Shown: piece after piece, positions 1-64,000 of the stretch
How positions within the stretch are numbered: the stretch's first letter is position 1
Layout of the letters: the number at the start of each line of letters is the position of its first letter
Assembly: GCA_965655095.1 (NCBI GenBank)
Contig: OZ296652.1
Location: 56,668,001-56,732,000 of the forward strand
DNA from: Haplodiscus bocki
Taxonomy: Eukaryota
DNA: 64,000 nt
Reading direction: 5' to 3'
Translations under genes and position numbers: made by a program
Notes under the pieces: generated by a model
Databases searched by the model: none
What the model saw: the letters and a program-made list of their open reading frames with translations, nothing else
Told to the model about the DNA's origin: nothing

Positions 1-62
1 ATGAAGCCTTACTAAAAAAGACAGAGTTAACTTTGAAAGAAAGTAAAGATGTTATGAAAGCC

Positions 63-1310
63 TTAAACTGAAATTAAATCAGAATGTCTGCGTCCATCAC
101 TGCTGATAAAAACTAGTTTATTCGTTAAAACTAAAGCATTACCATATATCCCAGCGGGAACATTTTCAGAAACTTTAAATTCTACATTAATTGGTGCAGC
201 ACTTTCTAAAAGTTTCTGATATCTAATGTCGAAAACGTAAGGATTTTATCCAATATCATTATTATTATTAGGTGATTGAAGATCATTATCAGTTATATAT
301 GGTTCAAGGATATCATCTTTTGTCAGAGCTCTGAACGCTTCTTCAATTTGACCACTTCCTTGAGAATAATAATCATCATCAAAAGTTATTAAAATAGCAA
401 AATCAGGAGATTTTTTTGTCCCAATAATGCATTGAGCGCTTGTTATTGGAGGTTTATAAAACATATCCTTGCTAAGGTTCTGTGAATCTTGCCTATCTGT
501 TTGTTGAAAACCTACACTATTCCATATTGGAACTTTATTTCCTTCTTGAGCTCCCAACTCCAAAGTCCATAATTTCTCAGTATTCATTTCTTTCATAAAA
601 ACAGATCTCTCCACATATTGAGAATCTGTGGGTGTTTTACTTAAGATTTGCTTAGATAACCTGGCTTATTGGGGAATTGATGGAATATAATGTGCTACCT
701 ACAACTCAATAGCAATAATTTTAATTGTAGCATTGTTGATGGCGTTATCTTTATTCAAAACAGAATTATCATTTTTCCCTGTTATTGTTAGTTTATATCC
801 TAATCCATAAGTAGCCTTTTCTTGATGTTCAGCAAAGCCGAACACATCTTCAAGCAAAATTTTAACATGCTTTTTTACTTTTATATTTTTGTTATTAGTT
901 AACTCACGTTGTCTTCTTTCACAATCACGATCAAAAGCAATAGACAAATCATCAGTACCTTTAGCACTAGTTATTAGTTTATAGATTATCGAAAGTATGT
1001 GAGCATGCGTAATATCTTCTAGATGTTTTCTTGAAATAGTTGTTAACATATAATTACTAAATAAAGCAACCGGACCTAAATTAACTAACGTTTTATCATT
1101 ATCATCTGCATCTCTGTTACCAGTATCAGCACGTAATATATCAAAATTTAAATCAAGATAACTATTCAACAGAGAAATATCAGACACTTCTCTAGGTAAA
1201 TTAAATTATACTGGAGAATTTGCAGTGTTTATTTCTGATGGTGAATACCTAATATAATCACATTTCAAAATGTTTCCATTAACTTCATATTTTTCATTCA
1301 GTTTAAACAT
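63..1310 (-). pseudogene. Major capsid protein (double jelly-roll), Polinton-like
   Basis: ATG at 1308-1310 gives MFKLNEKYEVNGNILKCDYIRYSPSEINT; ORFs 699-1187 and 246-614 continue it (VGFQQTDRQDSQNL...SAQCIIGT...YSQGSGQIEEAF). Reading through the stop at 246 gives YVFDIRYQK...ALVLTNKLVFISSDGRRHSDLISV*. Length (~410 codons) and motifs resemble Polinton MCPs. Confidence 0.75.
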
Positions 1311-1516
1311 TTATGAAGTAAAAAAACAAGTATACGTACAATTATATTTGTGTATACATATATTCATTTGAGTATTCATGTGTATCTATACTTCCACGAA
1401 TGATTACACTTGTGTATACATACAATTATATGAGTATCTATATTTGTGTAAACATACATTTGTATGAGTAAATAAACTTTTTTCTTGCAATTAAAGTTTT
1501 TTGTCTGTGTAATAGA

Positions 1517-2340
1517 TTACATTGAACTAAAATTTGCTTATATTCTTTCTTAGATATGCATTTGTACTCTAATAGGTTATCACTTGTAGCAACGCTTTCA
1601 TCGTTATTTAAGTCTGATTTGTTTCCGGCTTTTTTTTCCTGCAATATTAGCTTTAATCTATCACATATCTCAATGGAATTTTCTGGTAAAAAGTTTGTTG
1701 GAATCCCGAAGCCATTATAGCAGGTGATTCAAGTAATCGTCTAAGAGATCTATCTCCAGTACTTTTATTACCTGCAGCTTTCATCTCAAAATACATTTGC
1801 TTTGCAAAACCATACATTAATTTTTTATCCGATAAACTAGCAAAATCTACATTATAGTTTTTATTAGTTATCTTTTTCTAAAGATCTCCTTTCAGTCCGA
1901 AATTTTACCTGTATTACGAAATGTCAACAAATTTTTACAGGGAATGATTGCTTTTCTATTGTGTATTAGCAAATCATTGACTCTATTTGAATTAAGAATT
2001 TTTTTACTATATTGAATTGGCTAGTGTTTTCAGGACTAGTGACTTTAGATAGAGGAGACATCGAATAGGTGGCTGATATACCCCAACCATTCTTTATTTC
2101 TAAAAGTTGTCGGTTAAATTATCTAATGTTTTGTTGCTTTTAATAGAAGATTCAGCCAAAGTTTTCGTCAAATATTCAAAGGAATTTTTATTGTATCAGT
2201 AAGTGGTTCAATCAATTGTTTTGTATCCTCATGATAGTTCTGTTTTCTTAGTTTGTCTTGTGATCGAAATTCATCTACTTGGTTTTGTAATCAAGCCAGT
2301 TGTTCTAATTTGTCTAAATCACCTCTAGTTTTAATTGGAA
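1517..2340 (-). pseudogene. Conserved Polinton-type hypothetical protein (fragmented)
   Basis: C-terminal segment reads CDRLKLILQEKKAGNKSDLNNDESVATSDNLLEYKCISKK, resembling the 'DRL.LL...K.AGN' tail recurrent in Polinton hypothetical ORFs. The upstream part is frameshifted and boundaries are approximate. Confidence 0.5.
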
Positions 2341-2960
2341 ACAACATTTAAAAAACCAAAAAGCTTCAGTTTCACATATACCTTCATTATAAGTGTCTTT
2401 GTTTTCATTGAAAATACTGCATTTACCTGCTTTTTTAATTTTAGTCATATCAATATATAGATAGTAAAAATTTTCACTCCAAGCTTTACGACACATCTCT
2501 TTAGTTTTTCTATATTCTATATCATAAGCCCCAATATCTCTATACAAACTTTCAACACCCCATAAGCTTTGTTTGAAGAGTATTTTTCTATCACGGTTAT
2601 TTCTAATGCTTTGTCTTGGTAAACCAAAATAGCTTTGACTAATGTAATACACGTCTAAAATTTCATGTCCCCCTCTTATGAAAAATTCATTTTTCCGCGA
2701 ACTGTTTCAAGCTTCGAACATATCATCAAAAACAGCAAAATAACAATTTATAGTTCGTATTTATCTATTGGTTTGATTTCAATACCTGTTTTACAATTTG
2801 GATATTGGTTGGGTGATGGGGTTCTTATACGAATGGGTCCTTTGTTACCTAATTTTTGTAGTATTATTAACATTTAATAAATTTTACCAACGTTGCTTGG
2901 GCCTATGACAACATGACGATGATTTCCATATGCTGGAACACTGAGGTTGTTACCTTGCTT
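2314..2960 (-). pseudogene. A32/FtsK-HerA-type genome packaging ATPase
   Basis: Walker A HVVIGPSNVGK (~2885-2918), Walker B FAVFDDM (~2720-2740), arginine-finger-like FFIRGGH (canonical RGRH) and YYISQSYFGLPRQSIRNN (ORF 2314-2652); interrupted by stops and frameshifts. Confidence 0.85.
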
Positions 2961-3215
2961 TTGTTTCTGCGGAAGAATATATTTATTGTTAACATTTTTA
3001 TTGTTATTAGGTTCAGATTCGCTCAGTTGATGTTCTTGCCCAATAAGGCTAGTCAACCATTTTTTAGTAGGAAAACTTTCCACATATCTCACATATGAAG
3101 TTTTTATTTAAACAATCTTTACATTTAATTTCCATTTTTCTATGAAAATTACTTTCATCTAAATTTTTCCCACACTCAATACTCAATACAGAGAAAGGTC
3201 ATTAAGAATTTTAAC

Positions 3216-3288
3216 TTCTAGGAATTCTAAGTTTTAGGAATTCTAGGTTCTAGGACTTCTACGTTCTAGGACTTTTAGGAAATCTAAG
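3216..3288. repeat. Short imperfect tandem repeat (~17-bp unit, TTCTAGGAATTCTAAG-like, ~4 copies)
   Basis: tctaggaattctaag / ttttaggaattctagg / ttctaggacttctacg / ttctaggacttttagg read directly. Confidence 0.7.
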
Positions 3289-3639
3289 ATTCCGTCTGAA
3301 GTTTCAGGTTCGATTGTCATTGTTATTGTTATCAACACTTTCGGTTTTCGATTATGGTGTGAAATGTCATTGTTGCTTTTTCTTCTATTCTTATTATAAC
3401 AGGTTTTGCAAACCGTTCTGCTTCAAGTAGTTAACTACATGTAATTTCATGTTACACACAGTACAATTTTTATTGTAATTCTAATATATTACGGAAAAGT
3501 TCACATGTTATTGAAACAGAACAGGTCTAAATTCTCGGTTCTAGGTTATTTTTCAATTTATTGTTACTGAAAAACTTTAAATTTATTTTTAAGTTCATAT
3601 TTATAAAAAAGATTCATTTTAAGTTTCATGCAAACATTT

Positions 3640-4135
3640 AGTAAAAATATTACATAAAGAAGCCTATTCATTTATATCAATTACGTTATGTTGTAAAGAT
3701 TTCCGATATAATTAATCGAAAATTTTTATCGTTCGTTGATCTTTTTCGTATTGATTTTTGTATTCATTTTATTTATTTATGATTAACTTCTGTAATACTT
3801 TGTTACCTAATGATAGGGCACACGCAATTCCAGCTGATTTTGGTAAACCAAGACCAATAACTGATAGAGTTTTTGAATTTGATGTTGCTCCAGTACTAAT
3901 AATCGTGTCTACTGATTCTAAAATTGTGTTGAAATTTTTGAAATTTTTATATTTCTTTTTGGATTTGTTATTTTTGTCTTTGAAGTATGTGATCATTTCT
4001 TTACAGTTGCTGATATGGTTATTAAAACTGTTGACATCATTCAATCTCTTTTCTAATCATTGTTGTAAATCATTGTTTTCTAATGGTGCTGATGGGTATA
4101 GTCTGTTTGTTCTTTGCTCCAATTAGATGGTATAA
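3640..4135 (-). pseudogene. Small basic protein with hydrophobic segment (Polinton-type, putatively membrane-associated)
   Basis: ORF 3769-4044: KEMITYFKDKNNKSKKKYKNFK followed by Gly/Ala-rich hydrophobic TLSVIGLGLPKSAGIACALSLG; lies within the viral gene run. Boundaries approximate. Confidence 0.5.
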
Positions 4136-4137
4136 CA

Positions 4138-4550
4138 TTAAACGAATGGTGGCAAATACAATCCCTTTCCTGTATGATAAAAATTTCTTACTTCAGATAA
4201 TGATGTTAAAGCTGCTTTCGGACTCCGAGATGCAAATGCAGTACCAACGTTTGCTCCAATTTCGAGAACTCGTCCAGGATTTTTTAAAATCGTTTTTGCC
4301 ATCTTTTTTGATACATTAGGTGCTTTTTTACCTAAATTCTTGGAAAGTCACCAAGTCCTCCAACTTGTATTCTAATTTAACAAACAATCATTGATTTTTA
4401 TCTAATACAAATCGAACATTGCCCAACTCATAACTTAGTCTCTCAACCAGTTTTTACATTAAATGTTATCTCACCAACAATGTATTTTGTACCAGAGTAG
4501 TGTTTTTGACTAACGCAATAGCTCTTAGTTTTCAATTTTTGAAAGCTCAT
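4138..4550 (-). pseudogene. Putative virion core protein with Cys pair region and C-terminal GKGLYL motif
   Basis: Manual translation: MSFQKLKTKSYCV...GQCSIC...(frameshift) NLGKKAPNVSKKMAKTILKNPGRVLEIGANVGTAFASRSPKAALTSLSEVRNFYHTGKGLYLPPFV*. Not in the ORF track. Confidence 0.55.
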
Positions 4551-5662
4551 TTAGTGGTTCAGATTTTCATCAACTGTAATGTAAAACTTCCAAGTTTCTC
4601 CATTAAATCTAACTTCTTGATGATTATCACCTTCTGAATAAAACGTTATAGTTTTCCAAACAAATTTCTTTATTTTTCCATAAAGAAGTGTTTCAGGCTC
4701 ACAAAATACTTTCTCTTTGCTTGGTTTTTCCAAAATAAAACTAAATAGAATTTGTTGTGTTAAACCCTTGACTACGCTGCTATCGATGACGTCCCAGCTC
4801 AAGTGGTTTTTATCTTTTGTACTTAAATGTATTTTTTTTCACTAGTTTAAACACCAGGACTATCAGCATCGATGGCATTAGTAGGCTTATAATCCCAAAA
4901 CAGTGTAAAACCTAATAAAGTAATAAAAACGATTTGTCATCAAATATTACCGTTCTGAAAACTCCAGCTCAACGAGTTGAATTAAGATTTGTTTTCAAAG
5001 TAACATCATCATATTCATTTTTTAGGGTTCCTTCGTGATCACCCATGGTGTATACAGCCTCTGCAACATCTTTAATTGAGTAAACGCCAAGTACTTTTTC
5101 AGAAGTGACAAAATTCGATTTATAGTGTATTAAAATTTTTTGAATATCATCTTCATCTAAACCAACTACAATTCCAAGATAACTTTCGAAATCTCGAAAT
5201 GGAGATCGCGCATAACCCATTAATAAAAAAATATAACCATCAGTCTTTGATTTTTCTGATCTTTAATTTCTTAAATCCTGCAATAATACGCGGTCCTATT
5301 TTTTCATGTTGGAGGTGACATGGTGCAATATCTGAAATATTAAGGATTTCCTCAAGTTCATCTTGTAATTCTTCAAACGAAAACTCATCAAAATTGTCTG
5401 TATAAAGTTCAAATTTATTATTTGTTGTGTTTACATTAAAAATTGAATTATACACCTCTAATGTGGTTGATCTTTTCACCCCGGATCCTTCAATTGAGAT
5501 TGGTGGATCAAAATGAAATGTTTTTCTTGATTTGGTGACTTTAAATTCTAATGTTTCTTCTGGTTTTGTGTGAGTTTGTTTAGTAAGCGTTTCTTAATTT
5601 TTAGTAATTGATAGTAATTATTCTTTTGTTTCATTTTTAGGTGGATTCATATTTAGGTTCAT
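4551..5662 (-). pseudogene. Minor capsid (penton)-like protein, paralogue 2
   Basis: Fragments QTHTKPEETLEFK..FHFDPPISIEGS..TTLEVYNSIFNVNTTNNKF, ORF 4969-5220, and ORF 4551-4802 (DVIDSSVVKGLTQQILFSFILEKPS..FCEP..ITFYSEGDNHQEVRFNGET). Confidence 0.6.
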
Positions 5663-5669
5663 TTGTTTA

Positions 5670-6753
5670 TTATATTTCAATTAGTTGACAAGTAAAACTT
5701 ATAGTTTCTCCATTAAAATCAACGGGTTTGTGATCATCATCTTCTAAATAAAATGCTATATGAGACAGGACAGAATTATTTATTCTTTTAAAAAGACTAA
5801 TTTTGGGTTCTTCAAATATTTTAAGTCCTGGTGGCGAAGTGAGACCAAAGCTATATAAAATAGGTTCTCTAACACCATTTACAATACTACCAATAATACA
5901 ATCATATTTTAGATGAATTTTATCGACTCCAAGAGTATTAATAGGTTAATCGCTTTTATATGATCCAGGAATCAGTTGAACAGAACCTGGAAAATCACCT
6001 AATACTCCTAAGTGTGATTCCGTAAAACCTAGTATTGTATAAATAAGAGATTTTCTAGTAAACCTTATTGTTTTAATAGTGGTTGAATTTGTTTTTAGTC
6101 TGACGTCATCAATTTTAATATTTACTTTTATCCTTTATCATCAGGAAGTAAAGACTTTAACATCAAATTATTATCACTGATTTCATATATTCCTGGTGGT
6201 GATGTATATCCAATAGTTAATCCAGCAATATAATAGCATCCAAAATGTCTGCAAATTTGTCGTAGGTCAATTCTAATCTATAGACCACATCTTCTAAGTC
6301 TCTATATTTTATTCTTTTTGATTCTGAAAGAATTTTAATTTTAAAATGATTAAAACGTGCCAAATTATAACCACTGTTTTCTATTTCCTTTCGAGTGCCT
6401 CTTTTTTCAACTCCTTTTACATGTAATTCGAAATCGTTTTCAGATCTAATTTCTAATAATTTTTTTATGTTGTTAACAAATTTTTCACCATCCCGTGGAG
6501 ACCAATGACCTGGTGTTGAACTTGAAAAACTATTGTTTTCATTGGTTATGTTAAATACAGAATTGGTTGCTTCAAAAGAAGTCACTGCTAGTAACCATTT
6601 ACCTTCTTCAAATAAGTTTTTTGGAGGATTAAACGAATAAGATTCCGCTTGCTTATTCCTTTTAATTTCGAGTGTCTCTTGTGGTTTTGTTTTTGTTTGT
6701 TCATATAACGAATCTGTATGCTTTTTATTCAAAAATATTAATTCAATTTTCAT
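5670..6753 (-). pseudogene. Minor capsid (penton)-like protein, paralogue 1
   Basis: ORF 6217-6753 (QTKTKPQETLEIK..FNPP..EGKW..TSFEATNSVFNITNENNSF) plus manually translated C-terminus VDKIHLKYDCIIGSIVNGVREPILYSFGLTSPPGLKIFEEP..IAFYLEDDDHKPVDFNGETISFTCQLIEI*, resembling Polinton minor capsid C-termini. Confidence 0.65.
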
Positions 6754-6964
6754 TTAAGAATTCTAAATCCTTCTCCTGTTATGTAATCTTTAATGAAGTT
6801 TTTCTGCTTTGTGAAGTGTTTTTTGTTTTTTAGGAAGTGAATTATTCTTCATCGTCTTTGCTTTGATATCTCCTAAAACAGATTAAATTTGTTCACTTTT
6901 TGGGGTATATTTTACGTTAGTACTAATAGTGATTGTTCTTAATGTCATTTGTTTAAAGAAAACG

Positions 6965-7370
6965 TCAACAAAATTGTATCATTTGATAGTATAATTTCAA
7001 AACAGCAGAATTAAAGTACATTTCCAAGTCCTTTGTCAAGTAACTTATATATAAACAATAATTTGCACAAGGAGAATCTCGTTTACTTCTCAGACCTTGT
7101 ATTTTGTGTTCAGAATACAAACAATATCCATTTCATTTTATAATAAATTTAGATAGTTTTTGAGGAGGATAGCAAACATAGGAATCAAAATAACTTTCGT
7201 TTATGTATGCAATCTAAAGTGTTCTGTTTTTGGGTGTAAATTAACAATTCCTATATCGCGTACCATCTCATAGATATATACAAACATTGTCTAATCCAAT
7301 AGATGAAAGGAGTTGTTGAATTTTTATATTTGATTTAGCTTTATTTTTCAAATGGTATTTATGAGAAAAG
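6965..7370 (-). pseudogene. Adenain-like (Ulp1/CE clan) cysteine protease
   Basis: GIVNLHPKTEH..IAYINESYFDSYVCYPP..YSEHKIQG..DSPCANYCLY shows the His, FDS(Y/F)G-like Asp, Gln and Cys order of Polinton maturation proteases; frameshifted at the His motif. Confidence 0.75.
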
Positions 7371-7379
7371 CATTGAATG

Positions 7380-8150
7380 ACAGCATTTACTTCCTCTAAA
7401 CAGGCTACTCTTCTTGTAACAAACCCAAAGTTTTTAAAAACTTTATCAGCATTGGGAAAATTATCAAACAGACCTTTGTCATAGAGTATTTGAATAGTCG
7501 TTTTCACATCTCTCTGAATTAAAATTTCTTCCACAGATTGTTTGTTGTAGTGTAAGTTAAATTCGTTGTAATTTTTTCCAAAAACGATAAATGACCATCT
7601 GTTTCAGACAATTTTTCGTCTAAATAAGCTTTGTTATTAACATCTTCATCATTTGAAGGTTCAAAGCGTGTTGTTAGTTTTTCATCTTTTTTATAAGTAT
7701 CATGTACTGCGAGTTTTAATTGGTTAATACTTTCATCTGGCACTTTAGCTTCTTCAGAGACGATGTTATCGAATTTTGATTGCCATCTTTTGTTATAAGA
7801 TACATTTATTTAATGTTTGCCATCTGTTTTTTCTTTCTAGACGTAATTAAATTTTCTCTTTTCTCATCATCCATCTGTTTTAATAGTTTTGCTTTATATT
7901 CTTCCAAGCAAGTTCATCGTAACTTCTTTCTTTTCAAAGCATTCTTTTGTAAATAATCAGCATATGTCATCACCCTTCAGATGAAAAGCTTTTTTAATAG
8001 CAGCCATCAGCGAAACTAATTGTTCGCCTTTTTTGGCTTGCGTTGCTAGAGATTGAGAGTTGAATTCTTTTAAATCTTGTACTGTGTTGCTTCTTACTGT
8101 TTGATCATTAGAGATAATTTGCATGGCCGATGCCATTTAGAAGTTATTAT
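7380..8150 (-). pseudogene. Fragmented hypothetical viral ORFs
   Basis: ORFs 7519-7743 and 7268-7534 join by frameshift (INQLKLAVHDTYKKDEKL...EEILIQRDVKTTIQILYDKGLFD); a further decayed frame extends to ~8150. Confidence 0.4.
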
Positions 8151-8287
8151 TTTGAAGAATATGATCTAAAAATTTATCGTTTGGAATTTGATCTAAAGAT
8201 CTATCGTTAATTTCAATTTTCCACCACCTTTCAATTTGTTTTTGTTAGGTTCATTCGTTCCAATATTTGGAGAGGATTCTTTTGAGG

Positions 8288-8600
8288 TCAATTGAGGTCA
8301 TTTGAGGTCATTTGCTGTCTTTCGAAGTCGTTTTCACGATTAGAAATCTTTTGTTTTCTTTTGTGGTTATCAGGTGGGATTCTATAAGGTGAAAACATAA
8401 TTACCTTTTGTCTATATAGTTGCAGAGAACTTGACCAGCCTAATTCTTTAGCTACTTGATCTTGTCCTAATTTTGAGTTAACAGATGTTATTCCCATAAA
8501 TTTAACCATCGGATCAAGTTCATACTGTCGCAAAATTAGATTACTATCAAGATTACCTGTTGGGATATTTGTTGTAAAGAAAAAGGGCTCTTATTCATTT
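8288..8600 (-). pseudogene. Small helix-turn-helix protein
   Basis: LGQDQVAKELGWSSSLQLYR resembles an HTH; C-terminus contains 10-bp ATGACCTCAA repeats (8283-8313). Confidence 0.5.
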
Positions 8601-8717
8601 GGATATTTAAATAAAAGAAAAAATAAAACTAAAGCCACGATAATAGTAAATTAGTAATATTAGTTTCAAAATATGTATTTTGCTTCGTTGTGCTATCGAC
8701 AAAATTAACAAAATCTT

Positions 8718-8996
8718 CTAGTAACTTCGTTTAATGTTTGTTTTATAGTAATAGTATTTTGATGATGTTGAATTACTTGTATTAATTAAATGTTGTCTTT
8801 CACGGAAATTGTTTATATGAGTTTGTGATTTCTGATGGTTGTTATGATATCTATCCATTGCTAATTTATCACAAACATGACAATAAATTCTGTATTCACC
8901 ATCCTTATCACAAAATATTTTCTGTTTCTTATCATTATCCGTTTTTTTTTGGTTAAAATTATTCCAATTTATCGTATATTCAACAGATTTTACCAT
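8718..8996 (-). CDS. Small zinc-finger protein (C2H2/U1-like), possibly decayed
   Basis: YCHVCDKLAMDRYHNNHQKSQTH = CxxC...HxxxxxH in a 92-aa ORF. Confidence 0.5.
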   Translation of the reverse strand: MVKSVEYTINWNNFNQKKTDNDKKQKIFCDKDGEYRIYCHVCDKLAMDRYHNNHQKSQTHINNFRERQHLINTSNSTSSKYYYYKTNIKRSY

Positions 8997-9009
8997 TGAA
9001 TGTCTTTTT

Positions 9010-9615
9010 AAAAGACCTTCTCAACAATATATAATATGTCGTAATTATTAAAAGTTTGGTATTGACATATACCATGTTTGAGGTTTCAGATGGTATTAGT
9101 TTCAGTTACCGTTTTCGAAAACATTAAAATTGAACAACCCTTTTCAAGACCTTTCTAATGATATATAATATTCCATTTTTACTAAAAAATTTTCATTGAC
9201 ATATCAGTTTTCAGGGTTAGTTTCAGGTTTTTTGTGGTATTAGTTTCAGTCAACGTTTCGGAAAAATTATCATTTAATAACACGTTTCAAGAGCTTTTCA
9301 ACGATATATAATACGTCATCATTATTAAAATTTTTTCATTGACGTATACCATGTTTCAACGTTAGTTTCAGGTGTCAGGTTGTACTAAAGTCAACGTTTC
9401 AGAAAATAATACCATTAATGTCTACACTTCATTACCTTTCTAATGGTATATAACAACCAACTATTACTTAAAGTTTTTCATTCACATACCATGTTTGAGT
9501 GTATAGACTCAGTGTTTTTGGGTTTTTCCAATGGTAAGGTTTCAGTTGATGTTTTCGAAAATATCATAGTCGGATAGAACTTTTTAGGACCTTTCTAATG
9601 GTTTAATATACTTTT
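9010..9615. repeat. Diverged ~135-155-bp tandem repeat, ~4.3 copies (subterminal)
   Basis: Motif gacctttctaatgatatataat..ttttcattgacatataccatgttt..tagtttcag..cgtttcgaaaa recurs at ~9013, 9147, 9289, 9433 and 9587. Confidence 0.75.
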
Positions 9616-9867
9616 CTAGAGCTCAAATATTCGTTGATTTCTTGATCTGTATATACTGTGAGAAATTCTGAATGGAAATACAAATATTTCCACATGATTG
9701 AATTTTTAATTAACTTTTATCACTTTGATCTTTTTCAAAATTACTTTTCTGGAAAACTTCAATAGTTCTGAATCTCAAACTTTCAGAATAAACAATTTAT
9801 GGTAAGATCTATCGACTGGCATCGAACCCCTGAATGTCAACTTTCACCATGGTAAGATGGTGTGTCC

Positions 9868-10010
9868 TATCCTTAAAAATGTGGAGATATGCTATAATGT
9901 ATAAATCTTGCTAAAACGGACCCTAAAACATGTGGACATATGCTATAATGTATAAATCTCTCTTCAACTGATCCTAAAACATGTAACGATACGATATATT
10001 GTATAAGTAT
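9868..10010. repeat. ~50-bp tandem repeat, 3 copies
   Basis: cc(t)taaaa(c)atgtgga(g/c)atatgctataatgtataaatct occurs twice near-identically, with a third diverged copy. Confidence 0.75.
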
Positions 10011-10400
10011 TTTGCGACAAAGTCACAATAAGAAACATTAAAATTTTTCTTATTTCTCTACTCATTTGAAATGTATGTGGATGAATAATTTAATAACCAC
10101 CTGCTATAAGTTTTTTTTTCAACGGAGATGCTTTTTTTTCAAATGGATGAACTTTTTAAAAACACCAATTCGGTAACCACCTGGTATGTGTATCATTTCG
10201 TTAAGATGGTTTTTCATATGGATGAATTTTTAAATTAGTGGAGAGGAAAAATGATTAATTTTTTATTAGTGCAGAAAAGAAAAACTGAAGGGAGAGGTAA
10301 ATTTTCAGCGGCAGCTCGACAAAAACTTCACTGTCGTAAAATCTGATTATAGGAAGTAGTTTTGCAAAATACTGTGGTACCGTGATTTAGGTGAGGATTG

Positions 10401-10620
10401 TACCAGTCAAAGTTGGGATCGGATTTGACTGGTAAAAACCACACCTATATAACTATTACTATGCCAGACGTTAATCGAACATCCTAAGAGCGGAGCGAGT
10501 ACGGTAATACCCGTAGGGTCGAACAATAATATAAGTGACCGGAGGGAGGCAAAGGGAACGGCTATTTTGGTACTACTACTAACTAGCTACTGCTACTAGG
10601 CAAGCGAAGCGAGGTTAGTG
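10401..10620. other. Putative Polinton terminus with hairpins
   Basis: Perfect 11-bp stem TACCAGTCAAA(10401-11)/TTTGACTGGTA(10424-34); TACGG/CCGTA stem at 10500-10515; ACTACT runs at 10571-10597 (Polinton ends are typically AGTAGT...ACTACT); GCGAAGC at 10604-10610. Confidence 0.5.
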
Positions 10621-10990
10621 GCAAATCCGGAAAGTAGTATATTGTTCTTGTTTAACTAAACTCATTCCGCTAGTTAAAAGTATAAACCATGTTGAGTTTG
10701 AATGTTCAACATTACTCAAATTTAAGTAAAAATTTTGGCAAGCAACCAATTGAATCCTAAGTGCTCCCACGGTCATTTTCGTTGCCTTCAGATTTTTTTT
10801 GCAAATGCTCTCACTGTTTAGATACTTTTTGAAGAAAAAAATTGACGAGAATCGAAGTTTCTTTCGAGTGAGTTTTTCGAAAGCAACCGAAGACTTCAAA
10901 CCCCAAAAAAGATAAATGCTTTAATTCGAAAGCTCTAATTCTTGGGGTGCTTTGCTGCATCGCATCAATTATCGCGTCGTGAAGCCTTTG

Positions 10991-11220
10991 TGTCATACGA
11001 TTACGTTAACTTTTTAACTTTAAGAAGAAAATCCGACCAGAAAGAATTGCTCGGTTTTCGATGTTTCTAAACACTGATAAACTTTACTTTGTTGTTTGAA
11101 AATTGGATAGTGAATTTTGTTCAAACAGTTGTTGCTAAACTCTGGCTGCAAAAAAAGCTTTGCGTCTTTGAAACAAAAATTCACTTCAGTAGTTGAGAAC
11201 ATAAAATAGCACAGTCAAAA
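10991..11220 (+). repeat. 5' LTR candidate (3' boundary uncertain)
   Basis: Starts TGTCATACGATTACGTTAAC versus TGTCATACGGTTACATAACC at 48310; 11048-11100 aligns ungapped to 48359-48411 at 38/53 identity; similarity continues to ~11220/48530. Confidence 0.65.
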
Positions 11221-11504
11221 AGAATTTTAAACTAGAAATTTAACCGAGGTTGATTGTTGTTTTCGGTCGTAATATATTACGAAATTGAAATTACTCCCTC
11301 ACTAAGTTGACTTTATTCTCCGGACTTAGCCCACTCGAGTGAACCTGCTCCGGTTTTTTTTTATTAAAACCCATATGAACTCGGAGCATTCAGGTTTGAC
11401 AATCTCGGCGAAAAATTTTGCTAATAGTCCAAATACTTCGCTGAAACTCCGAATAATTTTCATGAATTTATAGATTTTTTCAGAAAATTATGTTATTCTC
11501 CAAA

Positions 11505-11812
11505 ACGTCTCTGGACTCGTAAAATGCAACTCTGACGACCCTACCGAAAGTTTCTGAAAACGATTCCGAAAAACTTTTGCTCAAAGTCAGAAAGCAACTA
11601 CAAAAGTAAATTATTGATACATAAATTTTTTCCTGAAAATGTTCCTCTGGACACGTAGAATGCTGTTTGACGACCCTGCCGATTGTTTTTTTCTCGACGT
11701 CCTAAAATTTTTGCTTCATTTCGAATTTTTTGCTTAATTTTTGAAAAACTGCTTTTCCCATAGTGTTCCTCTGGATAGATAGAATGTAATTTCATTAACC
11801 CTACCGAAAACG
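11505..11812 (+). repeat. Dispersed ~125-bp-period repeat family (TTCCTCTGGACACGTAGAATGC..TGACAACCCT), 3 copies
   Basis: Core motif at ~11510, 11640 and 11765; the same family recurs at ~58033-58290. Confidence 0.7.
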
Positions 11813-13789
11813 TTCTCTCTAAATGCGATTTTTGGGGTCCGACTTTTTTTTCGATACTTTAGATCAGGATATAATCTTGAAAACCGAGCAAATTTTGGCG
11901 AGTTTGACCAGAGCTATCACATTATAGGTCGTTCACATTAACGTACAGGGCTGAAAGTGCCACACTGTAACAAACGTTCAACAAAAAGACTCTTTTTCAT
12001 TATACACTGATGTTCGTTCGTGGTCCAAAAGCTTTCGATGTTTTTTCAGAAGAGAAAGCCGAGCTCAATTTGTCATTTTGAACAGGATGGTTGTCATATT
12101 TTAGGTCAAATTTATCCTCATGCAAAGCTTCAAATTGCCCTAATTATGCACAAGTTTACTGAATAGACTCCCTACTATGACACAAAATCATTTGATTGCC
12201 GTCCAACTGTTTTTTTTGATCGACTTTTTCGGCAGAATTTCGAACTTCAATCACTTGACAATGCTTAGTTATAAAACATTTTCTTCGCGTGTAGCCCTCC
12301 AAATTGACTCTATTTTAGTCATGTTTTACGACAAAACGATTCCTTTTCTTTTATCACAGAACAATCCTCAGTTGCACTCTGGCATTTTTTAATATAATTT
12401 TCTGCCAAGAAATTGCAACTCGAACTTTTTTTCGGCATTTCGAAATCTTTGTTTTGAAATTTTGTCAATTGAAGTCTTCCACTCTGGAGATATTTAGCAA
12501 ACGAACCCATTTTTGAAAGAGATCCAGTGGAAGACGGTAGTTGAGCCTCTTTTAGTTTGGTTGCAGTCAGAGAGAGACCTTCTTGATTTATCGGAAAAAA
12601 CACTGAAGTAATTTCCGCAGCAAAAGTTTTTTTTCATCAAATTTGGTGCGTCATATCAAAAAAAGGCCTGAAAATGGGCTACATTCTCCATGAGCGTAAC
12701 AGAGCTTCCCATTGTTCATTGTTTGGCTTTAACTGCTGTTTTATGTCAGGCAATTTTTGCTAGCTTTTCGGCGATAGAACCTGATTATTGGGCCATATTG
12801 TATGAATTGAACTTTTTGTGGAACTTCGGTATCCTGGCACATTGACATATCAAAACAGGCAAACTTATCAACCATTGCAACAACGGGTTTCCAAAATTTT
12901 AGCTAACGCTCTTGGGTCAGAGAATTTTTGAGGAAAATTCAAGTGAAACAAATGGCCATTTGATTGTTTTGTGAATCATTAGTCCTATATCCTGAACGAA
13001 AAGTCTGAAAAGCAGGCTTTAGTTTTACAATAACAAGGAAACTCCAGTTTATCACAAACTGAGTTTTAGTTGAAGTCGGTTTTTGTCGTGGTTTTCTCCG
13101 AACAGCCTTGAAATCGATCTAATTCGAAGACCTTTGAAAATCGCAGATTTAATTTATGTCAAATCCGTGAAGCACGGGAATTTCATTTACAATTTGAAGG
13201 CAAACTTTTTTTGTTTTTCTTGGAAATTCCGTCCACGGGCCTAGTACCGAGCCACTTTTGAGCGTTTTTGTGCTTCCGAATTGCTACCAGGTGATAGCGT
13301 CCCAAGCGTTTTTGATAATTACATCTAGGTTCGAAAAATCACTTTTTCTCAATAGTTACGAGCCTGATTTCTTTTTTATCAAAAACTCAAGCTAAATCTA
13401 AAGCTCACGAGGACAGCTCGGCAAAAAGTGATCAATGTTCATCTTTTTATCGCAATTCGGAGAACCCAATATGGACAAATCTTGTTAGTAATTTTGACAA
13501 ATCCTTATATTCAGTTTCACATTTTTCCACATTTATAAGCTTCATTTGTTCCCTCAGGGTGTAGTTCGATTCATTTTTGTCTCTAGAAGGGCCTTGCAGT
13601 TGGAATTTATTGGCTTCAGGCTATCAACAGAGGTATCAAAGTAGGGAGAAATCTTAAACTGTCATTAATTTTTTGTCGATAATCGAACTCCTGTTTTTCT
13701 TTATCTTTTCTGCTCTATAGCACAGCTTGCACAATTGTGAAACATTTTCATCATCAAATATTTGTAACAGAAAGTTACATAAGAATCAA

Positions 13790-14445
13790 ACAAAAAAGAG
13801 AGCCTCGAAGTATTCAGACATGCTACAAGATCTCAATCGAAAACTACTTTTAAATGTTCGATCATTCATTTCAACACTCATTTGACGGAAAATACTGAAG
13901 TGCGACTGCGTTTTTAGTCGCAGTCTCTCTACCGAGACATTACAAAGAGTTAAGTGAAACCACAAACATCGAGCTTTGACGGAAAAAGAAACTACGGGAG
14001 AATGAATACTTACCAACAATGACCGAAAATATCGAAACAATATATACGATTGACAATTTAGACAAAAAACCACTGATCGAAGAAGATGCAATCATGGATG
14101 TAAATTAGAAAACAAAAAGAGAACATACTAAATATCTTGAGCAATGGGGAGCGATACAATTCATCAGAAAGCGCTATTTAAACTTCTGAGTGAAGCAGAC
14201 CAAATCAAGGTCGGCAAATTGATGCAATTATGCTACTGACACTTTGAGCAAAAAAAAAGATGAGCACAATACCGAAAAATTTTCCTTTTAGGCAAGACAA
14301 ACCAAGAGGAAGACACCAGCAGACTTTTTAGGCGAAGTAATTGAATTTGAAAAAGTTTGATATCGTCAAAGTTTGCACCGAACTTTTAAAATAAAATGTT
14401 AAAATTGATGTACCTGGCAAAAAGCTTACTAATGTGATTTGATGA
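13790..14445 (+). pseudogene. Gypsy gag (capsid) remnant
   Basis: TIHQKALFKLLSEADQIKVGKLMQ..HFEQKK..HNTEKFSF*ARQTKRKTPADFLGEVIEFEKV* resembles the gag major-homology-like 'FF..KQ...ET..DF...L' region; heavily decayed. Confidence 0.55.
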
Positions 14446-14451
14446 ATTTGA

Positions 14452-17400
14452 TATGTTTATCCCACATCCCAAAAACACTTCATGTCAAGATTAACTTAAC
14501 AATGAACTCTTGATGTGCACTGAAGAAAAAGGTTACGACTTGAGAGGAAACAGAAATAAAATAACCCGCTGTCCGGGAAAAATATACAAGCTAGATATAG
14601 GGAAAGTCAACGAAAAGTGTTACTTTTTTGGGACGGAAAACACATAAAAAACTCGAACAAAAAAATCCTAACAAACTTAAAGTTGGAACAATCGAGATCA
14701 GACAAAAAAACTAATCTTTTTGCGAAAAAACTGAAAATTTTTCCGACCTCCCACTTGATTTTCAGAGAAAACTGGCGAACTACAGCTAGATACCAAGAAC
14801 GACCTACGACAAAAGAAGGCAATGCAAAATGCCCAAAGCACTAATTTCAACAAAAAATCCAACAAAAACTGGCACAAAGAGGAAGTCCCTGAGAAATTGA
14901 AACTCAACGGAAAGAAAACTTGGAAAAAGTTGCCCTAATGCCAGACACCAAACTAGAACTGGAATCACAATCGATTTACTACAGAGGGGACATGACCTTA
15001 TTGCAAAAGCTATATCGTTTTGGCAAAGATGTGTACCAGATCGGAATTGAGCGACGCAAAAGATTCGTAAAAATCAATCAAGCCGCAAAAACCGATATGC
15101 GATTCAGACAGGTCATTGAACATAATAGTCGAGGAAAAGAAAACTATACAAAATAACTAATTGACCTTGAACTTCAAAATTGACGGAGAAACAAAAAACT
15201 AAGTTTTGAATCCGGATTCCCTGGTGCAAAAATGCCACATGACCACGAAATTTCAAAGACAATTTAGTTCTACGAAAACTTACAAATATCAAGTGACCAG
15301 AAACTTAATAGACTTTCTCCGATACTGTCAGGCGGAAGCAGTCCTTGAGGGATCAAAATTATGATTTCAACCTATTTATTCGAAGGTCAAGGCATAAAGC
15401 AGTTACCTGGAAAAGACTGATTCCGAGATTTCACTTGGACGACACAAATTATCAACAACATTTCGGGCCTGCAGAAAAAAATATTCTAACAATCGCGGAT
15501 TTGGGCACGGGAATAAATGCCCTTCGAACAATAAGCGGCATCGGAAGAAAAACGACTGAAATCGCGACAACATCCATAAAAAATGAAAAGAAACTGACCA
15601 ACACAGTAACTTTCGCAGCACACAAAGGTGAAAGATGAAGTTGATGAAGACTCTTAGAGGGGAGAAGAAGAAAATGAAGACTGTTCCATATCTCCAGCAG
15701 CAATAACCATGGGATGGATAAATTAGTAAACCTGTTTAGGACTCAAGAATTTACAACAATTGTTGCAAAAAAAATGAGTCAACACATGCGTAACTTGGAG
15801 GAATTACTGAATCTCAGAAGTAAAAAAAATAACAGTGAAAACAGACCATTTCGCTTACTTAAAAAGGACTAAGCGAGAGGTCAATTGAAACAATAAAAGC
15901 AAATATAACCGTAGTTTTACGCAAAAGATGAAGGAACAGGTTGATAAAAACTGTTAGAGAAGTGCAGAAAACAAATGAAGACTGTTCCATATCTACAGCA
16001 GTATTAACCGTGGAGCAGGATAAACCAGTGAATGTTTTTCGGACTCAACAAAAACAAACAACGGTTGCATAAGAATCAGAAAACCTATGCGGAACTGGGA
16101 AGAATTACTGATTCACAAGTCGACAGAAAATATAACAGTAAAAGGAACTGAGATGGTAACCTAAAAGAAGCCTACTCGGACGGTCAATTGAAACAACAGA
16201 ATCAAACAGAACGTAGTTTTACAGAAAAGATGAAAGAGCAGATTGAAAAAAACTCTTGGAGATGTGCAGAAAACAAATGAAGATTGTTCCAAACCTCCAG
16301 TAGTATTCACCGTGGAGAAAGATAAACCCGTAAAACTGTTTTGCACTCAGAAAAGTTAAACAATTGCATAGAAAAGAAAAAAATACATTTGGAACTTAGA
16401 GGAGTTACTGAATCAAAAAATCGACAGTAAAAACTAACATCAAAAACGAACCGTTTTGGTTTTTTGAAAAAGCCTACTCGCACGGACAATTGAAACAAGA
16501 GAAGCAAACAGAAAGGTAGTTTCACGAAACAGATGAAAAAACAGGCTGAAAAAAATTCTTAGGGAAGTGCAGGAAACAAGTCAAGACTGTTCCATATTTC
16601 CGTTAGCTTTGACTTTAACTAAGGAGAGGGATAAAATAGTAAACATGTGTTGGACTCAAGAAAAAAAACAATTGTTTCATAAAAGTGAAACAACACAATT
16701 GGAACTTGAAGGATTTACTGAGCTTCAAAGTTGACGGAAAATATTACAGTAAAAACAAACTGTTTTGGTTACTTAAAATAGGCCTAAGCGCACGGTCAAT
16801 TGGAACCAGAGAAAAAAACGACAACACAGTTCTGCTAACACCTGACGTAACATGAACAGATACACAGTTTGAAACACAGAGCTTTTATTTATCCCACATC
16901 CTCAAAACACTTCATGTCAATTTCAAATTAACAATGAACTCTTGAGGTGCCTTGAAGGAAAAGGTTACGATTCGAGAAGAAACAAAAATAAAACTACTCG
17001 CTGTCAGGAAGAAACAACAACAAGCTAGATATAGGGAAAATGGAAGAAAATCTATCCTTTCCTGGGACGAAAAACATGGTTGCGACTTCAAATAGACGAA
17101 CATGTAAAAAAATTGACAAAAAAATCAAGACAAATTTAAAATTGAAACAAACGAGGTCGGACAAAAAAAACTAATCTTTTTGCGAAAAAACTGAATATTT
17201 TTCCGAACTCTCCCTTGAGTTTCAGAGAAAACTGTCGAACAACTAATAGATACCAAGAAGGACGTACGACAAAAGGACGCATTGCAAAATGCCCAAAGCA
17301 CTAATTTCCAAACAAAAAAATCCAACAAAAACTGGCACAAAGAGGAAGTCCCTGAGAAATTGAAACTCAACGGAAAGAAAACTTGGAAAAAGTTGCCCTA

Positions 17401-20400
17401 ATGCCAGACACCAAACTAGAACTGGAATCACAATCGATTTACTACAGAGGGGACATGACCTTATTGCAAAAGCTATATCGTTTTGGCAAAGATGTGTAAC
17501 AGATCGGAATTGAGCGACGCAAAAGATTCGTAAAAATCAATCAAGCCGCAAAAACCGATATGCGATTCAGACAGGTCATTGAACATAATAGTCGAGGAAA
17601 AGAAAACTATACAAAATAACTAATTGACCTTGAACTTCAAAATTGACGGAGAAACAAAAAACTAAGTTTTGAATCCGGATTCCCTGGTGCAAAAATGCCA
17701 CATGACCACGAAATTTCAAAGACAATTTAGTTCTACGAAAACTTACAAATATCAAGTGACCAGAAACTTAATAGACTTTCTCCGATACTGTCAGGCGGAA
17801 GCAGTCCTTGAGGGATCAAAATTATGATTTCAACCTATTTATTCGAAGGTCAAGGCATAAAGCAGTTACCTGGAAAAGACTGATTCCGAGATTTCACTTG
17901 GACGACACAAATTATCAACAACATTTCGGGCCTGCAGGAAAAAAATGTTCTAACAATCGCGGATTTGGGCACGGGAATAAATGCCCTTGGAACAATAAGC
18001 GGCATCGGAAGAAAAACAATTGAAATCGCGACAACATCCATAAAAAATAAAAAGAAACTGACCAACACAGTAACTTTTGCAGCACACAAAGGTGAAAGAT
18101 GAAGTTGATGAAGACTCTTAGAGGGGAGAAGAAGAAAATGAAGACTGTTCCATATCTCCAGCAGCAATAACCATGGGATGGATAAATTAGTAAACCTGTT
18201 TAGGACTCAAGAATTTAAAACAATTGTTGCAAAAAAAAAATGAGTCAACACATGCGTAACTTGGAGGAATTACTGAATCTCAGAAGTAAAAAAAATAACA
18301 GTGAAAACAGACCATTTCGCTTACTCAAAAAGGACTAAGCGAGAGGTCAATTGAAACAATAAAAGCAAACATAACCGTAGTTTTACGCAAAAGGTGAAGG
18401 AACAGGTTGATAAAAACTGTTAGAGAAGTGCAGAAAACAAATGAAGACTGTTCCATATCTACAGCAGTATTAACCGTGGAGCAGGATAAACCAGTGAATG
18501 TTTTTCGGACTCAACAAAAACAAACAACGGTTGCATAAGAATCAGAAAACCTATGCGGAACTGGGAAGAATTACTGATTCACAAGTCGACAGAAAATATA
18601 ACAGTAAAAGGAACTGAGATGGTAACCTAAAAGAAGCCTACTCGGACGGTCAATTGAAACAACAGAATCAAACAGAACGTAGTTTTACAGAAAAGATGAA
18701 AGAGCAGATTGAAAAAAACTCTTGGAGATGTGCAGAAAACAAATGAAGATTGTTCCAAACCTCCAGTAGTATTCACCGTGGAGAAAGATAAACCCGTAAA
18801 ACTGTTTTGCACTCAGAAAAGTTAAACAATTGCATAGAAAAGAAAAAAATACATTTGGAACTTAGAGGAGTTACTGAATCAAAAAATCGACAGTAAAAAC
18901 TAACATCAAAAACGAACCGTTTTGGTTTTTTGAAAAAGCCTACTCGCACGGACAATTGAAACAAGAGAAGCAAACAGAAAGGTAGTTTCACGAAACAGAT
19001 GAAAAAACAGGCTGAAAAAAATTCTTAGGGAAGTGCAGGAAACAAGTCAAGACTGTTCCATATTTCCGTTAGCTTTGACTTTAACTAAGGAGAGGGATAA
19101 AATAGTAAACATGTGTTGGACTCAAGAAAAAAAACAATTGTTTCATAAAAGTGAAACAACACAATTGGAACTTGAAGGATTTACTGAGCTTCAAAGTTGA
19201 CGGAAAATATTACAGTAAAAACAAACTGTTTTGGTTACTTAAAATAGGCCTAAGCGCACGGTCAATTGGAACCAGAGAAAAAAACGACAACACAGTTCTG
19301 CTAACACCTGACGTAACATGAACAGATACACAGTTTGAAACACAGAGCTTTTATTTATCCCACATCCTCAAAACACTTCATGTCAATTTCAAATTAACAA
19401 TGAACTCTTGAGGTGCCTTGAAGGAAAAGGTTACGATTCGAGAAGAAACAAAAATAAAACTACTCGCTGTCAGGAAGAAACAACAACAAGCTAGATATAG
19501 GGAAAATGGAAGAAAATCTATCCTTTCCTGGGACGAAAAACATGGTTGCGACTTCAAATAGACGAACATGTAAAAAAATTGACAAAAAAATCAAGACAAA
19601 TTTAAAATTGAAACAAACGAGGTCGGACAAAAAAAACTAATCTTTTTGCGAAAAAACTGAATATTTTTCCGAACTCTCCCTTGAGTTTCAGAGAAAACTG
19701 TCGAACAACTAATAGATACCAAGAAGGACGTACGACAAAAGGACGCATTGCAAAATGCCAAAAGCACTAATTTCCAAACAAAAAAATCCAACAAAAACTG
19801 GCACAAAGAGGAAGTCCCTGAGAAATTGAAACTCAACGGAAAGAAAACTTGGAAAAAGTTGCCCTAATGCCAGACACCAAACTAGAACTGGAATCACAAT
19901 CGATTTACTACAGAGGGGACATGACCTTATTGCAAAAGCTATATCGTTTTGGCAAAGATGTGTAACAGATCGGAATTGAGCGACGCAAAAGATTCGTAAA
20001 AATCAATCAAGCCGCAAAAACCGATATGCGATTCAGACAGGTCATTGAACATAATAGTCGAGGAAAAGAAAACTATACAAAATAACTAATTGACCTTGAA
20101 CTTCAAAATTGACGGAGAAACAAAAAACTAAGTTTTGAATCCGGATTCCCTGGTGCAAAAATGCCACATGACCACGAAATTTCATAGACAATTTAGTTCT
20201 ACGAATAATTACAAATATCAAGTGACCAGAAACTTAATAGACTTTCTCCGATACTGTCAGGCGGAAGCAGTCCTTGAGGGATCAAAATTATGATTTCAAC
20301 CTATTTATTCGAAGGTCAAGGCATAAAGCAGTTACCTGGAAAAGACTGATTCCGAGATTTCACTTGGACGACACAAATTATCAACAACATTTCGGGCCTG

Positions 20401-23400
20401 CAGGAAAAAAATGTTCTAACAATCGCGGATTTGGGCACGGGAATAAATGCCCTTGGAACAATAAGCGGCATCGGAAGAAAAACAATTGAAATCGCGACAA
20501 CATCCATAAAAAATAAAAAGAAACTGACCAACACAGTAACTTTTGCAGCACACAAAGGTGAAAGATGAAGTTGATGAAGACTCTTAGAGGGGAGAAGAAG
20601 AAAATGAAGACTGTTCCATATCTCCAGCAGCAATAACCATGGGATGGATAAATTAGTAAACCTGTTTAGGACTCAAGAATTTAAAACAATTGTTGCAAAA
20701 AAAAAATGAGTCAACACATGCGTAACTTGGAGGAATTACTGAATCTCAGAAGTAAAAAAAATAACAGTGAAAACAGACCATTTCGCTTACTCAAAAAGGA
20801 CTAAGCGAGAGGTCAATTGAAACAATAAAAGCAAACATAACCGTAGTTTTACGCAAAAGATGAAGGAACAGGTTGATAAAAACTGTTAGAGAAGTGCAGA
20901 AAACAAATGAAGACTGTTCCATATCTACAGCAGTATTAACCGTGGAGCAGGATAAACCAGTGAATGTTTTTCGGACTCAACAAAAACAAACAACGGTTGC
21001 ATAAGAATCAGAAAACCTATGCGGAACTGGGAAGAATTACTGATTCACAAGTCGACAGAAAATATAACAGTAAAAGGAACTGAGATGGTAACCTAAAAGA
21101 AGCCTACTCGGACGGTCAATTGAAACAACAGAATCAAACAGAACGTAGTTTTACAGAAAAGATGAAAGAGCAGATTGAAAAAAACTCTTGGAGATGTGCA
21201 GAAAACAAATGAAGATTGTTCCAAACCTCCAGTAGTATTCACCGTGGAGAAAGATAAACCCGTAAAACTGTTTTGCACTCAGAAAAGTTAAACAATTGCA
21301 TAGAAAAGAAAAAAATACATTTGGAACTTAGAGGAGTTACTGAATCAAAAAATCGACAGTAAAAACTAACATCAAAAACGAACCGTTTTGGTTTTTTGAA
21401 AAAGCCTACTCGCACGGACAATTGAAACAAGAGAAGCAAACAGAAAGTTAGTTTCACGAAACAGATGAAAAAACAGGCTGAAAAAAATTCTTAGGGAAGT
21501 GCAGAAAACAAGTCAAGACTGTTCCATATTTCCGTTAGCTTTGACTTTAACTAAGGAGATGGATAAAATAGTAAACATGTGTTGGACTCAAGAAAAAAAA
21601 ACAACTGTTTCATAAAAGTGAAACAACACAATTGGAACTTGAAGGATTTACTGAGCTTCAAAGTTGATGGAAAATATTACAGTAAAAACAAACTGTTTTG
21701 GTTACTTAAAATAGGCCTAAGCGCACGGTCAATTGGAACCAGAGAAAAAAACGACAACACAGTTCTGCTAACACCTGACGTAACATGAACAGATACACAG
21801 TTTGAAACACAGAGCTTTTATTTATCCCACATCCTCAAAACACTTCATGTCAATTTCAAATTAACAATGAACTCTTGAGGTGCCTTGAAGGAAAATGTTA
21901 CGATTCGAGAAGAAACAAAAATAAAACTACTCGCTGTCAGGAAGAAATTACAACAAGCTAGATATAGGGAAAATGGAAGAAAATCTATCCTTTCCTGGGA
22001 CGAAAAACATGGTTGCGACTTCAAATAGACGAACATGTAAAAAAAATTGACAAAAAAATCAAGACAAATTTAAAATTGAAACAATCGAGGTCGGACAAAA
22101 AAAACTAATCTTTTTGCGAAAAAACTGAATATTTTCCCGAACTCTCCCTTGAGTTTCAGAGAAAACAGTCGAACAACTAATAGATACCAAGAAGGACGTA
22201 CGACAAAAGGACGCATTGCAAAATGCCAAAAGCACTAATTTCCAAACAAAAAAATCCAACAAAAACTGGCACAAAGAGGAAGTCCCTGAGAAATTGAAAC
22301 TCAACGGAAAGAAAACTTGGAAAAAGTTGCCCTAATGCCAGACACCAAACTAGAACTGGAATCACAATCGATTTACTACAGAGGGGACATGACCTTATTG
22401 CAAAAGCTATATCGTTTTGGCAAAGATGTGTACCAGATCGGAATTGAGCGACGCAAAAGATTCGTAAAAATCAATCAAGCCGCAAAAACCGATATGCGAT
22501 TCAGACAGGTCATTGAACATAATAGTCGAGGAAAAGAAAACTATACAAAATAACTAATTGACCTTGAACTTCAAAATTGACGGAGAAACAAAAAACTAAG
22601 TTTTGAATCCGGATTCCCTGGTGCAAAAATGCCACATGACCACGAAATTTCAAAGACAATTTAGTTCTACGAAAACTTACAAATATCAAGTGACCAGAAA
22701 CTTAATAGACTTTCTCCGATACTGTCAGGCGGAAGCAGTCCTTGAGGGATCAAAATTATGATTTCAACCTATTTATTCGAAGGTCAAGGCATAAAGCAGT
22801 TACCTGGAAAAGACTGATTCCGAGATTTCACTTGGACGACACAAATTATCAACAACATTTCGGGCCTGCAGGAAAAAAATGTTCTAACAATCGCGGATTT
22901 GGGCACGGGAATAAATGCCCTTGGAACAATAAGCGGCATCGGAAGAAAAACAATTGAAATCGCGACAACATCCATAAAAAATAAAAAGAAACTGACCAAC
23001 ACAGTAACTTTTGCAGCACACAAAGGTGAAAGATGAAGTTGATGAAGACTCTTAGAGGGGAGAAGAAGAAAATGAAGACTGTTCCATATCTCCAGCAGCA
23101 ATAACCATGGGATGGATAAATTAGTAAACCTGTTTAGGACTCAAGAATTTAAAACAATTGTTGCAAAAAAAAAATGAGTCAACACATGCGTAACTTGGAG
23201 GAATTACTGAATCTCAGAAGTAAAAAAAATAACAGTGAAAACAGACCATTTCGCTTACTCAAAAAGGACTAAGCGAGAGGTCAATTGAAACAATAAAAGC
23301 AAACATAACCGTAGTTTTACGCAAAAGATGAAGGAACAGGTTGATAAAAACTGTTAGAGAAGTGCAGAAAACAAATGAAGATTGTTCCAAACCTCCAGTA

Positions 23401-26400
23401 GTATTCACCGTGGAGAAAGATAAACCCGTAAAACTGTTTTGCACTCAGAAAAGTTAAACAATTGCATAGAAAAGAAAAAAATACATTTGGAACTTAGAGG
23501 AGTTACTGAATCAAAAAATCGACAGTAAAAACTAACATCAAAAACGAACCGTTTTGGTTTTTTGAAAAAGCCTACTCGCACGGACAATTGAAACAAGAGA
23601 AGCAAACAGAAAGTTAGTTTCACGAAACAGATGAAAAAACAGGCTGAAAAAAATTCTTAGGGAAGTGCAGAAAACAAGTCAAGACTGTTCCATATTTCCG
23701 TTAGCTTTGACTTTAACTAAGGAGATGGATAAAATAGTAAACATGTGTTGGACTCAAGAAAAAAAAACAACTGTTTCATAAAAGTGAAACAACACAATTG
23801 GAACTTGAAGGATTTACTGAGCTTCAAAGTTCATGGAAAATATTACAGTAAAACAAACTGTTTTGGTTACTCAAAATAGGCCTAAGCGCACGGTCAATTG
23901 GAACCAGAGAAAAAAACGACAACACAGTTCTGCTAACACCTGACGTAACATGAACAGATACACAGTTTGAAACACAGAGCTTTTATTTATCCCACATCCT
24001 CAAAACACTTCATGTCAATTTCAAATTAACAATGAACTCTTGAGGTGCCTTGAAGGAAAAGGTTACGATTCGAGAAGAAACAAAAATAAAACTACTCGCT
24101 GTCAGGAAGAAATTACAACAAGCTAGATATAGGGAAAATGGAAGAAAATCTATCCTTTCCTGGGACGAAAAACATGGTTGCGACTTCAAATAGACGAACA
24201 TGTAAAAAAAAATTGACAAAAAAATCAAGACAAATTTAAAATTGAAACAATCGAGGTCAGACAAAAAAAACTAATCTTTTTGCGAAAAAACTGAATATTT
24301 TTCCGAACTCTCCCTTGAGTTTCAGAGAAAACTGTCGAACAACTAATAGATACCAAGAAGGACGTACGACAAAAGGACGCATTGCAAAATGCCAAAAGCA
24401 CTAATTTCCAAACAAAAAAATCCAACAAAAACTGGCACAAAGAGGAAGTCCCTGAGAAATTGAAACTCAACGGAAAGAAAACTTGGAAAAAGTTGCCCTA
24501 ATGCCAGACACCAAACTAGAACTGGAATCACAATCGATTTACTACAGAGGGGACATGACCTTATTGCAAAAGCTATATCGTTTTGGCAAAGATGTGTACC
24601 AGATCGGAATTGAGCGACGCAAAAGATTCGTAAAAATCAATCAACCCGCAAAAACCGATATGCGATTCAGACAGGTCATTGAACATAATAGTCGAGGAAA
24701 AGAAAACTATACAAAATAACTAATTGACCTTGAACTTCAAAATTGACGGAGAAACAAAAAACTAAGTTTTGAATCCGGATTCCCTGGTGCAAAAATGCCA
24801 CATGACCACGAAATTTCAAAGACAATTTAGTTCTACGAAAACTTACAAATATCAAGTGACCAGAAACCTAATAGACTTTCTCGGATACTGTCAGGCGGAA
24901 GCAGTCCTTGAGGGATCAAAATTATGATTTCAACCTATTTATTCGAAGGTCAAGGCATAAAGCAGTTACCTGGAAAAGACGGATTCCGAGATTTCACTTG
25001 GACGACACAAATTATCAACAACATTTCGGGCCTGCAGGAAAAAAATATTCTAACAATCGCGGATTTGGGCACGGGAATAAATGCCCTTCGAAAAATAAGC
25101 GGCATCGGAAGAAAAACAATTGAAATCGCGACAACATCCTTAAAAAATAAAAAGAAACTGACCAACACAGTAACTTTCGCAGCACACAAAGGTGAAAGAT
25201 GAAGTTGATGAAGACTCTTAGAGGGGAGAAGAAGAAAATGAAGACTGTTCCATATCTCCAGCAGCAATAACCATGGGATGGATAAATTAGTAAACCTGTT
25301 TAGGACTCAAGAATTTAAAACAATTGTTGCAAAAAAAATGAGTCAACACATGCGTAACTTGGAGGAATTACTGAATCTCAGAAGTAAAAAAAATAACAGT
25401 GAAAACAGACCATTTCTTTTACTTAAAAAGGACTAAGCGAGAGGTCAATTGAAACAATAAAAGCAAACATAACCGTAGTTTTACGCAAAAGATGAAGGAA
25501 CAGGTTGATAAAAACTGTTAGAGAAGTGCAGAAAACAAATGAAGACTGTTCCAAACCTCCAGTAGTATTCACCGTGGAGAAAGATAAACCCGTAAAACTG
25601 TTTTGCACTCAGAAAAGTTAAACAATTGCATAGAAAAGAAAAAAATACATTTGGAACTTAGAGGAGTTACTGAATCAAAAAATCGACAGTAAAAACTAAC
25701 ATCAAAAACGAACCGTTTTGGTTTTTTGAAAAAGCCTACTCGCACGGACAAATGAAACAAGAGAAGCAAACAGAAAAGTACTTTCAAGAAACAAGACAGA
25801 ATAGGCTGAAAAAAATTCTTACGGAAGTGCAGAAAACAAATCAAGACTGTTCCATATTTCCGTTAGCTTTAACCGTGGAGGTGGATAAAATAGTAAACAT
25901 GTGTTGGACTCAAGAAAATAAAACAATTGTTTCATAAAAGTGAAACAACACAATTGGAACTTGAAGGATTTACTGAGCTTCAAAGTTGACGGAAAAGATA
26001 ACAGTGAAAACAGACCGTTTTGATTACTTAAAATAGGCCTACACGCACGGTCAATTGAAACAGTAGAAGCAAACAAAACCATAGTTTTAAGCAAAAAATG
26101 AAGGAACAGGTTGATAAAAACTGTTAGAGAAGTGCAGAAAACGAATGAAGACTGTTCCATATCTACAGCTGTATTAACCGTGGAGCAGGATAAACCAGTG
26201 AAAGTCTTTCGGACTCAACAAAAATAAACAACTGTTGCATAAGAATCAGAAAACCTATGCGGAACTGGGAAGAATTACGGATTCACAAAGTCGACAGAAA
26301 CACTAACAGTAAAAACGAACTGAGGTGGTAACCTAAGAGAAGCCTACTTGGACGGTCAAGTGAAACAACAGAACCAAACAAAATTGTAATTTCACAGAAA

Positions 26401-29400
26401 AGATGAAAGAACAGACTGAAAAAAATCTTAGAGGAAAGCAAAAAACAAATGAAGACCGTTCCATATCTCCAGAAGTGATAACCGCGGAAAAAGATAAACC
26501 AGTAAAACTGTTTTGCACTCAGAAAAGTTAAACAATTGTTGCATAGAAAAGAAAAAATACATTTAGAACTTAGAGGAGTTACTGAATCACAAAATCGACA
26601 GTAAAAAATAACATCGAAAACGAACCATTTTGGATTTTCAAAAAAGCCTACTCGCACGGACAATTGAAACAAGAGAAGCAAACAGAAACGTAGTTTCACG
26701 AAACATGAAAGAACAGGCTGAAAGAATTTTTAGAGAAAAGCAGAAAAAAATCAAGACTGTTCCATATTTCCGTTAGCTTGAACCGTGGAGATGGATAAAA
26801 TAGTAAACATGTGTTGGACTCAAAAAAATAAAACAATTGTTGCATAAAAAAGAAAAAACACAATTGGAACTTGAAGGATTTACCAAACTTCAAAGTTGAC
26901 GGAAAATATTACAGTAAAAACAAACTGTTTTGGTTACTTAAAATAGGCCTAAGCGCACGGTCAATTGGAACCAGAGAAAAAAACGACAACACAGTTCTGC
27001 TAACACCTGACGTAACATGAACAGATACACAGTTTGAAACACAGAGCTTTTATTTATCCCACATCCTCAAAACACTTCATGTCAATTTCAAATTAACAAT
27101 GAACTCTTGAGGTGCCTTGAAGGAAAAGGTTACGATTCGAGAAGAAACAAAAATAAAACTACTCGCTGTCAGGAAGAAATTACAACAAGCTAGATATAGG
27201 TAAAATGGAAGAAAATCTATCCTTTCCTGGGACGAAAAACATGGTTGCGACTTCAAATAGACGAACATGTAAAAAAAAATTGACAAAAAAATCAAGACAA
27301 ATTTAAAATTGAAACAATCGAGGTCAGACAAAAAAAACTAATCTTTTTGCGAGAAAACTGAATATTTTTCCGAACTCTCCCTTGAGTTTCAGAGAAAACT
27401 GTCGAACAACTAATAGATACCAAGAAGGATGTACGACAAAAGGACGCATTGCAAAATGCCAAAAGCACTAATTTCCAAACAAAAAAATCCAACAAAAACT
27501 GGCACAAAGAGGAAGTCCCTGAGAAATTGAAACTCAACGGAAAGAAAACTTGGAAAAAGTTGCCCTAATGCCAGACACCAAACTAGAACTGGAATCACAA
27601 TCGATTTAATACAGAGGGGACATGACCTTATTGCAAAAGCTATATCGTTTTGGCAAAGATGTGTACCAGATCGGAATTGAGCGACGCAAAAGATTCGAAA
27701 AAATCAATCAACCTGCAAACACCGATATGCGATTCAGACAGGTCATTGAACATAATAGTCGAGGAAAAGAAAACTATACAAAATAACTAATTGACCTTGA
27801 ACTTCAAAATTGACGGAGAAACAAAAAACTAAGTTTTGAATCCGGATTCCCTGGTGCAAAAATGCCACATGACCACGAAATTTCAAAGACAATTTAGTTC
27901 TACGAAAACTTACAAATATCAAGTGACCAGAAACTTAATAGACTTTCTCGGATACTGTCAGGCGGAAGCAGTCCTTGAGGGATCAAAATTATGATTTCAA
28001 CCTATTTATTCGAAGGTCAAGGCATAAAGCAGTTACCTGGAAAAGACTGATTCCGAGATTTCACTCGGACGAAACAAATTATCAACAACATTTCGGGCCT
28101 GCAAGAAAAAAGTATTCTAACAATCGCGGATTTGGGCGCGGAAATAAATGCCAATCGAACAATAAGCGGCATCGGAAGAAAAACAATTGAAAACGCGACA
28201 ACATCCATAAAAAATAAAAAGAAACTGATCAACACAGTAACTTTCGCAGCACACAAAGGTGAAAGACGAAGCTGATGAAGACTCTTAGAGGGGAGAAGAA
28301 GAAAATGAAGACTGTTCCATATCTCCAGCAGCAATAACCATGGGATGGATAAATTAGTAAACCTGTTTAGGACTCAAGAATTTAAAACAATTGTTGCAAA
28401 AACAATGAGTCAACACATGCGTAACTTGGAGGAATTACTGAACCTCGGAAGTAGAAAAAATAACGGTGAAAACAGACCATTTTGCTTACTTAAAAAGGAA
28501 TAAGCGAGAGGTCAATTGAAACAATAAAAGCAAACATAATCGTAGTTTTACGCAAAAGATGAAGGAACATGTTGATAAAAACTTTTAGAGAAGTGCAGAA
28601 AACAAATGAAGACTGTTCCATATCTACAGCAGTATTAACCGTGGAGCAGGATAAACCAGTGAAAGTTTTTCGGACTCAACAAAAAGAAACAACTGTTGAA
28701 TAAGAATCAGAAAACCTATGCGGAACTGGGAACAATTACTGATTCACAAAGTCGACAGGAATTATAACAGTAAAAACTAACTGAGATGGTAACCTAAAAG
28801 AAGCCTACTCGGACGGTCAATTGAAACAACAGAACCAAACAAAATTGTAGATTCACAGAAAAGATGAAAGAACAGGTTGACAAAAAAATCTTAGAGAAGT
28901 GCAGAAAACGAATGGAGACCGTTACATATCTCCAGTAGTTTTAACCGTGGAGAAAGATAAACCACTAAAAATGTTTTGCACTCAGAAAAGTCAAACAATT
29001 GTTGCATAGAAAAAAAATACATTGGAACTTAGAGGAGTTACTGAATCACAAAATCGACAGCAAAAAATAAAATCAAAAACGAACCGTTCTGGTTTTTTAA
29101 AAAATCCTACTCGCACGGTTAATTGAAACAAGAGAAGCAAACAGAAACGTAATTTCACGAAACAGATGAAAGAACAGGCTGAAAAAACTACTTAGAGAAG
29201 CGCAGAAAACAAATCAAGACTGTTCCATATTTCCGTTAGCTTTAACCGTGGAGATGGATAAAATAGTGAACATGTGTTGGACTCAAAACAATTGTTGCAT
29301 AAAAATGAAACAACACCATTGGAACTTGAAGGATTTACTGAACTTCAAAGTTGACGGAAAAAATAACAGTAAAAACAGATCGTTTTGGTTACTTAAAATA

Positions 29401-32400
29401 GGCCTACACGCACGGTCAATCGAAACAGTAGAAGCAAACAAAACCGTAGTTTCACAATAAATATGAGAGAACAGGATGATTAAAACACTTAGAGAAGTGC
29501 AGAAATCAAATCAATACTGTTCCATATTCACAGTAGTATTAACTGTGGAGCAGGATAAACCAGTGAAACTGTTTCCGACTCAACAAAGTTGAAAAACTGT
29601 TGCAATAGAATCAGAAAACATACGCGGAACTTGGTAGAACTACTGATTCACAAAGTCGATAGAAAATAAAACAGAAACGAATTGAGATGGTAACCTAAAA
29701 GAAGCCTACTCGGACGGTCAATTGAAACAACAAAACCAAACAAAATTGTAGTTTCACAGAAAGGAAGAAGAAACAGGTTGAAAAAAACCTTAGAGAAGTG
29801 CAGAAAACAAATGAAGACCGTTCCATATCTCCAGTAGTACTAACCGTGGAGAGAGATAAACCACTAAAAATGTTTTGCACTCAGAAAAGTCAAACAATTG
29901 TTGCATAGAAAAAAATACATTGGAACTTAGAGGAGTTACTGAATCACAAAATCGACAGTAAAAATTAACATCAAAAACGAACCGTTTTGGATTTTCAAAA
30001 AAGCCTACTCGCACTGACAATTGAAACAAGAGAAGCAAACAGAAACGTAATTTCACGAAACAGATGAAAGAACAGGCTGAAAAAACTACTTAGAGAAGCG
30101 CAGAAAACAAATCAAGACTGTTCCATATTTCCGTTAGCTTTAACCGTGGAGATGGATAAAATAGTGAACATGTGTTGGACTCAAAACAATTGTTGCATAA
30201 AAATGAAACAACACCATTGGAACTTGAAGGATTTACTGAACTTCAAAGTTGACGGAAAAAATAACAGTAAAAACAGATCGTTTTGGTTACTTAAAATAGG
30301 CCTACACGCACGGTCAATCGAAACAGTAGAAGCAAACAAAACCGTAGTTTCACAATAAATATGAGAGAACAGGATGATTAAAACACTTAGAGAAGTGCAG
30401 AAATCAAATCAATACTGTTCCATATTCACAGTAGTATTAACTGTGGAGCAGGATAAACCAGTGAAACTGTTTCCGACTCAACAAAGTTGAAAAACTGTTG
30501 CAATAGAATCAGAAAACATACGCGGAACTTGGTAGAACTACTGATTCACAAAGTCGATAGAAAATAAAACAGAAACGAATTGAGATGGTAACCTAAAAGA
30601 AGCCTACTCGGACGGTCAATTGAAACAACAAAACCAAACAAAATTGTAGTTTCACAGAAAGGAAGAAGAAACAGGTTGAAAAAAACCTTAGAGAAGTGCA
30701 GAAAACAAATGAAGACCGTTCCATATCTCCAGTAGTACTAACCGTGGAGAGAGATAAACCACTAAAAATGTTTTGCACTCAGAAAAGTCAAACAATTGTT
30801 GCATAGAAAAAAATACATTGGAACTTAGAGGAGTTACTGAATCACAAAATCGACAGTAAAAATTAACATCAAAAACGAACCGTTTTGGTTTTTTTAAAAA
30901 AAGCCTACTCGCACGGACAAATGAAACAAGAGAAGCAAACAGAAAAGTACTTTCAAGAAACAAGACAGAATAGGCTGAAAAAAATTCTTACGGAAGTGCA
31001 GAAAACAAATCAAGACTGTTCCATATTTCCGTTAGCTTTAACCGTGGAGGTGGATAAAATAGTAAACATGTGTTGGACTCAAGAAAAAAAACAATTGTTG
31101 CATAAAAAAAGAAACAGCACAATTGGAACTTGAATGAATTAATGAAGTTCAAAATCGACGGAAACATTAACAGTAAATATATACCGTTTTGTTTACTTAA
31201 ACTAGGCCTAAGCGCACGGTCAATTGGAACCAGAGAAAAAAACAACAACATAGATCGCCTAACACCTTACGTAACATGAACAGATACAGAGTTTGAAACA
31301 GAAAGCTCATATTCATCCTACATCCTCAGAATATTTCATGTCAAGATTAACTTAACAATGAACTCTTGAGGTGCCTTGAAGGAAAAGGTTACGACTTGAG
31401 AAGAAACAAAAATAAGATTACTCGCTGTCAGGAAAAAAACAACAAGCTAGATATTGAGAAACTGGAAAAAAATCTATCCTTTCCGGGGACAAAAAACATT
31501 GTTGCGACTTGAAAAAGACGAACATGTTATCAAACTGAACAAAAAAATCAAAATAAATTTAAAACTGAAACAACCGAAGTCAGCAAAAGATATTTTTTTT
31601 GGAAACAACTGAAACTTTTTTTCTGAAGTCCCCTACAACTATTAGATACCCCTACAATCCCCCCTCAACAACTATTAGATACCAAGAAAAACCTACGACA
31701 AATGAACGCAATGAAAAAAGCCCAAAGCACTGATTTCAACAAAAACTGGCACAAAGAGAAAATCACTGTGCAACTGAAACTCAACCGGAAAAAAACTTGG
31801 AAACATTTGCCGATAATTCCAGACACCAAACTAGAACTGGAATCACAATCGCTTTACCACAGAAAGGACATTTCTTTATTGCAAAAATGACACCTCTTTT
31901 GCAAAAGTGTGCATGAGATCGTCTGTCATCGAAGCAAAAGATTGATGAAAAGTCAATGAACCCGCAAAAACCGATAAGCCATTCAAACAGGTCAATGAAT
32001 ATTGTACTCGAAAAGAGTAAAATTATACAAAATAACCAATTGGCCTTGAACGTCAAAATTGACCGAGAAATGAAAAAATATATTTTTGAATACGGATTCC
32101 TTCGTGTAAAAATGCCACATGACCACAAAATTTCAAAAGCAATATAGTTTCGCCGACAACCGATAAATATCAAAGGTGACCAGAAATTTAAAAAGACTGC
32201 CGCAGATAGTGTCCGACGGAAGCAGCGATTGAGGGATTAATATTAAGATTTCAAGCCTTTCTTCGAAAGGCAAGGCAAAAAGCAGTTACCCGGAAAGGAC
32301 TGCTTCCGAGATTTCACTTGGACGACAAAAATTATCAACTTTTCGGGCCAGTAGAAAAAGAGTATTATAACAACCGCAGATTTGGCCGTAGAATTAAAAA

Positions 32401-35400
32401 CCCATTGAACAATATGAAGCATCGGAAAATTTCAACTGAACTCGTGACAACATCCAAAAAAATTTTAAAAAAAACTGACCAACACCGCAACATTCGCAGT
32501 ACACAAAGGTAAAAAAAGAAGTTGATGAAGACTCTTAGAGAAGAGAAGAAGAAAATGAAGACTGTTCCGTATCTCCAGCGCAATAAACTTGGAGATGGAT
32601 AAAGTAGTAAACCTGTTTTGGACTCAAGAAAGTCAAACAATTGTTGCAAAAATTTGAAAAAGCACAATTGGAACTTGAAGGAATTACTGAAGTTCAAAGT
32701 CGGCGGAAAAAATAACAGTAAAAATAGACCGTTTTCGTTATTTAAAATAGGCCTAAGCGCACGGTCAATTGGAACCAGAGAAAAAAACGACAACATAGTT
32801 CTAACACCTAACGTAACATGAACAGAAACAGAGTTTGAAACAGAGAGCTCATATTTATCCTACATCCTCAGAATATTTCATGTCAAGATTAACTTAACAA
32901 TGAACTCTTGATGTTCCTTGAAGAAAGAGTACGACTTGAGAAGAAACAAAATAAAATTACTCGCAGTCACGAAAAAAAACAACAAGCTAGATATAGAGAA
33001 ACTGGAAAAAAAAACTGTTCTTTCCTGGGACGAGAAACCTTGTTGCGACCTGAAAAAGACGAGCTTTTAATACAACCGAACAAAAAAATCAAAACAAATA
33101 TAAAATTTAAACAACTGAAGTCTGCCAAAGAAATAATTTTTTCTCCGAAGCAACTGAGACTTTTTCTGAAATCCCCTTTGACTTTCAGAGAAAACTGACG
33201 AACAACTATTAGATACCAAGAAAAACCTACGACGAATGAACGCAATGCAAAATGCCCAAAGCACTGATTTCAACAAAAAATCCAACAAAAACTGGCACAA
33301 AGAGAAAATCACTGAGCAACTGAAACTCAACCGGAAAAAAAATGGAAACATTTTCCGATAATTCCAGACACCAAACTAGAACTGGAATCACAATCGCTTT
33401 ACCACAGAAAGGATATTTCTTTTTCGCAAAATTGACACCGCTTTTGCAAAAGTTTGTATGAGATCGTCTGTCATCGAAGCAAAAGATTCTTGAAAAGTCA
33501 ATGAACCCGCAAAAATCGACAATCGATTCAAACAGGTCATTGACTATAATACTCGAAAAGACCAAAATTATACAAAATAACTAATTGGCCTTGAACGTCA
33601 CAATTGACCGAAAAATGAAAAAATATATTTTTGAATACCGATTCCTTCGTGTAAAAATGCCACATGACCACAAAATTTCAAAAGCAATATAGTTTCGCCG
33701 ACAACCGATAAATATCAAAGGTGACCAGAAATTTAAAAAGATTTCCGCAGATAGTGTCCGGCGGAAGCAGCGATTGAGGGATTAACATTCAGATTTCAAG
33801 CCTTTCTTCGAAAGGCAAGGCATAAAGCAGTTACCTGGAAAAGACTGATTCCGAGATTTCACTTGGACGACACAAATTATCAACAACATTTCGGGCCTGC
33901 AGGAAAAAAATATTCTAACAATCGCGGATTTGGGCACGGAAATAAATGCCCTTCGAACAATAAGCGGCATCGGAAGAAAAACAATTGAAATCGCGACAAC
34001 ATCCATAAAAAATAAAAAGAAACTGACCAACACCGCAACTTTCGCAGTACACAAAGGTAAAAGAAGAAGTTGATGAAGACTCTTAGAGAAGAGAAGAAGA
34101 AAATGAAGACTGTTCCGTATCTCCAGCGCAATAACCTTGGAGATGGATAAAATAGTAAACCTGTTTTGGACTCAAGAAAGTAAAACAATTGTTGCATAAA
34201 AATGAAACAGCAAAATTGGAACTTGAAAGAATTACTGAAATTCAAAGTCGACTGAAAAAATAAGAGTAAAAATAAACCATTTTGGTTACTTAAAATAGGC
34301 CTAAGCGCACGGTCAATTGGAACCAGAGGAAAAAACGACAACATAGTTCTCCCAACACCTAACGTAACATGAACAGATACAGAGTTTGAAACAGAGAGCT
34401 CATAATTATCCTACATCCTCAGATTATTTCATGTCAAGATTAACTTAACAATGAACTCTTGATGTGCCTTGAAGGAAAAGATTACGACCTGAGAAGAAAC
34501 AAAAATAAAATTACTCGCTGTCAGGAAAAAAACAAAAAGCTAGATATAGAGAATTTTGAAAAAATCTATCCTTTCCTGGGACGAAAAACATTGTTGCGAC
34601 TTGAAATAGACGAGCATTTAATACAGCCGAACAAAAAAATCAAAACAATTACCAAATTTAAACAACCGAAGTCTGCCAAAGAAATAGTTTTTTTTCTCCG
34701 AAACAACTGAGACTTTTTCTGAAATCCCCTTTGACTTTCAGAGAAAATCGGCGAACAACTATTAGATACCAAGAAAGATCTACGTCAAAAGGACGCAACG
34801 TAAAATGGCAAAAGCACCATTTTCAGCAAAAAATCCAACAAAAACTGGCACAAACAGCAAATCACTGAGAAATTGAAACTCAACCGGAAAAAAACGTGGA
34901 AACATTTGCCGATAATTCCAGATACCAAAAAAGAACCGGAATCCCAATCGCTTTACTACAGAAAGGACATTTCTTGATTGCAAAATTGACACCGCTTTTG
35001 CAAAAGTGTGTATGAGATCGTCTGTCATCGAAGCAAGAGATTCATGAAAAGTCAATGAACCCGCAAAAACCGATAAGCGATTCAAACAGGTCAATGACTA
35101 TCAAACTCGAAAAGAGTAAAATTATACAAAATAACTAATTGGCCTTGAAGGTCAAAATTGACCGAGAAATGAAAAAATATATTTTTGAATAAAGCATCCT
35201 TCGAGTAAAAATGCCACATGACCACAAAATTTCAAAAGCAATATAGTTTCGCCGACAACCGATAAATATCAAAGGTGAGCAGAAATTTAAAAAGACTGCC
35301 GCGGATAGTGTCCGGCGGAAGCAGCGATTGAGGGATTAAAATTAAGATTTGAAGTCTTTTTTCGAAAGGCAAGGCATAAAGCAGTTACCCGGAAAGGACT

Positions 35401-38400
35401 GTTTCCGAGATTTCACTTGGACGACACAAATTATCAACAACATTTCGGGCCAGTAGAAAAAAAGTATTATAACAACCGCAGATTTGGGCGTAGAATTAAA
35501 ACCCATCGAACAATATGAAGCATCGGAAAATTTCAACTGAACTCGGGACAACATCCAAAAAAAATTTAAAAAAACCGACCAACACCGTAACTTTCGCAGT
35601 ACACAAAGGTAAAAGAGGAAGTTGATGAAGACTCTTAGAGAAGACAAGAAGAAATTGAAGACTGTTCCGTATCTCCAGCAGCAATAACCATGGAGATGGA
35701 TAAAATAGTAAACCTGTTTTGGACTCAAGAATTTAAAACAAATGTTGCAAAAAAAAATCAACACATGCATAACTTGGAGGAGTTACTGAATCTCAGGATT
35801 ACAAAAAATAACAGCAAAAACAGACCAGTTTGCTCACTTAAAAAGGCCTAAGCGAGAAGTCAATTGGAACCAGAGAAAAAAACGACAACATAGTTCTCCT
35901 GACACCTAACGTAACATGAACAGATACAGAGTTTGAAACAGAGAGCTCATATTTATCCGACATCCTCAGAATATTTCATGCCAAGATTAACTTAACACTG
36001 AACTCTTGGTGTGCCTTGAAGAAAAAGATTACGACCTGAAAAGAAACAAAATTAAAATTACTCGCTGTCAGGAAAAAAAACAACACGCTAGATATAGAGA
36101 AAGTTGAAAAAAATCTAGCCTTTCCTGGGACGAAAAACATTGTTGCGACTTGAAATAAACGAACATTTAATACAACCGAACAAAAAAATCAAAACAAATA
36201 CAAAATTTAAATAACCGAAGTCTGCCAAAGAAAAAATTTTCTCTCCGAAACAACTGAGACTTTTTCTGAAATCCCCTTTGACTTTCAGAGAAAATTGGCG
36301 AACAACTATTAGATACCAAGAAAGATCTACGTCAAAAGGAGACAACGTAAAAAGCCAAAAGCACCATTTTCAGCAAAAAATCCAAGAAAAACTGGCACAA
36401 AGAAAATCAGTGAGAAATTGAAACTCAACCGGAAAAAAACGTGGAAACATTTGCCGATAATTCCAGACACAAAACTAGAACTGGAATCCCAATGGCTTTA
36501 CTACAGAAAAGACAAGTCTCTATTGCAAAATTGACACCGCTTTTGCAAAAGTGTGTATGAGATCGTCTGTCATCGAAGCAAAAGATTCATGAAAAGTCAA
36601 TGAACCTGCAAAAACCGATAAGCGATTCAAACAGGTCAATGACTATAATAATCGAAAAGAGTAAAATTATACAAAATAACTAATTGGCCTTGAACGTCAA
36701 AATTGACCGAGAAATGAAAAAATATATTTTTGAATACCGATTCCTTCATGTAAAAGTGCCACATGACCACAAAATTTCAAAAACAATATAGTTTCGCCGA
36801 CAACCGATAAATATCAAAGGTGACCAGAAATTTAAAAAGACTGCCACAGATAGTGTCCGGCGGAAGCAGCGATTGAGGGATTAATATTCAGATTTCAAGC
36901 CTTTCTTCGAAAGGCAAGGCATAAAGCAGTTACCCGGAAAGGACTGTTTCCGAGATTTCACTTGGACGACACAAACTATCAACAACATTGCGGGCCAGTA
37001 GAAAAAGAGTATTATAACAACCGCAGATTCGGGCGTAGAATTAAAAACCCATCGAACAATATGAAGCATCGGAAAAATTCAACTGAACTCGGGACAACAT
37101 CCAAAAAAAATTTAAAAAAACTGACCAACACCGTAACTTTCGCAGTACACAAAGGTAAAAGAAGAAGTTGATGAAGATCTTAGAGAAGAGAAGAAGAAAA
37201 TGAAGACTGTTCCGTATCTCCAGCAGCAATAACCATGGAGATGGAGAAAATAGTAAACATGTTTTGGACTCAAGAATTTAGAACAAATGTTGCAAATAAA
37301 TGAGTCAACACAGGCGTAACTTGGAGGAATTACTGAATCTCAGGATTACAAAAATAACAGCAAAAACAGACCATTTTGCTTACTTGAAAACGCCTCAGCG
37401 AGACGTCAATTGGAACCAGAGAAAAAAACGACAACATAGTTCTAACACCTAACGTAACATGAACAGATACAGAGTTTGAAACAGAGCTCATATTTATCCG
37501 ACATTCTCAGAATATTTCATGTCAAGATTAACTTAACACTGAACTCTTGATGTGCCTTGAAGAAAAAGATTACGACCTGAGAGGAAACAAAATTAAGATT
37601 ACTCGCTGTCAGGAAAAAAACAACAAGCTAGATATAGAGGAACTTGAAAAAAATCTAGCCTTTCCTGTGACGAAGAACATTGTTGCGACTTGAAATAAAC
37701 GAGCATTTAATACAACCGAACAAAAAAATCAAAACAAATACAAAATTTAAACAACCGAAGTCTGCCAAAGAAATAGTTTTTTTTCTCCGAAACAACTGAG
37801 ACTTTTTCTGAAATCCCCTTTGACTTTCAGAGAAAATTGGCGAACAACTATTAAATACCAAGAAAGATCTACGTCAAAAGGACGCAACGTAAAATGGCAA
37901 AAGCACCATTTTCAGCAAAAAATCCAACAAAAACTGGCACAAACAGCAAATCACTGAGAAATTGAAACTCAACCGGAAAAAAACGTGGAAACATTTGCCG
38001 ATAATTCCAGATACCAAAAAAGAACCGGAATCCCAATCGCTTTACTACAGAAAGGACATTTCTTGATTGCAAAATTGACACCGCTTTTGCAAAAGTGTGT
38101 ATGAGATCGTCTGTCATCGAAGCAAGAGATTCATGAAAAGTCAATGAACCCGCAAAAACCGATAAGCGATTCAAACAGGTCAATGACTATCAAACTCGAA
38201 AAGAGTAAAATTATACAAAATAACTAATTGGCCTTGAAGGTCAAAATTGACCGAGAAATGAAAAAATATATTTTTGAATAAAGCATCCTTCGAGTAAAAA
38301 TGCCACATGACCACAAAATTTCAAAAGCAATATAGTTTCGCCGACAACCGATAAATATCAAAGGTGAGCAGAAATTTAAAAAGACTGCCGCGGATAGTGT

Positions 38401-41400
38401 CCGGCGGAAGCAGCGATTGAGGGATTAAAATTAAGATTTGAAGTCTTTTTTCGAAAGGCAAGGCATAAAGCAGTTACCCGGAAAGGACTGTTTCCGAGAT
38501 TTCACTTGGACGACACAAATTATCAACAACATTTCGGGCCAGTAGAAAAAAAGTATTATAACAACCGCAGATTTGGGCGTAGAATTAAAACCCATCGAAC
38601 AATATGAAGCATCGGAAAATTTCAACTGAACTCGGGACAACATCCAAAAAAAATTTAAAAAAACCGACCAACACCGTAACTTTCGCAGTACACAAAGGTA
38701 AAAGAGGAAGTTGATGAAGACTCTTAGAGAAGACAAGAAGAAATTGAAGACTGTTCCGTATCTCCAGCAGCAATAACCATGGAGATGGATAAAATAGTAA
38801 ACCTGTTTTGGACTCAAGAATTTAAAACAAATGTTGCAAAAAAAAATCAACACATGCATAACTTGGAGGAGTTACTGAATCTCAGGATTACAAAAAATAA
38901 CAGCAAAAACAGACCAGTTTGCTCACTTAAAAAGGCCTAAGCGAGAAGTCAATTGGAACCAGAGAAAAAAACGACAACATAGTTCTCCTGACACCTAACG
39001 TAACATGAACAGATACAGAGTTTGAAACAGAGAGCTCATATTTATCCGACATCCTCAGAATATTTCATGCCAAGATTAACTTAACACTGAACTCTTGGTG
39101 TGCCTTGAAGAAAAAGATTACGACTGAAAAGAAACAAAATTAAAATTACTCGCTGTCAGGAAAAAAAACAACACGCTAGATATAGAGAAAGTTGAAAAAA
39201 ATCTAGCCTTTCCTGGGACGAAAAACATTGTTGCGACTTGAAATAAACGAACATTTAATACAACCGAACAAAAAAATCAAAACAAATACAAAATTTAAAT
39301 AACCGAAGTCTGCCAAAGAAAAAATTTTCTCTCCGAAACAACTGAGACTTTTTCTGAAATCCCCTTTGACTTTCAGAGAAAATTGGCGAACAACTATTAG
39401 ATACCAAGAAAGATCTACGTCAAAAGGAGACAACGTAAAAAGCCAAAAGCACCATTTTCAGCAAAAAATCCAAGAAAAACTGGCACAAAGAAAATCACTG
39501 AGAAATTGAAACTCAACCGGAAAAAAACGTGGAAACATTTGCCGATAATTCCAGACACAAAACTAGAACTGGAATCCCAATGGCTTTACTACAGAAAAGA
39601 CAATTCTCTATTGCAAAATTGACACCGCTTTTGCAAAAGTGTGTATGAGATCGTCTGTCATCGAAGCAAAAGATTCATGAAAAGTCAATGAAGCTGCAAA
39701 AACCGATAAGCGATTCAAACAGGTCAATGACTATAATAATCGAAAAGAGTAAAATTATACAAAATAACTAATTGGCCTTGAACGTCAAAATTGACCGAGA
39801 AATGAAAAAATATATTTTTGAATACCGATTCCTTCATGTAAAAATGCCACATGACCACAAAATTTCAAAAACAATATAGTTTCGCCGACAACCGATAAAT
39901 ATCAAAGGTGACCAGAAATTTAAAAAGACTGCCACAGATAGTGTCCGGCGGAAGCAGCGATTGAGGGATTAATATTCAGATTTCAAGCCTTTCTTCGAAA
40001 GGCAAGGCATAAAGCAGTTACCCGGAAAGGACTGTTTCCGAGATTTCACTTGGACGACACAAACTATCAACAACATTGCGGGCCAGTAGAAAAAGAGTAT
40101 TATAACAACCGCAGATTTGGGCGTAGAATTAAAAACCCATCGAACAATATGAAGCATCGGAAAAATTCAACTGAACTCGGGACAACATCCAAAAAAAATT
40201 TAAAAAAACTGACCAACACCGTAACTTTCGCAGTACACAAAGGTAAAAGAAGAAGTTGATGAAGATCTTAGAGAAGAGAAGAAGAAAATGAAGACTGTTC
40301 CGTATCTCCAGCAGCAATAACCATGGAGATGGAGAAAATAGTAAACATGTTTTGGACTCAAGAATTTAGAACAAATGTTGCAAATAAATGAGTCAACACA
40401 GGCGTAACTTGGAGGAATTACTGAATCTCAGGATTACAAAAATAACAGCAAAAACAGACCATTTTGCTTACTTGAAAACGCCTCAGCGAGACGTCAATTG
40501 GAACCAGAGAAAAAAACGACAACATAGTTCTAACACCTAACGTAACATGAACAGATACAGAGTTTGAAACAGAGCTCATATTTATCCGACATCCTCAGAA
40601 TATTTCATGTCAAGATTAACTTAACACTGAACTCTTGATGTGCCTTGAAGAAAAAGATTACGATCTGAGAGGAAACAAAATTAAGATTACTCGCTGTCAG
40701 GAAAAAAAACAACAAGCTAGATATAGGGGAACTTGAAAAAAAATCTAGCCTTTCCTGTGACGAAGAACATTGTTGCGACTTGAAATAAACGAGCATTTAA
40801 TACAACCGAACAAAAAAATCAAAACAAATACAAAAGTTAAACAACCGAAGTCTGCCAAAGAAATAGTTTTTTTTCTCCGAAACAACTGAGACTTTTTCTG
40901 AAATCCCCTTTGACTTTCAGAGAAAATTGGCGAACAACTATTAAATACCAAGAAAGATCTACGTCAAAAGGACGCAACGTAAAATGCCAAAAGCACCATT
41001 TTCAGCAAAAAATCCAAGAAAAACTGGCACAAAGAGCAAATCACTGAGAAATTGAAAATCAACCGGAAAAAAACGTGGAAACATTTGCCGATAATTCCAG
41101 ATACCAAACTAGAACTGGAATCACAATCGCTTTACCACAGAAAGGATATTTCTTTTTTTGCAAAATTGACACCGCTTTTGCAAAAGTTTGTATGAGATCG
41201 TCTGTCATCGAAGCAAAAGATTCATGAAAAGTCAATGAACCCGCAAAAACCGACAATCGATTCAAACAGGTCGATGACTATAATACTCGAAAAGAGGAAA
41301 ACTATACAAATTAACTAATTGGCCTTGAACGTCAAAATTGACCGAGAAATGAAAAACTATATTTTTGAATAACGATTCCTTCGAGTAAAAATGCCACATG

Positions 41401-44400
41401 ACCACAAAATTTCAAAAGCAATATAGTTTCGCCGAAAACCGATAAATATCAAAGGTGACCAGAAATTTAAAAAGACTGCCGCAGATAGTGTCCGACGGAA
41501 GCAGCGATTGAGGGATTAATATTAAGATTTCAAGCCTTTCTTCGAAAGGCAAGGCATAAAGCAGTTACCCGGAAAGGACTGTTTCCGAGATTTCACTTGG
41601 ACGACACAAACTATCAACAACATTGCGGGCCAGTAGAAAAAGAGTATTATAACAACCGCAGATTTGGGCGTAGAATTAAAAACCCATCGAACAATATGAA
41701 GCATCGGAAAAATTCAACTGAACTCGGGACAACATCCAAAAAAAATTTAAAAAAACTGACCAACACCGTAACTTTCGCAGTACACAAAGGTAAAAGAAGA
41801 ATTTGATGAAGATCTTAGAGAAGAGAAGAAGAAAATGAAGACTGTTCCGTATCTCCAGCAGCAATAACCATGGAGATGGAGAAAATAGTAAACATGTTTT
41901 GGACTCAAGAATTTAAAACAAATGTTGCAAATAAATGAGTCAACACAGGCGTAACTTGGAGGAATTACTGAATCTCAGGATTACAAAAATAACAGCAAAA
42001 ACAGACCATTTTGCTTACTTGAAAACGCCTCAGCGAGACGTCAATTGGAACCAGAGAAAAAAACGACAACATAGTTCTAACACCTAACGTAACATGAACA
42101 GATACAGAGTTTGAAACAGAGCTCATATTTATCCGACATTCTCAGAATATTTCATGTCAAGATTAACTTAACACTGAACTCTTGATGTGCCTTGAAGAAA
42201 AAGATTACGACCTGAGAGGAAACAAAATTAAGATTACTCGCTGTCAGGAAAAAAAACAACAAGCTAGATATAGAGGAACTTGAAAAAAAATCTAGCCTTT
42301 CCTGTGACGAAGAACATTGTTGCGACTTGAAATAAACGAGCATTTAATACAACCGAACAAAAAAATCAAAACAAATACAAAAGTTAAACAACCGAAGTCT
42401 GCCAAAGAAATAGTTTTTTTTCTCCGAAACAACTGAGACTTTTTCTGAAATCCCCTTTGACTTTCAGAGAAAATTGGCGAACAACTATTAAATACCAAGA
42501 AAGATCTACGTCAAAAGGACGCAACGTAAAATGCCAAAAGCACCATTTTCAGCAAAAAATCCAAGAAAAACTGGCACAAAGAGCAAATCACTGAGAAATT
42601 GAAAATCAACCGGAAAAAAACGTGGAAACATTTGCCGATAATTCCAGATACCAAACTAGAACTGGAATCACAATCGCTTTACCACAGAAAGGATATTTCT
42701 TTTTTTGCAAAATTGACACCGCTTTTGCAAAAGTTTGTATGAGATCGTCTGTCATCGAAGCAAAAGATTCATGAAAAGTCAATGAACCCGCAAAAACCGA
42801 CAATCGATTCAAACAGGTCGATGACTATAATACTCGAAAAGAGGAAAACTATACAAATTAACTAATTGGCCTTGAACGTCAAAATTGACCGAGAAATGAA
42901 AAACTATATTTTTGAATAACGATTCCTTCGAGTAAAAATGCCACATGACCACAAAATTTCAAAAGCAATATAGTTTCGCCGACAACCGATAAATATCAAA
43001 GGTGACCAGAAATTTAAAAAGACTGCCGCAGATAGTGTCCGACGGAAGCAGCGATTGAGGGATTAATATTAAGATTTCAAGCCTTTCTTCGAAAGGCAAG
43101 GCAAAAAGCAGTTACCCGGAAAGGACTGTTTCCGAGATTTCACTTGGACGACACAAACTATCAACAACATTTCGGGCCAGTAGAAAAATATTATAACAAC
43201 CGCAGATTTGGGCGTAGAATTAAAACCCATCGAACAATATGAAGCATGGGAAAATTTCAACTGAACTCGGGACAACATCCAAAAAAAATTTAAAAAAACT
43301 GACCAACACCGTAACTTTCGCAGTACACAAATGTGAAAGAAGAAGTTGATGAAGACTCTTAGAGAAGAAGAAAATGAAGACTGTTCCGTATCTCCAGCAG
43401 CAATAACCATGGAGATGGAGAAAATAGTAAACCTGTTTTGGACTCAAGAATTTAAAACAAATGTTGCAAAAAAATGAGTCAACTTATGCGTAACTTGGAG
43501 GATTTACTGAATCTCAGGATTACAAAAAACAACAGCAAAAACAGACCATTTTGCTTACTTAAAAAGGCCTAAGCGAGAGGTCAATTGAAACAATAAAAGC
43601 AAACATAACCGTAGTTTTACGCAAAAAATGAACGCACAGGTTGATAAAAACTGTTGGAGAAGTGCAGAAAATAAATGAAGACTGCTGCATATCTACAGCA
43701 GTATTAACCGTGGAGCAGGATAAACCAGTGAAAGTCTTTCGGACTCAACGAAGTTAAACAACTGCTGCATAAGAAAGCCTATGCGGAACTGGGAAGAATT
43801 ACTGATTCACAAAGTCGACAGAAAATAAAACAGTAAAAACGAACTGAGATGGTTACCTAAAAGAAGCCTACGCGGACGGTCAATTGAAACAACAGAATCA
43901 AACAGAAACGTAGTTTCACAGAAAAGATGAAAGAGCAGGTTGAAAAAAACTCTTGGAGATGTGCAGAAAACAAATGAAGATTGTTCCAAATCTCCAGTTG
44001 TATTAACTGTGGAAAAGGATAAACATTTAAACTGTTTTGGTTTCAGAAAAGTTAAACAATTGTTGCACAAAAACGAAACAGTACATGTGGAACTTGGGGG
44101 AGTTACTGAACGACTAAATCAACAGAAAAAACAGCAAAAATGAACCGTTTTGGTTACTTAAAAGAGGCCTATTGGCACAGTCAATTGAAACAGGAGAAGC
44201 AAACAAAAACGTAGTTTCACAAAATAGATGAAAGAACATGTTGAAAAAACCTCTTTGAGAAGTGCAAAAAACAACTGAAGACTGTTACAAATCTCCAGTA
44301 GTATTAACTGTGGAGAAGGATTTAATTTGTGAAACTGTTTTGGACTCAAGAAAGCTTAACAATTGTGGCATAAGAATCAGACAAAAATATGCGGAACTTG

Positions 44401-44925
44401 GAAGAATTACTGAATCACAAAGTCAACAAAAAGATAACAGTAAAAGTGAACCGTTTTGGTTACTTAGAGGCCTACGCGCACGGTCAAATAAAACTTGAAA
44501 GAAAACAGAAACATAGTTCTGCTAATATCTAACGTAACCTGAACAGATACAGAGTCTGAAACAGGGAGCTTATGCTTATCCGACATTCTCATGACACTTC
44601 CGTCAAGATTAACTTAACAATGAACTCATGATGTGCCTTGAGGACAAAGGTTACGACTTGAGAAGAAACACAAGTAAAATTGCCCGCTGTCCGGAAAAAA
44701 ATTACAACAAGCTAGATATAAGGAAAATGAAAGAAAATCGTTACTCTTTTGCGACGAAAAACATGGCGGCGACATCAAATAGACGAACTCGTAATAAAAC
44801 GGAGCAGGGAAATCAAAACAAAAATAAAATTGAAACAACGGAAGTCGATCAAGGAAAAAAATTTTTCAAATAAAAAACAACTGAATATTTTTCTAAAATT
44901 AACCTTATCTCTCAGAGAAAGGTAG
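14452..44925 (+). repeat. ~30.5-kb tandem macrosatellite derived from Gypsy gag zinc knuckle-protease-RT; 14 full units plus a partial
   Basis: Anchor (TCATGTCAA-like) at 14480, 16912, 19378, 21845, 24010, 27077, 31336, 32878, 34429, 35976, 37517, 39065, 40605, 42152 and ~44599. Unit lengths 2432, 2466, 2467, 2165, 3067, 4259, then seven of 1540-1551, then ~2447. Identical ORF translations recur at these periods. Confidence 0.97.
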
Positions 44926-45039
44926 CGAAATACGACATTTACCTAAGCAAAAAGCGGAAAGGAACTGGAACTACAAAAATCGAGTTTTGAGAAATTAAAA
45001 GGACAACAGAAGAACCTTGTCACGTACATGGCATCATTG

Positions 45040-45530
45040 CGCTGGAAACCGAATAAACATCGTAACAAATGATGCAAGCCCAACCGGACTCGGAATAGCA
45101 TTTTGGCAAAAAACGAAACGAATTTTTAGCAAGACCGATTGCAATTGCATTGTATTTGAATGAAAGCGCAAAGAATTTTTTGGTCGGTGGACTCGCTTTG
45201 TTAGCAGTTGCTTGTCGGTTGAGAAAATTCTATTGCTCTTTTTTGGAAAAAGGAACCACCAAGCATAAGAACCACCAGCATAAGAACCACCAAGCATAAG
45301 AACCACCAAGCATAAGAACCACCAAGCATAAGAACCACCAAGCATAAAAACCGCCAAGCATAAGAACCACCAAGCATAAGAACCACCAAGCATAAGAACC
45401 ATTATCGCAACGAAACCCTTCATTTCGACTATCAAAATGGTTGGGCAAGCTAGCACATTTTGACACCTCATTGAAGCAGACAGCTGGATATAGTCTAAAA
45501 GTTGCAGGTTTTTCAAGCACACACCCAGTG
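45040..45530 (+). pseudogene. Gypsy RNase H remnant
   Basis: NIVTNDASPTGLGIAFWQK..RPIAIALYLNESAKNF..LLAVACRLRKF..NHQA*EPL..RLSKWLGKLAHFDTSLKQTAG matches the TDAS..GLG / ELLAV / TDH / RL.RW motif series. Confidence 0.85.
45253..45401 (+). repeat. 16-bp minisatellite (GAACCACCAAGCATAA) x ~9.4
   Basis: Copies start at 45253, 45269, 45284, 45300, 45316, 45332, 45348, 45364 and 45380, with a partial copy at 45396. Confidence 0.97.
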
Positions 45531-46329
45531 GGGTAAGCATCAACCATTTTTTAACAAGAAATTATCATAGTCAGTTCATCTAATCTATCAAGAGTTTGTT
45601 ACATTTACAGACAATTTGTAGAAGAGGCAAGATAATGACGAGCGACCCATAAAAACATGGCTTCTATGAAGAGGCGGAAGTTAGTTGTTACGAGCTCGCG
45701 ACAAAAAAAATAGCTTCTGAAGCAAAAAAAAATCATTCTACGCGCGATATAGAACATTTATTTTTACTAACACCTACTTTGATTTTAATTCTAAAGACAA
45801 TAATACCTGAAGGTTTCCAGATTTGGAAATGAGATGATAATTCAAATGCGACCATCAACAGTGGAGCGCAATCAAGAAAAGCATGGAAATCATCAAAAAA
45901 CAGAAGATAATTCGAGAATTTTTTCGATTACTTAAAAACGGACAAAACATGACGAAAACTTCAAAACGGGGATTTCTTTGGTTGAAATTCGAGAACAAAT
46001 TCAGCAGAAATATCAGTGTGGCGCAAACGCCAGACAAAAGAGGTCGAGATGAGTGACTGGATATCGATTTACCACTCTGTTCAGAAACGTAGAATCAAAC
46101 AAATGGTTAGCGTTTTTCTGAGCCTGAAAACAAAAACAAAAAACGATGAACCCGAGGATATTTCGGATCTTGAAGAGAGCAAAACAGTCCAGACAGCCGG
46201 GTGCTCCAAAAACTGATCTGAACGACAATGACGTGGGGCCAAAACAGTTCAAGATAGTCATCTCAATCTTTCCATCAGACCCAACCACCGATATTTAAAA
46301 ATATGGAAGCTGAAGATGGTGGAAATTAT

Positions 46330-47290
46330 TTCCAAGGTCGATTGAACGCTAATCTACAAAACTTCGGTTGATCCGAAACTGCTACAGGTGAAGTTCTTTT
46401 TAATTAACGGCGAGTTCCTGAAGTATTCATTTTCTATTTCAAACAGTTATCAGAACTATTCAGTTTGTTATTTGTTTATCGTTGAATTATAGTGCTCCAA
46501 GAAGCAAAGAGACAAATAATCGACGTATTTTTATTTAGTTCAGTAACAAGGGATCTGCAAACAAACTTGTCAAAAATTCAGTACTGTGGTTATCTACCAT
46601 TTACAAAAACATTGAGAACAGATGCAATTCTTGCACCAACTCCTGTGAGAATCAGAAATATCAATTACCATCGACCGAACAGAACAATTTGCACGTGTGG
46701 ATCGCGGACAAAGAATTCAATAAACTTTTCTGGTTTTCAGGTAACTTACTCAATGAAAAACTTCCCGGCGAACTGTACATTTTTTAGCAATCAAATGATT
46801 TAGGAAATGACCAGTGATACGACTCTTTAAGTCCATTGATGGACAGGAAGTGATACTTTTTTCCAGAGCCATGTGAATATGTACGAAGTCATGGAGAAAG
46901 AACAATCAGACCGAGGCATTCTTTTCCTTTCCACAAAAATGGAGTTCTGTTAGACGAGAAATTGGAAAGAAGTATAGTCTTACTGTACTACATACTGGAA
47001 TAGAGGCAGTGGGAAATGTGACACAATGTTTGAACAATGTGATAAATGCAAACCTCCAAAACCACATCAGTTTTACCATAAGCGTTAATTGCGCGCTGAG
47101 AGCAATGAAACTCAAAGTGCTCACTAGATTTCGAAATACACGTCTTTATATTCACTGCGGGAGAGAATCACGGACCGAATCATTTAATATAAATTAGAAT
47201 GGAATTAACTTTTCATCGGAATTGACAAAGTTATATTTGTCAGAGGGACCGAAGTGGATCGCCTATTATGTAGGCCGGAACTCCAAAAGA
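46330..47290 (+). pseudogene. Gypsy integrase remnant
   Basis: KQLSELFSLLFVYR*IIVLQEAKRQIIDV (pre-HHCC region); YEVMEKEQSDRGILFLS (G.P..I.SD.G..F.S); LHTGIEAVGNVTQCLNNVINANL..VNCALRAMK..HCGRESRTE (G.VER...LK helix and GR.PR motifs; ORF 47009-47197). Confidence 0.75.
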
Positions 47291-47313
47291 GAAGTCAGCG
47301 GCGATAACGTCAC

Positions 47314-47314
47314 G

Positions 47315-47354
<40 letters not shown>

Positions 47355-47560
47355 AGGGTCTTCGCAGCATGCTGCAGGGCGTTGCATCCCATTCAGCGTT
47401 CTAGATTGTTGTCCACAAGTCTCTGCACTGGTGACAGTCACAGGCTGCCTGCCAAGTACAGACATTTTGGAATGAGAACCTTTCTTCAAATATCGCTTTC
47501 ATTGTTTTCAGAATCCTACTTCCCATTAGCTTGATGTTGTTTGCTGCTTGCAACACAGAT
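47314..47560 (-). mobile_element. 5'-truncated non-LTR retrotransposon (CR1/L2-like) 3' end with (AAC)n tail
   Basis: (GTT)13 at 47314-47352 abuts a higher-GC segment whose minus strand reads VLQAANNIKLMGSRILKTMKAIFEERFSFQNVCTWQAACDCHQCRDLWTTI*, followed by a short UTR. Confidence 0.55.
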
Positions 47561-48298
47561 TAGCGAAAAGGGAGGCAATCAAACTGCATAATGAAGAAAT
47601 GATTTATCGCTACCTTTTCTTGAAAAATCGAAAAGAAGAATCGAAGGAAAATTTGACAAGAAACCAAATTTGGCCATAAGCGGCACCGAACACACGGTGC
47701 TAACCGAAGGCAAATGAATGACTACACCAAAAACTGATATCAGAACTGGTTAATTTTGAGAAGTCACTGCAGAAAAAAGTCAACCGAGCAAGCATCTCAG
47801 AGTTGCCACAGGAAAGTAGTTTAGTGGCTCAGAAATTGAAACACAGAACAGAGATTGGATATTACTTGACTTTCCGTCCGAAAAATTGAAGAAATGGGAA
47901 ACTCATCGCGAAGATAGCAAATTTGAATGCTACAAGTCAGATGAAATGCCAGTATTTGTAGACTTAGACAAAGAATTCCAGGAGGAGTGCGAAAAGTCAG
48001 ACTTGTCTTCTTACCGACTAAGTCCAACTAGTACGAAATTAACATTAACGGTGAGAACGGAAATTACATATTGGGCGATTTCTTTATTCTACCGAATTGA
48101 AATCGAAATGTAAACCATCGGATCAATTAGGTTTGTGAAATACCATTTTTTAAAAGAAAAGAAATTGGGGAATTACTCTAATTTTCGTAATACTGGCTCA
48201 ACCCGAAAAGAACTGCTCGAACCGAAACAACGGAAAAAAACAGATGAAAAGGACGCCATTTGAAACTCCGTTGATGCGGATTAGAACCGAAGTGCTAT

Positions 48299-48309
48299 AG
48301 GGAGAGAAA
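48299..48309 (+). other. Polypurine tract
   Basis: AGGGAGAGAAA lies immediately before the TGTCATA start of the 3' LTR candidate. Confidence 0.6.
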
Positions 48310-48530
48310 TGTCATACGGTTACATAACCGATGAGAAAAAATTCCAACCGAAGAAAGCTGCTCGGCTCTCAGTGTTTGTAATCTTCGTCAATGTTTTATT
48401 TGTTGTTTGAATTTCGCTAACTTAATTTTACTGAAACCTATCTAGCTAAAATCTCGGTACAAAATAGTTGAATACATTCCAAAAAACACAATTTCACTGC
48501 TTAACTTTAGAATATAACATTGTATACTAA
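48310..48530 (+). repeat. 3' LTR candidate (may extend to ..TTATACA at 48570)
   Basis: TG start right after the PPT; aligns with 10991-11220 at roughly 65-72% identity by eye. Confidence 0.65.
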
Positions 48531-49013
48531 AACTATCTGACTGTCGCTAAGCCTGTTGTTAAATTATACATGGTTAAAACTATTTTGATGGACATTGCTA
48601 TCCATTCATTATATACTTGGAATTTGTTTTTAAAACATAAAATACAACATTGAACAACAAAGAAGTAGCTTATTTAGATATAAATAACACACTAAAACTA
48701 CCCATTTATCGCATTTTAATCAAAATTTAATATTCAATTGATAATAGGATTGGGAAATTGCGAAATTGATCCTACTCCGAATCAGCTCATAGATCAAATG
48801 GCTCATAATGCTTAGGATGCGATGCTTCATTATTATTTGATATGATTTTGTGTGCTGCTAAATTAAGCTGAAAAAGTCACGCCGCAAATTACTTTGCGCT
48901 ATTCTACCCCAAGAATACGTCATTGAGGGTGGGTTTGAAGAACTTCTTCAGTTCATGTGAGAATTGATTGAACACTGAGGGGTGGAGGGGCTGTTGTTTT
49001 GACGAAACCATCA

Positions 49014-49172
49014 TCAACTTGAGATAGAAGTGGAGGCGTTGGCGGAAGCGAGCATGCTTCCATCAGGGGAATACACAGTGCCTCTTTTCAAGAAGTTCTG
49101 ATATGCTTGCTTTTGATCCAGCACTTTCTCCCAATTCAATTTCGCTTCCTTCAGTTGTTTTAACCACGCTGT
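49014..49172 (-). CDS. PLEKHG7: RhoGEF terminal coding exon: TAWLKQLKEAKLNWEKV...STSISS*
   Basis: ttttag| acceptor; contains the PH C-terminal helix Trp; tandem TGA TGA stops. Confidence 0.85.
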   Translation of the reverse strand, partial: TAWLKQLKEAKLNWEKVLDQKQAYQNFLKRGTVYSPDGSMLASANASTSISS

Positions 49173-52100
49173 CTAAAATTCCAAATGACTTATTTAGTAG
49201 TTTAATTCATAGCAAAGACAGTTTTAAGGGTAGCTAGAAGCATACGAAATTGAACTTGCTAGTAATCTAATTACGTTAATCTAAAAATATTGTTGAAATC
49301 TTTTTTTTGCCTGTTAGCAAAAAATAATCCCGACTTGTATTTCAAACGGAGAATGACGCAAAAAAAGAAAAAATTGAAAGTCTTCCCTTTGTTGTTATTT
49401 TCCGCCTCCATATTTTATATGCAAAGCAAAATTAGTCAATAGCTAGTGTCGTTTTTCTTTTTTTTCAGACAGTTTTTGCCAATTTAAAAGTCTTGCGCTG
49501 ACAGACACCTCCGAAAAAATTTCACCGAGTTGTAAGCGAAAACAAACTAATATCGCAAAAAAAGTCATGTTTTCCGACAATGCCACCACCTGCAAGGCGT
49601 GCAAGTTTTTCTGTTAGTTTCAATCACTCGCTGATTATTTGTCAGCGGTCACGTAGAACTCATGATGCATAGAATTAAATCCGTGTTCTTTCGGCGGAAC
49701 TTTAGAGGAAAATTTTGAGAAAAGGTCGACAATTTCATGTTTATATGTCTTTTTACCACTGTGGACGCGTGGAAATGGCTACAGTGGTTCTTTGTGACGT
49801 TGGTTCAACCTCGTGAGACCAGTAGAGCATATCAAAAGTCAGGGAATGTGCCCAGTTTTTCTTCGTTATCTTTTCGGAGCAAAAGTTCGTAAAAGTCGAC
49901 TATTACTCCCATTTTTCCAAGAGATTTCGTGTTAGCTGACGGGTTTTCAAATGGTGAGAATTTGTACCAACAATCTTGTTTCGCTAAAGTTGTTCGAAAA
50001 ACAACGTAGCGCCTAAATCGATCTTTTTTGGGGGTGTAAAGGTAATTTTGCCGAAAAATCAGCGAAAAAATTTCTGAAAAAATTTCTTCGTGTGAATGCT
50101 CCTTTCTTCGCGCAATCCCCCTATCGTTCTCTGCGGGTCAGTATGGCACTGTAACTTAAAACTAATGAAAATGCACTGTTAGCGAATGTTCTTTGGGTAA
50201 CTGCATTTCTCCTTCTTGCAAAAAATTGCAATAATTGCCAGGAAGATATACTTTTTTGGAAAGCGTTCATTTCATTCTGAGGCGACAGGTTTTGGAGACG
50301 AATCACCTAAGCTTGCATTGAAGCAGCCAGAAGAAGCGGTGTCCATTTGTCACTTGTATTCTGCTTTTTGCGAGCCTAGCTCAAAGTACATTGCGACTAT
50401 GTTTTTTCAATTCGGTTTATTAACAGATTGAGCGACAGCGACAAAAACTTTCTGAAAACCGCCCATTAATCAGCGCCCATGGTACCTTTTTTTCCTAAAG
50501 CCGATGTTTCTGAAGTGTCATCACCTCGTCAAAAATTCTTTCCGCTTTTTTTCTAAGCTGCTTTACAAATCGTAGTATGTGTGCATCCACTGGATTGGGT
50601 TGGCTGTTCAGGAAAAATAGGCCCTGAAATTTTATTCCCAGATGACAAAAATCTTTCCATAATTTTATAGCAAGACTTCCATCACTGGAGGAGAACCCTT
50701 TTCTGAGAAGCGTTTGGAACGCTCTCCTTTTATTAGCCTATAGTCTTGAAACCCCAGCGCAACGTCCATTGGGACTGTATTTGTTTTTATTTCTTTTTCG
50801 CTCATTTTTCATTTTTGGATGGAAATCATTAGCTCAGCAAAGAAGTTCTTCAAGATCAAAATTATCAATTGCACTATGAAGCAAAGGGCCATGTTGAACT
50901 TTTTGTTCTGATCATTTTTCTCGAAAGTCATTTCAAAGTTCGCCTAATATGGTAGTATTTCTGAAAAAAAATTCTATTGCCAGAATTTGGGTTTTTTGAA
51001 AAAAATCCCAAATTTCTGAGTTTTGATGCATTTCGGAAAAATTTTCAGACATTTTTTTGTGTTCAAATTACTGTTTTTAATTTTTCCTCTCCAACTTTTT
51101 TTTGAGTCAGTTGGGCGTCTTGGATTAATTCCTGAAGTTGTACTACGTCACAACTGGAATTTTTTCGAAAAGTTATTTTTTGATGAAGCGCCCGTTGCAG
51201 TAGTTGCATCACTTGACAGAAACAAACCATTCAGCACTACTTTTTCAGGATGATTTGTTTTGCTGGAAATGATAAGATTGTGATTGCTTAAATGCATAGT
51301 CTTTCTACCGTAAAACAACTCAGGTAACTTTTTCAAGGCAAAAATAATTTTTTTGCGAATTTCTGTGCATGTTTTATTAATTGTTCTCATTTAGTATGTT
51401 CTTGTGTTTAATAACGCAAAAATAAATAAATTGAATAAAATTGTTGCTTGTGATTTTGTTGTAGGAAATGTTTAATTGGCATGCACAAAAAAGTCTTCGC
51501 ATACAACTTGTCCAAAACAACTCGTTGCAAGCAACCAGTCGACAAAGAAAGGGCGAAAAGTTTGTCGGAAAGTAAACTGGTCGCAAAACAACCGTCGTAA
51601 AATTAAGAGCGAAAATCTCGTCAATTAATTTTTAGCTGGAAATTAATGACTCGAAATTAATTAGGGACTAATTTTATAGTTGAATAATGACAAAGCCCGG
51701 AAAGGCCAAAAGTGGCACCGCAGGTAAGTCTCAAAATACTCAAGAAGAGAACCTTGGAGGTATTGGAAAATTTTGCTTTCCGGAAAAGTTAGGAAATAGG
51801 AATGAGTATCTTTGATTTTTCTTTTTTGGATTTTTTTTGGTATGTGCAACAGGGTGTGATAAAAATATTTAGTTTTTGCTACTTTGAAGAAAAGTTGGTA
51901 AAAGCAAAAAGTGGCTATGGCAAACACATGAGTGTCCGCGTTTTTGAAAATTTTTAGAATACATGAAGGTGTTTTAAAAAAATTTTTCGGAAGTGTAGTT
52001 TTCAAAATGTTTTGTTGATCATCGAAGGAGTTATTGCATTTTTTGGCAAATGGCGTCATAAAAAACTGAGTTTTGCTTTAAAAACATGTTTTTTCTGTGA

Positions 52101-55100
52101 ATTAAAACATTTTAATACGCATTAGCGGATCATTTGTTATATTTTGCCATCAAGAAAAAAATTCACGGAGTGTTACGCTTTTAGTAGATATGCTAAATTT
52201 TAGAGGTTGAAATTTTCAAGGCCAAAGTCGCGTAATTAGTAAGTTTCATATACATGTAGTTCACTTTTTCCACAAAGCCTCTGAATTTTGCGTTCAAAAA
52301 CCTGTTTTACTGAAAAATACCTTTCAAAATGCATTTTGCGGCAAATTTTCCATCTTTTTCAGTCAACAAAATTTCAAGTTTTTTTTCTGGAAACAAACGC
52401 AAATTTCGGTCAAAAACAATTTTTTCTGGGAACATCACTATTCTATGATGAAATTTTTGGGAATCTGCCACATTTTGGAAGAAAAAATTTCAAGGCCAGA
52501 ATCATGCAAATTTAGTAATCGTGCAATTGATAAATTTTTATTTTAAAACAACCTGAATGTCGATTGAATGATTTTCTCTCCACATATATAATATCGGCGG
52601 CAAATAATAATCGATGAAAAGGAAGAATATTTGAGCAATTATAGAGTTTCTTAATCTCGTGGATCTTTGATCGTTTCTCCCCAGATCTTGGAAAAAATTA
52701 TTCCTCTTTCTAAGAAAACCCAAAAAATTCAAGATATTGACAACATTGTTAAGACCTGTAAGATTTTGGCGAGAAATTCAAAATGCCCAAGCTTTCCGAG
52801 ATCTTGGCAAGACAAACAATAGTTCAAACACTAAGCTGTAATGAAATTTGATGTTCTTTGTGAATTGCCTTTTCTGAATTTAGAGAAACATCACGTTACG
52901 TGTTTTCGAACTTTTGAAATACCGGCCAACGCAAGAGCTCGAAAATGCCGCAAGAGGATATCGCGAAACGTCGGGTAAAGTTGAAAAAGCAGCACTTTTA
53001 TGGGAAGGCAGTCAATCAGAATGTAACAGAACTCTTTCAGATTATGCAATGCTCTGGTAGTATTAACTGAGTGTATACCATCTTGACTTTTATGCTAACT
53101 GGAATAGGCTGGTTTTGTGTCACAAGACGCATAAACGCTTGTTACGATATTCATCGTTTGACGACAAATTGTAAAACATGGCTCATTCATACAATTTTAT
53201 CGCCATTTTTGTGTTGAGTCTTTTATCTGAAAGAGTCTAGCATTTATCGTTTTTTCGCCATAATTAATATATGGAAGGAAAATCACCCACTCAAATTGTG
53301 CGTTTTTTTCAAGTTTGCTTGCCAATTGCATGAGATCATTTTCTATCAATTTGGAAAGTTTCAAAATTTAAATGACCAAAGTAGAAACAAAGTTGCCGTA
53401 GAATGCAAATGAAATAGTAGGATTTCTTGAAAATGTACAAAAATAAAGTTTTTCATGAAAAAATTTGGGCTTTTTGAAAAAAAAATTGAAAACTTGCGAA
53501 AAAGCAGCAAACTTGATGTAGAATGCGGATAAAATTGTAATTCTTTTAAATAGCTTTCTGTGACCAAATTTAGGGTTTTTCAAAGAAAATTCCGAGATTT
53601 TTCGAAATCGGGAAAAATTAGCGAAAGTGAATTACAACGCATATAGAAAGGTAATTTTTCTTATAACGTATTTTCAATAAAGTTAGCCCTCACTGAGACT
53701 ACATGGGATCCCACCGGTGGCCATCGGTGTTCCAGGACAATCGGTCGACCACCGATTTCTCCAGGACTTCTCGACATGGCCATCGATGGACCACTGGTGG
53801 CCATCAATGGAAATGAAAATCTCAAAAACGAACTATGCGCCTGAAAACCCTTTTTTCCTTCGTCTACACAATACAATTGGTAGTCCATGCGTTGAGATCC
53901 AATGTATTCCCATGTAAGAACCATACAATCATGACATTCACCACATTTCAGCAATGTAAAAAATATAGTTTTGAAAACCATAAAAATTCAATTCAGATCT
54001 GTCAAAAGTTATTTTCATTCTAGGATTATCGTTATATTTTCCACATTAAAAGAACCAAAATTTCCATTGGCGTGGAGAACTAAATTGTCGCCGAACTTGC
54101 TCACCAGAGGGCCAAGATCCAATCTGAGACAAAAGGAGCAATACAAGAATTGGATCTACTTACTAGAAATTTTGAGTAGAGGTGGTTCTCTCAAACTGAT
54201 TTTCGTAGATAGCAATATGACGTTCATTGCTCATTTCTCTAAATCTACTTTTCAGAAAGCTTTTATTCCCAAAGTGTTTTTTTGGTTTCACCTGTTGCGT
54301 CGTTTGAAACGAATCCGACATCCATATCTTCAATATTGGTGGAGCTTGGCAGTTTTGATAGCGTAATTCCTTTTCCGGAATACATTACAGCAAAATTTCT
54401 TGCTAAATTGAATGTAGTTTTTTTTCCATTTTTTTGGCATTTGAATGTATCACATAACCAAGTTATCACTTCGAAAATTGTCAATTTCCACCCGTGGCCA
54501 GAGGTTTTCCACCGTTGGATCACCGGTTACCAATTATGGAATTCTGAATAACCTGCTCCTAACTTTTCCTACCGGCGGCCAAGTGGTGACTATACTTGGC
54601 CGACCGTGGGTTCAATAGAATTGCCATGACCATAGGTTAGATGCCATGGAGTCTCAGTACGGGAGAGGACGGAAAATATCCCGGTGATGGCCGGTTGTCT
54701 TGTTTATCTCTACCTCCAACTAACAACATACTTTAGTCGCATGAAATTTTTGCATGGTGCATAAGCGTGTACAAGTATATCAATGTTTATCAATAGGAAT
54801 TTATAAATACATTTTCTTCGGTTCAGATATGTAACAATCACGTAACCGAATAAACCAATGAACAGTACAACAAAATCTTCTAGGGTACAAGTATCTCTTT
54901 CAAGTTCAAACCTTCAAGGCTTCGTCTTTGGCCTGCAGCAAACAGAGAGCGATGATTTGTTGAAAGCGGCTGATGTGGACAAGCACGAAAGCGTTTTTGA
55001 GTCCGCTGCTGGAGGCCGAGTGTCTGTCTATCATGTGCACTTCCAGTCTGTCCAGAGGAATCGGTTGCTTGATCACTAAGAACAGAGGGTGTTCCAGATC

Positions 55101-58100
55101 TTTTCCAGCATATCGTCCCCCCACAGATCGGCGATGGAAGGGCAGTGATGACGTGTGATGGGTGCTGATAGTTATGTCATCTTCTCCATAACTGCTCTAG
55201 AACAAGTGAAAAATGCCTGTAAAGTCCTAATATTCTAATCACCGATATTGTTGATCAATGTAGTGAAACTTTTCAAGAAATATTCCAACCATAAAAAAAT
55301 CTTCGTTGCAACTAAAATCATGAACATTTTTTGGAGCAATAAAGTTTTCAAAAATCCATTGAACAGCAAATGCAATGAAAAGAAGCAAAAATGGACAAAC
55401 TTTTTTCATTTTCCTCAGCTTCGTAACCAATAACATGTCGTCGAACAAAAACAAATATGCTGGTATATTTTTTGTGTTTTCTGAAACAAGCAACATATAA
55501 CAACGACGTAGTTAGAGAAGTTTTAAAAATCTCTGAAACAGCCGTTAACTTACCTAGCATTGAAAGTTGACCTTCATATCTCAAATTTCTTAATGGACTT
55601 GCAATTATCCTCTCCATAGATCCTTCACGAATTTTCTGACGTAAAGACTGAAATCAGAAAATATATGTACATTTTTTGCCAACCATTAAATTTCAAAGCT
55701 GACCAGAAGAGCTTTGTCAATAAAGCCTATACAGGAAAATACAGATATGACGTCAGAGTAAGGCGAGGTCAAAAGGCAGTGTTGTCTCTAAATGATGCCA
55801 CAACTGGAAGTGCTACTACTACTTTTGCCACAACAGGGTGGGCGAAACTGCGACTTTATACTCGGCTTGAGTCAACTGCGTTAACTCTTTCCAAACGAAA
55901 TTCACGTTTCTGTGACATGCTTCTTGGTTCCAAAACGTCGCCAAGTTTTGAACTCTCTCAAATTGGTGGGGAAATACTGACAATTGAAAATTTCACGTCA
56001 GTTGTATACGGGATCATCTTTGCTGAGCGAACTATTTTAAAACAATTTTGCGATTCCATATTTTATATACCACAATCACACGATTATAAATAGTAGGTTT
56101 CAAGCTGGTTGGTCAACAAAAATTTTCCAAAATAATTTTTCGCTCATCAAATTGATCACTTTGATTGAATATGTTTGTTCAAAACATTGAAAAGCAAGAA
56201 CTGCATGGAAAAATTGATAGGCTTTCATATCACATTGAAGTTGAGGAATAAAAATTTCATCGCCTGTTTTGCTTACAGTTGCGCAAAAGTCCCAGTTCAG
56301 CTCATGAGAAGAATTGGCAGCTCGTTGAAAACTGAGTAAACTTCTGTACATCATTTTCTAGTCTCGATTCGGTGCTACAAATTTCACATTCAATAGCTTA
56401 CCCAAAAATGAAATCCGGAAAAATTTCGTACAAAAAGTAATGGGACAGCCTTTTCCCAATGTGAATTTATGTGGAATTAAAAGGATTTAGAGTTTCAGCT
56501 CTGAAACTTCGAGAAACTTCATCCAACTTACTTCGGATAGATACCATTGAAATCTTCGGAAAAATATCTAAAAATTTTTCTACTTATATTTTTCGTTTGA
56601 ATGTTTCTACTCGGCCCGAATCAACTACGGAAAAACTTCAACTTTACATCGCATCCAACTTGAATGACCGTTGGAATTTGAAAGGCACTTTATATACATT
56701 ATATAGATTCAAAATGGTATATAATTGATACGATTATTGAGAGTCATTTTCAAGTTCAAACTTTTTTTTCAGAAAAGTTTTCTTTTTTAAATTCTATTAA
56801 TGCTTCATTTTGAAAAGTAGGCCACTATTCTAGAAGTTCTGATACCCTAAGTTTTACGTCTTTTCGAACATTTTAACGTTTTCGCCAAAACTATTTTTTT
56901 ACTCAAGAGATGTCAAAAGCTTTTTAATGCTCAAAATCTTCTCTAGATTTTTCGACTTCAATACTTTCTAATGAAACAAACTTCTGAATACCTGGCGAAA
57001 AATAACTGATAAGTGTCGCTTTGCCCTATCTTAATACATGCAAACAGAGATGCCAGTTGTTTTCGTTCGCTAGCTACTCAGAATTTTGTTTCTCCTGAAA
57101 GTGCTACAGTTGAATAATTTTACAAGCAATCTATCGCAGAAAGTCATAAACCAAGTTTCGAACTTTTCTTCTGTATAAATTTTATGCAAAACTTTCACTT
57201 CAAAAAATGCTTGAAAGCACGTAAAAAGGCTCGTTTCCTCCTCCCCCTCCCACACGTATTTGTTTTCAATTTTTTGACGGAATTTTGGTCATAATGGATT
57301 ATTGTTGGCATTATTATTCGGATATGTCAAAAGAACGTAGGAGAGGTTGTTATTACTTCATTTGAAAAGTAGTTTGAATACCCTTTGGTCAATTTGTGGG
57401 AGCGGGGAGCAGAAAATTCCCATAAAACTTTATGGTATCAGAACTTCTAAAGGAGTCGTAAAATTTTTAAACAAAAAGCACCAAGATCTTTGTTAATTCC
57501 TGTAAAGTTTCTCCAGATAGTTTATGAAATTTTGAACTAAAAATAGGATTTTACTGAAAATGAAGTTAAGATTACTTTTGTAAGATAATTGATATTGTCG
57601 CCATTTTTTATTATCCGTCGTATTATATTACGAAAGAAAAATCATTCCTTCAGTATGTACACTTTTTTCGCCGTAATTTGCCAATTAAGGCTTTGTAATT
57701 GCGTCGATAGTTAATTACACAGGGGACATGCAGTCTGCACTGAAGATTTGTTTCATTAAATGTTTCTGTTTTTGGAAGTTTTTCCGAAATCTGTTGAAGC
57801 TTTTGTTAAATTTTTGTTTTTTTTTCTCAAATATTCCGTTCCTTTTTTCTAGCAAGTTTTCGCCAAGTATACTTCAAAAACAAACTAGTCTCTTAAAGAA
57901 AAATTCCGAGAAAATTAGGAAAGTTGAAAAATTTTTGCTCAAAATATTTTGCCAGTTAAAGTCCAAAAATTTTGCTCAAAATTCAATTTTTAATGGCTCA
58001 AACTTCATTTTTTTTCGATTTTCCTACGCAAAATTTTCCTCTGGACACGTAATATGCAAGTTTGACAACCCTGCTAAACATTTTCATTCAAATACCGGAA

Positions 58101-61100
58101 AAATTAATGAAATGGCGTTTTTAAAAAACAAAATTGACGCAAAATGTTCCTCAGGACACGTAGAAAGTTTAGAAAACATCAGCCAAAAACTTTTTCACTC
58201 AAAGACTCAAAATCCCAAAAATATTTAAAGTTTCTCAAAGTCCTTAAAAAAATTTTCCGGCTGAAAATGTCCTTGTGGACACGTAGAAATCATTTTCGGG
58301 AACACCAGCCAAGCAGCCGAGTAATTTTTGCTCACAGCCTAAAAAAATTGTTTCCCGACAATTTTTCAAGAAAAGTCACTCAAATTTTTCCTCTGAAAAT
58401 CAGTTTTGAGGTTAACAGTTTTAGTTTAAGCCTCTTCGCACAGTAGGATACCTATGTTTTTCTTGAAGCTTGCAGTAATTTCATCTTTGAGCAATTTCGC
58501 TATTTTTAACCCTCCGTCGACGGAGATTATCGCAGCGCTGCTGCGCCTCTTATTACTTCTTTCCTTTGACTTTTTCTTTTAAATATTTAAATATTGACGA
58601 AAGCAAAGGTCAGACGAAAGAAGTAAAAGACTTGATGAAAAAATTATTATTTTCGCACCATCTTTGTAATATGAAAGGAAAATCATCCACTCAAAGCGGT
58701 GCGTTTACTTGTCAACTGTCCGGGCAGAATGGAAGAATGCCCAAGTTTTGAATTTGAAAATTTTTCGTCACCAAATTTTAGAAAATTTGCCGTAGAATGC
58801 GACTGAAATAATAAAATTTCTGAAAACCTCCGAAAATTAAAAAAATTAATAGGATTTTCAAAATTTTTTCAAAATCGTTACAGATGGCGAATTTGCTATA
58901 GAGTGCGTATCAAATGATATTATCTCCTAAAAATGTCTTTTCCTTAATTGTGAATTTTTTTGCAAAAAGATCAGAAAATTTTTATATTTGCAAAATTAGA
59001 AGTTATATGAAGAGAGTATTTTTCTTTGAAAAAACGTTTTCATCCTTTTAAAAGGCATCCTCAACAAAAAAGGAGGGCAAAAAATATGACGGTAGTAGCC
59101 GGTCGTCTTGTTTCTCATAATTTTTTGATACCATAAACAAGTTTATACCTCGGGCAAGTTTGGTTTGGGTTCTTGTTCCATTACTGACAACCATTGGATC
59201 TGTTTGGACAGTTCCTGTAGCCTCTCAAAGTTCTTCAACCACTTCACTTGGCCTTCTACACTCTCTAAAAACAAGAGTGTTTATAATTAAGGGCTGTGCT
59301 TGCACAACTGAAGTTCTAAAGCACTTCCTTGGGCGTAGCTTGCAAAACTGCAAAGGTCAGTTTTAAATAACAAGCCGGGCTCAACCCAAGTCGGTGAAGC
59401 CAGTATGGTTCCAAATTATAGTGAGGAGGGAGCCTTTTAGGTTTGAAAAAAATTAGGTTTGAAAAATTTTGGTAAAGCAACGGGATATCATAATTTTAGT
59501 TAAATAATTTCTGTGTCACAGTACTGAAAAACTTCACAGGGGGTTTTTTGTAACCCTGAAAGTCTGGGCCTCCTTAAGAAAACAAGGAAAACCTTTGGAG
59601 CCTTTCGAGAAATTTAGGTATTGTGTACTAAAATTGGGTCAATTCTAAAGAAGGACTAGCGTCTTACGAAACAAAAAAAAAGAAAATTCACCGTAATAAT
59701 CCGGGCACTTTTGCACTTTCGTGAAAGCTCTAAAAAAGATATTAAGAAAAATGCTTCAAAAATTTGTGCATTTCTATTCGATTTCCCCTCTGTACACTTC
59801 TACTCATGACATTCGAAATATTTGAGCCTAGAATTTCTGAGTTAAAATTGGATGCTAACTGATGGCAGCTTCGACATTAGAGATTGCATCTTGTAACAGT
59901 TTTCTCTCCCTGTGATCGAAAGTCTTCTTTCTAATGGTTTTCAGGAGCAGAGGGTACTTGGTGAGGTGTTGCATGGGGGCCACCAACAGGTCTGTGAGTT
60001 TCAACCTCTTGCACCTGGAGTCCCTTTCACAGTGTCTCACAAACAGTTCCCATTGGATGTTGCCTCTTAATTGGTGCTCCATATACGACAGAGCATTCGA
60101 ATAGTTCATACAATAGCGTTGGTACGAAGGACACACTTGGTGCTCAAACTGAAAGATTACGACCTTTTTTTGCAAAACCGAAATTCCAATGCGCGTTTGT
60201 TAATTTTATCCCTTCTGCAATACACATTTATATTTTGATCTTTTCACGTTTTCACGTTTTTGCTTTTAAAAATGTTTTCTTCTTTTTCGACGAGGTAAAT
60301 TTCTTTAGACGATCATTGTCTGGCCAAACGAACTAGATTCAAATACTGGGCACAACAATGAAAAGGATGCAATGGACCTTTCTTCCATGCATGTAGGACA
60401 CTACCACCTTCCGAAAATTAAAAAGGAACGTTCAGTTAAATTCTATACCTTGTGGAATACTTTGGATATACCATAGGCGCTTCCAAACACGGGAGGAGCT
60501 CTGAATATGTAATGATGCATTTCTGAGCAGAACACAGAAGTCACCTGCAGAAAGAGGAACTATTTCAGCCGGTTTCTGAATTGAAATAGCCAAAATAAAT
60601 ATTCACAAAGACTACAATGTTCAAATTACCTTGCATAAATCCTCCAAGTTGGCAAAAATTTTGACGGGCTCCATATCCAGAAGAAATCCCTCACATTGAG
60701 ATTCTTTCAAAGGCTCCAGGAAGACCTAAATTAAAACAATTCTATATTCAGACTTGAACTGATTTTTTTCTAGGCTAGTTTGCTAGTAAGTACTATTCAA
60801 AGACTACATTGAAACCTTAATGTCCTGCATTTTCATACGCCAAAGTTTTGTTACCTTTAATACGTTGTACACTTGGCACAGGCAAAATTCTCAGTTGTTT
60901 CGACGTATTGAATGTGACAAGTTTTCCGCCCATCGAATGTACATTGTGCATACTGACTATTTCAATTGAATTTCATTCAAAACTGATTATCTTAAAAATA
61001 CTAAGCACCGCAAATGTTGTCATAAACCATTTACTGGTAACAGGTTATGGAAAACTACGAAACTTTTCTTATACACTCTAGATGATCCTCCAGAGATATC

Positions 61101-62741
61101 TTGCAAGTATCTTGCAAGAAGTGCTCGCATCGGAACATTCTTGCAAGAATCCTACAAGAGCGGATTTATCTTGTAAGTACAGAAAAATCTTGCAAGTTTC
61201 TTGAAAGAATCTTGCACGGAAATGTCAGATCTTTTTAACAGACATCTCTCGTAAGAAAAATCAACAAATCAGAAGTTTCTTGCATGAAACTTCCAAGAAT
61301 CATGCAAGTTTTCTCTGGCAGATCAACCGAGCTAAGTATTGCTTGCGTTTGCACGCAACTGTACAAAAAAATTCATATAATTCTTGCGACCCTTGTTTGT
61401 AATTACCGGCGACCGAATGTAAATTTAATTGAATTCTCATTACAATTTAAGAATCGTTCTGCTATTAACACCCCCTCACACACACCATAATAGGTGGCGT
61501 ATTGTATTAGCTCAGGCGCGAGTGAATTTTACTCAATCAGAAAAGAGCTCTTTTTTGCGTTAGGGGAGTTAAAATTCTCATCACTGCTGGTGGTGGGGGA
61601 GGGGCAGAAAAGATCTATTTAGCCTACAATTATGAGTATGAGTAACGCGCGTAAATAGCACGTGTGGTTGAAATACGGCGTCATTTCACAAATCCGAAAA
61701 AAAATTAAATAAATTGTGCCTTAAATTATAATCAATCAATCACATTTAAGCAATTTACATGCACGAGCATCTTTCAACCACTTATTATAACGTAGTGAGA
61801 CAAGTATTTCAAATATCGAATTGTTACACCTCAGTGTAATGAAAGCTAGCAGACTTCCCGCAAAGCAAGCAGAACGGAAAATGTGGCAGCGCAGAAGGCA
61901 CTGGTTTCAATTCAGATTACTATTTCAATTTAGCTAAATCATTTTTGAACTTGTGCTGCTCAAATTTATTTTCGGACTGGTTAATAGCCGCCCGAAATAC
62001 ACGCGCTGTTTTTACAGTGCACTCAACCACATCCTCCAATCTTTGCGAACGTCTCGAGAATCGAAGATCAATGTTCATCAAAACGATAGATGATGAAAGC
62101 TATGAACTATTTACTAGAGAAGATCGACGAGTAAAGCGCGTACTACTAACCGATTGCTCAATGAACCAATTGTTCTTTGAGACTATTTTAGCTTCTTTTT
62201 AAAATGTTATTGGCTGAGCAAGAGTAATTCGGTTACGTAATATTTCCAGACAACGAGCAGAAGCTGAATAAGCACCATGCAAACTCGTTCATTAGCACAG
62301 CCAATTAACTAAGTTGTGGACTAATTAAAGGGCACCCCAGTGAGCAAAGCAAGAAGGACTAGGTGATGTAGCAACTAGCCAACTGCTCATTGAACCGATT
62401 GTTCTATGAGATGAATTTAATGTTTCTCAAATATTATCTGCTGAGGTAGTGCGATTCGGCTCCGTAACGTTCCCGAGTGACAAGCGGAGGTCAAATACGC
62501 GCAATGCAAATTCGTTCAACAACACATTCGGTTAATTGAGCGGTCGGCTAATTGAAAGGCACCCTGAAAGACTGACGTTGGACAGAACAAGCAAATGATC
62601 GACGAGATAGTTGAGTTCGGCTGTGAATAGTTCCCACACGACGTCTCTTCGTTTTCTCTCGTCTTCACTCACTGTCGAGTGGGCCGCATTTCGAGCAGCT
62701 CTTGGATTCACCTCGGCTATCACATCTGGCCAGGGCCGATC
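49014..62741 (-). CDS. PLEKHG7: DH-PH Rho guanine nucleotide exchange factor, PLEKHG7-like (3' part, 9 exons; 5' exons not identified)
   Basis: Exons 62741-62577, 60725-60630, 60544-60449, 60148-59860, 59264-59149, 55647-55554, 55480-55401, 55196-54912 and 49172-49014 all have AG/GT boundaries and compatible phases, giving one open frame. Motifs: VWELFTAELNYL, IFANLEDL, YQRYCMNY, LTDLLVAPMQHLTKYPLLL (DH); EGQVKWLKNF; YLFLFDDMLLVTK, QPIPLDRL, TAWLKQL (PH). Confidence 0.88.
53390..54703 (+). repeat. Dispersed repeat with hairpin + CTTGT end (Helitron/Helentron-like), split by the TIR element
   Basis: TTGCCGTAGAATGC...AAAATAT..CCGGTGATGGCCGGTTGTCTTGT matches the copy at 58785-59111. Confidence 0.55.
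53687..54663. mobile_element. Non-autonomous TIR DNA transposon (CCC...GGG ends, 2-bp TSD; CMC/EnSpm-like)
   Basis: Left end CCCTCACTGAGACTACATGG versus reverse complement of right end CCCGTACTGAGACTCCATGG (17/20); AG on both flanks; subterminal CCACCGGTGGCCA-like repeats. Confidence 0.75.
54912..55196 (-). CDS. PLEKHG7: RhoGEF exon (PH): SSYGEDD...FLVIKQPIPLDRL...QAKDEALK
   Basis: ttctag| acceptor, |gtttga donor, 285 bp; overlaps ORF 54906-55124. Confidence 0.88.
55401..55480 (-). CDS. PLEKHG7: RhoGEF exon: (E)NTKNIPAYLFLFDDMLLVTKLRKMKK
   Basis: tttcag| acceptor, |gtttgt donor, 80 bp; 73-bp upstream intron. Confidence 0.88.
55554..55647 (-). CDS. PLEKHG7: RhoGEF exon (PH start): SLRQKIREGSMERIIASPLRNLRYEGQLSML
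   Basis: tttcag| acceptor, |gtaagt donor, 94 bp. Confidence 0.88.
58030..58295 (+). repeat. Second cluster of the TTCCTCTGGACACGTAG repeat family
   Basis: Core motif at ~58035, 58145 and 58268. Confidence 0.7.
58750..59111 (+). repeat. Dispersed repeat with hairpin + CTTGT end (uninterrupted copy)
   Basis: Ends GACGGTAGTAGCCGGTCGTCTTGT; internal TTGCCGTAGAATGCG is shared with the 53390 copy. Confidence 0.55.
59149..59264 (-). CDS. PLEKHG7: RhoGEF exon: (K)SVEGQVKWLKNFERLQELSKQIQWLSVMEQEPKPNLPE
   Basis: ttttag| acceptor, |gtataa donor, 116 bp, phase 1/0. Confidence 0.88.
59860..60148 (-). CDS. PLEKHG7: RhoGEF exon (DH core): FEHQVCPSYQRYCMNY...APMQHLTKYPLLL...NVEAAI
   Basis: tttcag| acceptor, |gttagc donor, 289 bp; overlaps ORF 59855-60175. 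Confidence 0.92.
60449..60544 (-). CDS. PLEKHG7: RhoGEF exon: VTSVFCSEMHHYIFRAPPVFGSAYGISKVFHK
   Basis: ctgcag| acceptor, |gtatag donor, 96 bp; 85-bp upstream intron. Confidence 0.85.
60630..60725 (-). CDS. PLEKHG7: RhoGEF exon: VFLEPLKESQCEGFLLDMEPVKIFANLEDLCK
   Basis: tttag| acceptor, |gtaatt donor, 96 bp. Confidence 0.9.
61076..61331. mobile_element. MITE-like element rich in TCTTGCAAGA palindromes
   Basis: Imperfect TIRs (CTCTAGATGATCCTCCAGAGA / TCTCTGGCAGATCAACCGAG) enclose ~10 variants of TCTTGCAAGA. Confidence 0.55.
62577..62741 (-). CDS. PLEKHG7: RhoGEF exon (DH start): DRPWPDV...RRDVVWELFTAELNYLVDHLLVLSN
   Basis: tttag| acceptor, |gtcagt donor, 165 bp, phase 0/0. Confidence 0.9.
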
Positions 62742-64000
62742 CTAAATACAAATATTGCTATAATTTATTCAAAGTATTGTACAAGGTAAGATGGAAAAAA
62801 AATCAGGAATTTGCTAACTTTTTCTGAGAGCAAAAATGCATTTTAGGTAGATATTTTTGAGAATTTATCTTTCTCGGACATAGATTGCCAAAATATTCAC
62901 GATTGAAATTGAAGTAAGGTTAATTCTCTACAAACACTTCACCGTACAATGGTATGTCTAGTATTCATTCTGCAGTAATATTTGATGCAACCGGCTTTGA
63001 TTGTGTGATTTGAGGCTCCGGTCGACTTAGAAAGAATTTAGCAAATGAAATTTTGTTGAGAAAATGAAAAAGAAAAGTTACGGAATAACTATTATCCAAA
63101 AATATCAAATTTTATCCGCATTTTATGAAAAAGCTCAGAAAATCCGTGTTTGTATTATTTACAGGTCAAATAAACGGGGATGCTATTTAGCGTCAAAACA
63201 TTTAAAAGCGAATACGTTCGAAATTTATTTTGAATTGAAAGTAAACGCGACTTTAATTAGGATTAAATTGTTTGCGGGAATTATTTGAAATCGAAAATAG
63301 TTGTGATCAAAACTCTTGGCTCAATTAATACTGATGTAATTACTTGGTATATTACTTTTTAACAAGTTTGGTCTGGAGTGCGTAGGTTATGAGCACATGA
63401 ATAAAATATAAGCTACCTAACTTTGCTAAACACAGAAGCGAAGCTGAGCTTTGCATTCATTTGCCAAGGAGCTGAGAAACAACCAAACAACCTCGACTAA
63501 TAGCTCCGTTGATTCTTGTTAAGTTATCACTATAAAAATTTTTACAAAAACGTTTCCACTGGAAAGCAAAGTCAAGAACAGATCGTCAAAAGCAATTTCG
63601 ATTATCGTAATTCAATTTAGGCAGTAGACGGTGGCCAATGGACCATAGTCTTTGAAAAAAAAACATTTTGAAAAAGGACGTATGCTATAACGATTTGAAA
63701 CACAATAACGCGTCCAAGTCTAAATACTTCATTTGAAAACATCAAATGTATGAAACAAAACATTTCTCTTTCATTGAATTTTCTCAATTTTGAGGAACTT
63801 TGAGTGACCACCAAAAAGCTCCAACCCAACCGGCAGTCTCATAGAAAAGCAAGTTTGAAAAAAGGCGCAAGTAAACGTTCTTTCGAAATTCAAGACACCA
63901 TTCAGGATAAGTTGAGTGAGATGCTTGATATTCTCTACATAGCGGTTTCTCGGATAGGCACTGAACAACCGCATTCAATGGGAAGTTTTCGATACACCAG

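What the first reader, a model, noticed from the sequence alone, without database searches (positions are those of the whole stretch)
15640..44500. Nested ~300-bp RT-derived subrepeat with variable copy number (1 to 10 per unit): a satellite inside a satellite
Seen: the GAAGACTGTTCCATAT..TTAACCGTGGAG..GGACTCAAG..GGAACTTG..GGTCAATTGAAAC module occurs 4,4,4,3,6,10,1,1,1,1,1,1,1,4 times in successive units (42 copies). This accounts for unit lengths as ~1.55 kb + n x ~300 bp. Adjacent subrepeats are clearly diverged, whereas corresponding ones in neighbouring units are near-identical, which is a higher-order-repeat pattern. The + strand is extremely A-tract rich. Inference: two successive amplification layers; ~300 bp could suit nucleosome phasing, as in many satellites (speculative).
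Basis: partly seen in the sequence, partly recalled or inferred. Interest (0 to 1): 0.7.

Follow-up and report, generated by a model that had tools for sequence, protein, structure and literature searches.

The report
Nested tandem array from dead retrotransposon
A single decayed Ty3/gypsy-like jumping gene had a 1.5-kb internal piece copied head to tail 14 times in place. Inside that piece, a 301-bp stretch from the start of its reverse-transcriptase gene was copied 1 to 10 times. It is a very clean but ordinary example of how mobile elements give rise to satellite-like repeats.

Summary
There are 42 monomers of about 301 bp in 14 macro-units, counted 4,4,4,3,6,10,1x7,4. They fall into four position classes (A-B-C-D) that are 68-76% alike between classes and 89-100% alike within a class.

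The monomer is derived from reverse transcriptase. It is a decayed copy of the protease-RT linker plus the first part of RT, up to and including motif A, of a Ty3/gypsy-like LTR retroelement.

The macro-unit is a 1.55-kb segment of that element: pre-protease region, protease, RT N-terminus and RT core. The last unit runs without a break into the founder's RNase H and integrase.

Copy-number variants are explained by unequal exchange between the A and D monomers near position 210. D-head/A-tail hybrids occur in the 6- and 10-copy units. A-head/D-tail hybrids are the single-copy units.

The array is unique to this locus in a 1.5-Gb animal-type genome. It has no reading frame longer than 100 aa on the sense strand, and no RNA data are available. 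Its A-richness equals that of the element family's sense strand, and there is no 10-bp A-tract periodicity, so the nucleosome-phasing idea has no support.

Earlier notes of this scan report several other arrays in this genome made from internal retroelement pieces. Verdict: a real new member of a known kind, of modest interest.

The parts
14456..44925 (+). Whole tandem array: a left-truncated partial unit, then 14 macro-units, ending in the founder's RT core
   Evidence: Self-matches of the spacer and monomers lie only at this locus. Edges were defined by alignment and blastn.
14456..31275 (+). Type I block, units U1-U6. Spacers S01-S06 are 93-100% alike. Monomer strings are ABCD, ABCD, ABCD, ACD, ACXBCD and ABCXBCXBCD.
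31276..43375 (+). Type II block. Spacers S07-S14 are 90-100% alike and about 81% like type I. Units U7-U13 each carry one A-head/D-tail hybrid monomer. U9-U10 / U11-U12 is a 3.09-kb duplicated pair.
18140..19331 (+). Representative monomer block A-B-C-D of unit 2 (A 18140-18442, B 18443-18744, C 18745-19047, D 19048-19331). True repeat homology ends near D position 246.
28307..31275 (+). Ten-monomer block of unit 6. It contains two 100% identical X-B-C trimers (29215-30112 and 30113-31010).
   Evidence: Short-read contigs from two samples match parts of it exactly.
25842..26146 (+). X monomer of unit 5. Its head (1-210) is 93% like D and its tail is 89-94% like A.
16866..18139 (+). Representative spacer (S02). 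Positions ~1-345 are an RT-core remnant. The macro-unit junction lies at ~365-400. Positions ~400-790 are the region upstream of protease. Positions ~790-1040 are a protease remnant (window 17656-17908). The rest is the PR-RT linker.
   Evidence: tblastn to natural ORFs of related elements is colinear but weak (E 1e-5 to 1e-3).
43376..44522 (+). Edge unit U14 monomers A, B, C', D'. Divergence from type I rises towards the array end (K2P 0.08, 0.06, 0.20, 0.32). D' (44277-44522) gives the best protein hit to RT (E 9e-9).
44523..44925 (+). Founder RT-core copy (S15p). It is 76-78% like every other copy and continues colinearly into RNase H.
45062..45233 (+). RNase H remnant of the founder element (TNDASPTGLG.. 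motif)
   Evidence: tblastn with L004 ORF, which Pfam scores as RT_RNaseH at 7e-21
46539..47299 (+). Integrase remnant: zinc-binding part 46539-46784 and core 46811-47299
   Evidence: tblastn E 2e-11 and 4e-16 with ORFs that carry Pfam Integrase_H2C2 and rve
47616..47987 (+). Last stretch colinear with the 3' part of related elements. No LTR was identified.

Best explanation
This is the wreck of one Ty3/gypsy-like LTR retroelement copy, sense strand = + strand, that was amplified in place in several steps.

Step 1 (inferred). A ~301-bp segment was duplicated in tandem to four copies (A-B-C-D). The segment covers the end of the protease-RT linker and the RT N-terminus through motif A. The duplication probably happened at a short imperfect direct repeat that flanks the segment.

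Step 2. A ~1.55-kb segment was duplicated head to tail and expanded. It runs from upstream of protease to ~400 bp into the RT core and already carried the monomers. The founder's RT core, RNase H and integrase remain attached at the right edge.

Step 3. Out-of-register homologous exchange between A and D monomers near position 210 produced two forms. Collapsed single-copy units carry an A-head/D-tail monomer. Expanded units carry D-head/A-tail 'X' monomers.

Step 4. Recent unequal exchanges copied whole units (U1-U5 are 99-100% alike), unit pairs (U9-U12) and an X-B-C trimer.

Nothing indicates a function. The most likely state is a neutrally evolving, probably copy-number-variable, single-locus macrosatellite-like array. 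The structure and the origin are shown; the order of steps and the neutrality are inferred.
For: Counts and classes.

Uniqueness: all 15 spacer matches in the 1.5-Gb genome lie at this locus. Monomers have only 68-82% short matches elsewhere.

Those matches lie in a ~5.5-kb dispersed family with at least 1684 candidate loci. Its natural ORFs carry Pfam RT_RNaseH (7e-21), Integrase_H2C2, rve, weak RVT_1 and weak Asp_protease_2, in the order PR-RT-RH-IN.

Protein-level hits of these ORFs fall on the monomers, on RNase H at 45062-45233 and on integrase at 46539-47299.

Colinearity: D' start to array end is 658 bp, against 696 bp in L004. The unit spans ~1550 bp in related elements, against 1545 bp for a single-copy unit.

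The 301-bp junction is mapped at monomer position ~246-250, which gives integral copy numbers. An 18/21-nt imperfect repeat lies at both parental flanks.

Mosaic monomers: X is 93% like D in the head and 89-94% like A in the tail. The U9-13 singles are 90-91% like A in the head and 94% like D at positions 211-246.

Distance ladder (K2P): classes 0.30-0.43; founder edge 0.27-0.29; type I against type II 0.18-0.21; within type I 0.003-0.06.

No + strand ORF of 100 aa or more lies in the array. The - strand ORFs have no Pfam family. There is no Rfam hit.
Against: - Pfam finds nothing significant on the window's own stop-free pieces, so domain identity rests on tblastn to related elements.
- The protease and RT-core matches in the spacer are weak (E 1e-5 to 1e-3 in a small database).
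- No LTRs, target-site duplication or 5' part of the founder were found.
- The left end is a truncated unit abutting unrelated unique sequence, so the original context is incomplete.
- The order '301 bp first, macro-unit second' rests on similar distances (0.30-0.43 against 0.27-0.29) and on D' grouping with B and C in the tree. It is probable, not proven.
- Both reciprocal A x D products sit in one array. A single sister-chromatid exchange does not predict this.
- Absence of function was not tested, because no RNA run was available.
Confidence: 0.78

Rival explanations
1. Circle-mediated amplification. Intrachromatid recombination between the D monomer of one unit and the A monomer of the next fused two units, creating an X monomer. 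It also released a 1.545-kb circle made of a spacer plus one A/D hybrid monomer. That circle was amplified by rolling-circle replication and reinserted by homology, giving the block of single-copy units U7-U13 next to the X-bearing units U5-U6.
For: Both reciprocal hybrid types exist in the same array, with breakpoints within ~20-30 bp of each other. The single-copy block directly follows the X-bearing units. The single-copy unit has exactly the size and content of the predicted circle.
Against: Type II spacers differ from type I by K2P ~0.2, and U7/U8 have a different mosaic. The events are therefore old and not obviously simultaneous. Two independent unequal exchanges, or exchange between homologues, explain the same data. 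No circle-junction evidence is available.
Confidence: 0.15
2. The array is a functional locus. It could be a uni-strand piRNA or small-RNA source against the abundant gypsy-like family, a long non-coding RNA gene, or a chromatin or centromere-associated repeat whose ~300-bp period positions nucleosomes.
For: All 42 monomers and all units share one orientation and derive from the most conserved part of an abundant retroelement family. The locus lies about mid-way along what is known of a contig of at least 114 Mb.
Against: No RNA run holds it, though such data are scarce. It is single-locus and only 30 kb. Monomers are only ~70% like genomic elements, which is poor for small-RNA targeting. There is no 10-bp A-tract periodicity, and the composition is inherited from the parent. 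Units decay freely, with stops everywhere and no sign of conservation.
Confidence: 0.07
3. The 301-bp repeats arose during reverse transcription, by template switching, in a mobile non-autonomous variant of the element. They were then inherited on insertion, and only the macro-unit layer arose in place.
For: Monomer classes are as diverged from each other as from dispersed elements. Internal tandem repeats are known in LTR elements, for example the Ogre UTR repeats (PMC7004042).
Against: No other copy with two or more adjacent monomers, or with this spacer, was found in the genome. Each of the six dispersed copies compared (L001-L006) has one RT N-terminus.
Confidence: 0.06
4. Assembly artefact: the near-identical units were produced or miscounted by the assembler.
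For: U1-U3 are 99-100% identical, the X-B-C trimers are identical, and U9/U11 and U10/U12 are identical. Such blocks are prone to miscounting.
Against: Most units are distinguishable, with spacer types 81% alike, different monomer strings and an edge gradient. Unit-6-specific variants occur exactly in short-read contigs from two samples. The structure as a whole cannot be an artefact.
Confidence: 0.03

Closest known systems
Retrotransposon-derived satellite or tandem repeats. Examples: Ogre-derived satellites of Lathyrus and Pisum (PMC7004042), and ORF-derived cases listed in the review PMC9659126 (chicken HinfI/CR1 ORF2, Phodopus PROsat/L1 ORF2, rye E3900/gag).
   Same: The repeat unit is a piece of a retroelement amplified head to tail. 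The parent sequence is still recognisable. Expansion is by recombination.
   Different: Here the source is coding sequence (protease and RT N-terminus), not the UTR or LTR parts that the review says predominate. The array is a single 30-kb locus, not a multi-locus high-copy satellite. The founder element is still attached at the edge.
Higher-order repeat organisation of alpha-satellite-type arrays
   Same: Diverged adjacent monomers (68-76%) contrast with near-identical corresponding monomers in neighbouring higher-order units. Hybrid monomers arise from out-of-register exchange. Divergence rises toward the array edge.
   Different: The higher-order unit also contains 1.25 kb of non-repeated sequence. 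There are only 42 monomers. No centromere association has been shown.
Macrosatellites / kb-unit VNTRs with internal subrepeats, and rDNA intergenic-spacer subrepeats
   Same: A kb-scale unit is repeated in tandem at one locus, with an internal subrepeat block whose copy number varies between units.
   Different: No gene or rRNA lies in the unit (Rfam found none). The unit is a pseudogenised retroelement fragment.
Other arrays noted by this scan in the same genome (s1-362052 Copia IN-RT 1.21 kb x ~32; s1-382648 LINE piece 1.67 kb x ~25 with founder at the edge; s1-359303 LINE-derived 13x array in an intron)
   Same: Each is an in-place amplification of an internal retroelement piece at a single locus. 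In one case the founder is preserved at the array edge.
   Different: None of those short notes mentions a nested second repeat layer with variable copy number or reciprocal hybrid monomers. I did not re-examine them.

Membership tests
Higher-order-repeat tandem array | Head-to-tail monomers of constant length | tested here: met
   42 copies with period 297-307 bp
Higher-order-repeat tandem array | Monomers cluster by position in the higher-order unit rather than by neighbourhood | tested here: met
   Identity matrix and tree. The class labels need 7 changes against a shuffled mean of 27.4.
Satellite DNA in the strict sense | High copy number in long arrays, usually at several loci, forming a sizeable genome fraction | tested here: not met
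   The spacer occurs only at this locus. Monomers have only weak matches elsewhere, in dispersed elements.
Transposable-element-derived tandem repeat | Significant homology of the unit to a dispersed element | tested here: met
   blastn 68-75% over 140-190 bp. tblastn with natural ORFs reaches E 9e-9 on monomers.
Transposable-element-derived tandem repeat | Colinearity of the unit and the array edge with the parent element | tested here: met
   The edge copy continues into RNase H and integrase in the parent's order and spacing.
Ty3/gypsy LTR retrotransposon (the founder) | Domain order PR-RT-RH-IN with gypsy-type Pfam domains | tested here: met
   Shown on related natural ORFs: RT_RNaseH, Integrase_H2C2, rve, Asp_protease_2. 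Transferred to the window by colinear tblastn. The window's own pieces give no Pfam hit.
Ty3/gypsy LTR retrotransposon (the founder) | Two LTRs and a target-site duplication | tested here: not met
   There is no similarity between the left flank and anything right of the array. The 5' part of the founder is missing or unrecognisable.
Ty3/gypsy LTR retrotransposon (the founder) | Phylogenetic placement of RT or IN within Metaviridae rather than BEL/Pao | not tested
   The large protein searches were not spent on this. The classification rests on the Pfam domain set only.
Tandem LTR-internal-LTR-internal arrays | Units separated by a shared LTR | tested here: not met
   The unit junction joins the RT core to the pre-protease region. 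No LTR-like block or sharp LTR end is seen at the array edges.
Macrosatellite (polymorphic kb-unit VNTR) | Copy number varies between individuals | not testable with these tools
   Only short-read contigs from one study were available.

The most novel reading that the evidence does not exclude
This genome may have a systematic tendency to amplify internal retroelement fragments in place; the scan has noted at least four other such arrays. This locus may record the mechanism: excision of a 1.545-kb circle by D x A recombination, rolling-circle amplification, and homologous reinsertion. That would explain why both reciprocal hybrid monomer types sit side by side in one array.
Probability: 0.12. 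Interest if true: 0.6.

Novelty: new member of a known kind. Interest (0 to 1): 0.33.

Why it matters
It is an unusually legible record of how a satellite-like repeat is born from a mobile element. The founder copy, both duplication junctions, four or more nested layers and both reciprocal products of an out-of-register exchange can all still be read in 30 kb. That makes it a good teaching or model locus for unequal exchange, and for edge effects in tandem arrays. Together with the other arrays noted in this genome, it could serve as a test case for whether some genomes amplify retroelement fragments unusually often. It does not reveal a new kind of element or a function.

Tried and rejected
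- LTR-internal-LTR tandem model. I tested it because the array carries about 0.3 of an extra unit. I rejected it because the extra part is RT core running into RNase H, and no LTR pair exists.
- Pfam on eight - strand ORFs of 105-169 aa gave nothing. These ORFs are explained by the A-poor composition of the - strand.
- Pfam on 20 + strand stop-free pieces of spacers and the right flank gave nothing significant.
- Pfam on ten flank ORFs found no host gene.
- Rfam and tRNA scans of the window found nothing.
- The genome search with the right-flank element part found no close relative, only short conserved motifs. The first attempt was swamped by a young ~195-bp repeat.
- The AA-dinucleotide power spectrum shows no 10-11-bp signal.
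- CpG observed/expected is about 0.9-1.0 in the array and the flanks, so it gives no methylation-decay clock.
- Read laying returned only short contigs. It confirms unit-6 variants but cannot check copy number, and no RNA was available.
Full report
**1. Observation**

TRF reports blocks of period 301-302 bp between 15.9 and 44.5 kb. An nhmmer search with one monomer (window 28307-28607) finds exactly 42 copies, all on the + strand, with E from 2e-22 to 2e-83. They are grouped 4,4,4,3,6,10,1,1,1,1,1,1,1,4 (coordinates).

Between the groups lie spacers of 1274-1304 bp. The period is 1544-1552 bp for one-monomer units and 2464-2468 bp for four-monomer units.

**2. Higher-order pattern**

The pairwise identity matrix shows four classes by position: A, B, C and D. 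They are 68-76% alike between classes and 89-100% alike within a class across units.

A maximum-likelihood tree groups monomers by class:
- B has SH-aLRT 99 and C has 88.
- A with the U9-13 singles has 99.
- D with X and the U7-8 singles has 98.
- The labels need 7 changes on the tree, the minimum being 6. The shuffled mean is 27.4, and 0 of 200 shuffles are as low.

The monomer strings are:
- U1-3: ABCD
- U4: ACD
- U5: ACXBCD
- U6: ABCXBCXBCD
- U7-13: one monomer each
- U14: ABC'D'

The two X-B-C trimers of U6 (29215-30112 and 30113-31010) are identical.

Spacers fall into two types. Type I is S01-S06 (93-100% alike). Type II is S07-S14 (90-100% alike). The two types are about 81% alike. U9/U11 and U10/U12 pair up (98-100%), which is a 3.09-kb two-unit duplication. 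There are therefore at least four nested layers, not two.

**3. Where it sits**

The window is C5:56668001-56732000 of a 1.5-Gb, 6626-contig genome.

All 15 genomic matches of the spacer lie inside this array. The monomers have only short matches of 68-82% identity elsewhere. This is one locus, not a dispersed or multi-locus satellite.

Short-read contigs from four DNA runs of one study (two samples) hold the sequence, including exact matches to unit-6-specific variants. No RNA run holds it.

**4. What the monomer is**

The weak matches elsewhere lie in a dispersed ~5.5-kb family with at least 1684 candidate loci.

Natural ORFs of its copies carry these Pfam domains:
- a retropepsin-like Asp_protease_2 (weak)
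- RT_RNaseH (7e-21), Integrase_H2C2 and rve
- a weak RVT_1

One 256-aa ORF (L013) reads straight from protease through the linker into the RT start...IQLKPG...EKIQ..ED.F..VVITVK.DKSLK.ALDS.K.N..CIKMRP..PNMEELLN....PLWISKIDLEY. This domain set fits Ty3/gypsy. I did not place it phylogenetically.

The monomers align to exactly this stretch, at DNA level (68-75% over 140-190 bp) and at protein level. 'RT-derived' is therefore correct. More precisely, the monomer is the end of the protease-RT linker plus the RT N-terminus through motif A.

**5. What the macro-unit is**

Protein-level comparison with the related elements is colinear, though weak in the spacer (E 1e-5 to 1e-3 in a small database). 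It maps the spacer as follows:
- positions ~135-345: RT core just downstream of the monomer region
- positions ~400-790: the region upstream of protease
- positions ~790-1040: protease (for example window 17656-17908)

In element order, the unit is [pre-protease, protease, linker, RT N-terminus x n, ~400 bp of RT core]. This spans ~1550 bp in the relatives and 1545 bp in a one-monomer unit.

The right edge is decisive. The last monomer D' (44277-44522) and the last partial spacer (44523-44925) continue without a break into the rest of the element:
- an RNase H remnant (45062-45233)
- integrase zinc-binding and core remnants (46539-46784 and 46811-47299, E 2e-11 and 4e-16)
- the element's tail, to about 47990

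Spacing matches the relatives: 658 bp here against 696 bp in L004. The homology of the edge copy to the other spacers stops at 44920-44929. The founder element is thus still attached.

Its RNase H-integrase part has no close relative in the genome. The lineage is represented only here.

The left end is different. The array starts at spacer position 23, inside the RT-core part. It follows 545 bp of unique A-rich sequence (13911-14455) and an unrelated old dispersed repeat (12953-13910). I found no LTR pair or target-site duplication. The founder's 5' part is lost or unrecognisable.

**6. Junction of the 301-bp layer**

I aligned the internal monomer junctions with 'D into spacer' and 'spacer end into A'. 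This places the duplication junction at monomer position ~246-250. The 52 bp before A belong to the repeat, and D ends at ~246.

Every unit then holds a whole number of copies (4, 3, 6, 10 or 1). One-copy units have exactly the unduplicated length.

The two parental flanks share an imperfect 18/21-nt direct repeat at the junction in type I copies. It is weaker in the edge copy. This suggests a short-homology-mediated first duplication. The sequence is A-rich and the evidence is only suggestive.

**7. How copy numbers changed**

At sites where A and D differ, the hybrid monomers are sharp mosaics:
- X monomers are 92-93% like D over positions 1-210. Over 211-246 they are 86-89% like A, and over 250-300 they are 80-94% like A.
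- The singles of U9-13 are 90-91% like A (95% like U14's A) over positions 1-210. Over 211-246 they are 94% like D.
- U7 and U8 switch earlier.

These are the two reciprocal products of out-of-register exchange between A and D near position 210. One product collapses four copies to one. The other gives A-B-C-X-B-C-D.

- U5 (A-C-X-B-C-D) fits an exchange between an A-C-D unit and an A-B-C-D unit.
- U4 lacks B.
- U6 gained a second X-B-C recently.

Both reciprocal products sit in one array. A single sister-chromatid exchange does not predict this. It needs either two events, or exchange between homologues, or excision of a 1.545-kb circle followed by amplification and reinsertion. I keep the circle route as a minority rival.

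**8. Relative timing (K2P)**

| Comparison | K2P |
|---|---|
| Between monomer classes | 0.30-0.43 |
| Founder RT core against all other copies | 0.27-0.29 |
| Type I against type II spacers | 0.18-0.21 |
| S01 against S02 | 0.06 |
| S02 against S03 (within U2-U5) | 0.003 |

U14 shows an edge gradient against type I: A 0.08, B 0.06, C' 0.20, D' 0.32. D' groups with B and C in the tree rather than outside A-D.

The 301-bp layer is therefore probably at least as old as the macro-unit layer. The distances are close, and this order is an inference.

**9. Function**

- No + strand ORF of 100 aa or more lies in the array. The + frames are full of stops.
- The - strand ORFs of 105-154 aa have no Pfam family. 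They are expected on an A-poor strand.
- Rfam and tRNA scans are empty.
- Flank ORFs show no host gene.
- The array's 42.4% A equals the sense-strand composition of six related elements (39.5-43.1%).
- AA dinucleotides show no excess power at 9.5-11.5 bp.

The A-tract richness is inherited, and nothing supports curvature or nucleosome phasing. I judge the array to be a neutrally evolving by-product of recombination. This remains untested because no RNA or chromatin data were reachable.

**10. Comparison with what is known**

Tandem repeats born from retroelements are well documented (PMC7004042). A review notes that non-coding parts (LTR, TIR, UTR) predominate as sources, but it lists ORF-derived cases (PMC9659126).

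This locus is a coding-region-derived case with an unusually complete record. Earlier notes of this scan report several other single-locus arrays built from internal retroelement pieces in the same genome. I did not re-test them. They make this a recurrent phenomenon here rather than a singular one.

**11. Verdict**

It is wrong or unsupported on 'satellite' status and on nucleosome phasing. This is a new member of a known kind, of modest interest.

Noticed in passing
window 47321-47521: A young ~195-bp dispersed repeat with a (TGT)n head is inserted in the integrase remnant of the founder. Hundreds of copies genome-wide are 98-100% identical, so the family is probably still active or was active very recently (SINE- or MITE-like). 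No tRNA-like part was detected by ARAGORN.
   Followed up: partly
G000 C2:147388606-147435685: Four copies of that ~195-bp repeat are spaced about 15.6 kb apart. This points to another large-unit tandem duplication.
   Followed up: no
window 12953-13910: An old dispersed repeat of ~960 bp (at least 658 candidate loci, 64-75% identity) lies directly left of the unique sequence that abuts the array.
   Followed up: partly
window 13911-14455: 545 bp of unique A-rich (41% A) sequence lies between that repeat and the truncated left end of the array. It has no match to the unit or to the related elements, apart from one weak 68-bp hit to the 5' region of L006. It might be the founder's decayed leader/gag.
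   Followed up: partly
window 45253-45401: A 16-bp microsatellite (GAACCACCAAGCATAA x 9.4, 95% matches) lies inside the RNase H remnant.
   Followed up: no
window 9091-9373: A 143-bp unit is repeated twice (78% matches) in the T-rich left flank.
   Followed up: no
window, all parts: CpG observed/expected is 0.83-1.04 in the array and the flanks. There is no sign of CpG decay from germline methylation, even in this old repeat.
   Followed up: partly
L004:3473-3838 (-) = G000 C8 near 91.03 Mb: An ORF ends in what looks like an HP1-type chromo-shadow domain (..[39 protein letters not shown]). It sits next to a gypsy-like element copy. This is recognition by eye only.
   Followed up: no
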